Source: Utricularia gibba
Lineage: Eukaryota; Plantae; Magnoliophyta
DNA: 64,000 nucleotides
Direction: 5' to 3'
Assembly: GCA_002189035.1 (NCBI GenBank)
Contig: CM007990.1
Coordinates: 4,836,001 to 4,900,000 of the forward strand
In this document: in pieces, positions 1 through 64,000 of the stretch
How the letters are laid out: each line of letters begins with the position of its first letter
How positions within the stretch are numbered: position 1 is the first letter of the stretch
Position numbers and translations under genes: made by a program
Notes under the pieces: generated by a model
The model's database searches: none
Told to the model about the DNA's origin: nothing
The model's input: the letters and a program-made list of their open reading frames with translations, nothing else

Positions 1-419
1 TCGCCAGGCTGGAGATGTGGGCCCCGCATCCGTAACGCGATTGGGTTTGGAAAACACTGTTCAAGAATTTAATAATAATCGATTAATACGACACCGTTTA
101 CTTAAAAAAAATTAAAAAACACAGGATTTTCAAATAAAACAACAATAAAAGCTAGAAACTTTTATCAAAATCAATCGAAACCGAGTAACATTGGATTCAT
201 TGTAATCCATTGCTTTGGTAAGAACGTCACGTTGTCCACAAGGTTTGGGACCAATATCATGATCGATAGAACTACTACAATTCAATTAATCAGTAATCTT
301 AACCTGAGTCATATTTAGTTTTAGATTATGTTACTAGAAAATTGTAATAGTAGTTTGATATGTATATTAGCGTTATATATTATAACAATCATATATTTAT
401 TTTTTGAGCATATAAAATG

Positions 420-423
<4 letters not shown>

Positions 424-455
<32 letters not shown>
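424..455. repeat. (AT)n microsatellite
   Basis: About 16 consecutive TA dinucleotides. Confidence 0.9.
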
Positions 456-457
<2 letters not shown>

Positions 458-3137
458 TTCACATATTTAGATTTATATTGTCGTATATCAAACATTTTAT
501 AAATTAAGTATATAATATCTAATACAAATACGATAATATATTGGTTCATGGTGGGTGATTTTTGTTATGGAGTATGGTTACGTATCAAAAATATGCTGGA
601 GAGTAGCTAATTGGGCTTGAGTTCTTGATGGGCGTAAAGGTCCCTCATCGACTGGGGCGTGACGGGCATGCTCATCATGTATGTCTCTGTTCATGGGATG
701 CGCACCCACGAATTGAATCTAATCTAACCTTCGCATCAAGTACTCTTGGGAGTTGGGACTCTACAAGCATCAATAATCTTTCGGTCTGTCTGAAAGAAAA
801 AAGTGAGTGTCTCTGGAGAATCTTATATGTGAATGTTGTTGCATGCTATCTGGCTGATGATGACCAAAAGGAAAAGGTGACGACACAGTCTTTCATCTCC
901 CACAATGTCGCGCTTTTGGCAGAGAGGCTCGACCCACCCACCCACCACCACCACTATCTCATTCCCTTTCTTCACCTCTGCTGCCGTTCATTGGACTAGT
1001 AATTGATGATGCTCGAACAGAATAGAGCAGAAGAGGAGGAGGGACTGACAGACGTCTTCGCCTGTTTTCGCAGAGCAGGCTTGGAGAGCGTTTATTCGCA
1101 CAACACAACACTAGAAAGGCTGCTTGTCCAAAAGGAGGAAGAGAGGAAGGAGGGGACAGTTGGGGTCCTACAGCGTATCCCACTGGGCGCCATCTCCAGC
1201 GCAGAGGATGGATATTCCAAACCAGGATCGATAACTTGCCCTCCCACGATGATTAATTGTGATCATTCTCTGGTTTGTTGCATTGAACTTGATCCTTATC
1301 TCCTAATCCTCCTTGTTGCTTTTCTCCCGACGCAAATGGAGGGCACGGAAGGGACCCACGTCCCATGTGAAGTGCTTCTAATATCAGAATCAACCCACAA
1401 TACAGACGCTCCTGTCGCCCACTCCATTATTAATCAAAATCAAAAGGTGATTGTCATCATCTTTTTTCTTCAACTACCGCCCTTGACTACTCCAAAACTG
1501 GGGTTACATTAATCAAGGACTTGATTATCACCTCCGTCCGTAAATTTATTTGTTGGGAAGAGGAGGAAAAACCCAGAGAACACAATCATTTACAGTGCAG
1601 TGCTGAAAGAGTGCCGACGCTGCGCAGTATATAGAATTACAAGAAGAGAAATGGGTCAGAGGGAGATTGAAGATATGCAGCAGCAGGTCCCAGAAATGAA
1701 TGATCTTGTCTCTCTCTTTTCACAGTGGCAACCGCAAATCCGGCATTTGCTATAATAACCACCATCTGGTGATTTTTCGTCAACTGTCTAGACAACAACC
1801 GTTGAAACCACGAGTATATTGCATTAAAAACACAAGTACTACAACCAAAATCCTTGCTCCATTTTTCAAGTCATGCTTGATACGTTAAAGTTATTAAATA
1901 AATAATTTATCATCGATAAATTAAAATAAACTATTCAAGTATTTAAAAAATTATAAATTATAATCTATATTATTTGTATATTTTAACTTCAAATGTGATC
2001 GTATGATTCATTAGATCTTTAATTTTAATATAAATAATTTATCATACATATATACAATATACATTACAACACAACATTATGGTTCTCTAATGCACCTTTT
2101 GATAAGATACATGTGCAAAAATAGTTTCGTGTTCCAGAGAGATCTTCTTCCTTGTATTTTTATACCGTTTGTATCTATAAAATCGTGTTTGGTATAATTT
2201 TATTTTTTAATTTTTATAGTCAATTGTCGAAAAATAATCTTAATTAAACATAATCAAACACATGTTAGATCATTAAAAAAAGGCACTGTTATTGAATCAA
2301 CGAACGCGGGCCCCACACATTTACACTCCAGGGGTCCAATTAAATGAAAATTAAAAAAAATTAGCTCCACGGTTATGCCCGATAAGGGAAGGGAGCGCAC
2401 CGACGGACAGAACCTACCGTACCTAACCTACCCATACCCATCTTTACTGGCCGCCGATTTAGAAAATTGGCCACGTTTTATTTTATTTAGCCTATGAAAA
2501 ATAAATTCAGGTGGATCCATTTTCTAAGTCCCAAATTTGGTCACGTGTTAATGTAACTTTACAACATAAAGAAAAACTAAAGTTGATCATTTTTTTAAAC
2601 CCTCCTTAATTTCCCAACTTTTCTTTTTTCATAATTTCAATTTGCCATTTGATCAAAATATGTTTAATTTATTTATCTCTCATAAAATAATATGTTATTA
2701 ATGCCATTTGTGGATAATCTGACGTGTAATGTTCCATTATGATTTTCTTATGTACATTTGGAATTTAAAACTCTATTTGTGGATAATGTGATATATGATG
2801 TCCTTTATGCAGCAAACATATTACTAAATCTTGCTAGCCAAATGGTGGTGGTGCTATTTAGATTCGAAAGAATGATTTAGGTTTCTAATTTCATTGAAAT
2901 AAATAATGTGAACTATTTTTGCTCAATTTTTAAATAGTGAAGATCAATTATAAATGATATTAAACAATATTCTATGATGACATCTTGTATTGATTAGAAA
3001 TGAAAAAATAAATATTATTAAATAATAGCATATTCCTAATCTTATGTAAATCTTTTACTTAAAAAAACATAAAATCGTGATTATTGAATACTCGAATTAA
3101 ATGATACCGTGCAAAACGAGCTTGTATCATGATAATA

Positions 3138-3350
3138 GGAGCCGTAGGAACCATGTAAAAGTACATAAATTTTTACTTGTTCCAAATTTTTTGAGGTAAT
3201 TCTAAACTATAACTAGTACAAAAGAAAAAAAAATCATTTTTTACTAATAATAATAATAAAATATCCAAATAATTTCGGGAGGATGACCACATGGCTTTGT
3301 ATTTTCCTCGTTCATGATGATATTTATTGAATAGGCGCCCTACCGGCTCC
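3138..3350. mobile_element. Small MITE, Tourist/PIF-Harbinger-like
   Basis: Imperfect terminal inverted repeats ggagccgtagg / cctaccggctcc, flanked by ATA on both sides (3135-3137, 3351-3353); AT-rich interior. Confidence 0.45.
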
Positions 3351-3770
3351 ATATGGATGTCGCCATCAGACAATAATATCCCTTATTTTACTTACTACAA
3401 ACAGATAAAAATACAAAGTTTAATGAAGATACTGATAAAAGTAGTTGCCACTCTCCATCTAGCACCCTATAAAAATATCTAATTTTTGCATAAAATAAAA
3501 ACTATATATTAAAAATATCGTACGCAGAGATTTTTGTGGCATCGGCGCCATTTAATTATTTTGTAATAAAACAGTTTTTTATTTAAATGAATAGTCTTTT
3601 GCAGTAAATACTAATTAAAAAATAAATAATTTTGAAAAAGATATTTGATGAGATTCAGAGGAGGGGCAGGGGTGATATTTAATTTTTTAATATTTTTTTA
3701 TTATAAAAAATATCAAATGAATTATATTTAAATTATAATTCGATTAATAAATTCTTAACTGGCGTTCCAC

Positions 3771-3778
3771 TATAAAAA
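3771..3778 (+). promoter_or_regulatory. TATA box of BURP gene A
   Basis: TATAAAAA about 60 nt upstream of ATG 3833. Confidence 0.55.
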
Positions 3779-3832
3779 GAAGGGTGGTTTGTAGGAAATG
3801 CATCAACGGTTTCTCTTCTTCTGAAAGCGAAA

Positions 3833-5803
3833 ATGGGGATCGTTTCCTACGCGGCGTCGGCTTCATCTCCGGCCCGTCGGCTCTTGTGCTTCCTTTTCAT
3901 CGCTTGCATTTCGATTTCCGAGGTTAGCAACGGAATTAAGTTCGGTATCCGGAATGAATCCTCACTGATTTCTGTGTGGCTTGCTGCAGGTATCCGGTGG
4001 AAGACGCCTGGCGGATTCAAATCCGTTCACACCCAGAGGTTATCTGCTACGGTATTGGGAGAAACGGATTGCCAATGATTTACCGAAACCGGCGCTTCTG
4101 ATTGACAAGGCGTCGCCGCTGACGGCGGCGCAGTACGCCGCCTTCAGTAAAATCGCTGGCGATAGGAACGCGCTTTCGGCGCAATTGCCGGAATTCTGTG
4201 CACGAGCGAAGCTCTTGTGTTTCCCTGATCTGTCGCCGAGTTTGGCGAAGCATGATACCGATGTTAATTTCGCGAGTTATACGGAACAGAACTTCACCAG
4301 CTACGGGGATGGCCGCGTAAAAGGAGCCGATGCTTTCCAGAAATACTCTGAAAACGGTAACGTGGTTGTGAATACTTTCCGGCGCTACAGTCGCGACTCC
4401 ACCGACCACAACGATGGTTTTGTGGCCTACGCCACTGGTTCCAACGTCGTGGACCAGAACTTCAACACCTACGGAACCAGCGCCGGCGGGGGTGAGGGCC
4501 AATTCAGTAATTACGGCAAGCAAACGAACAACCCCAATCTCAGATTCGCATCCTATTCCGATGGAGGCAATGACCGGGATCAACAATTCACCTCCTATTC
4601 CGACGAAGCCAACGCCGGAGACCAGACATTCGCTAGCTACGGGAAGAAGGGTAGCGACATCGACAACACATTCACAAGCTACGGAGGTGGATTATCCAAC
4701 GTAATCGGCAGCAATTTCAGGAACTACGGGGAGCATGGTAAAGAAGCAAATGATACATTCACCTCTTACGGGGACGACGGCAACGTGCCGCAGAATAATT
4801 TCCGCAACTACGGCACCGGCGGAAGCGGTGCTTCAGATACTTTCAAAAGTTACAGAAATCAATCCAACGTCGGGGATGACAGTTTCGAATCCTACGGCAA
4901 GGGATCTAGCAGCTCGGAGTTGGGATTCGTGAATTACGGCCAAAGTTTCAACGAGGGCACCGACAAATTCACCGGCTACGGCAAAGGCGCCAAGGCCACA
5001 ACCGTCGATTTCAAGATATACGGTGTGAACAACACGTTCAAAGAGTACGACAAGGCCACCCCCACCACATTCTCCAGTTACCGCAACGACAGCTCACCTC
5101 CGGCAGCATCCGTGGACGCAACAAAGGTAAGCAAATGGGTGGAACCGGGGAAATTCTTCAGGGAGGCGATGCTGAAAGAGGGCACTCTAATGCCGATGCC
5201 GGACATCCGAGACAAGATGCCGAAAAGATCATTCTTGCCGCGCGGCATCGTCTCGAAGCTGCCGTTTTCATCCTCAAAGATGCACGAGATCAAGAAGATT
5301 TTCCATGCAGGGGAGGAATCAAGCATTTCTAAAATGGCCGTCGATGCGCTGCACGACTGCGAACGCGCCCCGAGTGCGGGTGAAACGAAGCGGTGCGTGG
5401 CGTCCATCGAGGACATGATCGACTTCGCGACGTCCGTGTTGGGCCGGAGCGTGACGGTACGCTCCACCGACACAACCGCCGGCGCCAACTCTCAAGTCTT
5501 ACTGGCGAAGTAAAAGGGATCAACGGTGGCAACGTCACGATGTCGGTGTCGTGCCACCAAAGCCTGTATCCGTACATGCTCTACTACTGCCATTCGGTTC
5601 CCAAGGTCCGGGTCTACGAAGCGGATATCCTGGACCCGAACACCCGGTCCAAGATCAACCACGGCGTGGCTATTTGCCACCTGGACACCTCCTCATGGAG
5701 CCCAGATCATGGGGCCTTCATCGCCTTGGGCCCCAGCCCGGGTAAGATCGAAGTGTGTCATTGGATCTTCGAGAACGATATGACATGGGTCGTCGCGGAT
5801 TAA
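3833..5803 (+). CDS. BURP copy A: canonical polygalacturonase-1 non-catalytic beta subunit-like protein (about 634 aa if the frameshift is repaired)
   Basis: Exons 3833-3922 (signal peptide) and 3990-5803, GT-AG intron. Long array of ~14-aa FxxY repeats (FASY, FTSY, FQKY, FRRY, FNTY...), then WVEPGKFFRE and a BURP domain with CH-x10-CH-x27-CH-x25-CH-x8-W. A 1-nt deletion at ~5504 (ctggcgaag versus expected ctgggcgaa) shifts the frame before the CH motifs. Confidence 0.9.
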
Positions 5804-6261
5804 ATGGGCCGGCCCGATGAACCCGGCCCAAACTTATTTCCCCTGGTGTGTGCGTGTGCGTGTGTTAATAGCACAAGGTATGGTATGGACTTATATGGTC
5901 GGTTTACCTCTATGAAATATCACAATCATGTCCCAAAAGGCCACGTGCTCCCCTTCTGGTCAAACCCTAATGAAAAATATAATAATACTTATAAATGGGA
6001 TAACATTAGATTTTTAAATTATATGTTATTTAAATAGACTTTGCTTTCATTCATTTTTGAATTTTTTTTTCTCTATTTTTGTGTCATCTCGAGTTGTCAT
6101 GTCTTATGTATCTTGGACCTTGGATATGGGCCAGGACAAAACATAACATGTACGAAGGGATAAAACTCATCTCATCAAAACATTAACATGACAAAAAACT
6201 CAGATTACAGTAAAGGAGGAAAGGGGGGGTTCAAGTGAAGATTTTTTGTAGAAAACAAAAA

Positions 6262-6750
6262 TGGCCTGCCTCCCCATGGAAACTTCTTAAGGTAACGCAG
6301 ATTCATCTTTGAATTGAAGCTTTTTTTTTTCCTTTTTAATAAAACTGAATCCAATTGCAGGTGACTTGGGATGTGCCCGATTTTCTACAGAACGTGGATC
6401 GCGTCAATCCATGGCAAGTTGAACTCGTACTCGATCCACTCATCGCTCACTTCCCTCATTCTCATCTTCCTTCAGTGTTGAAGCGCCCCCGGTTCCTCGA
6501 TCCTCCACTTGACTTCCCTCTTCACCTTCCTATGCTCATCGACAATCCTGAGCCCCAGCAACCCCCTGTGTTGCTTCGCGGGCCATTTAGAAAAGTGGCT
6601 ATCCTGCCCACCTCTCTCACACTAAGTCAAAAATTTTATACGTAGGATGATCACTTTTCTCACATAGTGAATGACAGTGGCCACTTTTCTAAATCACAGG
6701 TTGCTTCGCAGATAACATTTCTGCTGCCGGCGTTCCGAGACCCAGGCTTC
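6262..6750 (+). pseudogene. Fragment of an ARF10/16/17-clade auxin response factor with its intron, a MITE insertion and a degenerate miR160 site
   Basis: WPASPWKLLK | GT intron 6292-6360 AG | VTWDVPDFLQNVDRVNPWQVELV matches the ARF16-type WPNSPWRLLQ|VTWDEPDLLQNVKRVSPWLVELV. After removing the 6580-6709 insert and one frameshift (~6550) it continues SNPLCCFADNISAAGVPRPR (cf. PLCCLSDNxPAGIQGARH). Confidence 0.85.
6580..6699. mobile_element. Mutator-like MITE (~120 bp) inserted in the ARF fragment
   Basis: Inverted repeats atttagaaaagtggc / gccacttttctaaat; 10-bp direct repeat gttgcttcgc at 6570-6579 and 6700-6709. Confidence 0.75.
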
Positions 6751-7339
6751 TCCGCCGAGTTTTTTTAAAAAATACCCACTGTATTATTAAGGTATGAGAA
6801 ATCTACCCACATTCCTCTATATATTTTTTTGTACATGCTGTGTATGAGATAAAGTGAGGGTGGTTAGATTTACCCCTCCCGTTCCCACGCGTAAAATGCA
6901 ACGATTCCCATTACGGGTTAATGGGTCGAACCCGTACCCATCCACCTCTACTCGTACCGAGTCAATGGGTGTCTGCTGTCGCACGTGCTCAAAGGTTATT
7001 TATTAATTATTGCCCATGTGAGTGAATTATTATTCCCGACGTTGATAGTATCTATCCATCCTTCCTTCATCCGTGCGTTCAATTTTCACTGATCGGAATC
7101 AACTCCGCCGGAGACGTCGGGATCCACGCCACAAAACTGCTCTGTCGGGAGGAAAACAGGATTCCAATTCCCACAATCTGATGAAAAAACCAGAACGACA
7201 ACTTCAGAAACGAAAAGAAAGAAAGACAACAGCGCGGGGTGAGGGGGAAGAAGATAGACCCGACGACACCTCACTGAACAAGTAATTACCTATCAGCTGT
7301 GATGGGTGGAAATCCTTTCGTTCGAATTTGGGCCCGGGA

Positions 7340-7530
7340 GATCAATTCGGATTCTTGGATTCTAATGGTGACGAGGGTATGCAGCCAAAGTTTTGAATGA
7401 TATCAATTCCGGTTCTTGGATTCTAATGGTGGCGGGCGGGGGTATGCAGCCAAAGTGTTGGATGATATCAATTCCGGTTCTTGGATTCTAATGGTGGCGG
7501 GCGGGGGGTATGCAGCCAAAGTGTTGGATG
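7340..7530. repeat. Minisatellite, about 3 copies of a ~60-65 bp unit
   Basis: gatatcaattccggttcttggattctaatggtggcgggcggggg(g)tatgcagccaaagtgttggat present twice almost perfectly, plus a diverged first copy. Confidence 0.85.
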
Positions 7531-8619
7531 GGGTGTCGTTCTTCTCCTACAGGAATCGATTTCATTTCTTGCGTTTTTTAGGGTTTACGGTTGATTTTCT
7601 GAGTTTTTTTTATTACGACTAGACATAAATGACATTTAAATTGTAATTTTTTATTTTTAAAAAAGTTGTAAAACTTAAATTTTTACATTTAATATGTATT
7701 AAAGCATCTTTATTTATTTTTGTAAATATTGATGTGATTTTTTCGAAAATAGGGCAAATGTTTTCGTAAATAAGTAAATTTGTTTCTTATTTTTTTTAGA
7801 AACGAAAATAATAAAACCTGATTTCATTCCTAAAATAGCTTAAAATGTAGCTTATAATATTTATTTTAATATTATTTTAATATTATGATTTCCGAAAATA
7901 AATACAAACGTAATAGAAACTTAATTACTCAATTTTCGGAAATGCCAATGTCAGCATTTCCAAAAATAAGTAAAGATACTCTTATCAAAAACGATTTTCT
8001 AAAAGACATATCATCAAATAGTAATTAATTTACATAAAAATAACTAGTTTAAAAATAAATATTTGTGTGTTCATATAGAATATTATTAAAATATTATAAT
8101 AAAGAATTGAATAAAAAATATTTTGAAATAAAAAAATGATATTGTATTTCATCATTAACGAAAAATCTAATTAATTAATTCAATATTAATATGTACTATT
8201 AAGTTGAATATTTTATTTTGAAGGAAAAGTTATTATATTGAAAATTCTTAAAAGTAATGTGAAATAATAAATTTTAAAATTTTTTAATATAATATAAAAC
8301 AGTGTTAATGTAAAATTTTTGAACTTTATTTCTATTTTTTAAAAATAAAAATAATTTTGTTATAGAACAATAACAATTTTAAAAGAAATTATATCAAAAA
8401 ATACTTTTGAAATTATATTACAAAAGTTAATTTTAAAAAATAATTAATAATTTACTTTTAATTATCATTTCTATTTTTAAAAAATAGTTTTAAAAAAGTA
8501 AAAATAAATTCTAAAGATTTTAGAACACTACTTAATGTATATATAAGATGGTATCTTTGGGTCTGGCGGGTTGGAAAACACGTGCTAAAAGTTGTGTGTG
8601 TGTGTTGTGTACAAGAGAA

Positions 8620-8990
8620 ACGTAAGGCTCTCCTCCTCCGTGAGCTTGAGAGAGGAGAAGCAGGTTGGCTCGTCACGAGATAGGATTGCAGATTCCGTCG
8701 TGTTGCTCTTTTCCAATAGGCAGGCAGGGCCCACTCCCCACATGATCACCGATCAAAGACCACACATTTCGAAATATCTGTGTGCGAGTTCACTGCATCG
8801 TAAAAATGGGTATGCAGACACGACAAACGGATTCTCAGTATTAGCTACAGGTCTCGAAGCATTGGCACCTACAGCAGGTTCATTTCATTCCAATTTCCAT
8901 GCCCTGCATCAGATTTCGCCGGAGAGAATGCTATGATAGGGATTGTAGAGGAAACCAATCCCGGAGACTGAGTTTCTTTGAATACCAACA
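8620..8990 (+). repeat. Module X: GC-richer intergenic repeat, possible decayed Cys/His-rich DC1-like gene relic
   Basis: Homologous blocks at 14610-14870, 14960-15360, 22640-22935 and 33390-33760 (shared gagaagcaggttggct...gagatgggattgcagcttccgtcgtgttg). Repeat status is certain; the DC1 reading is tentative. Confidence 0.6.
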
Positions 8991-9619
8991 GCCAAAAACG
9001 ATCAAAGTCTCAGTATATGTTAATGGATTTCTTAATCCCTCAGGATTTAATAGATCTGTCAAGAACATGGTTGAATACGTACCCATCTAACCCTGATTGA
9101 CTTTCGAAATCGGATTTACACCCCCTGTATGCGTAGCCTTTTGGGTTCTAAAAGCCTAATCCCAATCTAACAAATTAGACGGTAGTTTGTGACTTATTTT
9201 ACTTATGACATAAAGTAAAGTTATTGTTTTACATAATACCTCTAACTTTTATTAAACATAACTTCTAATTCTACTTTTATTTATTCTTAACTTATTTCAA
9301 TTTTAACTATATCTATTACTTATCACATAAGTTGATAAAATGTGATTTATTTAATAATTAATTTAATTAATTTTAAATAGACTACTTTTACTTATTTTGT
9401 ATATATTCGTACAATAACTTCTACTTATGAATTAAATAGAATTTATTAATTAAGTTGCATACACTACACACTTAGACTCTATGTGTACGTGATACTATTT
9501 CATCGTCAAGTGATAAATGAAGTTTCATTTTATATAAACTAGTTAAAATAAATTTCAATTAATAATATGAAATTTTACGCATCTTCTAGTATACCATATT
9601 TCCAACAATAACAACTAGA

Positions 9620-10000
9620 AAGAAGAAATGATGCATCCACCTTCAACTGGTGCAGTTGCTAAAGCTCTTGCCTTGGGTCACAATAAAAAAGTCCTTTCAT
9701 TCATAGAAGTTAACTCGAATGGGACCCCAGTTCAATAATGGCGGCGTTCTCCTTGCCTCAGTGTCAGGCATCCTTCCATTCATGTGCATTCAGTTTACAT
9801 ACATTCAAGCTACAGAGTTGCTGTGTGGAGAATAGCACTTGGACATTTCAATGCCTGTGTCTTCGCTCGAATGACATTTTCCATAGTGGAATCTGATGTT
9901 GATGATAAACACCAGCACTTCCAGCATCAACATCAGCTGCATATCGCGGAACATGGCTCAGGATACATGTATTCTTGCATGTTCAGTTTCTTGATTTTCT
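9620..10000 (+). repeat. Module Y: repeat directly upstream of BURP B/C/D/F promoters, possible DC1-like relic
   Basis: Homologous blocks at 15880-16290, 18700-19060, 26420-26480 and 34170-34270. One frame reads KHQHFQHQHQLHI...GYMYSC. Confidence 0.55.
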
Positions 10001-10150
10001 TCAATAATTGATGGGTAACCAATCACATGTCCATTTCTCCATGCAATGCACTCAGCCGCCACTGCCTGCCCAATGACACTATAAAGGAAGCTGCTTCGTT
10101 TCAGTTCCTGCATCCTCACTTGGTTCCCCTTCTCTTCTCTACAATCGGCC

Positions 10151-12611
10151 ATGTCTGCCATATCCTCGGCCGGCGCCCCTTCTCCTCAGCCGCTCCACCA
10201 CCGGCTCACGTTGCTGTGCATCCTCGCCTCCGTTCTGATCTCCAATGTAAGAAATCTTTTTCCTTTACTGTGGCTTCCCCAAAACCCAAGCATTATTCTG
10301 TATTTAATGATTGAAGGTGGTCGGGGTTATCGGAGTTGAGAACCTGTTGACGCCCAAAGCTTATGCCCTGAGCTACTGGGAGAAGCACGTCACCACCGGT
10401 CTACCCAAGTCCGAGTTTCTGATGGATAAGGCGTCCCCGCTCACCGCTGCCCAATACGCCACCTTCAACAAGATCGCCGACGATCAGAACGCCCTGTCGG
10501 CCCACATGCCGGAGCTCTGTTCACAGGCCAACCTTATGTGCTTTCCTAATTCCGCCGGCAGCGCCACCGAGAAGACGTCGGACATCGATTTTCACGGCTA
10601 CAACCATTACCGCCCCCGATCTACCGATGATCACCAGCAGGTAAAACGTTACATAATGAAAGGGTAAATAATTTTTACTGTTTTAATATGTATTTACTTT
10701 TACCCGCTTCTTTTAACAGGAAGATGCAAGGCTTGTTGCCAAGGATATCAGCTTCCACCGTTACCACCAAAAGGGTGGCCACAAAATGGTAAATTAACTA
10801 TAAAATTCGTTGCTTTTTCTATCAAGAAATAATTATTTTTCTAAAAAAAGGGAGAATATTAAAGGTTAAAAAAAAGAATTTTTACTAATTTACAGTATAT
10901 TATTACAGGAAGACGAGATAAAGCCTGAGGCAGTCCAAGATATCAGCTTTCACCGTTACCACCAAAAGGGTGGCCACAAAATGGTAAATTAGTTATAAAA
11001 TTCGTTGCTTTTTCTATTAAGAAATAATTATTTTTCTAAAAAAAGGGAGAATATTAAAGGTTAAAAAAAAGAATTTTTACTAATTTACAGTATATTATTA
11101 CAGGAAGACGAGATAAAGCCTGAGGCAGTCCAAGATATCAGCTTTCACCGTTACCACCAAAAGGGTGGCCACAAAATGGTAAATTAGTTATAAAATTCGT
11201 TGCTTTTTCTATTAAGAAATAATTATTTTTCTAAAAAAAGGAAGAATATTAAAGGTTAAAAAAAGAATTTTAACTAATTTACTGTATATTATTACAGGAA
11301 GACGAGATAAAGCCTGAAGCAGTCAAGGACATCAGCTTCAACCATTACCATCAAAAGGGAGGTCACAAACAGGTAAATTAAAAAATACCAACCTCTAACA
11401 GTAACAACAAGATTTTACTTTTTTTTTTTTTTTAACGTTACCGGTCTTCATGTTCACAGGAAGAGGAGGTGAAGCCCGAGGTCACAGATATCAGGTTTTC
11501 ACGCTACCACCAAAAGGGTGGCCACAAGAAGGTAAACCGGTTGCCCGAAGGTGACTAAAGTTTTTTACTGCTTATGAATTGTTTTGATCGTTTAAGCAGG
11601 AAGAAGTGAAGCCGGATATTAGCTTCACACACTATCACCAAAAGGGAGGACACAAAGAGGTAAACCGAGGTGAAATTTAATAAGCAGAGGGATAGAAATT
11701 TTTTAACTCTTTTTCCTTTCAGGAATTCACCGCGGCTCAATTGGTGGATATCAACCACTACCACAAGGACAGCCAAGTAGATGCTGCGGTAAGAAAGTTT
11801 TTACCGTGGGAAAAAATGTTGTTATGGTTAAATTCCGAAGGGTAACTTTTTTTTTTAACAGCGAGGGGTTGACACTGATATTCGCTTTAAGCGCTATAAC
11901 CACTACAAGAAGGAAACGGGGGATAGTAAAAAGGTTACCAATTGGGTGCCGCCGGGGATCTTCTTCAGGGAGGCGACGCTGAAGCCGGGAGCCGAGATAA
12001 CCATGCCCGACTTCACCGACAAGAAGCCGGCAAGGTCGTTCCTGCCGCGCGCCATCGTCTCAAAGCTGCCCTTCGCCTCCTCCAAGCTGCCTGATATCAA
12101 GAAGATCTTTCACGCCGGCGACGACTCAAGCATGTCCAAAATGTTCACCGAGGCACTCGGAGACTGCGAGCGGGAGCCCAACGTGGGCGAGACGAAGCGG
12201 TGCGTGGCGTCGATCGAGGGCATGGTCGACTTCGCCACCCTGGTGCTGGGCCAGAAGGTGGTCGCCCGTACAATGGAAAACAAGGCCGGATCCAACACCA
12301 ATGTCCTGCTGGGTGATGTGAAAGCCATCAACGGCGGGAGATTGACCAAGTCCGTTTCGTGCCACCAGAGCCTGTATCCCTACCTACTCTACTACTGCCA
12401 CTCGGTGAACGGCATCCGCGTCTACGAAGCCGATATCCTGGATGCAAAAACCAAGTCCAAGATCAACCATGCGGTGGCCATCTGCCACGAGGATACCTCT
12501 TCCTGGAGCGCCGATCACGCCGCCTTCGTTTCGTTGGGTTCCAGTCCCGGGAAGATCGAGGTCTGCCACTGGATCTTCGAGAACGATCTGACGTGGGTCA
12601 TTGCAGACTGA
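10151..12611 (+). CDS. BURP copy B: derived PG1beta-like protein with micro-exon-encoded His/Lys-rich FxxY repeats (~553 aa)
   Basis: Ten exons: 10151-10246, 10317-10640, 10720-10788, 10909-10983, 11104-11178, 11298-11372, 11460-11531, 11600-11659, 11723-11788, 11862-12611. All introns are GT-AG and phase 0, giving a continuous frame into WVPPGIFFRE and an intact BURP domain with four CH motifs. Confidence 0.88.
10789..11372 (+). repeat. Three tandem ~195-bp intron+exon units inside BURP B
   Basis: Units 10789-10983, 10984-11178 and 11179-11372. The first two are near-identical, including intron sequence. Confidence 0.95.
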
Positions 12612-15394
12612 GCAGGGGAAGAAGAGAAAGTATGGAGACCGTCCCGGTCAGAATAAGAGTGGTTTCCTTCGTTGTATGCATCGGAAGGAAACCATGTGGT
12701 GTGGCGCTTGCTTTCTGTTTCAGTTGGATTTGAACGTGTGAATTAGTATCAATGCTTGCTTTCGGTTACACCCATCTACACAACATAATATACACCATGG
12801 CATGTCTTGGCCTCCTAATGAAATAATCAAATAAGTACGCATCATATACGTAAAAAATTAATCGTAGTATGTGTGATAGAAAATTAGGATGATTACTTTT
12901 ACAAGTGCGGAAATTCCCTTGATGGCCACTACATGTACATGTGGATGTTCCTTACGGCCAGCCACTATATATATACCCTAAATTTTGTTATAAACCTCCC
13001 AATTTTACGATCAAATCCCTAATTTTAGGCTTTCGATCTGCATCCCAAAAAAAAAAAAGAGAGTCAATTGCTTCACAATGGCAGGCAACACACAACAGGG
13101 CATACCTATATTAGAATAGTTTGTACTTTTTAAATATTTTAAAATCAATTTTATTATCAAACATAGATGACCGTAGAAATTTAAACACAAGTCATAAAAA
13201 CCTATTTTTATTTTATTAAAATCAATTTTTAATGATTGTTGACAAACATAATTAAATAAAAATATTCAGCTAAATATATCTGATGAACGGAATTGGCACG
13301 AATGAATAACCAATCCATTACATACTTTAAAAAATTGTATATGATAAGTTTTTTGACGTTATAACTACATAGTTTGAAATATCTAGTTCTTTATTGATAA
13401 AAAAAATCAAATATAAATATATAACTGAGAAATGATAAGAGTCCTTTATGTTCAAATGGCATGTGGACCCTTTTAGAACCATTGGAATCACGAAGGATCA
13501 AACATTCAACATAACCACTAATTTAAATAGATAATAAACAGTGCTACAATTATAAATTGGAATACAAAAAAAAAGAAAATTATTTTCAATTCATGAACAT
13601 GAAAGAATTTTTTTTTATTCCCATCAATCATTTTTCATTATTTTACTATTTCAATTTTTTCTTAATTTAAAATAATCAAATTGAAAGTATTTAAAACTCA
13701 TTAAACAATTGCGAAGTGGATGATAAAGGTGTAGTTATAATATAAAAGATGTATTATTTAAAAGTGATGGGGTACAAATCAAATATGATTAATCGAAAAA
13801 CTATCAAATGGCGCTCTGACAGGATAGTGGCGGCCAATAGATCGATATATATTAGAGATACAATATGAAAAGTGGTCGAATTACGGTAAAATAAGCAACG
13901 GTTCTTCGAAAAATAGGATCACAATATAGATACAAAAATCAATCGACATCTACAAAATTCAGGATTCGGTCAAATCAACATTTTCTATGAGTAAAGGAAA
14001 TCCTAAAGGGAAAATTATTGGACTAAAAACCCTCCAACTTGTATCTCCTTTCACCATCTCTGTCTAGTGAAGACATTTTCTAGCGAACTCTGACAGTTAT
14101 GCGGTTTTTCGTTCTTCGACGGTTTCTACGTAAAAATCTCCACTTATCTTCATTTCTGCTAAACGAACCGAGTGAAACATCAAAAACTTAATCAGGAGTG
14201 ACACATTCGGCTGCACCCATAACCCGAAAATCGGACTCCTCTCATATATCGATTTTCGCCCTCAACAAAAAGAGTGGTTAGCACCTAGCATAGGATGATC
14301 ACAAGTTTTTATAAATTAAAATACACAGATTTTTTTTTCTGTGAAATTAAAATGCAAATTTTTAATTAATAAACAAAAATAAATGAGTGGCGATAAATTG
14401 ATTTGCCAATTGCGCTTATAACACATATTTAATTTTTTCGAAATTTGAGAATGAAATATATGTTAATTTTTTGTAAGATCATAATTTATTTCTATTGAAA
14501 TTGAAATGGTGAATTTTAATTTATAGAATAGGGGTATATAATTTTCAAATTTGTTTTTTTTTCTTTTTTTTGCAACTAGAGCAGATAAGCACGGTCACAA
14601 GTCAGATGACAAACAAACAAATTGCAAATCCAGCTGGTGCGGTTGGGCTATGCACATCAGAAACGTAGGTCTCTCCTGCTCTGTATGCTCCACTGAGGAG
14701 AGAAGCAGGTTGGCTGGTTACGAGATGGGATTGCAGCTTCCGTCGTGTTGTTCTTTTCCGATCAGCCGCCAGGGCCCTCAGCAATCAACGAATACACATT
14801 TTGAAATATATGTGAATGAGTTCATGTCATGATAACAAGGGGGTATACATACAGGACAAACGGCTTTTCAGTATTAAAACAATTAATCTCACATAATTAA
14901 ATGAAAATGAAATATTTAAGTATATAAGAAACTTAGGTATTTTAACGTAGTACCTCGAAGATACACAAATTGCAAATCCAGCCCCTGTGGGTGGGCTATG
15001 TACAACAGAAACGTAAGTCTCTCCTACTCCGTATGCTCCACAGAGGATAGAAGCAGGTTGGCTGGTTACGAGATGGGATTGCAGCTTCCGTCGTGTTGTT
15101 CTTTTCCGATCAGCAGCCAGGGCCCTCACCGGTCAACGAATACACATTTTGAAATATATGTGAATGAGTTCATGTCATGATAACAAGGGGTATACACACA
15201 GGACAAACGGCTTTTCAGTATTGGGTGTAGCCAATAGGTCTCGAAACGATTCGACAACGTCGGATAAGCATTGGTACCTGCAGCAGATCCAACTGGTTCC
15301 ATGGCCTGGAGCAGAGTTTGCAGAAGGGGTGCCCCAAGAGGGACTGTAAGAAAACCAACCCATTGGTTGAGTTTGTATGGGATACATGAAGGGT

Positions 15395-15800
15395 ATTAGA
15401 ACAACTAATCCTATATAGATAAATAAAAATGAAATATTTAAGTATATAAGAGATTATAGATCACTAATAATATGTTGTATTTAAATTTTTTTTAATGTGA
15501 TTCATATTTTTTGTGTATTTGAGTTTTACGCATGTTCGTCTGATTTATCAAATCTTAAATTTCATTATGGTATCAAAACGTTTGACTTACGTTTGAATGA
15601 TCAAGATTAGTTTTGTATTGATCTAATTTTCAGTTAAAAAAAATAAAAAGATATATTAAATTTAGATAATAAAAATTAGTTCGATCTATAACTCGAATAC
15701 TACGTAAATAAAAAAATAAGTAATAATTGGATCGAATACAAATTCTATTGAGTGCGAATATTATAACAAATAATCCTACATCGAATTTTGAAAGTAAAAT
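15395..15800 (+). mobile_element. Heavily AT-eroded TRIM/LTR relic
   Basis: Aligns by eye to the element at 59763-60269; retains a PBS-like tggtatcaaaac at 15568. Similar relics at ~16380-16800 (tggtatc at 16504) and ~33780-34140. Confidence 0.55.
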
Positions 15801-16899
15801 ATATACAAAATTTGAGTTCTAATCTTTTATAACGTGATACATGTTTATTGTGTAATTTAACTTCATCCAATCCATAGTATATTGGGGTTGAGTTCCAACT
15901 TAAAAAATAAGAAGTGATCCACCGATGCAGATGCTGGTGGAACTGGTAGAAAAATTTGTTTGATGCATCAAGGAAAGGGACCCAAGTTCAATAATGGTGG
16001 CATGGCATTTCACTCCTTATCCTCACAGATCCTCCCATTCGTGTGGACTCAGTCTACAGACAGCCAGCTACAAGTTGTCGTGTGGGAGCAGCCACTTGGA
16101 CATTTCCATGACCGGGTCTTCGCTTGATTGGAACTTGATGTTAATGATAAACACCAGCACTTCAGAACCACGTACACTCCCCAAGCGGATGGTTTTAATG
16201 TAAAGATTCACAAAAGTGTTGGCCATCGGATGTTGACTTCCAAATGATCGTTTTTTGTGCATATTGGCTCTTGATTTAGTTCCACAATTTATGGATAATC
16301 AATCACATGTCCATTTCCCATGCCATGTATTAGAATACATAATAACACATCATAAATTGAAATTGAAATATTCAAATATATAAAAAATTATAAATCACAA
16401 TTAATCGGTTGGATCTAATCTTTTTTTAATATGATTCATGTTTATTATGTACTTGGATTTCATATGTGCACTCACTTGATCCATTGTATCCTAAATTTCA
16501 ATATGGTATCAAATCGTTTATCTTACATCACAACTTAGATGAGTAAGATATGGTTTCGTATTGGTGTAAGGTCTGTTTAACAAAAAAAAGAACAAGGGAA
16601 TACATTGGATTTAAATGACAAAAAAAATTAGATTGATCTATAATTTAATTATTATTTATAATCAGACAAAAAAATAAATTTTAACAGTATTGCAAGTTCG
16701 ACTCAATGTATTAAAATACATAATTTCATATCAAAAAATAAAAAATAATATAATTAATTATATAAGAAAATATAAATCACAAATAATTGATTTAACTTCA
16801 TCTACCTATTGGGTTCACGCCGCCATTGCCTATAAAGTAAGGTGCTTCTTCTACTCTAATCCTCATCCTACTCGGTTCCCCTCTCCTTTTCAGTCAGCG

Positions 16900-18070
16900 A
16901 TGTCTCCCATATCCGCGGCCGCCGCTACTTCTCCTAAGCCGCTCCACCACCGGCTCACGTGGCTGTTCGTCCTCGCCTCCGTTCTGGTCTCCAATGTAAG
17001 AAATATTTTTCCTTTACTTCGGCTTCCCGAAATACCAAGCATTATGCTGTATTCAATGATTGAAGGTGGTCGGGGTTATCGGAGTTGAAAACCTGTTGTC
17101 ACCCAAGGCCTATGCCCTGAGCTACTGGAAGAAGCACGTCACCAACGGTCTACCCAAGTCCGAGTTTCTGATGGATAAGGCGTCCCCACTCACCGCTGCC
17201 CAATACGCCATCTTCAATAAGATCGCCGACGATCAGAACGCGCTGTCGGCCCACTTGCCGGAGTTTTGCTCACAGGCCAACCTTACGTGCTTTCATAATT
17301 CCACGGACAGCGATGCTGCGGACTACTGCAGAGTTGATTTCCTGTATGCATATAACTGCAGCTTCAAGAAGGGCCTGGGCGAGAATGAAAAGGTTACGAA
17401 TTGGGTTCCCCCCGGGATGTTCTTCAGGGAGGCGACACTGAAGCCCGGCGTCCTGATAACCATGCCCGACTTCACCGACAAGAACCCCGCCAGGTCGTTC
17501 TTGCCGCGCACCATCGTCTCAAAGCTGCCCTTCGCCTCCTCCAAACTGTCCGATATCAAGAAGATCTTCCACGCCGGAGATCCACAAAGCATGTCCCAAA
17601 TGTTCACCAAGGCACTCGACGACTGCGAGCGGGAACCCAACGTGGGCGAGACGAAGCGGTGCGTGGCGTCGATCGAGGACATGGTGGACTTCGCCACCCT
17701 GGTCCTGGGCCAGAAGGCTGTCCCCCGTACAATCGAGAACAAGGCCGGATCCAACACCACTGCCTTGCTGGGTGATGTGAAACCCATCAATGGCGGGAGA
17801 TTGACCAAGTCCGTTTCGTGCCACCAGCGCCTGTATCCCTACCTACTCTACTACTGCCACTCGGTGAACGGCATCCGCCTCTATGAAGCCGATATCCTGG
17901 ATGCAAAAACCAAGTCCAAGATCAACCATGCGGTAGCCATCTGTCACGAGGATACTTCTTCCTGGAGCGCCGACCACTCTGCGTTCGCGGCGTTGGGGTC
18001 TGGTCCCGGCAAGATCGAGGTCTGCCACTGGATCATCGAGAACGATCTGATGTGGGTCATTGCAGACTGA
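16900..18070 (+). CDS. BURP copy C (366 aa), repeat region reduced to ~20 aa
   Basis: Exons 16900-16995 and 17066-18070; signal peptide, YALSYW N-terminal domain, intact BURP domain. Confidence 0.9.
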
Positions 18071-19213
18071 GCAGGGGAAGAAGTGAAAGTATGGAGACCG
18101 TCCCGTTCAGAATAAGAGTGGTTTCCTTTGTTGTGTGTGTTGGAAGGAAACCATGTGGTGTGGCCCTTGCTTTGTGTTTCAGCTCGATTCCAACTTGGAA
18201 TCATGTTATCTGCCCATCTTGTAATATATGTGTTAATCAATATCAATGCTTGCTTTTGTTATCTACTGATCTCCCTTGGGGCTGCAGGACTTCACCCGAT
18301 GCCTATGTATTTAAAATTTTGAAATGAATATCTTAATTTCACAACCAAATCGCTAATTTTAGGGTTGAGATCCCCATCCCAACGGCCGGGACAGGCCACA
18401 AAGGTTGAAATCAACGGAAATTATTAGAACAAATAGTTTAGTATCTTAAAAATTAAATAATCAACTATATAATAAATTATAAATAAGTATTAATTGATTA
18501 AATGAAATCTTTTGTAATGTAATATACGCTTCTTCTATACTTGGGTTTCTAGTATAAAATAATAATTCAACTTGAAGGCGATTATTAGAACAAACAGTAT
18601 CATATTAGGATTTAAAAATAAAATAATCAATTATATAAGAAATTATAGATTAATAATAAATTTAATTTTTTCGATTGTGACATAAGTTTATTGTGTAATG
18701 AAGGTTCACCTCATCCTATCCATCGGATATTGAGGTTGAGTTCCAACTTGAAAAGCAGAAATGATCCACCGATGCAGTTGCTGGTGGAACTGGTAGAAAG
18801 AGTTGTTTGATGCATCCCATTCATGTGGACTCAGTCTACAGACAGCCAGCTTCAAGGTGGTGGCGTGTGGGGAGCAGCCACTTGGACATTTCCATGACCG
18901 GGTCTTCGCTTGATTGGAACCTGATGATAATGATAAACACCAGCACTTCAGAATCACGCACAATCCCTAAGCGGATGGTTTTAATGTAAAGATTCCCAAA
19001 AGTGTTGGCCATCGGATGTTGACTTCCAAATGATCGTCTTTTGTGCATATTGGTTCTTGATTTAGTTGGACAATTTATGGATAATCAATCACATGTCCAT
19101 TTCTCCATGCAATGCACTCAGCCGCCGCCATTTGCCTATAAAGGAAGGTGCTTCTTCTACTCTAATCCTGCATCCTCACTCGGTTCCCCCCCCCCTCTCA
19201 TTTTCAGTCGGCG

Positions 19214-20409
19214 ATGTCTCCCATATCCGCGGCCGCCGCCACTTCGCCTCAGCCGCTCCACCACCGGCTCACGTGGCTGTGCATCCTCGCCTCCGTTCTG
19301 ATCTCCAATGTAAGAAATCTTTTTCCTTTACTGCGGCTTCCCAAAACCCAAGCATTATTCTGTATTTAACAATTGAAGGTGGTCGGGGTTATCGGAGTTG
19401 AGAACCTTTTGACGCCCAAAGCTTATGCCCTGAGCTACTGGGAGAAGCACGTCACCAACAGTCTACCCAAGTCCGAGTTTCTGATGGATAAAGCGTCCCC
19501 GCTCACCGCAGCCCAATACGCCACCTTCAATAAGATCGCCGACGATCAGAACGCGCTGTCGGCCCACTTGCCGGAGTTTTGCTCACAGTCCAACCTTATG
19601 TGCTTTCCTAATTCCGCCGATAGCGTCACCGAGAACACTGAGGAAAAAATTGCCCGTCGCTACTGCGCTCGCTTCAATTATAGATTCGACTATAAATGCA
19701 GCTTCAAGAAGGGCCTGGGCGAGAATGAAAAGGTTACGAATTGGGTTCCCCCGGGATGTTCTTCAGGGAGGCGACACTGAAGCCCGGCGTCCTGATAACC
19801 ATGCCCGACTTCACCGACAAGAACCCCGCCAGGTCGTTCTTGCCGCGCACCATCGTCTCAAAGCTGCCCTTCGCCTCCTCCAAACTGGCCGATATCAAGA
19901 AGATCTTCCACGCCGGAGATCACCCAAGCAGGTCCCAAATGTTCACCGATGCACTCGACGACTGCGAACGGGAACCCAACGTGGGCGAGACGAAGCGGTG
20001 CGTGGCGTCGATCGAGGGCATGGTGGACTTCGCCACCCTGGTCCTGGGCCAGAAGGCTGTCCCCCGTACAATCGAGAACAAGGCCGGATCCAACACCATT
20101 GCCTTGCTGGGTGATGTGAAACCCATCAATGGCGGGAGATTGACCAAGTCCGTTTCGTGCCACAAGCGCCTGTATCCCTACCTACTCTACTACTGCCATT
20201 CAGTGAACGGCATCCGCCTCTATGAAGCCGATATCCTGGATGCAAAAACCAAGTCCAAGATCAACCATGCGGTGGCCATCTGTCACGAGGATACTTCTTC
20301 CTGGAGCGCCGACCACTCGGCGTTCGCGGCGTTGGGGTCTGGTCCCGGCAAGATCGAGGTCTGCCACTGGATCTTCGAGAACGATCTGATGTGGGTCATT
20401 GCAGACTGA
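19214..20409 (+). CDS. BURP copy D, close paralog of C, with a 1-nt frameshift
   Basis: Exons 19214-19309 and 19379-20409. C5 run at 19748-19752 versus C6 in copy C breaks WVPPG; otherwise open. Confidence 0.8.
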
Positions 20410-23400
20410 GCAGGGGAAGAAGAGAAAGTATGGAGACCGTCCCGGTCAGAATAAGATCGGTTTCCTTCGTTGTATGTGTTGGAAGGAAACCATGTGGTGT
20501 GGCCCTTGCATTGTGTTTCAGCTGGATTCCAACTGGGAAACCATGTCATCTGGTCATGTTGTCATCTTGTAATATATGTGTTAATGAATATCAATGCTTG
20601 CTTTTGGTATCTACTAATCTCCCTTAGGGCTGCAGGGCTTTACACTATGCCTATGTATTTAAGATTTTGAAATGAATATCTTAATTTCACAACCAAATCC
20701 CTAATTTTAGGTTTGAGATCCCCCATCCCAACACATAAAGGAAAAGAGAGAGTCCATTGCTTCACAATAGCCGGGACACGCCACAAAGGTTGAAATCAAC
20801 GGAAATTATTAGAAAAATAGAATTTAGAATCTTAAAAATTAAATAATCAAGTATATAATAAATGTAAATCAGTATTAATTGATTAAATCAAATATTTTGT
20901 AATATAATATAATATTGTTATATACTTGGGTTTCTAGTACACAAAAAATGATTGAATTCTTAATTTCAACAAAAATGGTTTGTTAAAATGAGATCTCTAA
21001 ATTTTAGAGATAAAAGTTGGGCCGGGCCGGCCCGACCGATTTGAAAGTGTCTTTGCCATTTTTCGAATTAGGGCTAGGCTAAAGTCCAATTACATAAATA
21101 CATAATTAATATGACTTTAACCAAATTATTTATTCCGTTGGGTTGATCCTCATGGAATTACCATATAATAAATAAAATATTTTAAAAACTAATAAATATT
21201 TTAATTTTATTTAAATAATTTATAGAAACAAATTTAAAATTATTATGTAAATTATTATTCATATTATTTATCCTAAAAATCCTATTTTCAAATTGGCCCT
21301 AGCTCGTAGCCTTAAAGCTCAATCAGTCCTTCGGGTTTTGGGTAAGAAAGCACGATAATGTTTCGGATCATTAATATACATTCACAAGCATGATTTTTTG
21401 TAAAACCGGGCCAGGTTGGTCCACATTCTTGGGCTTTAACTTTCATCCCTACTAAGTATATAGAGAGTTGTGATTTTAGAAAAATATTTAAAAAAACGGT
21501 TTTATTATTAATTTTTTACTATTTTTGTAAAAAGTACAAATTTAAAATCCTTTATCATTTTAAAAATCGGTTGAAATTCAACTTATATTTTATTAAAAGG
21601 ATTTCTTGAAAATTATTTTTCTCTTTTGGGACTATTGGAATCATCATGATGAAAAATGCAAAAATACTAAATTTGAATGCATAAAAATTGTCAATTCATT
21701 ATTTTTATTTTACAAAATATTATTTTTTTATAAAATGAAAAATATATTATTTAAAAGAGTGGTTGGCGCCAAACAATAGGTGTTCCCAAGTTGTGATAAA
21801 CGCACTCATAGATTTTTTTTCAATTTTTGGTAAAATTAAAATACAAATTAGATGATATCGAAAATCAGTTTTTATAACTACAACTAGGTATATCTAGTTG
21901 ATAAACACGATTTAGTGTCGAGTTGAGAAACACGATTTAGGGTCGACTCGGGGAGTTGGTCCTATATTAAGGTTCATTTAATTTTTTTCACAAAAATTTA
22001 GGCTTTCGACTAATGAGCCAGTGATTGAACCTTATTCTTCATTAAACAAAAATAGTTAGCGATTTTTCACTCTTGGTTAAACAATCATTAACAACAACTA
22101 CGATTTCTTGTTTGAACCTTTGATTCTGAAATTATCAATCATTATTCTCTTCTTTTTTCTTTTTCGATTCTGTTTTTTTAGATTTTTTTATTTTGTGTCT
22201 ATTAATTGTTTTGAAACCCTAGAAACTTGCATTTGTCCAAAAGATTGGTTTCCTGAGGATCGAAGATTACAAAATTTCTTTATGAATGAGAATGATGAAG
22301 CATCCTCCTCAAAAACTCACTAAATTTATCTTTATTTTGTTTTGATTTCTTTAATTTTTTAAATATAACTAACCAAAAAAAGTTTTTAACTCCATCGATA
22401 TTTTACATTACCAATCCAAGCCTGGAATAAGAATGATAGAAAATTTAAAATCATATAAGATTTAAATTTAAATTTTATATTTCTTCTTTATGATGATTTT
22501 ATATGATTTTTTTAATTTACAAGCTATTTTTAATTAAATAAAATGGATCAATTAGAGTTAAAGACTTCAACTCATCAACCCTAACTCACCAAGTCTAGGT
22601 TTCCATGCCGACCCGTGAACGTACAATCGTGACTCATAAACGTTACGAGATGATATCCAATTGGTCTCTCCTTCTCTTTATGTTCCACAAAGTAGAGAAG
22701 CAGGTTGGCAGGTTACGAGATGGGATTGCAGCTTCCGTCGTGTTGCTCTTTTCCGATCCGCCGCCGTGGCCCTCCGATCCGTCAGGATCACCAGTCAGCG
22801 AACACACATTTTGATAAGTATGCGAATGAGTACATGCGATGACAGCAAGGAGTATAGAGACACGACAAACGGCTTTTCAGTATTGGGCATAGCCAATTGG
22901 TCTCCAAACGATTCTGAAACGTCGCATAAGGATTGAGTTAATTGGAAATAGTACGCAGTGCGTGTTTTTTCTTATAAAATTGGTCATTTCAATTTTAAAA
23001 ATAGATATAATATATATCAATATGTATATATATGATTTTTTATTTTTTTAATATAACATATACGTATATATTATATTTAAACTTATTATAGTTAAAATAA
23101 TTGCATAATAATATTAATTCAGTTTATTAATAATGACTAAATTTCAGACAATACAATCTTTTCAAGTGTTTCAATTATTAACAAAAGTATTTAAATATCT
23201 AAAATTTTTTATACTGTATGTATATAAATTAGAAAGTCACATTTTAAATTTTTTAATGCATGTAAGTTTCCTTAATATATGACTAAATATAAATCTGAAA
23301 TAAATCATGTTTTTTACATAATTTTTATTTTAAGTTTTTATTATAAATTTATACAAAATTATATAAACTTTTCAAAAAAATCCACTTTTAAAAATGAATA

Positions 23401-24543
23401 AAAAATGTGAAGGATCATGATTCTGACAATTTTATACTTAGATATTCCATTTGAAAACTATTGAAAGATAATGATTGATATAAAATTATTTGAATTATGT
23501 TTTTAATTTAAATTATTTATTATTTTTTGAAAGTGAAAACATTTATTTATTTCATAGAATACAGCATATAATCATTTACATTTTTTTCTTTATTTAAATC
23601 CAAAGATGATGGCAATTTTTATAATGAAAACTACACTACGTCCACTTTTCTAATAAGTAAACGAGACAGTGGCCATTTTTATACTTCACCCTACGCCTAT
23701 ATAAACCCACATCATTATTGAAAAATATAAAACAATACTAATACTTTCTTGAATACAAATAAGAATATAGATTTCTGTACAGAATAGAAACTTTAAAAAA
23801 ATAATTTTATGAGCTATTAATAGTGAATTATTTATAAATACATATTTTTCCTTTTTATAATGAAATCACATGTTTCTCGATTCGAATGCATCACGCGACA
23901 AACCAAGGACTGGGCCAGGCTCACGCTCTCTGTCCCCGAATGGGCCCAGTCTAATTATCTTGGGCGCCACATATCTTGTGGCGGCTCACTATTTTTTTAG
24001 TGGTGGGACCCAATTCATTTCAAACACAAAATAATGGAATCTTGATATAAAGCATCTCTCACGTTGATAACACACTACATTATAGTAATGATATCTAAAT
24101 TTCAAATGATTCCATCAAATTTTACCGCATATTTAATTTTTTTAAATTCTCAATTTTTGTATTAATACGTTATGCATTTTTTAACCACGTGCCCTATGAA
24201 GTTGTGTCGGGTCACGAGATAAAGAAAGGAGCTTGTTATATTTTTGAACCACGTGCCCTATAAAGTTGTGTCGGGCCAGGCGGATGTGACGCCGTGACGC
24301 CGTACCGTAATTCTTTTATAATGAAGTGTGTTATATTTAATATTTTTTTAATTATTTTTTGAGTAGAAGTAAAATTATTAATTTAAATATAACTTCGAAT
24401 TAGGTCAATAATTTTAAAATAGGGAATATTGGGCTGAAAATTTTTAAAAAAATTATTTAGTAATCTCCTGTTCCGCCGGCCGCCACGAGTTATAAATAAA
24501 AGGTTGTTTCTCGGTGAAATCCACCCCCCATCTTCTCACAGCG

Positions 24544-26109
24544 ATGCTTCCCATAACCTCATCGACGGCACCCGCCGCTTCTCGTCAGGGGCGCCTCCTC
24601 TTGTGGACGGCGGTCATCGTCTTCGCTCTAATTTCCAACGTGAGAGATCCCGAACTCGGTTCTGTTTCCTGGATTGAGTGAAGTGAAGTAGCTCACTTTT
24701 CTTTGTGATAATGGATGCAGGTGGGAAGGGCCGGAGGAGGAGTTCAGTTTGGTAAAACCGAGGATCATCAATTAACTCCTAGAGCTTATCTCCTTCGTTA
24801 CTGGGAAGAGCATGTCACTGGTGGCCTACCCAAATCGGAGTTCTTGATGGATAAGGCGTCGCGCCTCACGGCGGCGCAGTACGCTGAGTTCTTAAAGGTC
24901 TCCGATGATCCGAAAGCCCTGTCGGAGCGGTGGCCGGAGCTTTGTGCACAGGCTAACCTCATGTGCTTTCCCGATTCTGTGGTAAGTGTGAAGAACACCT
25001 CCTTGGTTATCGCTTTCATTCTCTACAACGAGTACCGCAGGGGCGGCTCTCACAAAAATCAAAAGGTAACAAGCGAAGTTTCTTCTTCAGCTGATGGAAG
25101 TAATTACAGGATTTAATTTTAAAATTTAAATTAAATAAATCTTTTTTGTAAGAAAAAAACATTTATTTTTATTTGAATTATTTTTCTTCCATTTATTATC
25201 AGGAAAATATAAACCCAGAATTACTGGATATCGATTTCCAGAATTACAACAAAGGAGGTCCTAAGAAGGTATTGAAATTATGCTGCAGATTATTGAAATT
25301 GTATTTTATCTGGAAAAAATGCATTTTTTTTTCATATTTGAAAGTTGGTATATTGTTTTGGACAGCGGGAGAAGCCGATATACTCCGGCACCAAATTCAG
25401 ACGCTACAACGTGTACCACAAGGACGCGGACGGCAACAAGCGGGTACCGCCGGGCATATTCTTCAGGGAGGCGGCGCTGAAATCAGGGGCCCCGGTGCTC
25501 ATGCCGGACTTCATAGACAGAAAGCCCATAAGGTCATTTCTGCCGCGCCGCATCATCTCCAAGCTGCCGTTCTCCTCCGACAAGATATCCGATATCAAGT
25601 TTATTTTTCATGCACAAGTCGACTCAAGCAAGTCCAAAATGTTCACAGAGGCAATCGAGGATTGCGCGCGAGCCCCTAACCGGGGCGAGACGAAGCTATG
25701 CGTGGCGTCGATCGAGGACATGATCGACTTCGCCACGATCGTCCTTGGCCGAGACGTGGTTGTTCGAACCATGGATGGTGCAGCAGGCTCCAATGCCACG
25801 GTGCTGCTGGGTAACGTCAGAGGAATCAACGGTGGAAGAGTGACCAAGTCCGTTTCGTGCCATCAAACCCTTTATCCCTACTTGCTCTACTACTGCCACT
25901 CCGTTAATGGCATTCGGGTCTATGAATCCGACCTCCTGGATCTGAAAACGAAGGCCAGGATCAACCATGGGGTTGCTGTTTGTCATGAGGATACTTCTTC
26001 CTGGAGCTCGAACCATCCGGCTTTCGCCGCCCTGGGCTCCGCCCCGGGTGAGATCGAGGTCTGTCATTGGATCTTTCAGAATGATCTGACATGGGTGGTT
26101 GCAGACTGA
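24544..26109 (+). CDS. BURP copy E (~416 aa)
   Basis: Exons 24544-24639, 24721-25065, 25203-25268, 25366-26109, all phase 0. Cores FILYNEY, FQNY, FRRYNVY; intact BURP domain. Confidence 0.88.
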
Positions 26110-26394
26110 GCGCAAGAATGTAGAAATAAATAAGTCTTATGTTGCTTCAATGAAAGCTCAAGCTCCCAATGTGGTGTATGATTAAAGCATTATGAACTAA
26201 ATATTTAAGAGATATTGAGTATGATGATGGCCACACATGTGACCTGCGCAATCAATGTTTCTATGCCCGGCATCGCGACAAGAAACAACAGAGGACATGA
26301 CGGCTCTTGGAGACCGCCCGCCACCTAAAGCAAATTAATTGGAAAGCCTATCGCGAGCAACGCTCAGTTGCTTGTTTCATCTCTTCACCCAGCA

Positions 26395-26420
26395 ATGGCG
26401 TCTGATCATCCACTCCACCA
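26395..26420 (+). pseudogene. Truncated stub of a BURP H-type gene (first ~9 codons)
   Basis: 26110-26420 is colinear with 38905-39215, including ATGGCGTCTGATCATCCACTCCAC, then switches abruptly into module Y. Confidence 0.75.
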
Positions 26421-26569
26421 GACAGCCAGCTACAAGGTGGCGTGTGGGGAGCAGCCACTTGGGCATTTCCATGACTGGGTCTTCCTTTGAACTTACCGTA
26501 TTCGTGTGACAAAACAATAACTTTTTTTATACCATCATTAGTAGAAGATAACACAATATGAGAATCAGC

Positions 26570-26928
26570 TGAAAGGATTCGTGTAGCCTCCGATCTCGAA
26601 GCCTTAAGAGGATTTCTGGGGTTTCTCGGATGAACACAAGAAATGTTTTATTTTATTCCGCACAAAAGAATTACATTGTTTGTTCCTAATTTATAGAGTA
26701 AAGGAATAGCTTCAGCCATTGACTAAGGACACGGAAAGAGGCTGATTTGCTTGCGGAATTTGTGGGGGTTTCCTTCTTTTGTTGTTTTCTTGCATCCTGT
26801 CCAGAATCAGTTCTTGAATAAGATTGTCATCTCCAGCGTTGATTGATTTGCATTCCCTTCCAAGTATAGTTACTCATCAATTGCTGGCTTACTTAGGCAG
26901 AGTAAAGTCTTCGCATCAGATTCTAACA
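26570..26928 (-). repeat. 3' LTR of copia element
   Basis: About 9 substitutions versus the other LTR by manual comparison (~97.5% identity). Confidence 0.95.
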
Positions 26929-29900
26929 CTCCTCCTTGATGGGAAGTGCTTTCCTCCTCCTCAATTTCAGGTGTTCCTGGGAGTTCTTGAAGGCCCATGG
27001 TGTCTCGGTGTTGACAGAAGCTTTTGGGATAGAGGAATTTGGTGAGTGCATCGGATGCTTGTAGTTCCGAAGGTATGTGCTCCAGGTGAATTATTCCAGC
27101 TTGTACATAGTCCCTTAGGACATGAAATTTCACATTTATGTGCTTGCATCTTCCAAACAGCACAGCATTTTTAGACATGTGAATTGCTGATTTGTTGTCT
27201 ATCTTGATGGTTATGGGTCTGGTCGTTGGCATTTTGAGATCATCTAGGATCTTTAAGATCCACACCACATGATTTGAGGCTGCTGCGCATGCCATGTACT
27301 CCGCTTCAGATGATGATTGAGCAACCACTTCTTGTTTTTTACTGTTCCAAGAAAACGCTGTTCCGCCTAGAGTTAAAATGTAGCCTGTTGTTGACTTGTA
27401 ATCTACTAGATCACCTGTGAAATCACTGTCTACATAGCACTCAAGTAGGGGGTTAGTGTATTTTTTGAAGTGAAGTGCAAAATTGATAGTACTCTTTATA
27501 TACTTGAGAATTTTAATTGCTGAATCAAAGTGATTTTGGTGTGGCTTTGTCATGAATCTAGAGAGATAACTTACAGCGAAGGTGATGTCTGGCCTTGTAG
27601 CAGATAGGTACATGAGTGAACCGATGATGCTTCGGTATATTCTTTCGTCCACTAAGTTTCTTGGGTCTGATATGTTTGCCTTTCCTTGCATTGTGTCGAT
27701 TGGGACTGGTTTTGCATCTGGTGAGATGGGTATTGAAGTATATTTTCCCTTGCTGAGCCTATATTTCTTGATGAGGTCCCTGCAGTATTTAGTTTGTGCT
27801 AGGGTGATATAATCATCCCCTTGTGTGATCTCCAGCCCGAGGAAATATCTAACTTCACCTAGATCAGACATCTCAAATGCTTTCATCAAGTTTTCCTTTT
27901 GCTGTTTGATGAGTTCTTGATCTGCACCTGTTATGAGTATGTCATCTACGTATAATGAGATAATTACCTGTGCTTTACCTGGTGTGTCTAAGATGTACAA
28001 TGTAGGATCGCTCTTGCTTCTTTTGTATCCGGTGATCAAGAAGTGTTTGTCTATTTTGGTATACCATTCCCTTGGTGCCTGTTTGAGACCGTATAGAGCT
28101 TTGTGGAGAAACAACACTTTCTCTTCTTCTCCCTTTCTCACAAATCCAGGGGGTTGTTGGATGTAGATTTTTTCTTGCAGTGTTCCATTTAAAAACGCCG
28201 ACTTCACGTCAAGGTGGTAAACTTTCCAGTTGTGACATGCTGCAAGTGCTAGAATGAGCTTAATTGTATCAAGCCTGGCCACAGGTGCAAAGGTTTCATT
28301 GTCCGAGTCCTTACTTTTGAGAGTATCCTTTCGCCACTAAACGTGCCTTCAACTTGTTTATTGTTACATCTGCATTCAGTTTTGTCCTAAAGACCCATTT
28401 GACTCCAATTGGTTTTCTGTCTGTTTTTTCAACTAGGCTCCAAGTTTGATTTTTTTCTATCATTCTGATTTCTTCTTCCATTGCATATTTCCATTCTGGT
28501 TGTTCCAAGGCTTTATTGACTGAATCTGGTTCTTTGTAGGCATTTTGCTTGTTTGTTCCATCTGCCATCAGCACATAATCTGAATCTGGGTATCTTGTTG
28601 ATGGAGTCCGTGTTCTACTGCTCCTTCTTGCTTCGGATTCCAGGTTTTGTGGTTCTGATTCGTGCACTTGTTCTAAGCGGCCATTTTCTCCCTCTGTTAT
28701 TTCATCTCCAGGAAGATAGATATCGTTTTGGGCATTTTCTACGGACTGCTGCCCAATAGGGTTCGTTTCACTGCTATCTTGCTCTTGATTTCTGCCTTCC
28801 TCTTCGAAAAACATAATTTCATCATTTCTTGTAGCAGCTCGATTTCCAGTTTCATTGCCTTCAGCTCCTGTGTATGCTGGCTCATCTATAATATTTTGAT
28901 TTGTTGTTTGTGTATATTCTTCGTCTGAATTTTCTGGAGTCTGGCTTTGCTCTTCAGATGCATGTTCATCATTTACTTGCTTGTTGTTCCAGTTTGGGAA
29001 GAAGTTCAGAATTTTGGTTTTGAGGTAGTCTCCTGTTTCATGGAACTCTTCTCTTGTTTCTTTCCAATTCCAGCCTCTTTCTTCATCAAATATCACATCT
29101 CTGCTGATGATGATTTTTTTTGTTGCGAGATCCAAAATTCTGAAGCCCTTTGTAGTGTTGCTGTAACCTAGAAATACACCAATTTGAGCCCTTTTGTCTA
29201 GTTTTGACCTCTTTTGCTTAGGGACATGAGTATAGCATATGCATCCAAACACTTTCAGGTGCTCAATACTAGGTACACGCTCATGCCAGAGCTCAAACGG
29301 TGTCTTATATTCTGATGTTCCTTTTGTTGGCAATCGGTTGAGGAGATATACTGCTGTATTTACAGCTTTACCCCAGAATCTCAAAGGAATTTCTTTTCCG
29401 TATAGGAGACATCGCGCCATGTCCATAACTGTCCTATTGCGCCTTTCGTTGACTCCATTTTGCTGTGACGTGTAAGGGGCAGTGAAGTGATGAATTATCC
29501 CTTCTTCATTGCAGAGGTTCTCCAATTCTAGAGCTGTGTACTCTCCACCATTATCAGATCTTATATATTTGATCTTCTCTCCACTTTGATTTTCTACCAT
29601 TGCTTTAAATATCTTGAAGCTTTGTAATACTTCTGATCTGTGTTTAAGGAAAAACACCCAACAAAATTTAGTGAAATCATCTACGAAGATAAGAAAATAC
29701 CTATTTCCTGATAGAGTTTCTGTTTGCATCGGTCCACACACGTCGCTATGAATAAGTTCCAATTTTTTTTTTGAATTCCAGGTTCCTTTTCCGAATTGTA
29801 GATGGCATGACTTCCCAACTTGGCATATTTCGCACACTTCCTTAACTGTGGGGAAGCTTGAGAGCCCTTCAACAAGTGAGTTTCTCTGAATTTTCTTGAT

Positions 29901-31437
29901 GGATGTGTAGTTGTGATGACCGAGCCTTTGGTGCCATTGTTTTGCATTTTCTTTTGCTGCCATACTTATCAAAATTTTTGAGTCCCTGCCTTCTTGTGGA
30001 GTTGACGTTCTTAGTGGAAATACTCTTCCTTCCATTGTGATGTTTAGAATCTCCTTGCCAGCTTGTGTTACCACCTTGCAGCTCTGATTTATAAACAGAA
30101 CATTCAATCCTTTAAGCATAAGTTGTCCCACACTGAGTAGATTATGTGAAGCTGAGGGGACATAGTACACATTTGATACATGCAGGAATGTGCTTCAGTG
30201 TCTAGTCGAATTGTGCCAGTTCCCAAAGCCTTGATATAGTTTCCATCTGCTATTTCTATATCCCTTCCATAGAGTGGCTGATATGATACAAAGATGTCAA
30301 AGTCGTTAGTCAAATGGTTGCTGCATCCACTGTCAATTAACCAAGTGTCTTTAGCTCTTAGGTTTGTTGCTGCTGCTAGAATTGTGTATTTGCGCATATT
30401 GTAAATATCAATGATTTCTTTTTCATTAGAAATGAAGGAGCTCATAGCTTTTGCAGTGTTCTCAGAGTTTTGAGACAGATCTTCATTTTCACTTGTTATT
30501 TTCTCTCTTCTCTTCGGACAGACTCTTTGTATGTGTCCCTTTTCTTTGCAGTAGTGACATATCTTCTCTGGATGCCAAAATCAGTTGACTTGGAGGTGAT
30601 TCTTCTGCTTGCAAAAGGGGCACTCGGGATGAGGTCCAATTCGCACCTTATGATCAGATTTCTTTTCAAAATTTGCTTTGAAGGCTATCTCCTTGCTAGC
30701 TCTTGATGCCCTTGTGCTGTCGGTTAATTCAGCATTGTAGAGAGCATTCAGAAGTTCCTCAGGGGTGTGCTTTTTCAATCCTCCAGAGGCTACAATAGCT
30801 GTTAGTGCTGTATCAAAAGAACTGGGCAGTGCAGAAATGATTCTGTTTTTAATTCTTCTGTCGTCGACTGTTTCTCCAAGCTTTGTGAGTTGCTTCAGAA
30901 TACTATGGAGATTTTCCGCCAGTGTTGTGATTGATTCCCCAGGTTTCAGCATCAGATTATCAAGTAGATGCCACTGGTGATTAATCTCCTTTTCAATTTT
31001 TTCTGGGTAGGTTTGTAAGCTTTGTTCAAAGCCTTCCATGCTGCAATTGGATTTGGGGATTCTATGAACACTTCATAGACTTCAGAGGTGACTGCAGCCG
31101 ATAAAATATTCATTCCTCTAAGTTCCTTGTCTTCTCTTTCTTTTATAAGTCTGCTCCTCTCCTCATTAGTTGCATTTTCAGGGATTGTTAGCTCTGCTTC
31201 AAATACATCCCAAGCCTATTGGCTTTTGAGGTAGAGTATCATCCGTAATGACCAGATTCTGAAGTCTTTTCCATCAAACATATGGAGTGGAATCAGAGTG
31301 TTGTTTCCAGCCATGTAATCTATAACAAATGAGGGGTCAGAAAACTGTTTCGTAGATAAGTGACTTACGCTCTTCTTGCAAATTCGTTGTGTTGGTTTTT
31401 TTTCACTAGTGAGATGAACATCCCATAGCTGTCACCA

Positions 31438-31796
31438 TGAAAGGATTCGTGTAGCCTCCAATCTCGAAGCCTGAAGAGGATTTCTGGGGTTTCTCGGATG
31501 AACACAAGAAAGGTTTTATTTTATTCCGCACAAAAGAATTACATTGTTTGTTCCTAATTTATAGAGTAGAGGAATAGCTTCAGCCATTGACTAAGGACAT
31601 GGAAAGAAGCTGATTTGCTTGCGGAATTTGTGGGGCTTTCCTTCTTTTATTGTTTTCTTGCATCCTGTCCAGAATCAGTTCTTGAATAAGATTGTCATCT
31701 CCAGCGTTGATTGATTTGCATTCCCTTCCAAGTATAGTTCCTCATCAATTGCTGGCTTACTTAGGCAGAGTAAAGTCTTCGCATCAGATTCTAACA
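31438..31796 (-). repeat. 5' LTR of copia element
   Basis: Matches 26570-26928; followed on the minus strand by TGGTGACAGCTATGGGA. Confidence 0.95.
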
Positions 31797-34404
31797 TCAG
31801 CATCAGAATGTTTCAAATGAGATTTGTACCTCCGTTGTTTATTCTTGAGGACATTTATATGATAGTCATGATTGATCAGTTTATTCCTAGTTTTTATCTC
31901 TACCTTTCCTCAATGTCAATGTAATTGATCAAGTGATACAAAGTCATCTTACGATCATATTGGTGAATCATGATCTTGTAATAATCTCATTCTTGTGACA
32001 GCTTGTGGATCATTGAATCAATAATGAACTCTAAAATTAGATTGATGCTATGAACAATCATATTGTATAAGAGGTGATGAAATTCGTTGATATGAACTAT
32101 CACCTCCTTATTATCACACATCTGTCAATTTCATATGGAGTCAGTATTTTTGCAGACTACATCTCCTATTAAGTGTATAGTGGTTTTAGAAAAATATTTT
32201 AAAAATGGTTTTATTATCAAATTTTTACAATTTTTTTAAAGAGTAAAAATTTAAAAACCTTTATCATTTTAAAAATCGGATGAAATCCAACTTAAATTTT
32301 ATTAAAAGGATTTCGTGAAAATTATTTTTCTCTTTTGGGACGATTGGAATCACAAATGATAGAAAATGCAAAAATAATAAATTTGAATGCATAAAAATTG
32401 TCAATTCATTATTTTTATTATACAAATATTAATTTTGTATAAAATGAAAAATATATTATTTAAAAGAGTGGTCGGCACCAAACAATCAGTGTTCACACGT
32501 TGTGATAAATGGACCTCACAGATTTTTTTTTTAATTTTTGATAAAATTAAAATACAGATTTGATGGTGTTGAAAATCACCATAATGGAGGAAAAGAACTA
32601 AAAGGGAATAAGAGACACCTAATGACAGGGGTCAAAATCAAACGACAACACTAAATCAATATTATGGAAAAATTTTGAAATAGTTTTTACTTTTCAAAAT
32701 TATTTTACAAAAGTAGAATTAAGAAGTAAAAATAAACAACACCTTATTTTTTATAAAATATTTTTTATAGTATAATTTTAAAAATATTTTTGATAGAATT
32801 ACTTTTACAATTAAAATTGTTCTATAATAAAACTATTTTTATTTCTGAAAAATAGAAATAGGTTTTAAAAATTTTTCAAAACATTTCTTAAGTTGTAATT
32901 ATAGAATGAAAGATATATTATTTAAAAGAGTGGCTAGCATCAAACATAGGGTGACCACAGGTTTTTATAAATTAAAATACACAGATTATTCTTTTTCATG
33001 TTTTTTGAAATTAAAATACAAATTTTTAATTAATAAAACAAAATAAATGAGTGGCGACAAAGTGGCTTGCCTATTGCTCATAAAACAAATTTAAAACATT
33101 TTAGACATATATATTTAAAATTATCAATTTACTAAAAGCACTCAATTATTTAAATTTAAATTTTTAGAAATTTGAGAGTCATGTAATTTGAAAATATATG
33201 CTAAATTTATTTAAAATCATTATTAATTTCTGTTGAAATTGAAGTGACAAATTTTAATTAATAGAATACAGGTATATAATTTTGAAAGTTGAAGTATCTT
33301 GTAAATTGAAATAATTTTCAAAATCAAGTTTTTTTTTTTTTTATTGGCTGCACAAATATGTTTTGATACTTAGGTTTTTTAACGTAGTACCTCGGACATG
33401 CATAAATTGCAAATCCAGCCCCTCTGGTTGGGCTATGCACATCAGAAACGTAGGTATCTCCCACTCAGAATGCTCCACTGGTTACGTCGTGTTGTTCTTT
33501 TCCGATCCGCAGCCGTGGCCCTCCAACCCGTCAGGATCATCAATCAACCAACACACACTTTGAAATGTATGTGAATGAGTTTCATGCGCTGACAGCAAGG
33601 GGCATAGCCAATGGGTCTCCAAACGATTCCACAACGTCGGATAAGGATTGGAACCTACAGCAGATCCAACTCGTTCCATGGCCTGCAACGGAGTTTGCAG
33701 GAGGGGTTGCCCCGAAAGAGAGGGACTGTAGAGGAAACCAACCCGCTGGTTGTATCTGATTGATCATGGGAATCTCCTATTAGAATAAATGATATCACGT
33801 CGATACTTGAAACTAAAAGAATCAATTATATAAAAACATGGTATTTTACTTTCATGTATGCTCGTTCGATTCATCGGATACTAGTTTTCATAATAATATC
33901 AAAATGTTTGTATTGATACATAAATTGAATAGTCAAGATGAATTTTGTATTGATATGAATTTAAATTAAAACAAAACAATGAGATGCATTAATCTTAGAA
34001 TACAAAAATTATACCGATATATAATTTAAGTATTAAAACAAATAATCTCAAATCATGAATTAAAATTAAAATAGTTAAATATATAATAAATCATATATCA
34101 ATATTAATTGATTAAATCTAATTTTTTCTAATATGATTTACATTGATTAAGTATTTGAATTTCATGCATACTTGTCCAATGCATCCAATCCTATTCTTCA
34201 CATTGCCGAACATGGTTCACGATTTTTGCATCTTCAATTTTTTGATTTTCTTCGATAATTTATGGGTAATCAATCACATGTCCATTTCCCCATGCAATGC
34301 ACGCAGCAGCCGCCACTGCCTGCCCAATGATACTATAAAGGAAAGTGCTTCGTTTCAATTCCTGTATCCTCACTTGGTTCCCCTTCTCTTCTCTACAATC
34401 GGCC

Positions 34405-35578
34405 ATGTCTGCCATATCCTCCGCCAGCGCCACTTCTCCTCAGCCGCTCCACCACCGGCTCACGTGGTTGTTCGTCCTCGCCTCCGTTCTGATCTCCAGT
34501 AAGAAATCTTTTTCCTTTACTGCGGCTTCCCCAAAACCCAAGCATTATTCTGTATTTAACGATTGAAGGTGGTCGGGTTATCGGAGTTGAGAACCTGTTG
34601 ACGCCCAAAGCTTATGCCCTGAGCTACTGGGAGAAGCACGTCACCAGCGGTCTACCCAAGTCTGAGTTTCTGATGGATAAGGCGTCCCCGCTCACCGCCG
34701 CCCAATACGCCGCTCTCAACAAGATCGCCGACGATCAGAACGCCCTGTCGGCGCACATGCCGGAGCTCTGTTCACAGGCCAACCTTATGTGCTTTCCTAA
34801 TTCCGCCGACAGCTTCGACTTCGACAACCGTGACTTTCTCCGCTTCTACAGACGTCGCTATGTCAGGATATACAAGAAGAGCCCGGGCGAGAATAAACAG
34901 GATACCAATAGGGTGCCGCCGGGGATCTTCTTCAGGGAGGCGACGCTGAAGCCGGGAGTCACGATAACCATGCCGGACTTCACCGACAAGATGCCGGCAA
35001 GGTCGTTCCTGCCGCGCGCCATCGTCTCAAAGCTGCCCTTCGCCTCCTCCAAACTGGCGGATATCAAGAAGATCTTCCACGCCGGAGATCACCCAAGCAT
35101 GTCCCAAATGTTCACCGAGGCACTCGACGACTGCGAGCGGGAACCCAACGCGGGCGAGACGAAGCGGTGCGTGGCGTCGATCGAGGACATGGTGGACTTC
35201 GCCACCCTGGTGCTGGGCCAGAAGGTGGTCGCCCGTACAATGGAAAGCAAGGCCGGATCCAACACCACTGTCTTGCTGGGTGATGTGAAAGCCATCAACG
35301 GCGGGAGATTGACCAAGTCTGTTTCTTGTCACCAGACCCTGTATCCCTACTTGCTCTACTACTGCCACTCCGTGAACGGCATCCGCGTCTATGAAGCCGA
35401 GATCCTGGATCCAAAAACCAAGTCCAAGATCAATCAAGCAGTGGCCATCTGTCACGAGGATACCTCTTCCTGGAGCGCCGACCACGCCGCCTTCGTTTCG
35501 TTGGGTTCCAGCCCCGGGAAGATCGAGGCCTGCCACTGGATATCCGGGAGTGATCTGACGTGGGTTATTGCAGACTGA
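34405..35578 (+). CDS. BURP copy F (~367 aa), B/C/D-type
   Basis: Exons 34405-34498 (94 nt) and 34569-35578. A -2 at the end of exon 1 and a -1 at the start of exon 2 cancel out. Core FLRFYRRRYVRIY; intact BURP domain. Confidence 0.85.
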
Positions 35579-35943
35579 GCAGAGATGACAAGTATGGAGA
35601 CCGTCCCGGTCAGAATAAGAGTGGTTTCCTTCGTTGTATGTACTGTACTGTGAGGAAACCACGTGGTGTGGTGCTTGCCTTGTGTTTCACCTGTATTCCC
35701 AAGCATGTCGTATGCCCATCTTGTAATATATGTGTTAATTAAAATCAATGATTGCTTTTGATGTCTACTAATCTCCCTTAGGGCTCCAGGGCTTCACCCT
35801 ACGCCTATATAAGCTCACATCAATATACAATTTATTAAAAATATAAAACAAATGCTAATACTTTCTTGAATACAAATAAGAATTAAAAATATAAAAAAAA
35901 TACATATTTTTACTTTTTATGATGAAATCACATATATCTCCCC

Positions 35944-36683
35944 TAAAGGTGTAATCCGTTTGAACCGGTTTAAGTTTTCATTCGGTTTTGGAACCTAAGC
36001 ATTTGTACGGTTTCAATTTCGATTCGATTTCATAAATTTGAAAACGTGAAACCATCGATTGAAATCCGTATGACTTCTACCAAATCGACCGTTAGAAACT
36101 ATGAACTGTTGGTTCATTTTTTAAAGGATTAATTTCCAAGCACTCATAAAAACTATTGTGTGTGTCTAGTAAACACATCCTTTTTTGAGAAGATTTGCTA
36201 ATTATTTATAATGATTCTTAAGAATGCTTATGATCAATTTTGTACACCCATAAGAATAACGACTATTATGGATGCCTTTTTTTATTATCGATTTTATAGA
36301 CACACATATTGATTTAAGAGTGCATAGGATCAATTTTAGATACTTATAACGATTGTTAATGATGTATAAAAATAATTTTACAAAATAGATATTCATTTTT
36401 GGGCATTCACAACGACTTGTGTGGGAGTCTTAAAGCATATCATTCATTTAAACATTAATTGTTTGGTTCTAGTTTAAGTTCAATTCAGTTCAATGGTTTT
36501 GATTACGATTTTAAATCAAAATTGTTGATCTTGATTCTGGTTTCGATTCAATTCAATGTTTCATAATTTTGATTCCAAACTTAAATCGAAACCATAGTTT
36601 ATAGTGAATCACAGCTTATGAACCAATGATTTGTTAAAACCATACGGTTCCAAACCCAAATCCAACGGTTCGAATGACCTTTA
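35944..36683. mobile_element. Non-autonomous hAT-like element upstream of BURP G
   Basis: Termini taaaggt...accttta, subterminal aaccg/cggtt motifs, imperfect 8-bp flanks (atctcccc/ctctcctc). Absent from the paralogous region upstream of copy E (~23870). Confidence 0.6.
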
Positions 36684-37342
36684 CTCTCCTCCGAGGACTG
36701 TTTTGTTGATTAGCAGCGAATGCGTCACGTGACAAACGAAGGACTGGGCCAGGCCCACCTTCTCTGTCCCCGTATGGGCCCAGTATAACGATCACGGGCC
36801 CCACATGCTTTGTGGCGGCTCAATATTGTTTTAGTGGTGGGACCCAATTTATTTTCCAACACTAAATCATGAATCTTGATGTAAAGCACCTGTCAAGTTG
36901 ATAACACACTAGATTACAGTAATGCTATGAAAATTTAAAATAATTCCAACAAATTTTACCACATATTTAATTTCTTTTAATTCTCAATTTTTGTATTAAT
37001 GCGTTATGTATTTTTGAACCACGTGCCCTATAACAGTTGTGTTGGGTGACGAGATAAGGTAAAAAGGAGCTTGGCCAGGCCGACGGGACGCCGTGATGCC
37101 GTACCATAATTCTTTTTATAATGAAGTATGTTATATTTAATATTTTTTAATTATTTTTTGCGTAGAAGTAAAATGATTTTTAAATATAACTTAGAATTAG
37201 ATCCATAGTTTTAAAATAGGGAGTGTTGGGCTGAAAATTAAAAAAAAAATGATTTAGTAATTTTCCCTACCGCTGGCTGCCACGAGTTATAAAAAAAAAA
37301 GGGTTGTTTCTCGGTGAAATCCACCCCCATCTTCTCACAGCG

Positions 37343-38904
37343 ATGCTTCCCATAACCTCCTCGGCGGCACCCGCCGTTTCTCGTCAGGGGCGCCTCCACT
37401 TGTGGACGGTGGTCATCATCTTCGCTCTAATTTCCAACGTGAGAGATCCCGAACTCGGTTTTGTTTCCTGGACTGAATGAAGTAGCTTACTTTTCTATGT
37501 GATAATGGATACAGGTGGTAAGGGTCGGAGGAGGAGTTCATTCTGGTAAACCCGAGGATCATCTGTTAACTCCTAGAGCTTATCTCCTTCGTTACTGGGA
37601 AGAGCATGTCGCTGGTGGCTTACCCAAATCGGAGTTCTTGATGGATAAGGCGTCGCCCCTCACGGCGGCGCAGTACGCTGAGTTCTTAAAGGTCTCCGAT
37701 GATCCGAAAGCCCTGTCGGAGCGGTTGCCGGAGCTTTGTTCACAGGCTAACCTCATGTGCTTTCCCGATTCTAAGGAAAGTGTTAAGAACACATCATTGG
37801 TTATCGCTTTCATTCTCTACAACGAGTACAGCAGGGGCGGCTCTCAGAAAAATCAAAAGGTAACAAGCGAAGTTTCTTCTTCAGCTGGTTGAAGTAATTA
37901 CAGGATTTTAATTTTATAATTTAAAATAAATAAATCTTTTTTGTAAGAAAAAAACATTTATTCTTATTTGAATTATTTTTCTTCCATCTATTATCAGGAA
38001 AATATAAACCCAGAATTACTGGATGTCGACTTCCAGAATTACAACAAAGGAGGTCCTAAGAAGGTATTGAAATTACGCTGCAGATTATTGAAATTGTATT
38101 TTATGTGGAAAAAAAATGCATTTTTTTCATATTTCAAAGTTGGTATATTGTTTTGGACAGCCGGAGAAGCCGATATACTCCGGCACCAAATTCAAACGCT
38201 ACAACGAGTACCACAAGAACGCGGACGGCAACAACCGGGTACCGCCGGGCATATTCTTCAGGGAGGCGGCGCTGAAATCCGGGGCCCCGATGCTCATGCC
38301 GGACTTCATAGACAGAAAGCCCATAAGGTCATTTCTGCCGCGCCGCATCATCTCTAAGCTACCGTTCTCCTCCGACAAGATATCCGATATCAAGTTTATT
38401 TTTCACGCGCAAGACGACTCAAGCAAGTCCAAAATGTTCACGGAGGCAATCGAGGATTGCGAGCGAGCCCCTAACCGGGGCGAGACGAAGCGATGCGTGG
38501 CGTCGATCGAGGACATGATCGACTTCGCCACAATCGTCCTTGGCCGAGACGTGGTTGTTCGAACCATGGATGGTGCAGCAGGCTCCAATGCCACGGTGCT
38601 ACTGGGTAACGTCAGAGGAATCAACGGTGGAAGAGTGACCAAGTCCGTTTCGTGCCATCAAACCCTTTATCCCTACTTGCTCTACTACTGCCACTCCGTT
38701 AATGGCATTCGGGTCTATGAATCCGACCTCCTTGATCTGAAAACGAAGGCCAAGATCAACCATGGGGTTGCTGTTTGTCATGAGGATACTTCTTCCTGGA
38801 GCTCGAACCATCCGGCTTTCGCCGCCCTGGGCTCCGCCCCGGGTGAGATCGAGGTCTGTCATTGGATCTTTCAGAATGATCTGACATGGGTGGTTGCAGA
38901 CTGA
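37343..38904 (+). CDS. BURP copy G (~416 aa), close paralog of E
   Basis: Exons 37343-37438, 37515-37859, 37998-38063, 38161-38904; same structure as E. Confidence 0.88.
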
Positions 38905-39189
38905 GCGCAAGAATGTAGAAATAAATAAGTCTTGTGTTGCTTCACTGAAAGCTCAAGCTCCCAATGTGGTGTATGATTAAAAATATCAATGAATTAAATA
39001 TTTAAGAGATATTGAGGATGATGATGGCCACATGTGACCTGCGCAATCAACGTTTCAATGCCCGGCTTCGCGACAAGAATCAACAGAGGACATGACAGCC
39101 CTTGGAGACTGCCCCCCACCTAAAGCAAATTAATTGGAGAGCCTGTCGCGAGCAACGCTCAGTTGCTTTCTTCATTTCTTCACCCAGCT

Positions 39190-40673
39190 ATGGCGTCTGA
39201 TCATCCACTCCACCGCCGCCTGATGTGGCTGTTGGCCTTCGCCGTACCTCTAATTTCCCATGTAAGGAATCATAAGCTTCCACGCTTTGCTCATCTGTTA
39301 GTTGCACAACTAGTTGCACGGTGTTTAACCAAAACACAAATATTATCCTGAAGGTGGGAAGGGTCGCCGGAGGAGGAGAGAAAATTCCGTCGACGCCTAA
39401 AGCTTATCTGTTTAGTTACTGGGAAAAGCATGTCACCAACGATGCACCGCTCTCGGGGTTCTTGCTGGATAAGGCGTCACCGCTCACGGCGGCGCAGTTC
39501 GCCGAATTCCGTAAGATTGCCGATGACCCGAAAGCCCTGTCGCAACGACTGCCGGTGTTCTGCGCACAGGCGAACCTCATGTGTTTCAAACACCACGAGG
39601 ACTCCCCAGAACTGGAAGATCAAAAGGTAAAAAGCAGCTTGTGTATAAATTCATTTTTTAATTCCTTCTGTTTTCTTGAGCATGTTTATTTTTAAAACAG
39701 GAAAATAAAACGCCTCAATTCCAGACATACAACCAAAAGGGAGGCAGTAAAGAGGTAAACACGTTGAAATCGTGCATTTATTACAAAATTCAAATTTAAA
39801 TATTAATAAAATAATAATTTATAATAGCGAAATGAATTTAGTTAATTATTTTTTGACAAATATTTTTGTTTAATTTGTACTTAAAGTGCAAAGCCGTGTT
39901 CTGAATAGGGACATGAAAAGCCTCCGGCGGACTTTCCTCCGCAGTTCAAAGAATACAACCACTACCACAAGGACTTCGAAGGCTACAAGGGGATAAACAA
40001 GCCGGCGGCGCCGCCGGGGATATTCTTCCGGGAGGCCATGTTGAAACCCGGTACCCAGTTGCGGATGCCGGATTTTATCGATCAGAAGCCCAGAAGGTCA
40101 TTCTTGCCCCGCGCCATCGTCTCGAAGCTGCCCTTCGCCTCCTCCAAGATCTCCGAAATCAGAACTATTTTTCACGCTGCGAATGACTCAAGCATGTCCA
40201 AAATGATCTCCGACGCGACCCAGGGCTGCGAGCGTGTCCCCAACCGAGGCGAAACCAAGCGGTGCGTGGCGTCGATCGAGGACATGATCGACTTCGCCAC
40301 CTTCATCCTGGGCCGAAACGCGGAAGTTCGAACCATGGATACCCCGGCCGGCTCCAATGGCGTGATCTTACTGGGAGACGTGAAAGGGATCAATGGTGGA
40401 GAAGTGACCAACTCAGTCTCGTGTCATCAGACACTCTATCCGTACCTGCTCTACTACTGCCACTCTGTCAATTTCGTCCGGGTCTACGAAGCCGACATCC
40501 TGGATCCTAAAACGAAGTCCCAGGTTAACCATGGCGTTGCCATCTGCCATGAGGATACTTCTTCCTGGAGCCCCGACCACGCAGCCTTCCAGGCACTGCG
40601 CTCCAGCCCGGGAAAGACAGAGGTCTGCCATTGGATCTTCCAGAACGATCTGATTTGGGTTGCTGCAGATTGA
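39190..40673 (+). CDS. BURP copy H (~387 aa)
   Basis: Exons 39190-39261, 39354-39626, 39701-39754, 39909-40673, all phase 0. Cores FQTY, FKEYNHY, FEGY; intact BURP domain. Confidence 0.87.
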
Positions 40674-42516
40674 GTGCACAAGCACAGAGAAACGATCATG
40701 GAGTCCGCTTATCTCAGAATAATCGTGGTTTCATTGTATCTGGTCTCCAAGGAAACCATGCGTGTGTGGTGCTGCTTGCCTTCCCTATGCTAAATACATA
40801 CTTTACGAATACCCCTATCCATTCTTCAAGCCCTTAATGAGGCTTGCCTTGCGTATGCTAAATATATAGTTAACCCTAATCAATGTTTTTTCACATTGAC
40901 ATTTAGATATTAATAATTTTTTTAATTTAATTGTGGTATTTGATAAATTAATTTTTTTAATTATGATTATATTAATTTATATAATATGTATATATTTTAA
41001 AATAATACAGCATAATAATCGGATTCCTGAATCTCAACAATTGGATCGGGCCACATACACACTACTCAACAACCAACTAAACCAGAAACAGGCCCACGTA
41101 CGTTAGGGGCCCATTGAGCCTGGTTTTGCTTGCGCGGATTGTCCGGCCCATGAGCCCAAAAAACACGACTGATAAATGATGTTTTTGAGAAAACGTAAAC
41201 CCAAAAATAACTATCCTTTAGTATATATAGACCATAGGCTGGGCCCCGCCTGAGACGTAGGCGGGGCCCCTCCACAATGATCACTATCGTTGGGCTAAGG
41301 GCCACGTTTTGAAAATCCCAGGAATTGATTTCTTGATGACTTTGTTAATAGCGTTTTAAAGCAGGTTATTAATTAATTCCGACATTAAAAAATTGTATTT
41401 ATAAATCGAAAAACAATGAACTTGCGAGTTCAGAGAACGTTTTGTGATACTTTCGTGTTAGGGTTTGAAAATTGGGGAGGAGCAAAGGGCATAATCACAC
41501 TGCGACGAGGTCAATGCGAGTGCGATTAAAGGGTGCTTTGGGTTTGATTAAAGGCGTTAGCGTTTTCGAGGTGCGGTGGAGAATGTGCAGATTTTCCAAA
41601 GCGACAAAAATGGCGCCTTGCAGCCGGTGTGTCTCCGCGGCGGAGAGAGGATTCAGGCACCGTATTTCAGTTTTGCCATTGATTACTAATTTAAATGATA
41701 TGTGAAGCTTCTTGATTATTGAGTAAATGGAATTTTCATTAAAGACGAAAGCGAAACGACAACTATGGGGACAAGGTAAAAGCACTTGGCTCCCCACCAC
41801 TATTTATTGTTCTTTCTTGCTTTTTGGCCTGCTAGACATGCTCCTCCTGCAGCGCATCTTTTCAGTCAAAATCGCTGAATATTGAGCGTTTCCCCAGTTT
41901 TTTTTCCTTTGTTTTTAAATTCAGTGTGTGGAATTTGAACAAAGGTGAACTTTTTCCTGGAAAAAAGAAAAGGTTTTTGGGGGTGCAGTCCACATCTTGC
42001 GACAGGTTTGATGCCTTGCACTGTTGCAGCAGCGTATTGGTATTGGATGCCAAAATGCTGCAAATACGATCACATGTGCTGCCCAGAGCATTATACACGA
42101 TACAGTAAGGGGGTGTGAGTGCGATGCTAATCTTGAGAGGAGTGCGACGTTTCCTTTGAAGGGTCGCTGAGGTTGAAGTTTCAAATGCCTTCTTTGCCAT
42201 CATTATTGGAGGGGAAGGCTTTGGGATTTTCTTAAACCCTGAACGGGTTCAGATAATTCAAGGAATTCGGATTCCCAGATCTCAAAATTTCCTGTCTCTG
42301 CTGTCTTTATTACCTGGCATCTCTCATTTGTGTTGTTTATAGCTTCTTCACGGTTCTCTCCAATCTTCTCCAAGGAACTCTGTTGTTTTTGTTCAATATT
42401 GCATCTGGGTTTCCGATATCTGCATTCAGGGAAAACGTTTATTAGAAAGGTGATCCTATTTTGACAAACACAAGGTGATTCATGTAAAACAGGACAACTT
42501 TCTTGAGTTGGCTGGG

Positions 42517-45248
42517 ATGGGGAAACTCATTTCCTTTCTTCTAAGGATTAGTTTCCTAGTTTTAGTAGCTACTGAGAGCACCTATTCCACCCTCTCGCCC
42601 TCGGGGTGAACTATGAAGGTTAGCTTCTTCTTCTTCCGAGTTTCTGGTCGTTTCTTATCAGTAAAGTTTCTATGAATTTTTCCCTCGAGCGCACAGTTCT
42701 TCGAGTACCTGTGTTTTGTCTGCAATAATTGGCAGCAATTGTGAGCTTCGTGTTAACTGCTTGCAGTTGTTGCTTTGATTTCAATCAAGAATGACTTGCG
42801 TGATCCTTACAACGTCCTGGAGAGTTGGGATGCTAACTCTGTAGATCCATGCAGCTGGAGGACTATTACTTGTTCACCAGATGGATATGTTTTTGCTCTG
42901 TAAGAAAGCTGCTTATCAATTAGAAAAATATTTTCGAGTTCCTAGTTAATCTACAGTGGAATGATGCTGCTTCTCCCTTTCAGAGAGATGCCTAGCCTGA
43001 GTTTGTCCGGAATCATATCAACAGGAATAGGAAATCTCACGCGTTTGCAATCTGTGTAAGATTCCCTTGTTTCCAGTATTTGTTTAAATTGATTTACATT
43101 GATGGCTAGGGCCATTGCAGGTCACTGCAGAACAATGAAATCTCAGGTCCAATTCCTGATGTTATCGGGAAGCTGGAGAAGCTTCAGACTCTTGATCTCT
43201 CAAACAACAAGCTCACTGGAGAAATTCCATCTTCTCTTGGAGATCTCACGAGTTTGAAGTATCTGTGAGTAACGTAGATTTGGAGTTTAAATCATTCTCA
43301 ACATGAAGATTGCTCTCATGTGCTTGTCTTTCCTTGAGCAAGTCAGGCGGCTGAACAATAACACTCTTACCGGGCCCATTCCCGCTACTCTTTCTAAAGT
43401 CCAAAGCCTCACACTTTTGTACGTGGTTTCTTTTGGCTTACCCGATTTATACTGTTCGATTCGCTTTTTGACCTCGCATTACGAACTGTAGTTCAGTAAT
43501 AGAGTATCTCACGTATTACTGTCCATGAATTGCTGCAGAGATCTTTCTTTCAATAATCTTAGTGGATCGCCACCAAGAGTTTCTGCTAGAACCTTCAAGT
43601 GAGTCATCCCCTTCCTTTCTGTATTCTCTTTCTGTACTGATTATGGCTGGTTCATGCTTTTGCTTTGCTTTTAGAGTTAATGGAAATCCACTTATCTGTG
43701 GGATTAGTTCTCCAGACAACTGCACAGTTGTGTACCCTGAACCATTATCCTTTCCCCCAGACGCTTTAAAAAGTAAGTAGCTGGATTTACAGAGGTACTC
43801 CAATGTTTTTTGTATTTACTTGTTGGGTTTTCAGGTCCATCGGAGTCCAGATCGAAACATCTTGTTACCATTGCTATTAGTGCAAGCATCGCTGGTTTCC
43901 TCTCCATTGTATTGCTTGGCTTGTTTGTCTGGTGGGGGTTCAGACGGAATCAACAAATAGTCTTCGATGATCACGGTATGCTGTCGAAGTCATTCAAATT
44001 CTTCAATCCTTCGATTGTTCTGTAAAATTTTTTTCTTTTTGGCAGATCAATCCGACCCAGAAATACGTTTAGGTCATCTGAGAAGATTTAGTTTCAAGGA
44101 GCTGAAGGCAGCAACGGATAATTTCAACTCCAAAAACATTCTCGGAAGGGGAGGATTCGGTACTGTATACAAAGGACGGCTTGGCAATGGCACAGTGGTT
44201 GCGGTAAAAAGATTAAACGACTTCAACGCTGTCGGTGGCGAAGCCCAGTTTCAGACAGAAGTAGAGCTTATCAGTTTAGCAGTCCACAGAAATCTTCTTC
44301 GTCTCTGGGGCTTCTGCTCCACGGAGAACGAGCGCCTCCTCGTTTACCCGTATCTGCCTAATGGTAGCGTTGCGTCAAGACTAAGAGGTGATTGCTTGAT
44401 CTCAGTTCACTTGGACAAGAATATGAACTTTAACATGTGATGTCTGGTTTGTCTGAGTTTTCAGATCAGAGTCACGGGCGGCCGATTTTGGATTGGCCGA
44501 GGAGGAAGAGTATTGCCCTTGGAACTGCACGGGGCCTCGTTTATTTGCATGAACAATGTGACCCCAAAATCATTCACCGTGATGTGAAAGCAGCCAACAT
44601 TTTGTTAGAAGAGGATTTCGAGCCGGTGGTCGGAGATTTTGGTTTAGCCAAGCTTTTGGACCACCGGGACTCTCATGTCACCACTGCAGTCCGTGGCACT
44701 GTCGGCCATATCGCGCCAGAGTATCTCTCCACCGGCCAATCATCTGAAAAAACTGATGTCTTCGGGTTTGGAATCCTACTCCTGGAACTCATCACCGGCC
44801 AGAAAGCTGTTGATTTCGGACGTGGGGCGAGCCAGAAAGGCGCCATTCTCGACTGGGTATGTTTGTTCTATCGCTACTTCAAACCCAGGCACCAAAATCC
44901 CTTCAATACTTGATTTTGTGGTTCATTCAGGTAAGAAAGCTTCACCAGGATGGGAAACTGAATCTGATGGTGGATAAAGAACTGAAGAACGACTTCGATG
45001 GTATGGAGCTGGAAGAAATGGTGCGGGTGGCCCTCCTGTGCACACAATTCGATCCTTCTTACAGGCCGAAGATGTCCGAGGTTTTGAGAATGCTTGAAGG
45101 CGATGGGCTTGCCGAGAAATGGGAGCAATCCCTGAGTGTAGAAGAGAGCCCACGGCAGCGGTCGTTTAACTTGCCGCCGGAACGGTATTCCGATTACTTC
45201 GAGGAGTCGTCCATGGTCGAGGCTATGGAACTGTCGGGCCCGAGATAG
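42517..45248 (+). CDS. NIK3: LRR receptor-like kinase, subfamily II (NIK3-like), ~624 aa; 1-nt deletion in exon 1 as assembled
   Basis: Eleven exons: 42517-42618, 42767-42899, 42984-43055, 43121-43264, 43347-43418, 43539-43598, 43675-43772, 43835-43975, 44046-44387, 44465-44856, 44931-45248. TLSPSG(V)[14 protein letters not shown], LRRs, TM, kinase motifs HRDVKAAN and [17 protein letters not shown]4 at 42603-42606 needs G5 to stay in frame. Confidence 0.9.
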
Positions 45249-45656
45249 ATATAGCTTATGCCCCCTTGTTTTGTACACAACTTTGCAGTTGTGTAGTACG
45301 AAGTTTAGCTTGTTTTTGAGGAAGGCGTGATGTGATCTGAGAATAGTTACTGTAAAAAGCATTGAATTAGAGGAAGCTTCTGGTTTTTCTGTTCGCCGTG
45401 CAGCAGCGGCAGGGACGACGAAGATGAAATGTGAACAAAAAAAAATATTCTTTTTTTGAGAAAAATGAAAGCCCATTGGGCGAACATCGGGCCTTGAATT
45501 ATCGGCTCAATATACGATGGGCTTAAAGGCCCAATCAGTACGTTTGAATGACCATCCGAGGATTTAAGACTGTGGTGCCCACTGCCCAGGAGCACCTTTC
45601 ATAAGCAGAGAACAGTTTCCATGGGGCGCGTCCGCGTACGGCGTATGGGTTCCCGG

Positions 45657-45668
45657 TGCCACGTGGCA
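45657..45668. promoter_or_regulatory. Palindromic G-box TGCCACGTGGCA upstream of the TBL gene
   Basis: Perfect 12-bp palindrome about 230 nt before ATG 45895. Confidence 0.45.
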
Positions 45669-45894
45669 GAGGCTCATCGTCGGTGAGGGTGATGTTACAA
45701 AGATGCCCCTTAACGTCCGCTCTCGAAGTGTCTCCTCCGTCTTCCTGCTTCTCCTCCACTAATTTTATGGTTACCACCATCGTTGTCTTTGCAGTGTATT
45801 TTTGTTCAAGCTCATCAAAGCAACAGACAGCCGACCTTCTTTATATTACCCGCATTCTTTGGATTTTGTAGAGTTTTCGGTGTACTTAGTCTAG

Positions 45895-48330
45895 ATGGTT
45901 ACCTTTTTTGCCGGTTTACCCAGAGCGGATTCAGATCAGTGGCTATCTTCGTTTAAGAGGAAGGCTGTTTCGCCGTTTAGTGTAGTGGTACTGTTGTCTT
46001 TCATAGTTGTGAGTGCAGTGTTGGTGAATGCGTCTTCCCGGACGCCTTTCCTTGACCCTTTGTTCCAGAGATTGAATAGCTTTGGTTCTCTGAGTAATCC
46101 CCCCTTGTTGCATTGGCCCTTTTCAGTTTCCTACACCGATTCAGGTAATGGTACTACTTCCGGAAGCGCTAATGTTTCTGAAATTGTTCAGACCGCTGGG
46201 AATCGTTCGGGTGAATTGAATCTCACGGTGGCAACAAGTTCGGATGGGAAAAAGGAGGTTTTTGATGATGCCCATGTGGGTGAAGTGGTTGATAAGCCTC
46301 AAGATGCACGCTTTTCCAATAATGGGTCGGAGTCTGCCAAGAGTTCAGTCATAGCAACTGCTAGCGAGTACAAGGGGGAGTCTTTGGACGCCCATTTGGG
46401 CGAATTGAATGAAGCGGCGCCAACAAGATCTGATGGCCAAAAGAAGGTTTTTGATAACCCTCAAAATGCCACCTTTGCAAATAACGGATCAGAATCTGCT
46501 CCAAATCCAGTCTTATCAAGTGGTAAAGAGAACGAAACCGATGCAGTGGACGCCGGTTCCGGTGAATTTTCAGTGAATGCGACGAATCCTACGGCTGCTG
46601 GTGATGGTAAGAGGAGCGAAGGAACTGAAACTCCGCCAGTCGTCACCAAATCTTTGAAGAACTGTGATTTGTTTGATGGTAGATGGGTGAAGGATGACAC
46701 ACTCCCATATTATCCTCCACTGTCCTGCCCTTACATCGATAAGGATTTCGATTGCCACCTTAATGGGAGACGGGATAATGAATTTGAGAAGTGGAGATGG
46801 CAACCATACGGCTGTGAAATTCCTAGGTACATCTTTTTTGTCTTTTTTGAACCACCAAGATATGTTTGACGTGGAGTAGACATACAAAAAGAATCCGATA
46901 CTGTCTCTGGTTTAAGATTGTGTTCACTTCCCATTCTACCTATTTCATGGTTGATCGAGTTTTCACACATTTGCTACTTCTAGTCACAACATGTTTTAGT
47001 GGTTCAGTAAGAATTTTGAAAGTTCTGCCTTAATGAAGAGCTGAGTCGCAGACTGGTATCTATCCCTTTGGATTCTTCTTTTATTGTGAAGTCAAGGATG
47101 TCTTAGTGGTTCAATATGTTTTTATACAAAAGTTGCTCTCTTAAATTAAAGTCCACTTTGTTGACTGAATGCTATGTGGTTAATAGGTTCAATGCTACTG
47201 ATTTTCTTGAGAGGCTGAGGGGGCAGAAGCTAGTGTTCGTTGGAGATTCTCTCAATAGGAACATGTGGGAGTCTCTTGTTTGCCTGCTTCGTCATGGTGT
47301 TGAGGATAAAAGCCGAGTGTATGAGATTTCTGGAAGACACGATTTCAAAAAGAAAGGTTTTTATGCATTCAGATACGAGGCATGATCATCTCTCACCCCA
47401 TACAAATTATCCGAAAAAGTGTTGCACTTCAGTTCTGTTGTCTAATCCTTCTGTCTTTATCTGGTTTTGCTTTCAGGATTACAACTGCTCCATAGACTTC
47501 GTCAGTTCTCCATTCCTTGTCAAGGAATCATCTTTCAAAGGGAAAAATGGTTCCTTTGAGACTCTCCGACTTGATCTAATGGACGACACGACACATATGT
47601 ATCATGATGCAGATGTTCTTATATTTAACACCGGCCACTGGTGGACTCATGAGAAAACTTCTCAAGGGTGAGTTCTTGAAATCAGTTGGTTCTTCTCAGT
47701 TGCAGTAGTTGCTTTTCAAAGTAGGGTGTTGAGTCTGTTTGTTTGTTTTTTAAGGGAAGACTACTACCAGGAAGGTAATCACGTTTATCCAAGATTGAAA
47801 GTTTTGGAAGCTTTCAAAAGGGCATTGACGACTTGGGCAAGATGGGTGGATAAGAACATCAAGAATAGCCATACCCAAGTGATTTTCAGAGGATTCTCTG
47901 TCACTCATTTCAGGTTAAAAAAGTCTTTTTTCTTCCTACTTATAGATTCACATTACTGAATTTTAACCCTTTTTCCTGATTGTATTGCAGGGGTGGACCT
48001 TGGAATTCAGGAGGGCAGTGCCACCAGGAGACTGAGCCCATATACAATGATGCATATTTAGCGAAGTACCCTTCGAAGATGAAGGTCCTGGAGTACGTGC
48101 TGAAGGATATGCATACCCCTGTTTCATATCTAAACATAAGCAAGCTTACAGATTACAGAAAGGATGCCCATCCTTCAATCTACCGGCCGGATTATCAATC
48201 TGCTCAACAAGAAATACATGCCGAAGACTGCAGTCATTGGTGCTTACCAGGTGTACCAGATTCATGGAATGAGCTGCTCTATGCTGCTCTGTTGAAGACT
48301 GGACGAGGATCTTGGACTTGGAAGGATTGA
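45895..48330 (+). CDS. Trichome birefringence-like (TBL; PMR5N + PC-esterase) polysaccharide O-acetyltransferase, TBR/TBL2-like, ~604 aa
   Basis: Exons 45895-46826, 47187-47379, 47477-47667, 47755-47913, 47991-48330. [12 protein letters not shown] and [12 protein letters not shown] motifs; intron 2 has a GC donor. Confidence 0.92.
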
Positions 48331-48592
48331 CATCCAATTTCTGTGGTTCTCTACGAGAAACACGGTCAATCTCTTAATCTTGTGCTATGTTGAGTAATTC
48401 TATTCATTCTATTATTGGAAGGCTATCCGTGATATGTTGCTGAGAAAGTGAAGGACCAGTAACTTTCAAGATTTTCAATCTCATATATATATGAAGAATC
48501 ATATCCACTGTACACCCCCTTGTTCTTGATTTTGAATTCTGGTCTCCGTTTGTGGAGAAACCACATATCGATATACAGCTCCGGAAGGAAAA

Positions 48593-49105
48593 ATGGCTTC
48601 CCAGATGGTCACCTGTGCCTTTGCTGTTGTACTGCTGCTGGTCATGGGGATCTCGAATAGTGACGCTGTGGGTCTCCCTGACGTCAATCCAATGTGCCGC
48701 ACCGCGACCCACAAGCGACTGTGCAACAGAATGGTGAATGGCGCCACCACCTTGGAAGGCGCCTCCATCAATGCAGTGAAAGCTGCCCTTGCGGCGGGAC
48801 GCCGTGCCCAGGCCAAGCTTGGTATGCTGCAGCCAGCCATCTCAACCATGGACAGCACGAGCCAGGACGCCGTCATGGGGACGTGCGTCGAGGGCTTCGA
48901 CCGTCTCGTCGACGACTTGCAGACGAGCCTCGAAGGCCTGCAGTCCAACGACAAAGGCACAGCGGTGACGCATCTCAGCGCAGCCTTGAGCAACGACTGC
49001 GACGATGCGCTGGCCGAGTTTCATGTCAACTCCCCGCTTGCAAAGTACACCACAATTCTAAACAGGCAGGTGGAAAACTGCTTGGCAGTCGTCCTGCAAA
49101 ACTAG
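48593..49105 (+). CDS. Pectin methylesterase/invertase inhibitor (PMEI domain), 170 aa
   Basis: Single exon, signal peptide, conserved Cys pattern (CRTATHKRLC, TCVEGF, LSAALSNDCDD). Confidence 0.85.
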   Translation: MASQMVTCAFAVVLLLVMGISNSDAVGLPDVNPMCRTATHKRLCNRMVNGATTLEGASINAVKAALAAGRRAQAKLGMLQPAISTMDSTSQDAVMGTCVEGFDRLVDDLQTSLEGLQSNDKGTAVTHLSAALSNDCDDALAEFHVNSPLAKYTTILNRQVENCLAVVLQN

Positions 49106-50125
49106 CGCCGTTCTATTCACATACATTAGGACAGAACCAGGCAGGCCTCTTCAAGGAACTCTGCGTCTTTTTAGTATAGCTCAGGTACTTACCTGGCAGA
49201 TTGCATGTCTCTTGTACTTCTCCATCATCTTTTCTAGTTAATGAAAGAAACAAGTATTGTTGGCCTGAGATTTTTTTTCCCAGTTCACAATAACAGACAT
49301 TGATGATTATTCCATACCTTTCCGCATCCTTTATGGCTGAGTTGTCAGCAGTGAAGGAAGAAGCAAGGTGATGGTTGCGAATGCATGCGTGTTAGCATCA
49401 TCATTGTTCTTCTGTTATATGCAGGGAATAAGAATCCAACAACCCCCCCTTTATTTTTCTGCTTCCCTGGTCCTCCTCCAGCTTCCCACTCGAGCACTTC
49501 CTGTTGTGGTGCTGGTAGGCTGCTTTGATTGAGCCATGGTAGTTTCTGTAGACAAATAGTAAGTTGAAATAAAAATCAATACAGAACAAAATAAAAGCTT
49601 TGCTTCATTATCTTTTCACCCATGGAGTTTATTTTAATTTACCAAGTGCTAATACAGAAGTCTAGTGTCTGATGAATTATGGGCTAATGCTTCACTTTGA
49701 AGGCAATTCTGTGGAAGACGGTGAAGTTAGGTATAAACTGTTGTGCAGTCCAACAAGCGTCTGAATGTGTGAAAGGAAAGGAGAAACGGGGGACAAAATG
49801 TTGAAAAAAAAAGAAAAGGAAAAAGAAAAGAAAAGAAGGTTTTGGGAAGTGTGAAAGCAAAGAAGACAAGCAAACTTTGGAATTTCAGAACACAAAATGA
49901 AAGCAACCACCACATTTGTTCCTATTATGACGTCTCAGTGTTTGTATTGCAAACAGGAAACATGCTCCTGGCTTCATGCACTCTCCTCATTCAATGATCT
50001 ACAGGAGCAGCTGTTTCTGGAATATAAAAAAACGAGTGAAGTTGAAAGAACCGAGCTCACATAGTTGATGGAAATGCTAGAAGTATGAAGAGAAGGAGGA
50101 GGTTGCTTCAGTGAGCACTTCTGGA

Positions 50126-51957
50126 ATGGGAGATACTTCTTGCAAGTTTTTGCCGATCTTTTTCTTCCTGTTTTTTGTATCTTCGCTTTCTCCGGCTTCT
50201 TCATGAGTTTCAACGACACCGATCGGAGTTTCAGGCCGACGGAGGAGTTGAGGAAGCTCAGGTTGATAAGATCCCATCTCCGGAGAATCAATAAGCCTGC
50301 AGTGAAGACAATTCAGGCAAGTTTTTATTTTTTTTTTCTTGCCCTTTGTTGTTTTCTCCTAATCAGATGGACGCTTGCGTTGAACAGAGCCCTGATGGTG
50401 ATATCATAGATTGTGTGATGTCACATGAACAGCCGGCTTTCGATCATCCCAAATTAAGAGGGCAAAAGCCACTAGTAAGAACGAAACCCCATTGCCATTC
50501 TGTTGCTGGTTTTACAATCCAATAGCTCAGTTTTGTTGGTGAGTTGCAGGATCCGCCTGATAGGCCAAAAGGGCATTCATCAAGAAAGCATGTTCTTGAA
50601 GAAAGCTTCCAGCTTTGGAGCATCAACAATGAGTTCTGTCCAGAAGGAACCATTCCAATCAGAAGAACAACAGAGGCAGACATTGTAAGAGCAAGCTCTC
50701 TCCTTCGATTCGGGAAGAAGATAAGGCCGGTTCGGAGAGAATCCTCCAGCAACATGCATGAGGTTCATACTTCATCAACAATAAAAACCAAGTCTTTCAT
50801 TCTTTCATCAACCATGAGTTTCATATCAAATACTCTCGTTTTGGTTCCTTCTGTTGCAGCACGCTGTAGGTTATGCATCTGGACAGGAATACTACGGAGC
50901 GAAAGCAAGTATTAATGTGTGGGCTCCAAGAGTTGCTAATCCATACGAATTCAGCTTGTCACAAATGTGGGTTATTGGTGGTTCTTTTGGAGGTGATCTT
51001 AACACCATTGAAGCAGGTTGGCAGGCAAGTTCCAGTTTCTCTTCATTGTTATTTTCACAGACAGAACAGAACACGTTCACCACTAACATCTGAGCTTCAT
51101 TCTCATTCTTGAAAAACAGGTTAGCCCTGAGCTCTATGGCGACAACCACCCCAGATTCTTCACCTACTGGACTGTAAGTTAACTGCCAGCGCTTTTCATA
51201 GCTGCTAATTATCCTTGGAACTAAGATTAAGATCAATGCAGAGCGATGCCTACCAAGCAACAGGCTGTTACAACTTGCTCTGCTCTGGGTTCATTCAAAC
51301 CAACAGCAAAATAGCAATAGGAGCAGCCATTTCACCAACTTCTTCCTACAACAGCGGACAGTTCGACATCACCTTGTTAATATGGAAGGTAAATCACCAT
51401 AGTTCAAATTTCGTTAAAAAAAAAAAAGTGAGAAAGCGTGAATAGCAGAAAAGCGCGGCCTTTCACCATGCTTCAAGCACAATCATTCTAGCTGGTGGTG
51501 CTTTTCACATCATTTTTCCCGCTTCCCCGTAACCCAAACTTTCCCCGACTTTGAACTGGAATTCAATCAATCTCCTCAGGACCCAAAACACGGAAACTGG
51601 TGGCTGGAATTCGGCAACGGAGTGTTGGTGGGTTATTGGCCATCGATTCTGTTCACACATCTGAGAGAGCACGCAAACATGGTCCAGTTCGGGGGTGAGA
51701 TTGTAAATACACGTAGTATGGGGACTCACACGCCGACGCAAATGGGAAGCGGGCATTTCGCAGGAGAAGGGTTCGGAAAGTCGTCGTATTTCAGAAACCT
51801 GCAAGTGGTGGATTGGGACAACAGCTTGATCCCACTCTCCGATCTCCGGGTACTCGCCGATCATCCCAACTGTTACGACATACGCGGCGGCGTTAACAGA
51901 GTCTGGGGAAATTACTTCTACTACGGCGGCCCCGGGAAGAATCCCGGTTGTCCTTGA
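50126..51957 (+). CDS. Neprosin-family (DUF239) peptidase with activation peptide, ~411 aa; apparent 1-nt deletion in exon 1
   Basis: Exons 50126-50316, 50388-50474, 50550-50762, 50860-51024, 51120-51173, 51242-51388, 51580-51957. Motifs SPDGDIIDCV, CPEGTIPIRR, NTIEAGWQ, GCYNLLCSGF, FYYGGPG. Introns 1 and 4 have GC donors. The ATG 50126 frame stops at ~50204 unless one base is added. Confidence 0.9.
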
Positions 51958-53110
51958 AGGAATATAGAAATTTAATTTTCTTATTTTTTAATTTTTAATA
52001 TATTTCACCAATTAGTCCATAAAATATATTAAAATAATGATTTTTTATTTTTGGGCTTCGGAGAATTGGCCCAAATAATCAGATAAAGTGGGCCCCATTC
52101 TTTCTTCTATTTTTTATTATGGGCCGTCAGCCCATGACTTATTATTGGGCGGCGCCCTCTTCCTATTTCCTACCACCGGCGAACCGTGGCAGTTGGCACC
52201 GGCAGCATTTATGGTAGCTGCCATGTTCGTCCTACTCAAGATAAAATGCGTTATCTGCCGCTCTAATTGGGCGGTGAGATGAGATGCATTTTTTCTGATA
52301 TCGCCCCAATCGAAATAGTTTTTTTTTTGCGTGATCTACCTGTATCCCATGCCGGAAATCAGGTTGAAGGGGCGTGTTCTCTACTTTCATATGGAGATTG
52401 AAATCAAGATTGCAGCATCCCAAGTAATGAAGGATCCCAAGAGTGAAGATTTCGGAGTGGTATCATGAATGGTTGTCTGAACAAGTGGTTGGCACAAGCT
52501 GCTCACTGTTGCATTGATTGTTTGTTTTGACTTTCGCCGGCTACTATTTATCGTATCTATAAAATAGTGGTCAGATGTGTTCCAGAGGGTTCCGGAGAAA
52601 AGCATTATAGGCGCCGCGCGCCGGTTCATAACTTATGTGGAAATTGGAAGTTTCAACGACCACACAACCGCAAGCCTCCACTTTTGATCATTTATTCAAA
52701 AACCATACATGTTCAAGTATGTGGCTGACTAAAATGGATGCTTTCGGCCCCTAGATGAGAGTTTACCTTTTCGAGATTCTGGGTCATTTCGGAATCCCTT
52801 GCTTTTTCTCAATTTCTCTCAATTCCGTTGGGAAGGCAGAAATTGGGGATTGTTGTGCTTGTTCTTGAGATAAGGTTGTAAGGATTTTACACAGAAGCGG
52901 CTGTCCGATGATTAGGAAATGGTGGGGGCAGGTTAAATTCCAGGCTGTCGTTGTTTACCAAATAACAACCTAACTGCTGGTTGAAGATTCGGTGTCGTTC
53001 TTCATTCCTCGTGGCGATCAAGACAAGAGCCTTCTCTTGTTTTTTGATAAGACAAGGGGAAGGCTCTCTAATCCATCGATCCCCTCTGTATTTCTTCTGT
53101 TTGTGAAAAA

Positions 53111-55089
53111 ATGATGGGGAAATGGTGGGTGTTGTCCCTGCAATTGGCTGAACTGTTCGTGAGTTCTCTGGTGCATATTGTGTATGGCTTCTACATATTT
53201 AGCACAGCTGTGGCTGGGGATTTGTCAATGACTTTAAGCGATTGGCTCTTTGGCCCAAATTTGACTGATTTTTACAAAAGGGAAGAATATACAGGCTCCA
53301 CGCGGGGTCACGGCCTTCCTCCGATTGTTTTGGTTCATGGGATCTTTGGTTTTGGAAAAGGGGTATGCATATTTATTCTGCAATTTTGAGTTTTTTTAGG
53401 ATCAAAGTTTTCATAGTCAAATGCTGAAGTTTTCCTGTATGCTCCGAAGAGATTGGGAGGATTGTCCTACTTTGCCGGGGCTGAAAAGAAAGATGATAAT
53501 GTTCTTGTCCCTGATTTAGGTTCATTAACCAGTATTTATGATCGGTTAGTGTGATTTAAACTAACTTAATAAACCCTATAAGCTCTGTGCCTAGAACTTA
53601 ATCTGAAGATTGTATATGTTCTCTTCATGTTTTAGTGCCAGGGAGTTGTTTTACTATCTTAAGGGAGGCCAAGTGGATTACGGGGAGGAACACAGTAAAG
53701 CTTGTGGGCACTCTCAGTTTGGAAGAATCTATGAAATCGGTCGGTTGCTTTTGTCTTCATTCTTGTGAGTTGTTTTATTTTCTTGTTGTTCCCACTTCTA
53801 TGAAGCTTCCATCGTATTTCAGGGCATTATCCTGAATGGGATGAGGACCATCCAATTCATTTTGTCGGGCACTCTGCCGGAGCTCAGGTTGTAAGAGTCT
53901 TGCAGCAGATGCTTGCTGACAAGGTAAGATGCACTTAATTCATGTTACAAATTGTTCATACAAACTGTTTTTTTTTATCAAAGCGTCGATTCTGATTCGT
54001 TTGCAGATGTTCAAAGGCCATGAAAACACTTCAGCAAACTGGGTTATAAGCATAACCTCATTATCTGGGGCTTTCAATGGCACAACAAGGACTTATTTGG
54101 ATGGAATGCAGTATGTTTCTGCCTGATTGTTGTTCTCTGTTTCTTGCTTTTAAATAAACAGCGCCCATTCAGCTTCATGGAAGCATGCTTCTTCTTCACA
54201 GGCCAGAGGATGGCAAGTCACTGAAGCCGGTCTGCCTCCTGCAGCTATGCAGGATAGGTGTTCTTCTTTATGACTGGTTTGACATTCCAATGCTGAAATA
54301 CTATTACAATTTCGGGTTTGATCATTTCGAGTTATCGTGGAAGAGGATCGGAATCCGGGGCCTCATTTCCTGCCTGATGGGCAAAGCAGGACCATTTGCA
54401 TCTGGAGATTGGATCCTCCCTGATCTCACAATCCAGGGCTCCATCAGGTTAAACAGCCATATACGTACATTTCCTGATACATACTACTTCAGCTACGCCA
54501 CCAAACGTACTAGAAAATTCATGGGTACCACCGTCCCCTCCGGCGTATTCGGGATACACCCGATGTTATTCCTCCGGGTGCTTCAGATGAGCCAATGGCG
54601 GCATCCATCGGATGCTACTCCTCCGTACAAAGGTTACAGGTGAGTCAGGGGGTGCCAATGTCTCATCTGAGCCCTTGCTTTACGTTTGAAATCTTGCATA
54701 TCCATGCGCGTAGGGACGAAGACTGGTGGGAAAACGATGGAGCCCTGAACACAATCTCAATGACGCATCCTCGTTTCCCTGTTGAACATCCAAGCCAGTT
54801 TGTTACCCATGATTCAGAGTTCCATCCTCTGCAGCCAGGGATATGGTTGGTTGCTCTGAAATCATTTGGTGCATTTGCGTTTCCATTTCCATTCCCTGTT
54901 GTTCACCATTTTGCACTGATCTGTTCCAGGTACTACAAAGTTGTGGAAGGCGATCATATTCTGTTTATAATAAACAGAGAAAGAGCTGGAGTTGAATTCG
55001 ATCTGATATACGACAGCATTTTCGAGCGGTGCAGGAAGCACGCGTTCAGGAAGCTTCCCACGTTGCCCAACGAAGTGCACCATAACTGA
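53111..55089 (+). CDS. Alpha/beta-hydrolase lipase (GHSAG), ~461 aa
   Basis: Exons 53111-53362, 53450-53544, 53636-53739, 53823-53923, 54007-54110, 54202-54639, 54714-54845, 54930-55089; PIVLVHGIFGFG, GHSAG and WWENDG motifs; frame intact. Confidence 0.92.
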
Positions 55090-55301
55090 TGCAGATTATG
55101 ACTGCGGCATCAGTGAAGATGATAAAGCGAATTGCGTATCAACGAGGCACTTTGATGTTGAGATTTTAAAATGAACACACGCGTGCTCTGTATAAATCTT
55201 AGATGGAGAGGATGTGCCTTTCAGTTCATATCATGAAAGTTCCATACTTTATTCAACTTATAAGCTTTCAAATCACTTCGTAGCGTTCAGTGAGACCCAA
55301 A

Positions 55302-55612
55302 TCAAGGAGCAGGCGGTGGATCACGCACGTTGGCCATTGGCGCTGGAATCGGGAAGTCGATCGACCGCCTCGAAACTGCGAACGGAAACATCTTCCGGTT
55401 GTTGCGAGATGGGATAGACATCTCTGAAACTTAAAACAAACGACCAATTTTCAGTGCCTGTGATGGGATCACTGCTAGTGCAAGCATGAATTACCTTGAA
55501 GAGGAACTGCTGCTGTTGCTTTGCCGGCGGCAAAGCAGTGTGTAATCATCACGATAAGCAGCAAGAGACTCACCATGAATGCAGCAGTGGCTCTGCTATC
55601 AAGTTTCTTCAT
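55302..55612 (-). CDS. Small secreted Pro-rich peptide precursor P0 (79-81 aa, two exons)
   Basis: Exon 1 55612-55495 (MKKLDSRATAAFMVSLLLLIVMITHCFAAGKATAAVPLQ), GT donor, ~65-71 nt intron with two in-frame AG acceptors, exon 2 55423 (or 55429)-55302 (EMSIPSRNNRKMFPFAVSRRSIDFPIPAPMANVRDPPPAP*). TATATA ~70 nt upstream. Confidence 0.7.
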
Positions 55613-56140
55613 ATCCAATGCTAAAGACTCCTCCTTTCTCTCAGTTGGCCTTGGCTACAAGGGAGATGAACCTTGGCACTTGTATATACAAGGAAGGCGA
55701 GCTCTACTCTTTCACCAACCCTGTTTTTCCTTGGGCGGAAAGTAGATTCCACACTCCTGATCCGATATTGAGGACCCTTGACCTGGAACGCGTCAAGTCT
55801 TTGGTCACTTTGAAAACCATTACATTGCGTAGGCGCGTTTGTTTCTTCTTAATCTTTTCGATGTATACGTGTGGACTGTGTAGTCTCCTTGCGCGGGCTT
55901 TTCATTCTAGAACAAAGCAGACGCGTTTATTTCTTCAAGCGACGAGCTTGAGCCACTATTGACATCGTCTTAGATAGCCAAACGTAGGCATGTTCCTCCG
56001 TCGAGTTCGACTCATTCACTGATAACCCAATTTATCTTACAGAAAACTTGATAATGCATTGCTCAACATCAAGAACTACAGGGAGACCGTAACTCTAAAA
56101 TCGTCAAAGAAGCAACAGATGCCATAAACATGGTACAACT

Positions 56141-56407
56141 TTACAGCAATTCCCCCTCCGGTGTTGGTGATGGTTGTGGTGGATACAGCAATTCCCCCTC
56201 CGGTAGTGGTGGTGGTTGTGGTGGAGGTGGACTGGGGACCTCCGAGATTTTAAACTGTCTTGTCATCGGCGCCGGAGGCCTGATTTCCATCTCCCTTTTG
56301 GAATCTGCAAGTGCGAGCCCGAACATACTCTGGCGGAGCGGAGAGGCCAAGCATGGTGCAATCAGGAGCAGCAGGAAGACAGCCAAAGCTGCTGTTGGTT
56401 TCTTCAT
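56141..56407 (-). CDS. Small secreted Pro-rich peptide precursor P1 (88 aa)
   Basis: MKKPTAALAVFLLLLIAPCLAS signal peptide; DSKR, PPAP, poly-Pro and two PEGELL ends; TATA-like sequence upstream. Confidence 0.8.
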   Translation of the reverse strand: MKKPTAALAVFLLLLIAPCLASPLRQSMFGLALADSKREMEIRPPAPMTRQFKISEVPSPPPPQPPPLPEGELLYPPQPSPTPEGELL

Positions 56408-57154
56408 CTTGAGTTGGCTCCTGCTGAGGAAGGGAGATGAATATATAACACATTTGGAGCAAGTTGTGGACAGCAAACGCCTTTTGAGAACGGAATGTCA
56501 GGTAGGAACGCAGACGCCCACCTGGTTAGAGACTGCGAATGGGCCGGGCCGAATCACCGACACGTTAATTTTGAAAAAATAGTAAGGGTGTTTAGATTTT
56601 AGAAAAGTACATAATTTGAAATTTGAATGTATGTATTGAATTATAAATATAATAAAAAATTCTGAAAAATTCAGAATAATGATTATTTTATTATTAAATT
56701 TTTGACATAATTTAAAATTCATAAAAGTATAATTATTAAAATATGATTTTTAATTAAAAAATGAAATTAAACGAAAAGTTAAAACTATGTAATAAAAAGT
56801 ATTTTTAGATTTATGTTATTTTAGAGACATTGGTTTTTTTTTTTTTTACCAGATAAAACCGTAAGAACTGGGAAATATCATTGGCTAGAGTTCATCCAAA
56901 CCAAACCAAGAGGCAATTCACTGTGTGTTCACAGATACAATAGCAGTACTAACATGCACTTGGTGATAGCAAAATCCCCACACTAAGTGATGCAACGATC
57001 ACTCAGAACTCAAGAAGAAGATTGCACGCACTCCTTTTGAAACAGGCAGAATTCTCATAGGTCTTCTCTTGAGTAGAAGTGTTCCTAGGGATTCCGGTAA
57101 ATCTTCTCATGAGTTTGCGAAAGATAAAAGTATCGAATGGACCAAAGTGAGGCT

Positions 57155-57380
57155 GCTTTGATACCAATGCAGATATGTTTTTTGGAATTAAAAATCTTGT
57201 GAATAAGACGAACACATATGAAATTTAAGTAAATAAGAAATATAGATTTCATTAGAAAAAAATTAAATACAATCTATTATTATTGATAATTTTTTATATA
57301 TTTGATTATTTTAATTATATTTATTGATATATTATTGTTTTTTCTAATAAGATTAAACTGAAAATTTGTGACTAGGCTCC
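57155..57380 (-). mobile_element. AT-eroded TRIM relic (paralogous copy at ~62398-62620)
   Basis: gctttgatacca is the reverse complement of a Met-i PBS; the adjacent sequence aligns to the reverse complement of the TRIM LTR with many transitions toward A/T. Confidence 0.55.
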
Positions 57381-57590
57381 ATTTATTTGAGATGACTGTA
57401 ACACGCAAGCACTAAGCATACACTCAAGACTGCAAGCAAAGTCCAAAGTCCATAGACGAAGTGTAATGGATTGGACCCAACATATTTGACCTAAAATAGG
57501 TCAAACGACATTACTGTAAAAATAACAAACCTCGGAGCCAACACAAACAACGGCGTCACGAAGCGGAGATGCCGCAAACGTGGAACACCT

Positions 57591-57826
57591 TTACACCATT
57601 CCTCCCTCCAGTAGTAGTGGAGGCGGATCGCGGATAAACGACATCTCATTCTGCTTCCCGCTGTTATCTGCAACATTTAAATGGGTCTTGATAAACCCAT
57701 TTTTGGCCGGGTTATGATCCCCCTTTTGGAAACTGCAAGCGCGGGCATCCTCCCGTGGACCGGAGAGGCCAAGCATGGCGCGATCACGAGCAGCAAGAAG
57801 ACAGCCAATGCTATAGGTTTCTTCAT
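57591..57826 (-). pseudogene. Peptide precursor P2, disrupted (49-aa ORF 57826-57677)
   Basis: MKKPIALAVFLLLVIAPCLASPVHGRMPALAVSKRGIITRP, then a ~43-nt palindrome-rich replacement containing TAA. The ancestral C-terminus KQNEMSFIRDPPPLLLEGGMV* survives in another frame. Confidence 0.75.
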
Positions 57827-58344
57827 CCTGACCTGAACTTGACTTAGGCTCCTCGCCGATCAAGGGAGACAAATATATACTACACTTGGAGCTACATTTC
57901 GACATTCGAAGCAAACGCCTTTCGTGGACGGGATGTCAATTGGGAACGCATGCGCCCTCTTGGTCGGAGACTGAGAATTGGCTAAGAAAATTGGTCAGAT
58001 CAGTCACACCTGGTACTTACCATTGACGATGGTGAAACTCTTTTGTATTATTTAGATTATATTATTATATTTTCAAATTAATAGAATGAATAATCAGTCT
58101 TTGTTTCATTGGTGTGTTGATATATTGGTGAGTTTAAATTATTTGAATTTAAATAAATTCAAATACGTAGGTTTAAAAATATACATATTTTCATTGAATA
58201 TACATATAACCATATATGTATTATTATATAGATATAATGATAATTATACCTATATAATTAGTATAATTATATCTTCATATAAAACAAAATAATTTTATTA
58301 AACACATTATAAATCAATCTTATACCTTAACTTCAAACCACGCC

Positions 58345-58690
58345 TCATAGTCAAATCTTAAACTAGCGACGGACGATCGTGCCCGCGCCACAACGGGCCC
58401 GCTGGAGGTAGTGGTTGATGGCGGTGGCGGGCAAAAAGCAAAGCGGGCGGCAGTGGCACGGTCGACGGTAGACGTGGGTGGCGGTGGCGGTTAACGTCCG
58501 TCAACCTGGGTGAGCTGCGCTGCGCTGTTCATTCTAGAATGAAAGCACACGAGTCGGAGTGGTGAGGATGGTGCTCGTGGTCGTCCTGGTGGTGGTGTTT
58601 CTTACCGCCGTGGCAGTGTCCGTTGATTCGCCATAGGCGGTGAAACCCTAATCCGAGAGTTCTCCCTTTCGGAATCTGCGATCATCTGGT
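58345..58690. repeat. GC-rich unidentified repeat, duplicated at 63520-63870
   Basis: Near-identical blocks starting caaatcttaaa(a)ctagcgacggacgatcgtgcccgcg; part of the peptide-cluster duplication. Confidence 0.8.
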
Positions 58691-59762
58691 TGTGTGGAGA
58701 TTTCTGATAGTGATGTATAAGAGTATGTGGCTTTGTAGGACGAATATGGTGATAGCAGTTTATATCGGTGTGTGAGGGTTGTAGAACAAATATGAGAAGA
58801 GAATGTGGCGATGCTGTGATTTTGGAAATTGTATGATTTTGGAAATTGTTTTCCTCAATGAGGAATTTTTCTGCATACAATGTTAGTTTAGGACGTGCCT
58901 GGATACACATATTTATAGTTCAATTGTGGTTAACGGTTGCCTACTTCTTGGAATTGTTGGATCATCGTTTGTAGTCCATTTCCTTACTTTGCTGTCCAGC
59001 ATAATTAGCACGAGATGCTGACATGTCTTCTTCTTCCTCGTGTTATCTTTCAACGCACTCCTGATTTCTAGGTTTGACTCTTTCACATTTCTAATAGCTT
59101 GCTGTTGCTTTGTCTCATGTTCATCCTCACTCATCAACAATTTCCGGGGCTTAAGAAACGACTCATTTCAAGAAATCTCTCTGCATCTTGCCCTTGAATG
59201 AAGAGAAGAGAATAGAAGAAAACTCTCTGCAAGATGCTAACCAGGAAGCCATAGGCTTCTTCATCGGTGCTGAACTTGTGTCCATGCGGCATCCCTCCTG
59301 AAGGTTGGCCTCGATGAATTGAACAACGAATTGTGTGAGAATGAAGCTGATGTTGAAGCCAAGGACTCTGAATGATTTCACAAGAACTCTGCTGCTGCTA
59401 AGAAGGCGAAGAAAAGGCATAACACAGACATGAGACTTATTATCTTGGATCCTAATTCCATGAAATGGGTTTCTAGTGAATATGAATCAAATACTAAGGA
59501 GCCCACACATAAAGAGAAGGCCCAAGTCCATGTTTGATGTGATTGTAGGTCTAACCAAGCACCATACCTATGTGCAAAAGGCATGGAAAATAATAATGGT
59601 AACAAAGGAGATAACATCATCTCTAATTTTTTAGGCTATCAATACTTGCTGTATATTGAGTAATGTATGTTCCTTACAAGTGACAAAATAATATTTTCTA
59701 TGTTCATCACGCACTTGCTCTTCATACCTCTCATACCCGTACAATCCTTCAATACTAGACTT

Positions 59763-60269
59763 TGGAATAGTCTAGTATATAAGAAACTACATATTACAAT
59801 TAATTAGTTGGGTCTAATCTTTTCTATTGTGATCCACGTTTCTTGTGTACTTAGGCTTCACGTGTGCGCTCGCCTGACTCATTGGATCCTGAATTTCAAC
59901 ATGGTATCAGAGCGTTTGACTCACGGCACGGCTTAGGTGGCCAAAATGGATTTCGTTCTGGTCTGAGATTTGATTAATAAAAAAAAAAGAGATGCACTGC
60001 GCTTAGGCGACAAAAATTAAATCGGCCTATGAACTAAACACTACCTATAATAATAAAAAAAAGGAGCAAGTCATCACTGGATCACAGACTAGTTCGACTT
60101 GATGGCAGGTGTTAGAATACACAATCACACATTGGATAATGAAAATGGAATAGTCTAGTATATAAGAAACTACAATTGATTGGGCCTAATCTTTTCTATT
60201 GTGATCCACGTTTCTTGTGTACTTGAGCTTCACGCGCTCGTCTGACCCATCGGATCCTGAATTTCAACA
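59763..60269 (+). mobile_element. TRIM (terminal-repeat retrotransposon in miniature)
   Basis: 5'-truncated LTR ending ttcaaca at 59901, PBS TGGTATCAGAGC at 59902-59913, ~200-bp non-coding interior, purine-rich tract, and 3' LTR tgttagaa...ttcaaca at 60110-60269. Confidence 0.75.
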
Positions 60270-60883
60270 CAAAGCAGACGCGTTTGTTTCTTCTTGCCCT
60301 TTTTTGATGTGTACGTGTTGCAATTTAAGCAAAGTTTGCTTCAAGCAACGAGCTTGAGCCACCATTGACATCGTCGTACATCGCCAAACGTCGGCATGTT
60401 CCTCCGTCGAGTTCGACTCATTCACTGTGAACAGAAAACAACACTGTAATTGTGTTGAAGAACTGGGTAACTACCCAGAATGAGCTAAGGATAATTTTCA
60501 GAAGGAGAAAACCTTCATACACCAAAAAACGTGTACAGAATTGTGAAGAAGAAGAAGACAGCACGCTGGATTGTATATTCTAAACACACGCTTCACACCT
60601 GTGCCACATGGTGCAATTCATATTTATTACTACAGTGATGGGGATTGACTAATGATAAAAAAACAGCACAATTATGAAGTTCACGGTGGGTAGAAGATAA
60701 CACGAAGATACCCATCTTCAGAACCCAATTTATTAACACACTGATAACCCAATTTATCTAACAGAAAACTTGATACTGCATTACTCAGCGAGGTTATCAA
60801 GAACTACACGGAGGCCATAACTCGAAAATCATCAAAGAAACAACAGCTTCTCGAAGCGCAGATGCCATAAACATGGTACAACT

Positions 60884-61102
60884 TTACAGCAATTCACCCT
60901 CCGGCGGTGTTGGTGGTCGTGGTGGAGGCGGACTGGGGACACTCCAGATTCTAAACTGCTTTTTAATCGGCGCCGGAGGCCCGATTTCGATCTCCCTTTT
61001 AGAATCTGCGAGCCCGGACATACTCTGGCGGAGCGGAGAGGCCAAGCATGGTGCAATCAGGAGCAGCAGGAAGACAGCCAAAGCTGCTGTTGGTTTCTTC
61101 AT
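60884..61102 (-). CDS. Small secreted Pro-rich peptide precursor P3 (72 aa)
   Basis: MKKPTAALAVFLLLLIAPCLASPLRQSMSGLADSKREIEIGPPAPIKKQFRIWSVPSPPPPRPPTPPEGELL*; paralog of P1. Confidence 0.8.
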   Translation of the reverse strand: MKKPTAALAVFLLLLIAPCLASPLRQSMSGLADSKREIEIGPPAPIKKQFRIWSVPSPPPPRPPTPPEGELL

Positions 61103-62825
61103 CTTGACCTGAACTTGACGAAGGGAGATGAATATATCACACATTTGGAGCTAGTTGTCGACAGCAAACGCCTTTGTGAACAGAATGTGAGGTAGGAACG
61201 CTAAGCCCACTTGGGTCAGAGACTGAGAATGGGCCGGCCACATCACCGACGTCTTCACGATGGGCGTAATTTTGAAAACTACCTAATGTATTACAGGGTG
61301 TTTAGAAAATTACCTACTGTTTGTAGTATGTGTTCTTAAGTTTAGAAAGTTATCACAAAATTCTGAAAAATCCAGAATAATTATTATTTTATTATTAAAT
61401 TTCAACATAATTTAAAATCCAGAAAAGTATAAGTATTAGAATATGATTTTAATTGAATAAAATTTCAACATAATATAAAATCCCTCTCATTTCAAGATGA
61501 AAGAATCATTTCGAATTTTTATGAGAATTAAACTTATATTTCATTCCATAAATGAAAAGTTAAAACTATATATTAAAAAAAGTTGGGTTTTTTAAGCTAA
61601 CTACAAATAAAAAGTATTTTTAGATTCATGTTGTTTTAGAGACATTGCTATTTTTTTTACAAGGTAAAACCCCAAAAGTGTGTTTTGCATAGAGGATAAA
61701 AGAGGACAGTTTAATAGGAAAAGAAAAATAAGATGTTTAGTAGTTGGAATAAATTATACTCAGAATAAATTATATCATAAATATGAAATATAATAATAGG
61801 AAGTAATGTATTAGGATAAAATAATATTGTCATATACCTAATTCTTATATATCACCTCTTATCTTTGATATAATTTATCCATGTATCAAATACATTCTAA
61901 GAACTGGAAATCAGCATCATTGGCTGGAGTTCATCCAAAACAAACCAAGAGGCAATTCAGTGTGTGTTCACGGGATACGATAGCAGTACTCACACGCCCT
62001 CGTTGATAACAAAATTCCCACACTAACTGCTGCAACGATCACTTAGAAGAATTGAAACAGGCAGAATATCATCCGTGCTAGGCCTAGCAATTCTTCCACT
62101 CCGATGAAGGAAACCACCCGCAGTCTGTTTATTCCTTCTACACAAATCCATTTTCAAGGTAAAAATATAATTTTTTTTTAGTTTTCTATGAAACCTGAAA
62201 ACTATATTGAATTAGGTTTCAAGCCTTAGCGCTTCACATTCTTATCAACAACATAGAAGAGAAAGTCAAGAATTTTATAATGATGGAATAACTTATTCTC
62301 ATAGGTCTTCACTTGAGTAAAGTGTTTCTAGGGATTTTTGTAAATCGTGTCATGAGTTTGCGAAAGAAAAAAGAATCGAATGAATCAAACTTAGGGTGCT
62401 TGATACCAATTGTAAATATATTTGTTGAAATTAAAGATGTGATGTATTGAACGAATACATATAAAATCTAAATAAACAAAAAACATAAATCATATTAACA
62501 AATATTAAATTTAATTTATTATTATTGATTTACAATTTATTATATAATTGATTGTTTTAATTTTATTTCTTAAGATATTATTGTTTATTCTAATAATATT
62601 AAAGTGAAAATTTGCGACTAGACTCCATATATTTGACATGACTGTAACACACAAGCACGAATCATACACTCAAGACTGCAAGCAAAGTCCATAGACCAAG
62701 TGTAATGGATTGGACCCAACATATTTGACCTAAAATAGGTCAAACGATATTACTGTAAAAATAACAAACCCCAGCCAACAGAAACAACGGCGTCACGAAG
62801 CGGAGATGCCGCAAACCATTCCTCC

Positions 62826-63014
62826 CTACACTAGCGGTGGAGGCGGAGTGGGCAGAGACTCGATATCATTCTGTTTTTCCGCCGGCGCCGGAGGCCAGAT
62901 TATGATCTCCCTTTTGGAAACTGCAAGCGCGGACATTCTCCGGTGGAGCGGAGAGGCCAAGCATGGCGCGATCACGAGCAGCAAGAAGACAGCCAAAGCT
63001 ATAGGTTTCTTCAT
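62826..63014 (-). CDS. Small secreted Pro-rich peptide precursor P4 (62 aa)
   Basis: MKKPIALAVFLLLVIAPCLASPLHRRMSALAVSKREIIIWPPAPAEKQNDIESLPTPPPPLV*; paralog of P2. The TAG sits where paralogs have GAG (E of EGGMV/EGELL). Confidence 0.75.
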   Translation of the reverse strand: MKKPIALAVFLLLVIAPCLASPLHRRMSALAVSKREIIIWPPAPAEKQNDIESLPTPPPPLV

Positions 63015-64000
63015 CCTGACCTGAACTTGACTTGGCTCCTCGCCGATCAAGGAGAGGCAAATATATACTACACTTGGAGCTACATGTCGACATTCGAAGC
63101 AAACGCCTTTGTGGACGGGATGTCAAGTGGGAACGCATGCACCCACTTGGTCGGAGACTAAGAATAGGCTAAGAAAATTGGACAGATCAGTGACACCCGG
63201 TTCTCCCCCATGACGATGGTCAAACTCTTTTGGCTTATTTAGATTATATTATTATATTTTCAGAATGATAGAATTAATATTTTGGTGTGTTTGGATATTT
63301 ATAGATTTAAATTATTTGAGTTTAGATAAACCTAAATATGTGGATTTAAGAATACTAATACTTTTCTTAAGTATAAATATATCCGTATATGAGAATATTA
63401 TATAAATATAATAATAATTATACTCAAATAATTGATATAATTATACTTTAATATCAAATAACATAATAAAATTAAAACTATTATATACCAATCTTATAAT
63501 TTCATATCAAACCAACCCTCTCAAATCTTAAAACTAGCGACGGACGATCGTGCCCGCGCCCCAACGGGCCCGCTGGTGGTAGTGGTTGATGGCGGTGGCG
63601 GGCAAAAAGCAAAGGGGGCGGCAGTGGCACGGTCGATGGTGGACGTCGGTGGCGGTGGCGGTTAACGTCCGCCAACCTGGGCAAGCTGCGCTGCGCTGTC
63701 TATTCTAGAATGAAAGCACACGAGTTGGACTGGTGCTCGTGGTCGTCCTGGTGGTGGTGTTTCTTACCGCCGTGGTAGTGTCCGTTGATTCGCCATAGGC
63801 GGCGAAACCCTAATCCGAGAGTTCTCCCTTTCGGAATCTGCGATCATCTAGTTGTGTGGAGATATCCGGGGCCTGAGAAAACGACACATTTCAAGAAATC
63901 TCTCTGCATCATGCCTTTGAATGAAGAGAAGAGAATAGAAGAAAACTCTCTGGAAAATGCTAGGCGCTGAACTTGCGTCCACGTGGCAACCCTCCGAAGT

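Follow-up and report, generated by a model that had tools for sequence, protein, structure and literature searches.

A tandem array of PG1beta-derived BURP genes in Utricularia gibba, with FxxY repeats lost, reduced or carried on micro-exons

We report eight BURP genes lying head to tail on the forward strand of the Utricularia gibba genome, namely a canonical PG1beta-like gene, A (3833-5803), and seven derived paralogues, B-H (10151-40673), with positions counted along the window, the whole 64,000-nucleotide stretch of DNA that was analysed (Table 1). PG1beta is the beta subunit of tomato polygalacturonase 1 and one of the four founding BURP proteins. We are highly confident of the descriptive part of this account, which covers the genes and their structure, the splicing and expression of B, and the descent of the array and the selection acting on it. 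We would further propose that the array encodes PG1beta-derived precursors in which FxxY motifs undergo a -2 Da oxidation, plausibly by the fused BURP domain, and whose products are modified polypeptides. Taken as a whole, this statement is tentative, and we judge it plausible rather than probable.

Table 1. Positions of the BURP genes and associated features in the window
Feature	Position	Strand	Exons and remarks
Gene A, canonical PG1beta-like	3833..5803	+	2 exons (3833-3922, 3990-5803)
Gene B	10151..12611	+	10 exons; 553 aa
B micro-exon block	10720..11788	+	seven phase-0 exons, 60-75 nt each
B micro-exons	10720-10788, 10909-10983, 11104-11178, 11298-11372, 11460-11531, 11600-11659, 11723-11788	+	
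Gene C	16900..18070	+	2 exons; 366 aa; intact
Gene D	19214..20409	+	frameshifted as assembled; no FxxY
Gene E	24544..26109	+	exons 24544-24639, 24721-25065, 25203-25268, 25366-26109; 416 aa; consensus-predicted splicing
Copia-type LTR retrotransposon, between E and F	26570..31737	-	LTRs 26570-26869, 31438-31737
Gene F	34405..35578	+	2 exons; 367 aa; intact
Gene G	37343..38904	+	exons 37343-37438, 37515-37859, 37998-38063, 38161-38904; 416 aa
Gene H	39190..40673	+	exons 39190-39261, 39354-39626, 39701-39754, 39909-40673; 387 aa

Membership of the BURP family is clear throughout the array. A Pfam profile search matched PF03181 in all eight genes (E 1e-60 to 1e-65), the match covering profile positions 1-215 of 216 in C, E, F and H, at E 3e-62 to 1e-65, and extending up to the frameshift in A. 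An earlier sequence-only reading of this DNA had described a signal-like start, a YxLxYW domain and four CH dipeptides, and this architecture was recovered in every one of the eight splice-aware models: each has a hydrophobic, signal-peptide-like N-terminus, a YxLxYW segment (as YALSYW, YLLRYW or YLFSYW), the motif FF[RK]E and the spacing CH-x10-CH-x27-CH-x25-CH-x8-W, the last in A and D only when the frameshift is read through as X. As assembled, A carries a 1-nt frameshift (GGG to GG, at about 5502) upstream of its CH motifs, with an in-frame stop at 5511-5513; in D, a run that is C6 in gene C is C5 (about 19749-19753) just 5' of the BURP domain, leading to a stop at 19778-19780. Each of these frameshifts falls in a homopolymer and could have been introduced by the assembly. 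In F, the frame is kept by compensating -2 and -1 nt changes at both borders of intron 1. The label of a gene cluster, which the same reading had applied, did not survive, since the array consists of paralogues only; no tailoring or protease genes were found near it, and its surroundings yielded nothing beyond genes for a protein kinase, a TBL/PMR5 acyl-esterase and a PMEI.

All database matches to the array proteins are PG1beta-like, the best matches to A being Lamiales PG1beta proteins at 68% identity. No orthologues of B-H were found in the protein database, and the closest match to F is 54% identical. In a tree whose rows are PG1beta-like proteins only, A-H are monophyletic among the asterid proteins (SH-aLRT 95), and B-H group together (SH-aLRT 99) as the sister clade of canonical A, as expected from the earlier suggestion that these genes derive from PG1beta. 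We suggest that B-H arose by duplication of an A-like canonical gene, and that its one-exon domain of about 20 FxxY repeats would then have been replaced differently in each copy.

In B-H, hypervariable linkers lie between conserved domains. For the BURP and N-terminal domains, dN/dS is 0.13-0.28 at dS 0.9-1.5 between subgroups (0.24-0.28 for the BURP domains of C and F), and both flanking domains of B-H are under long-term purifying selection. Conservation across 110 homologues reaches at least 95% in 83 columns, and B-H retain 79 of these; the four changes they share, I>F, T>M, P>N and V>I, fall at near-invariant columns, and two of these adjoin the second CH pair, where CHSVPKV has become CHSVNGI, which suggests a retuned site and not a dead one. 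Positive selection was considered for the linkers and rejected, their pairwise dN/dS values of 0.30-0.71 all being below 1. In the C/D and C/F pairs, the synonymous divergence of the linkers is far above that of the flanking BURP domain. The hypervariability of the linkers in these pairs is therefore put down to indels and to mosaic gene conversion affecting the flanks, and not to demonstrable adaptive substitution.

The repeat domain is where the paralogues part company. Gene A holds 21 FxxY repeats in one exon, close to the figure of about 20 given earlier, and only A, a two-exon gene, has the arrangement of some 20 repeats of 14 aa within a single large exon. Every aromatic motif that had been listed for the derived copies was located in the array; the broader claim that all seven carry such cores holds for B, E, G and H (8, 3, 3 and 3 FxxY motifs) and fails for C, D and F, which have none. 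In the four genes that retain it, FxxY is far commoner than chance would give (8 against 0.43 expected in B; 3 against about 0.2 in each of E, G and H, with P=0.0002 over 20,000 shuffles). Core-like Tyr motifs upstream of the BURP domain comprise, in B, six repeat units whose flanks are invariant and an FxxYNxY motif at either end, and three non-identical motifs in each of E, G and H. We note that repeated Tyr motifs upstream of the domain are equally a feature of PG1beta proteins that are not burpitide precursors.

Gene B shows the most extensive reorganization. Its product runs from the signal peptide and N-terminal segment through FHGYNHY, six His/Lys-rich FxxY micro-exon repeats and one degenerate unit, and FKRYNHY to the BURP domain, the micro-exon repeats supplying FHRY three times, FNHY, FSRY and FTHY. 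The introns between the micro-exons measure 63-120 nt, and an exon-plus-intron unit of 195 bp is present in 3.3 copies at 95% identity. Across the six FxxY units, the Phe, the Tyr and the frame DI..F..YHQKGGHK are invariant and the positions inside the putative ring vary. Among the older units, micro-exon identity is 0.63-0.81, whereas the introns (0.32-0.38) are unalignable. The linker has 10% His and a pI of 7.0, compared with 1% His and a pI of 4.75 in A. Seven of the nine splice junctions were recovered as GT..AG joints in RNA contigs (up to four runs, three organisms), and loose ends of RNA contigs fit the other two, at which exons 4, 5 and 6, near-identical to one another, are joined. 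Gene B is very highly expressed: word depth on its exons reaches thousands (runs X1, X5), compared with 4-9 for contigs of intron alone and 0 for the flank downstream. Of the words in the F-G-H stretch, a share of 0.21-0.23 occurs in the RNA runs, a value pooled over three genes. We suggest that B represents a newly expanded array of 20-25-aa FxxY units, one to each phase-0 micro-exon, which would have grown by unequal crossing-over of the 195-bp unit.

The remaining copies are simpler. E, G and H have one phase-0 micro-exon each, and their three motifs are spread over several exons: FILYNEY, FQNY (on the micro-exon) and FRRYNVY in E; FILYNEY, FQNY and FKRYNEY in G, whose BURP-domain DNA is 97.8% identical to that of E; and FQTY (on the micro-exon), FKEYNHY and FEGY in H. 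In C, D and F the linker is a stub of 41-49 aa in which the FxxY register would have been lost. That of C (41 aa) has an aromatic loop bracketed by Cys, CRVDFLYAYNC; that of D, CARFNYRFDYKC, differs from it even though the BURP-domain DNA of the two genes is 97.5% identical; and that of F reads FDFDNRDFLRFYRRRYVRIY.

The proposed chemistry starts from what is known of the canonical repeats. Modification of Phe in PG1beta has been noted since 1992 (PMC5313189, PMC4460304). Every identified Phe of FxxY in PG1beta is 2 Da lighter than expected, which has been read as didehydro-Phe, and FxxY is the sole context of this change, for which no enzyme has been named since 2017 (Sergeant et al. 2017, PMC5313189). 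BURP domains, for their part, carry out copper-dependent oxidative cross-linking of Tyr/Trp cores, including i,i+3 Tyr-O-C-beta rings (PMC12186524, PMC11253845); arabipeptin has rings of this kind, with the spacing found in FxxY. We infer that the FxxY motifs retained in the array are substrates of the PG1beta-type -2 Da oxidation of Phe, and that the fused BURP domain, with its four copper-binding Cys-His pairs intact, would install it in cis, either by alpha,beta-dehydrogenation of Phe or by closing an i,i+3 ether ring from Phe C-beta to Tyr O. Mature tomato PG1beta consists of the middle domain alone (PMC4460304), and the expected products would likewise be modified polypeptides of the wall or apoplast, not free small cyclic peptides. 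In the literature searched, no chemistry has been reported for any PG1beta-class BURP domain, nor any burpitide link to PG1beta proteins, in agreement with the earlier remark that no cyclase had been demonstrated in this class.

Structural comparison is consistent with a domain of the cyclase fold. In the AlphaFold2 model of H, pLDDT exceeds 90 across most of the BURP domain, and the sole PDB matches returned by Foldseek are 8SY2 and 8SY3, the peanut BURP peptide cyclase (probability 1.00, TM 0.53/0.66); the CH pairs of the array align with those of 8SY2. In fused burpitide cyclases of the AhyBURP fold, two copper ions are bound by four conserved His residues. The linker of the model (pLDDT <50) is disordered and is uninformative on the docking of FKEYNHY to the BURP domain.

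Set against canonical PG1beta and AtPGL1-3, which have two exons and about 21 Gly/Asn/Ser-rich repeats of 14 aa in one of them, B-H have 0-8 motifs; those of B, E, G and H lie on phase-0 micro-exons, the unit of B is 20-25 aa long and rich in His, Lys and Glu, and B-H carry four substitutions of their own, including CHSVP to CHSVN. In H, FKEY lines up with TFK[ED]Y, a conserved repeat found towards the end of the domain in canonical proteins. The FxxY tetrapeptide of didehydro-Phe beta-PG (PMC5313189) is shared by B, E, G and H and missing from C, D and F, and its flanks are YHQKGGHK or YNxYHK in the array as opposed to YGxxGN.

While this oxidative reading is the one we prefer, it is also possible, with a probability only modestly lower, that we are looking at an ordinary array of paralogues undergoing repeat loss, in which the BURP domain does not act enzymatically on its own linker and serves instead in metal binding, targeting or protein interaction, the linkers being disordered spacers with decaying motifs and some copies being on their way to becoming pseudogenes. 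Short-linker genes, often in tandem, have appeared independently in Fagaceae/Myrtaceae, Sapindaceae, Trifolium, Oldenlandia, Rhododendron and Salvia. Those of Quercus, Castanea, Acer, Eucalyptus, Trifolium and Rhododendron share with the array a conserved N-segment, a short hypervariable linker, often aromatic or Cys-bracketed, and a BURP domain; they are often tandem (as at locus L001 of Rhododendron griersonianum) and, according to the tree, arose separately in each lineage. The His-rich unit FxxYHQKGGHK of B has no counterpart among the eudicot short linkers listed. The loss of FxxY from C, D and F, the frameshifts of A and D as assembled, and the predicted disorder of the linker fit this explanation. 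Since C and F have constrained BURP domains and no FxxY, the function of the domain cannot depend wholly on an FxxY substrate in cis, and AtPGL3, which keeps its BURP domain and requires it for function, makes a non-catalytic role possible. Mere decay, however, does not sit easily with four genes (B, E, G and H) that retain FxxY well beyond chance expectation, with older B units in which Phe and Tyr are invariant and exons but not introns are conserved, with the recent expansion and very high expression of B, or with the retention of all four Cys-His pairs at dS of about 1.

A bolder form of the oxidative reading would make the PG1beta-class BURP domain the missing -2 Da FxxY enzyme, its product being an ether ring or a dehydro-Phe breakdown product, with B-H as minimal substrates of one to eight FxxY motifs fused to a retuned CHSVN domain and B yielding, in very large amounts, a poly-cyclised His/Lys-rich repeat protein or released cyclic peptides. 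We consider this unlikely.

More improbable is the interpretation with which the array was first brought forward, that the BURP domains of B, E, G and H cross-link Tyr in FxxY or FxxYNxY and that proteases then free small peptides, with one ring or two, which serve as specialised metabolites. Burpitides are defined as a class by a macrocyclic side-chain cross-link installed by a BURP domain (PMC11253845), and the fused precursors AhyBURP/Sali3-2, LbaLycA, SkrBURP and KjaBURP have in common with the array the BURP fold, the four Cys-His pairs and aromatic motifs upstream in the same chain, which are repeated in B. LbaLycA and SkrBURP show the same succession of signal peptide, repeated aromatic motif and BURP domain; it is also common to all BURP classes and does not discriminate. 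The comparison of FxxYNxY with the SkrBURP core VLFYPSY stands in that Tyr occupies positions 4 and 7 in both, a likeness at the level of letters. The eight FxxY motifs of B, six of them in units whose flanks are invariant and whose ring positions vary, its very high expression, the hypervariability of linkers amid conserved domains, and intact Cys-His pairs in a BURP domain under purifying selection would all suit such precursors. The cores themselves, however, are charged and rich in Lys, His and Arg, where known burpitide cores are hydrophobic, as in cyclopeptide alkaloids (ILLY, FFFY, FLWGY), or begin with Gln; none of the array cores has an N-terminal Gln or a recognisable cleavage flank. 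The array is only about 19% identical to AhyBURP, which belongs to another BURP subclass. The motifs descend from FxxY repeats of PG1beta, which remain part of a protein of some 38 kDa; they are missing from C, D and F, and no tailoring genes were found nearby. Because these motifs are homologous to PG1beta repeats already found at -2 Da, a -2 Da read-out could not separate a burpitide from modification of the PG1beta type.

Least probable, by a little, is a split system in which the intact, repeat-less C and F would be BURP oxidases acting in trans, either on the FxxY motifs of B, E, G and H or on precursors encoded elsewhere or otherwise distinct. Although the BURP domains of C and F are constrained with no FxxY in cis, and pathways with an adjacent burpitide precursor and cyclase are already known, the PG1beta N-terminal segment is absent from known split cyclases and each of B, E, G and H has an intact BURP domain of its own.

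We note that the array offers a natural test set for the question of whether a PG1beta-class BURP domain modifies its own repeats, as it provides short natural constructs in which an intact domain is fused directly to between one and eight FxxY motifs, together with built-in controls in C and F (no motif) and in A (canonical). It also illustrates clearly how coding repeats can be reorganised into a series of symmetric micro-exons, with growth by exon-plus-intron duplication. Should the BURP domain prove inactive here, the array would still document well how the PG1beta repeat domain has collapsed repeatedly among eudicots.

Exon 2 of E contains a GTAAGT at 24982, a candidate alternative phase-0 donor whose use would take FILYNEY out of the product; the VVSVKN of E corresponds to KESVKN in G, and the donor is therefore probably absent from G. 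In the copia element between E and F, the two LTRs are 97% identical and the pol reading frame is broken into two ORFs.

A six-frame scan of the window found eight BURP C-terminal signatures, all on the + strand, and all eight match Pfam PF03181 across the whole model (E 1e-60 to 1e-65). In splice-aware gene models built from sequence, modelled splice sites are GT..AG throughout, and internal exons of the linker region, between the N-terminal segment and the BURP domain, are phase 0 without exception. All eight proteins combine a hydrophobic, signal-like N-terminus with a YxLxYW segment and CH-x10-CH-x27-CH-x25-CH-x8-W. The sequence-only reading had credited the signal peptide, YxLxYW and four CH to every derived copy (B-H), and they are seen in all of them, but D is frameshifted and lacks a BURP domain as assembled.

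BURP genes and other features located in the window
Feature	Position	Strand	BURP signature end	Description
A	3833-5803	+	5803	canonical PG1beta-like, two exons, 21 FxxY in one exon
B	10151-12611	+	12611	ten exons
C	16900-18070	+	18070	two exons
D		+	20409	
E	24544-26109	+	26109	four exons
F	34405-35578	+	35578	two exons
G	37343-38904	+	38904	four exons
H	39190-40673	+	40673	four exons
Copia-type LTR retrotransposon	26570-31737	-		between E and F
Protein kinase gene	43967-44913			downstream of array
TBL/PMR5 PC-esterase gene	45895-47671			downstream of array
Pectin methylesterase inhibitor (PMEI) gene	48593-49105			downstream of array

Each aromatic motif named in that reading was found in the gene models, but short aromatic cores do not extend to all seven derived genes. 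FxxY, the canonical PG1beta repeat core, occurs 21 times in A, eight in B and three each in E, G and H (P=0.0002 against shuffled linkers), while none was found in the linkers of C, D and F, which carry FxY or other spacings only. The B, E, G and H motifs are homologous to the FxxY repeats of PG1beta, the FKEY of H being the counterpart of the conserved TFK[ED]Y repeat, and the simplest expectation from this homology is PG1beta-type -2 Da oxidation. In PG1beta proteins of alfalfa, hemp, Arabidopsis and maize, -2 Da was recorded on all identified FxxY Phe and read as didehydro-Phe, formed by an unknown enzyme (PMC5313189). BURP domains act as copper-dependent peptide cyclases in the USP type and in several others (PMC11253845). 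The SkrBURP core VLFYPSY is linked at Leu2-Tyr4 and Tyr4-Tyr7, and the ArbB2 core FLWGY at Leu2-Tyr5, an i,i+3 ring (PMC12186524). Since the copper ligands are intact, the domain is strongly constrained and relatives have this chemistry, we tentatively suggest that the fused BURP domain might install the -2 Da oxidation on the FxxY motifs.

A non-catalytic BURP domain is a rather doubtful but serious alternative, sustained by C and F, in which the domain is conserved although FxxY is absent; the intact copper ligands speak for catalysis. In tomato, mature PG1beta consists solely of the middle domain, and in AtPGL3 the BURP domain is retained and required (PMC4460304). The release of small cyclic peptides, as first proposed for a burpitide (BURP-cyclase RiPP) cluster, is possible but improbable: the cores are charged, do not begin with Gln and show no clear cleavage flanks, and no tailoring genes were found among the neighbors (kinase, TBL/PMR5 esterase and PMEI). 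The burpitide literature searched mentions PG1beta only as founding family member and does not tie burpitide chemistry to its class, in agreement with the earlier statement that no demonstration of cyclase activity is known there. A -2 Da assay by itself would not discriminate between a ring and dehydro-Phe. A split, in-trans system is improbable too. In a structure model of the H last exon (alignment of 116 rows), pLDDT is >90 across most of the BURP domain and <50 in the 32-residue linker containing FKEYNHY and FEGY; sequence and fold comparison both give a single solved relative, the peanut USP-type BURP peptide cyclase (8SY2/8SY3).

Neither A nor D encodes a BURP domain as assembled. A has lost 1 nt near 5502 (GGG>GG; CTGGG to CTGG), shifting the frame ahead of the four CH motifs and into a TAA at 5511-5513 (window 5493-5513). 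D, 97.5% identical to C in BURP-domain DNA, has lost 1 nt in a C-run at about 19749-19753 (C6 in C, C5 in D) immediately upstream of the domain, so that translation stops prematurely at 19778-19780 (window 19742-19780). Because both sit in homopolymers, both frameshifts may be assembly errors; A is either a real pseudogene or such an error. In F, exon 1 has become 2 nt shorter at its end and exon 2 has become 1 nt shorter at its start (window 34490-34580); the two losses together preserve the frame across intron 1 (VLISSGRVIGVE vs VLISNVVGVIGVE in B).

Seven micro-exons (60-75 nt each) and the introns of 63-120 nt between them make up the middle region of B. This layout is derived, since AtPGL genes of the canonical type are two-exon genes (PMC4460304). 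Six of the seven encode E[DE]E[IV]KPE..DI.F..YHQKGGHK units, the last being degenerate, and a 195-bp exon-plus-intron unit is present in 3.3 copies at 95% identity. Four runs (coded organisms A, A, B, D) supplied RNA contigs for 9950-12950; these show the GT..AG joints 10246>10317, 10640>10720, 10788>10909, 11372>11460, 11531>11600, 11659>11723 and 11788>11862, and loose contig ends match the joins among the near-identical exons 4, 5 and 6. Word depth is in the thousands on exons, climbing to about 100,000 in a single 3' bin of run X1, against 4-9 on intron-only contigs and 0 on the downstream flank in all four runs. B is real and highly expressed. Among older units, exon identity is 0.63-0.81 while introns are unalignable (0.32-0.38); therefore, the peptide repeat is under constraint.

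Two rare joints, 10788>11299 (omitting exons 4-5, depth 22) and 10784>11598 (omitting exons 4-7, depth 8), stand beside a main form in the thousands and may reflect exons skipped in frame or alleles that have fewer of the 195-bp units. Contigs of runs X1 and X8 begin near 10129-10156; one of run X5 (depth 2920) extends from upstream of 9950 (start estimated at about 9838) through exon 1, and the B leader in that sample therefore exceeds 300 nt. Expression of F, G and H is given collectively: 0.21-0.23 of the words of their stretch are present in the runs. A strong phase-0 GTAAGT lies at 24982 in exon 2 of E (window 24979-24987) and, if used as a donor, would drop the FILYNEY segment; G probably lacks it, because it reads KESVKN where E reads VVSVKN.

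By BURP-domain DNA identity the genes sort into {B,C,D,F}, {E,G}, {H} and {A}, members of different groups being 70-77% identical. In a maximum-likelihood tree that also includes 53 PG1beta-like homologues, A-H come out as one clade (95); within it, B-H are a derived clade (99) whose sister is A, in support of the proposed derivation from PG1beta. The best database matches of A are Lamiales PG1beta proteins (68% identity), and no B-H orthologues were found in the protein database searched. Short-linker forms of Fagaceae/Myrtaceae, Sapindaceae, Trifolium, Oldenlandia, Rhododendron and Salvia each group with their own lineage, so repeat-domain collapse is recurrent, often in tandem genes. One independent instance is a Rhododendron griersonianum locus (CM030799.1, L001:10001-25903), where tandem PG1beta-like genes show a spacing of about 1 kb between N-terminal segment and BURP domain and only a very short linker, one BURP copy carrying an in-frame stop within its first CH motif.

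Between subgroups, dS of 0.9-1.5 in the BURP domain and low dN/dS (0.13-0.28 there, 0.12-0.31 in the N-terminal segment) mark old, constrained genes. C/D and C/F linkers diverge far above their flanks, synonymous sites included, which points to indel turnover and gene conversion of flanks rather than demonstrable positive selection. B-H keep 79 of 83 columns conserved at >=95% in 110 outside homologues; of the four substitutions they share (I>F, T>M or I, P>N, V>I), two directly follow the second CH pair (CHSVPKV to CHSVNGI).

Two of the three downstream neighbors are cell-wall genes (window 43967-49105). The Copia element has 300-nt LTRs, 97% identical, and a split pol (ORFs of 619 and 470 aa). 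ORF-like stretches resembling one another (8589-8933, 14542-15346, 22599-22933 and 33383-33756; example reading ...CCSFPIS.QGP...STNTHFE.YVNEF...) precede several BURP copies by about 1-2 kb and probably belong to the duplicated unit or to a dispersed element. Between A and B, a 65-bp tandem repeat (7341-7530) is present in 3 copies at 91% identity.

Follow-up and report, generated by a model that had tools for sequence, protein, structure and literature searches.

The central repeat domain of one BURP gene in Utricularia gibba is divided among seven consecutive small exons, which raises the question of whether this arrangement serves to vary the protein by splicing or has its main consequence elsewhere. 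The gene, here called gene B, lies at 10151-12611 on the forward strand of the window, the 64,000-nucleotide stretch of contig CM007990.1 that was analysed, and comprises ten exons with a coding sequence of 1662 nt encoding 553 aa (all coordinates below are on this strand). We consider it probable that gene B carries an array of PG1-beta-like derivation which is constitutively spliced, changes its unit number through recombination, and whose FxxY motifs are probably modified by the protein itself. PG1-beta is the polygalacturonase-1 non-catalytic beta subunit, of the PG1-beta-like BURP subfamily.

Exon 1 (10151-10246) contains the start codon and a hydrophobic N-terminal segment that, from its translation, is a probable signal peptide. 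It is joined to exon 2 (10317-10640) by a junction from 10246 to 10317 that was found in all four RNA runs. Exon 2 encodes a conserved N-terminal segment and ends with unit 0 (DIDFHGYNHY...), its joint to the first small exon, E3, being present in runs X1 and X3. Exon 10 (11862-12611) begins with the last FxxY unit (DIRFKRYNHY), followed by the BURP domain and the stop codon. All nine introns are phase 0 in the gene model, and all nine are spliced in RNA through GT..AG joints, as seen in contigs from the public runs X1, X3, X7 and X8. These include a 487-nt contig running through exon 1, exon 2 and E3, and a 1163-nt contig that joins E6, E7, E8, E9 and E10 with zero mismatches. RNA depth in intron-only bins is close to zero. 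Close to 10081 there is a TATA-like ‘ctataaagg’, the contigs start at 10129-10149, and transcription is abundant, with a word depth of 2000-5000 in X1. The 1662-nt reading frame is intact across exons 1 and 2, the seven small exons and exon 10; together with RNA at every junction and the high expression, this rules out an artefact or a pseudogene.

The small exons are E3 (69 nt, 10720-10788, EDARLVAKDISFHRYHQKGGHKM), E4 (75 nt, 10909-10983, EDEIKPEAVQDISFHRYHQKGGHKM), E5 (75 nt, 11104-11178, identical to E4, with its joint to E6 found in X7), E6 (75 nt, 11298-11372, EDEIKPEAVKDISFNHYHQKGGHKQ), E7 (72 nt, 11460-11531, EEEVKPEVTDIRFSRYHQKGGHKK), E8 (60 nt, 11600-11659, EEVKPDISFTHYHQKGGHKE) and E9 (66 nt, 11723-11788, EFTAAQLVDINHYHKDSQVDAA), their identification resting on translation, gene model and RNA. 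Each is preceded by AG, begins with GAA, is followed by GT, is free of stop codons and has a length that is a multiple of three. A sequence-only reading of this DNA had predicted exactly this series of phase-0 exons, and its boundaries prove correct to the base, with the RNA contigs using the predicted splice sites. It had also assigned one unit to each of six exons and called the seventh degenerate; the translation agrees, E9 having lost the FxxY motif together with its Phe and Tyr. The six units follow the His/Lys-rich pattern ...DIS/R-F-x-x-Y-H-Q-K-G-G-H-K-x with a period of 20-25 aa, and the whole protein contains eight FxxY motifs, at residues 124, 152, 177, 202, 227, 251, 271 and 313. 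The arrangement is far from what chance would provide. A generic pattern of AG, then an in-frame segment of 54-78 nt starting with GAA, then GT occurs 24 times on the forward strand of the 64-kb window, and eight of these matches (the seven small exons and one alternative donor) fall within the 1.2 kb of gene B, against an expectation of about 0.3 at the rate seen in the rest of the window. The splice sites are of strong consensus (cag/G and G/gtaa, the slash marking the exon boundary), and GC content is 45-53% in the exons compared with 17-38% in the AT/U-rich introns.

It had further been argued that the small exons could be left out in any combination while keeping the frame, which is arithmetically true, as all are phase 0 and multiples of three. 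On this basis the seven symmetric exons could form an alternative-splicing cassette, with regulated skipping generating precursors that differ in the number and kind of their units. The purine-rich GAAGA with which the small exons start is of a motif type that may act as a splicing enhancer, and short contigs would not reveal the omission of E4 or E5, given that these are identical. Nevertheless, no distinguishable skip junction (E2-E4, E5-E7, E6-E8, E7-E9, E8-E10 and the like) occurs in the contigs of the four runs, even at depths above 2000, assembled contigs being a form of evidence in which rare variants are dropped and the identical E4 and E5 cannot be counted. The assembly of X1 still reported a contig of depth 4.7 beside those above 2000. 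That contig holds the only non-canonical joint in the four runs, from 10784 to 11598, which reads GGC CAC AAC AAG/GAA GAA GTG (...GHNK/EEV...). As exon skipping it fails, differing by two mismatches from the E5-E8 skip product and matching no local exon end; nor is it derived from E7, as the 29 nt of its left flank are E3/E4/E5-like instead. It probably stems from a second B-like locus of this genome.

Contig depth and splice-site quality likewise speak against regulated skipping. The contig of E4/E5 type is 1.7-3.3 times as deep as the single-copy exons beside it, a roughly two- to threefold excess that weakly points to normal inclusion of both copies, and the strong consensus sites and AT/U-rich introns favour efficient exon recognition. 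We therefore regard the cassette as very unlikely and, in our reading, the array of gene B is constitutively spliced as far as assembled RNA tells. A bolder form of the idea, to which we give only a slim chance, would make the array a splicing-programmable precursor, in which tissue- or stress-specific exon choice sets the FxxY units offered to the fused copper-dependent BURP domain. If true, this would be transcript-level diversification of a ribosomal peptide or modified-protein product, and it might have been hidden so far by E4/E5-type exons that short reads do not distinguish. Combinatorial splicing in gene B currently has no support. The analogy with micro-exon genes that had been drawn for this locus is accordingly a loose one. 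The micro-exon genes of Schistosoma share with gene B runs of symmetric (phase 0-0) exons, a secreted protein and the possibility of in-frame skipping. However, their exons, at 6-36 nt, constitute the bulk of the coding sequence and demonstrably undergo alternative splicing, whereas those of gene B measure 60-75 nt, account for 492 of 1662 coding nucleotides (30%) and show no skipping in RNA contigs; the two systems are not homologous.

Tandem Repeats Finder identifies an exon-plus-intron tandem array at 10739-11380 with a period of 195 bp, 3.3 copies and 95% matches. Its first unit begins mid-exon, and the exon of that unit is 80% identical to E4; E4 and E5 are identical in sequence, and units 2 and 3 of the array differ at four positions, all of them intronic. 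Introns 3-5 share 94-97% pairwise identity, with the remaining intron pairs at the shuffled baseline. Across the whole series, the unit exons have identities of 0.66-1.0, compared with 0.40-0.59 for the old introns and 0.48 for shuffled sequence. Tandem duplication of exon plus intron has thus built up the array from one ancestral small exon, of a kind that paralogs E, G and H still have, with E4/E5 as the latest step, and the small exons have been conserved while the older introns have been randomised. The proposal that three exons arose by very recent 195-bp duplication thus holds for the exon-plus-intron tandem array itself, but ‘very recent’ fits only E4 and E5.

Gene B belongs to a cluster of eight BURP genes that descend from PG1-beta-like genes. 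In a tree of BURP domains, genes B-H form one clade (99/95) inside a group (96/92) of eudicot PG1-beta-like sequences, and their branching order is H,(E,G),(B,(F,(C,D))). Paralogs E, G and H are each predicted to contain one homologous phase-0 small exon with canonical splice sites: 66 nt at 25203-25268 in E (ENINPELLDIDFQNYNKGGPKK; cag/GAA...AAG/gta), 66 nt at 37998-38063 in G, and 54 nt at 39701-39754 in H (ENKTPQFQTYNQKGGSKE). The design therefore predates gene B, which expanded it. Where gene B has KGGHK, these exons read KGGPKK or KGGSKE; the His richness of the units is confined to gene B and is not conserved in the three paralogs.

Some 4 kb upstream of gene B lies a canonical PG1-beta-like member of the family, copy A, whose exon 2 (3990-5800, with frame changes near 5498-5504) holds 21 FxxY motifs; the earlier statement that the copy A repeats lie within one exon is borne out. 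With PG1-beta and AtPGL1-3, gene B shares an N-terminal hydrophobic segment, a conserved short segment, FxxY repeats and, at the C-terminus, the BURP domain. The differences are nonetheless considerable. Units in the PG1-beta-like proteins, including copy A, are of the canonical 14-aa, Gly/Asn-rich type and number about 20-21 FxxY, as opposed to the eight of gene B and its 20-25-aa His/Lys-rich units. Gene B has ten exons and carries its units one to an exon, in contrast to the two exons of AtPGL1-3 (PMC4460304) and the ‘mainly two’ of the PG1-beta-like subfamily (PMC6102523). The best database matches to exon 10 carry the name PG1-beta-like, and no homologue above 67% identity was returned for this query, using HMMER exhaustively on cluster representatives and a word-index search, in which the cluster's own paralogs were likewise unreturned. 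The best match in Lamiaceae was P0157 from Salvia splendens, which has short repeats. These sequence relationships mark gene B as a lineage-specific offshoot of the PG1-beta-like branch within the BURP family of plants.

Exon 10 matches Pfam BURP (PF03181) with E=6.1e-65 and 219 bits (cutoff 27), over positions 1-215 of the 216 in the profile, and its translation contains four intact CH motifs in the arrangement CH-x10-CH-x27-CH-x25-CH, the family being defined by CH-x10-CH-x25-27-CH-x25-26-CH. By both sequence and fold, its only relative in the PDB is the copper-dependent cyclase AhyBURP (8sy2/8sy3), to which all four CH motifs align. An AF2 model of exon 10 (pLDDT 86, pTM 0.81) matched 8sy2/8sy3 alone in Foldseek, with E of about 1e-12 and TM of 0.53-0.66. 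The FxxY unit that adjoins the domain is disordered in this model (residues 1-25, pLDDT below 50), which therefore gives no structural hint of docking on the BURP cleft.

What becomes of the repeat domain in the protein can be read in several ways. Gene B could be a fused burpitide precursor, each unit supplying a Tyr-macrocyclised core (for example around F-H-R-Y) to be excised as a small cyclic peptide. Like the fused burpitide cyclases (AhyBURP/Sali3-2, LbaLycA, KjaBURP and SkrBURP), it has Tyr-bearing repeats fused N-terminally, in one polypeptide, to an intact BURP domain with the four-CH copper site. Moreover, its expression is very high, it is one of several diverging BURP genes clustered in tandem, and BURP cyclases make Tyr-O to C-beta cross-links (PMC12186524, PMC11253845). 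Yet the BURP domain groups with the PG1-beta-like subfamily and not with the characterised cyclases, sharing 20-23% identity with AhyBURP (23% in the comparison that bears on this grouping), and the PG1-beta repeat domain itself stays a protein and is not cut into peptides (PMC5313189, PMC4460304). The known fused precursors also hold their repeats in one exon, where expansion is thought to proceed via slipped-strand mispairing (PMC12037056), whereas in gene B the unit is the exon and exon and intron are duplicated together. A similar contrast applies to the ST/DUF2775 proteins, putative split-burpitide precursors that are secreted, carry 25-26-aa tandem repeats and have a link to Tyr cross-linking, but whose repeats are all in the second exon (PMC11991032) and which belong to an unrelated family without a BURP domain. 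Excision of cyclic peptides from gene B consequently seems to us unlikely. To our knowledge, no small peptide has been described from this plant, and we count this too against it.

It is also conceivable, if highly improbable, that the repeat domain is an unmodified His/Lys-rich spacer that binds metal or pectin, FxxY being a relic and the BURP domain serving in targeting or some other role. The 164 residues encoded by the seven small exons do include 19 His and 21 Lys, their HxxH and GGH spacings may be likened to metal-binding motifs, and the BURP protein SALI3-2 is reported, as cited in PMC11253845, to raise tolerance of Cd/Cu. Conversely, it is F-x-x-Y that is the most conserved element over all units of gene B and the small exons of its paralogs, with His not kept in E, G and H, and the four CH motifs of the BURP domain are intact.

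We thus favour a model of unit-number drift combined with FxxY modification. In this model, the central FxxY repeat domain would have been remodelled into a series of small symmetric phase-0 exons, each holding one unit, and unequal recombination between near-identical introns would add or remove units as a whole and always preserve the frame. Unit number would then drift between gene copies and accessions, and the main consequence of the exon-per-unit design would be evolutionary. Like PG1-beta, the protein is probably made as a secretory precursor, and its BURP domain, with the four Cys-His motifs intact, probably acts oxidatively on its own eight FxxY motifs. Two analogies point in this direction: every identified Phe in the FxxY motifs of mature beta-PG carries a -2 Da modification (PMC5313189), and the core peptide of AhyBURP, a peanut BURP cyclase, reacts in cis (reviewed in PMC11253845). 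As the 20-25-aa His/Lys-rich units are unlike the 14-aa PG1-beta repeat, the transfer of delta-Phe to gene B is an extrapolation. What results would be a modified repeat polypeptide, rich in His and Lys and destined for the cell wall or vacuole. It may bind metal, as the sequence-only reading had suggested for the units.

Current work on BURP genes treats them as copper-dependent peptide cyclases that are joined to the repeats on which they act, and changes in their repeat number are usually ascribed to slippage inside one exon. Our full-text search found no literature on an exon-per-unit BURP design or on the peptide motifs of gene B. The finding will interest specialists and changes no paradigm. 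Gene B represents another route, in which each unit has its own symmetric exon, exon and intron are duplicated together and the frame is kept automatically, and this route leaves near-identical introns as substrates for recombination. It also provides a compact FxxY substrate, expressed at a very high level and attached to a BURP domain of PG1-beta type, with which one could look for the enzyme behind the -2 Da Phe modification of PG1-beta proteins, so far unexplained.

Gene B is a highly expressed, PG1-beta-derived BURP gene of ten exons on the plus strand (10151-12611), which carries one FxxY unit per exon and has grown by duplication of exons together with their introns. The region 10641-11861 forms its middle part. 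Exon 1 (10151-10246) and exon 2 (10317-10640) are followed by seven small exons, E3 (10720-10788, 69 nt), E4 (10909-10983, 75 nt), E5 (11104-11178, 75 nt), E6 (11298-11372, 75 nt), E7 (11460-11531, 72 nt), E8 (11600-11659, 60 nt) and E9 (11723-11788, 66 nt), and by exon 10 (11862-12611), whose acceptor at 11862 (aacag/CGAGGG) fits the region's end at 11861 in the sequence-only reading. All introns are GT..AG and phase 0, each small exon follows a (c/t)ag acceptor, begins with GAA and has gtaa directly 3′ of it, and the spliced ORF comprises 1662 nt (553 aa).

Contigs from four public RNA runs (X1, X3, X7 and X8), labelled as four organisms, were placed on the gene B locus. The runs contained 47-58% of the words sampled from the 2.6-kb locus, near its exonic fraction. 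Taken together, the four runs provide GT..AG joints for nine of nine introns; a 1163-nt contig covers E6-E7-E8-E9-E10 with zero mismatches and a 487-nt contig covers exon 1-exon 2-E3, while in X1 word depth exceeds 2000 and purely intronic bins have a depth of about zero. The exon structure is therefore established beyond prediction, and the seven consecutive phase-0 exons (AG/GAA../GT) read from the DNA are real, every predicted intron being used in these contigs. Splice sites are consensus, with a GC content of 17-38% in introns versus 45-53% in the small exons; in plants, efficient recognition is typically signalled by low-GC introns beside higher-GC exons. When the pattern AG/GAA, an open frame of 54-78 nt and /GT was counted over the whole window as a chance test, it occurred 24 times on the plus and 19 times on the minus strand. 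Eight of the 24 plus-strand matches sit within the 1.2-kb small-exon region, which exceeds chance, and beyond gene B the only FxxY-bearing matches in the window belong to three exons in paralogs. The end of exon 2 plus E3 (10564-10845) had zero contig coverage at a likeness of at least 92% in runs X7 and X8 (organisms C and D), where E6-E10 matched the window exactly; these organisms may thus vary in the 5′ part of the repeat region.

Translation confirmed that six small exons encode one unit each, [E-D/E-x-x-K-P-E-x-x]-D-I-S/R-F-x-x-Y-H-Q-K-G-G-H-K-x, and that the unit in E9 is degenerate and belongs to a second type (..N-H-Y-H-K-D..), also found at the end of exon 2 (DIDFHGYNHY) and the start of exon 10 (DIRFKRYNHY). 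The whole protein contains eight F-x-x-Y motifs, and 19 His and 21 Lys are among the 164 residues that the small exons encode. Metal binding through HxxH/GGH is plausible on purely inferential grounds. Every His-rich unit (10720-11659) holds K-G-G-H-K. Gly-Gly-His at an N-terminus is the classic motif for amino-terminal binding of Cu(II)/Ni(II) and, speculatively, cleavage after the Lys preceding GGH would create such an X-X-His copper/nickel site on the gene B protein.

Tandem Repeats Finder reports an array at 10739-11380 with a period of 195 bp, 3.3 copies and 95% matches, whose register begins inside E3, the 5′ half of that exon being older. E4 and E5 are identical in sequence, all four differences between their 195-bp units being intronic, and introns 3, 4 and 5 are 94-97% identical pairwise; the newest units therefore arose by exon-plus-intron duplication. 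The remaining intron pairs share 40-59% identity against a shuffled baseline of 48%, while the small exons have kept 66-84% as the introns diverged, so that the older units are maintained by selection on the peptide. Of the three very recent 195-bp duplications proposed earlier, the exon-plus-intron origin stands, and “very recent” applies only to E4/E5.

Since all small exons are symmetric, leaving out any combination of them would preserve the frame, and splicing had been suggested to vary the number and identity of units. No distinguishable skip junction was seen in the contigs of the four runs, where the X1 listing still included a contig of depth 4.7 next to others above 2000. Contigs lose rare variants, and short sequence would not reveal the omission of either E4 or E5, which are identical; the suggestion is therefore unsupported rather than refuted, and we regard regulated combinatorial splicing as quite unlikely. 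The E4/E5-type contig has 1.7-3.3 times the depth of the single-copy exons next to it, which fits the usual inclusion of both copies but is a weak pointer, depth being a poor measure. The depth-4.7 contig has an odd joint (10784 to 11598, with CA between; ..GGC CAC AAC AAG/GAA GAA GTG.., G-H-N-K/E-E-V) that links an E4-like repeat body to an E8-like exon. As a skip product of gene B it is rejected: it lies two substitutions from the E5-E8 skip product, its left flank is of E3/E4/E5 rather than E7 type, and no exon end in the window matches. Its sequence is best explained as transcribed from another expressed B-like gene, slightly different and with another unit order.

The window holds eight BURP genes (A-H), all on the plus strand within 37 kb (3990-40670). 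Copy A (3990-5800) is of the canonical PG1-beta-like type, its 21 FxxY repeats all lying inside one exon, as the sequence-only reading had contrasted it with gene B. Its BURP domain shows a frame change near 5498-5504 (tblastn matches at 5115-5504 and 5498-5800 lie in different frames, the first ending in VLLAK and a stop), which means that copy A is a pseudogene or that the assembly is wrong by 1 nt here. Copy D has a frame change at the conserved WVPPG/FFRE junction just upstream of the BURP domain (19640-19760), its near twin C being intact, and is possibly a pseudogene. In a maximum-likelihood tree of BURP domains, B-H group together in a single clade (99/95) that falls within eudicot PG1-beta-like proteins, with the topology H,(E,G),(B,(F,(C,D))), and thus represent a lineage-specific clade derived from PG1-beta-like genes. 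One small exon each is predicted in E (25203-25268, 66 nt), G (37998-38063, 66 nt) and H (39701-39754, 54 nt), with the boundaries and phase of those in gene B (cag/GAAAAT...AAG/gta, phase 0), encoding ..F-Q-x-Y-N-(Q)-K-G-G-x-K; these would be invisible to an ORF track. The GGH and Y-H His residues occur in gene B only. In C, D and F this position lacks an intron, and a short Cys/aromatic-rich segment has taken the place of the repeat region. Most parsimoniously, the B-H ancestor would already have had one unit on its own exon, which multiplied in B and was lost in the F/C/D lineage.

Every feature that defines the BURP family is present in gene B, which belongs by phylogeny and FxxY motifs with the PG1-beta-like subfamily, but departs from its repeat period of 14 aa and its two-exon layout. 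Canonical PG1-beta-like genes consist of two exons, and BURP genes at large of one to four (PMC4460304, PMC6102523). Repeats of burpitide precursors are confined to a single exon (PMC12037056), as are the 25-26-aa repeats of ST/DUF2775 proteins (PMC11991032). Nor is it a micro-exon gene of the Schistosoma type, because it differs in exon size and share of coding sequence, and no skipping was seen in contigs. In the literature searched, we found neither an exon-per-repeat BURP gene nor the gene B peptide motifs described. Two large protein searches with exon 10 as query returned no match above 67% identity, nor gene B's own cluster paralogs; Utricularia gibba and its close relatives seem to be absent from the collections searched.

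Exon 10 matches Pfam BURP (E = 6e-65) and contains CH-x10-CH-x27-CH-x25-CH. Its only PDB relative is AhyBURP, the copper-dependent BURP peptide cyclase of peanut (8sy2/8sy3; 4e-13 by sequence with all four CH motifs aligned, E ~1e-12 by fold). The AF2 model (pLDDT 86) is confident save for disordered residues 1-25, the adjacent FxxY unit, and neither supports nor contradicts docking of that unit at the BURP domain. PG1-beta proteins are made as secretory precursors, and in tomato the mature form consists of the FxxY domain alone (PMC4460304, citing Zheng 1992). In the mature form of beta-PG, every Phe identified within FxxY bears a -2 Da change, interpreted as didehydro-Phe, for which the enzyme is not known (PMC5313189). 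In other subfamilies, BURP domains work as copper-dependent oxidative cyclases whose in-cis substrates are the Tyr- or Trp-containing repeats of the same protein (PMC11253845), and Tyr-O to C-beta cross-linking is within the BURP cyclase repertoire (PMC12186524). Taken together, this family knowledge makes it most likely that the BURP domain of gene B would modify its own FxxY units.

The sequence-only reading thus holds in its observation and structural interpretation, through the exon model and RNA joints; combinatorial splicing and the reading of the units as “cores” are unsupported so far. We propose that the product would be a modified His/Lys-rich repeat polypeptide, and that the chief effect of the exon design may be evolutionary, allowing frame-safe gain and loss of units through recombination in the 94-97% identical introns.

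Follow-up and report, generated by a model that had tools for sequence, protein, structure and literature searches.

A tandem array of putative secreted proline-rich peptide precursors in Utricularia gibba

Legume NCR and defensin-like genes, examples of defence or recognition peptide families, combine a conserved signal peptide with a hypervariable mature part. The discovery of plant peptide signals is ongoing, one family after another, and small open reading frames (ORFs) that are intronless or consist of two exons are routinely overlooked by annotation. Plants commonly contain orphan ORFs for secreted Pro-rich products, so an array of such ORFs, like the one described here, is unsurprising in kind. 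In the hydroxyproline-rich systemin (HypSys) system, precursors of about 146-165 amino acids give rise to several Hyp-rich peptides of 15-20 residues; tomato pre-pro-HypSys, for instance, is 146 amino acids long and yields three peptides of 15-18 amino acids (PMC11371470). Members of this group share little sequence similarity among themselves (PMC11371470).

We analysed a stretch of 64,000 nucleotides of the Utricularia gibba genome (contig CM007990.1, positions 4,836,001 to 4,900,000 of the forward strand, assembly GCA_002189035.1), referred to below as the window. Its minus strand carries, between 55302 and 63014, five related small ORFs, P0-P4 (Table 1). All five had been reported by a first-pass annotation and proved to lie where it had placed them; beyond these we found two decayed relatives, X1 and X2, one per repeat unit. 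In our opinion, P0, P1, P3 and P4 are genes that code for proteins, or did so until very recently, and belong to a lineage-restricted family of small secretory prepropeptides, of which P2, X1 and X2 are dead members, and the probability of this reading is roughly 0.55. Judged from the sequence, a lineage-restricted family of secreted Pro-rich peptides is plausible, and a role in signalling or defence, proposed earlier, is something that we can only infer.

The array is made up of P0 and a three-gene unit (P1, P2 and X1), which was duplicated as a block of ~5.2 kb (P3, P4 and X2). DNA-level comparison identified P1-P4 as clear paralogs. When the window was compared with itself by blastn, the two blocks were found to be 76-92% identical (about 82% on average), with the homology of block B extending to at least 63962, near the window end. 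Intact members are P0 (with two exons), P1, P3 and P4; three of the seven are broken, and P4 is truncated besides. A conserved TATA-like box is present upstream of the CDSs and poly(A)-type signals are present downstream, those of P3 being of AATAAA type and placed 150 and 256 nt 3' of the stop codon. The earlier suggestion of rapid birth, death and sequence divergence is borne out by the block copies, the dead members and a mature part that diverges fastest.

Table 1. Features of the P array (positions within the window)
Feature	Position	Strand	Basis
P0 exon 2: AVSRR site, IPAP, PPPAP end, stop	55302-55423	-	ORF; similarity to P4
P0 intron, 71 nt, GT..AG, phase 1, U-rich 3' end	55424-55494	-	predicted splice, read from sequence
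P0 exon 1: start codon and signal peptide	55495-55612	-	ORF and translation
P0 TATA-like box, 70-78 nt 5' of ATG	55682-55690	-	sequence
Repeat block A (P1, P2, X1)	55930-58704	.	blastn, window vs itself
P1 CDS, 88 aa, intact	56141-56407	-	ORF and translation
P1 TATA-like box	56440-56447	-	sequence
Upstream block of P1, kept in all four copies	56472-56544	-	repeat comparison
P2 pseudogene	57591-57826	-	sequence comparison
X1 core, ADSERE..SPPMANQ, dibasic site lost	58602-58685	-	tblastn within window
X1 leader/start-codon remnant, ATG AAG AAG CCT..	59254-59278	-	local alignment with the leader/signal peptide of P4
Repeat block B (P3, P4, X2)	60336-63866	.	blastn, window vs itself
P3 CDS, 72 aa, intact	60884-61102	-	ORF and translation
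P3 TATA-like box	61131-61138	-	sequence
P4 CDS, 62 aa	62826-63014	-	ORF and translation
P4 TATA-like box	63060-63067	-	sequence
X2 core, copy of X1	63764-63847	-	sequence comparison

Signal peptides were called by rule, that is, by an MKK n-region, a hydrophobic core, and positions -3 and -1 being occupied by small residues. As claimed previously, MKK and a hydrophobic signal peptide are found in all five P products, with Kyte-Doolittle maxima of 3.1-3.4 over 12-mers, and in each the hydrophobic stretch ends with small residues at -3 and -1. The dibasic A[VD]S[KR]R site was likewise recovered in five of five. Of the other elements that had been ascribed to the family, the [PI]PAP motif, at a fixed distance from the dibasic site, and the poly-Pro run which follows it are present in P0, P1, P3 and P4, whereas in P2 the PPAP codons have decayed and the Pro run, together with the EGGMV end, is out of frame. 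The EG[EG][LM][LV] end, said to occur in most members, is in frame in P1 and P3 alone: that of P2 is read only after the frameshift, and that of P4 lies behind a nonsense codon. The core motif, with PAP five residues past S[KR]R, is located in the middle of the protein. One SPPPP was found in P1 and one in P3, and none in P4 or P0. Any Cys of the four intact products is confined to the signal peptide, and none of them has a Cys pair; Pro, Ala, Ser and Thr account for 43-44% of their mature parts, with 8-14 charged residues each.

The members differ in their state of preservation. In P1 the last 14 codons are duplicated in frame, through a 42-nt tandem copy within 56116-56225. P4 is intact up to and including the Pro run, after which a nonsense codon ends the CDS five codons early and a 17-nt deletion follows. 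The signal peptide and the KR site are still intact in P2, whose remaining ORF (57677-57826, minus strand) encodes 49 amino acids; a palindromic insertion of 32 nt (57673-57704) shifts its frame. The start remnant of X1 is frameshifted by 2 nt, and about 440 nt, absent from X2, separate it from the core, which resembles P3 with p of about 8e-4 in a shuffle test. The start codon of X2 is deleted, and a leader remnant is left at 63963-63975. For the GC-rich part of the X copies, coding constraint was considered and rejected, as no frame showed a synonymous excess. A second exon past the conserved GTAAAG at the stop codon was also rejected, since the two gene types are homologous for only about 150 nt past the stop codon and share no downstream ORF.

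P0 is a distant member of the family. Its exon 1 has the donor AG|GTAATT immediately after 55495, and the predicted splice gives a joined product of 79 amino acids. The match of exon 2 to P4 exceeds 4997 of 5000 composition-preserving shuffles (p about 6e-4), and a 12-nt promoter word, TTCATCTCCCTT, located at 55659-55670 in P0, is common to P0, P1 and P3.

The signal-peptide segment is the best-conserved part of the duplicated unit, with an identity of 0.87-0.88 between the two gene types. Between P1 and P3 it shows no differences over 69 nt, against 18% in the adjoining promoter; this identity could also be explained by patchy gene conversion. Six substitutions separate the types in this segment, four synonymous and two non-synonymous, and only the proposed frame gives such a result (p = 0.046), as in the other five frames 0-2 of the same substitutions are synonymous. 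Omega was 0.12-0.15 for the signal peptide and 0.7-1.7 for the mature part, the most diverged segment. Thus, there is no measurable constraint on the mature part outside the motif positions, and its omega of about 1 fits relaxed constraint equally well as diversifying selection. All four indels within intact CDSs are multiples of three (3, 6, 12 and 42 nt; chance about 0.012), and indels in the flanks are not.

Searches for relatives gave no named family. Pfam returned only noise (E above 0.2) for all six ORF pieces, the P0 exons being searched separately, and a word-index protein search found no relative for P3 or P0 exon 1. An exhaustive HMMER profile search with five members gave no match at E <= 0.001 among 1.84 billion representative proteins, and a pattern scan of metagenome contigs gave 600 matching stretches, all of which were unrelated. 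In the ESM Atlas both the whole protein and the mature part met just unnamed plant clusters below 0.9. Such homology searches have low power for peptides of 70 residues from an unsampled plant lineage. None of 17 ORF variants, taken from both strands, has an exact match in a collection of 15 billion proteins, which says little, since the neighbouring PMEI gene is absent from it as well. In the literature on Utricularia secreted or Pro-rich peptides we found nothing relevant. The earlier statement that the products fall outside the known families held in a regular-expression scan of P0, P1, P3 and P4 with the signature patterns of these families: no signature of CLE, CEP, IDA, PIP, RGF, PSY, CIF, CTNIP, PSK or RALF was present, nor any SGPS, DY sulfation site, or terminal HN or GH. 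There is little to suggest a link to the BURP array (split BURP cyclase precursors), the P products having no repeated cores and no conserved Tyr or Trp; five unrelated genes separate the two arrays. A scan for bacterial-type promoters and terminators was set aside as irrelevant to plant DNA.

It might be argued that the array is dying, i.e. that a once-secreted family survives as unexpressed, neutrally drifting copies, whose seemingly intact ORFs are too short and too young to have been hit. The broken P2, X1 and X2, the truncation of P4, the mature-part omega and the failure to find any product or relative in the protein collections searched would all be in line with this, and so would the position of the TATA-like box in P1 and P3, just 29-40 nt 5' of the ATG, so that the leader would have to be very short. 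However, neutral drift accounts poorly for signal-peptide substitutions skewed to synonymous ones, for indels that are all in frame within the CDSs, for a promoter and signal peptide conserved far better than the blocks are on average, and for the S[KR]R-x5-PAP core kept in P0, an old, divergent and intron-containing paralog. We regard this possibility as unlikely, though serious.

Another explanation would involve structural glycoproteins of the wall or cell surface, either very short extensin-like proteins or GPI-anchored AG peptides with the anchor signal hidden past a stop codon or frameshift. SPPPP is the extensin arabinosylation motif, and the P products share with short extensins and AG peptides, besides SPPPP itself, the signal peptide and AP, SP and TP dipeptides, their size being near that of AG peptides. 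Moreover, past the stop codon comes a moderately hydrophobic stretch, which P1, P2 and P3 have in the same frame and P4 has in the +1 frame. The X copies continue in frame after their stops as a Pro/Ser/Thr-rich reading; a longer hydroxyproline-rich glycoprotein may thus have been the ancestor. Nevertheless, the stop precedes the tail in all four copies, and tail indels (15, 17, 14 vs 12, 2 nt) are not frame-preserving. Uninterrupted runs of uncharged residues in the tails are only 7-15 long, and the 12-mer hydropathy there is only 1.7-2.2, well below that of the signal peptides. With the stop before the tail and this weak hydropathy, the GPI-anchored reading was rejected for the present genes, which contain no in-frame GPI signal. 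The four intact products also fall below the thresholds applied, at least 50% Pro+Ala+Ser+Thr for an AGP and at least two SPPP(P) repeats for an extensin, and, unlike such proteins, they carry many charged and bulky residues with at most one SPPPP. A structural role appears doubtful to us.

True membership in HypSys would extend that family from Solanales to Lamiales, which are neighbouring orders within the lamiids. Like HypSys of Solanaceae and Convolvulaceae, the P products have an N-terminal signal peptide, no conserved Cys, a lineage-restricted occurrence and SPPP/PPS-type Pro tracts amid charged residues. The likeness to HypSys suggested by the first-pass annotation goes little further, as HypSys precursors are about twice as long, with several peptides each (PMC11371470). 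At 62-88 amino acids, the P products contain a single Pro tract, only P1 having a duplicated 14-residue end, and their conserved S[KR]R-x5-PAP core has not been described for HypSys. No sequence match of any kind connects the two, with none at E <= 0.001 in the 1.84 billion proteins searched; such lack of similarity is weak evidence, because HypSys members are themselves little conserved. On balance, we consider this membership very improbable.

That the minus strand is non-coding, being a conserved non-coding unit or the complement of Gly-rich antisense ORFs that are the real product, is hardly credible: antisense ORFs of 72-150 amino acids are indeed open (e.g. 56130-56582 on the plus strand) and conservation is at a similar level over the entire unit with its promoter and 3' region, but these ORFs have no signal, no start context kept between copies and no Pfam match, each antisense frame makes most substitutions of the best-conserved segment non-synonymous, and Rfam gave no match across 54-64 kb.

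If the P genes are indeed precursors of secreted peptides, established plant secretory biology suggests how they might work. The signal peptide would direct the product into the ER, prolines would be hydroxylated and contiguous hydroxyprolines arabinosylated, and the dibasic site could be cut by a subtilase or kexin-like protease. A hydroxyproline-rich peptide of 25-50 residues would then be released, to act as an extracellular ligand or a defence peptide. On this view the family expands by tandem block duplication, sheds copies fast, and retains its signal peptide and promoter during rapid divergence of the mature part. One may tentatively go further and think of bladderwort-lineage Hyp-glycopeptide ligands or antimicrobials, of no HypSys descent, released at the dibasic site and with diversifying selection on the mature part, although we hold this to be rather unlikely. 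Such glycopeptides might have a connection with the trap and its microbes, and a Pro-specific protease of neprosin type, the gene for which lies 3.4 kb away, might process them. The U. gibba genome is famous for the loss of non-essential DNA, and the retention of a multi-copy array in it would suggest a use, provided that the genes are expressed. In that case they would constitute a lineage-restricted family of Pro/Hyp-rich peptides.

The precursors of CLE, CEP, IDA/IDL, PIP, RGF/GLV, PSY and CIF peptides resemble the P products in their length of about 70-100 amino acids, signal peptide and variable pro-region. Peptides of the CLE/CEP/IDA type also have a short conserved Pro-containing motif, with hydroxylation and arabinosylation of Pro to be expected; in the P products, however, the motif stands mid-protein beside the dibasic site, and not at the C-terminus. 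In genomic behaviour the array is similar to NCR and defensin-like genes, which form tandem arrays with frequent pseudogenes, a conserved signal peptide and promoter, and a mature segment that is the most diverged. Those peptides are Cys-rich and folded, whereas the P peptides are Pro-rich, presumably disordered and Cys-free past the signal peptide. The P array represents a compact case of a conserved signal peptide joined to a fast-changing mature peptide.

All five minus-strand ORFs that the first-pass annotation had placed at 55.3-63.0 kb (P0-P4, predicted precursors of small proline-rich secreted peptides) were present where claimed; P0, P1 and P3 are intact, P4 is nearly so but truncated, and P2 is a frame-shifted pseudogene. 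Self-comparison of the window revealed that a block of ~5.2 kb (55930-58704) was copied to 60336-63866 with 76-92% identity, pairing P1 with P3 and P2 with P4. The P1/P3 and P2/P4 types are about 74-76% identical across about 340 nt and are paralogs older than the block duplication. The array was also extended by a tblastn search of the products against the window, which found one further relative in each block, X1 and X2, bringing the family in the window to seven copies, four intact or nearly so and three dead. P0 belongs to this family as well, as its second exon outscored 4997 of 5000 composition-preserving shuffles in alignment to P4 and the word TTCATCTCCCTT after the TATA-like box is common to P0, P1 and P3.

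Members of the putative peptide-precursor array and their parts
Feature	Coordinates	Strand	Description
P0	exons 55495-55612 + 55302-55423	minus	79 aa
P0 intron		minus	predicted; 71 nt, GT..AG, phase 1
P1	56141-56407	minus	88 aa
P2	57677-57826	minus	49 aa
X1 core	58602-58685	minus	reads ADSERE..SPPMANQ
X1 leader and start remnant	59254-59278	minus	aligns to P4 leader and first codons
P3	60884-61102	minus	72 aa
P4	62826-63014	minus	62 aa
X2 core	63764-63847	minus	start codon lost

Homology between the blocks is also found at 59146-59239 versus 63869-63962 (90%), and it extends to the window end (63869-64000); thus, the peptide array may go on past 64000. At their low-coordinate edges (55930-56026 and 60336-60432), the blocks share 97 nt with 91% identity, holding a short minus-strand ORF (MNESNSTEEHA..) that gave no Pfam match.

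The copies have decayed in different ways. A 32-nt palindromic insertion at 57673-57704 shifts the frame of P2, in which the proline run and the EGGMV end are now out of frame and the PPAP codons beside the insertion have decayed. This insertion is a near-palindrome with arms AAATGGGT..ACCCATTT and with substitutions clustered directly beside it, resembling the footprint of a transposon or a scar of error-prone repair. P4 is sound through the proline run, and a nonsense codon cuts its last five codons. As the reading of its core indicates, X1 has lost the dibasic site, and its start remnant, about 440 nt away from the core, carries a 2-nt frameshift. In a shuffle test against P3, the X core outperformed 4996 of 5000 shuffled sequences. 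Between the blocks, identity is about 95% across the decayed X copies and the GC-rich sequence downstream of them (58352-58704 and 63531-63866), far higher than the block-wide mean of about 82%; a 9-nt in-frame indel separates the two versions, and both contain the same two stops. No frame of these regions showed a synonymous excess, and gene conversion or a non-coding function is a possible source of their high identity.

The case for the P copies as coding comprises five lines of evidence, all internal and each modest. Between the gene types, identity reaches 0.87-0.88 in the signal-peptide segment, the most conserved part of the duplicated unit; the promoter scores 0.68-0.86, the mature part 0.54-0.68 and the first ~90 nt 3' of the stop codon 0.72-0.80, and the homology stops about 150 nt past that codon. 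Comparison of P1 with P3 gave 0 differences over 69 signal-peptide positions, 25 over 136 promoter positions and 14 over 94 positions of the mature part. Six substitutions separate the gene types in the signal peptide: four are synonymous and two non-synonymous when read in the proposed frame, a departure from neutrality at p = 0.046, whereas each of the other five frames makes 0-2 of them synonymous. Omega in this segment is 0.12-0.15. The four indels within intact coding sequences measure 3, 6, 12 and 42 nt, the longest matching the size of an in-frame tandem duplication of the C-terminal end in P1, while those in the flanks are of 1, 1, 2, 6, 8-9, 13, 14, 15, 17 and 17 nt. The core S[KR]R-x5-PAP is kept in P0 at about 38% identity. 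All copies are preceded by a TATA-like box and followed, 49-256 nt past the stop, by AATAAA-type signals.

Counting against coding, omega of the mature part is 0.7-1.7, and this is the most divergent segment of the duplicated unit. P3 and P4 differ at 26 of 76 positions there and at 57 of 304 elsewhere (p = 0.005), P2 and P4 at 23 of 75 and 18 of 347, respectively. Such divergence fits diversifying selection and also gene conversion of the flanks. The TATA-like box of P1 and P3 lies just 29-40 nt from the ATG, implying a very short leader, which also counts against coding.

No relative was found in word-index protein searches with P3 or P0 exon 1, and an exhaustive profile search of 1.84 billion representatives gave 0 matches at E <= 0.001. 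Exact look-ups of 17 ORF variants found none in the protein collection, metagenome contigs contained nothing related, and the ESM Atlas returned only plant clusters without a name, all below 0.9. Such negative results carry little weight, because a profile of 71 positions must score about 40 bits to pass in a library of this size and because the PMEI gene product of the same window is likewise missing from the protein collection, indicating that the U. gibba proteome is not in it.

The window is plant nuclear DNA, and its other genes include a tandem BURP-domain array, a copia element, a receptor-kinase fragment, TBL/PMR5, PMEI and neprosin. The nearest database relative of the PMEI gene is in Erythranthe guttata, at 49% identity, suggesting a plant of the order Lamiales. 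At least eight BURP-domain genes, one with a Pfam BURP match at E 2e-61, lie in tandem at 3981-40673 (plus strand), split by the copia element at 26870-31039. Neprosin is a proline-specific protease known in the digestive fluid of pitcher plants; the gene found here (50544-51957, plus strand) encodes an activation peptide (Pfam E 5e-16) and a neprosin domain (Pfam E 3e-34). It lies 3.4 kb from the peptide array, a closeness that may be due to chance.

The sequence shows a secretory prepropeptide architecture: a conserved dibasic site, an adjoining PAP motif and then a proline run. The P family is unassigned and probably a lineage-restricted variant of a well-known class, the secreted Pro/Hyp-rich peptide precursors. 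The signal peptide would direct ER entry, prolines would be hydroxylated and contiguous Hyp arabinosylated, and a subtilase or kexin-like protease would cut at [KR]R; the extracellular peptide thereby released, 25-50 residues long, may act as a ligand or defence peptide.

The absence of signature motifs of known peptide families, claimed previously, was borne out: a Pfam scan assigned the P ORFs to no family, and a regex scan detected no CLE, CEP, IDA/IDL, PIP, RGF/PSY/CIF (DY), PSK, RALF or CTNIP signature. No Cys occurs outside the signal peptide in the P products scanned. Unlike arabinogalactan proteins, they contain 43-44% Pro+Ala+Ser+Thr, under the 50% rule, and they carry SPPP(P) once at most, whereas two repeats are expected for extensins. 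The stop is followed by a moderately hydrophobic stretch, whose frame is unchanged in P1-P3 and +1 in P4. Its reading as a hidden GPI-anchor signal fails for the present genes, as a stop precedes it in all copies, tail indels break the frame and tail hydropathy is weak; it may fit an ancestor, since in the X copies a Pro/Ser/Thr-rich reading carries on in frame past the stop.

The proposed likeness to hydroxyproline-rich systemins was upheld in part. Tomato pre-pro-HypSys, 146 aa long, has a signal peptide and gives rise to three peptides of 15-18 aa; members of its family are known in Solanaceae and Convolvulaceae (PMC11371470). Secretory, proline-rich and charged character is common to both, but the P products match HypSys neither in size nor in multiplicity, nor in detectable sequence. 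By analogy, the P array appears to resemble arrays of defence or recognition peptides more than developmental hormones, as it likewise combines a conserved signal peptide, a variable mature part and many pseudogenes.
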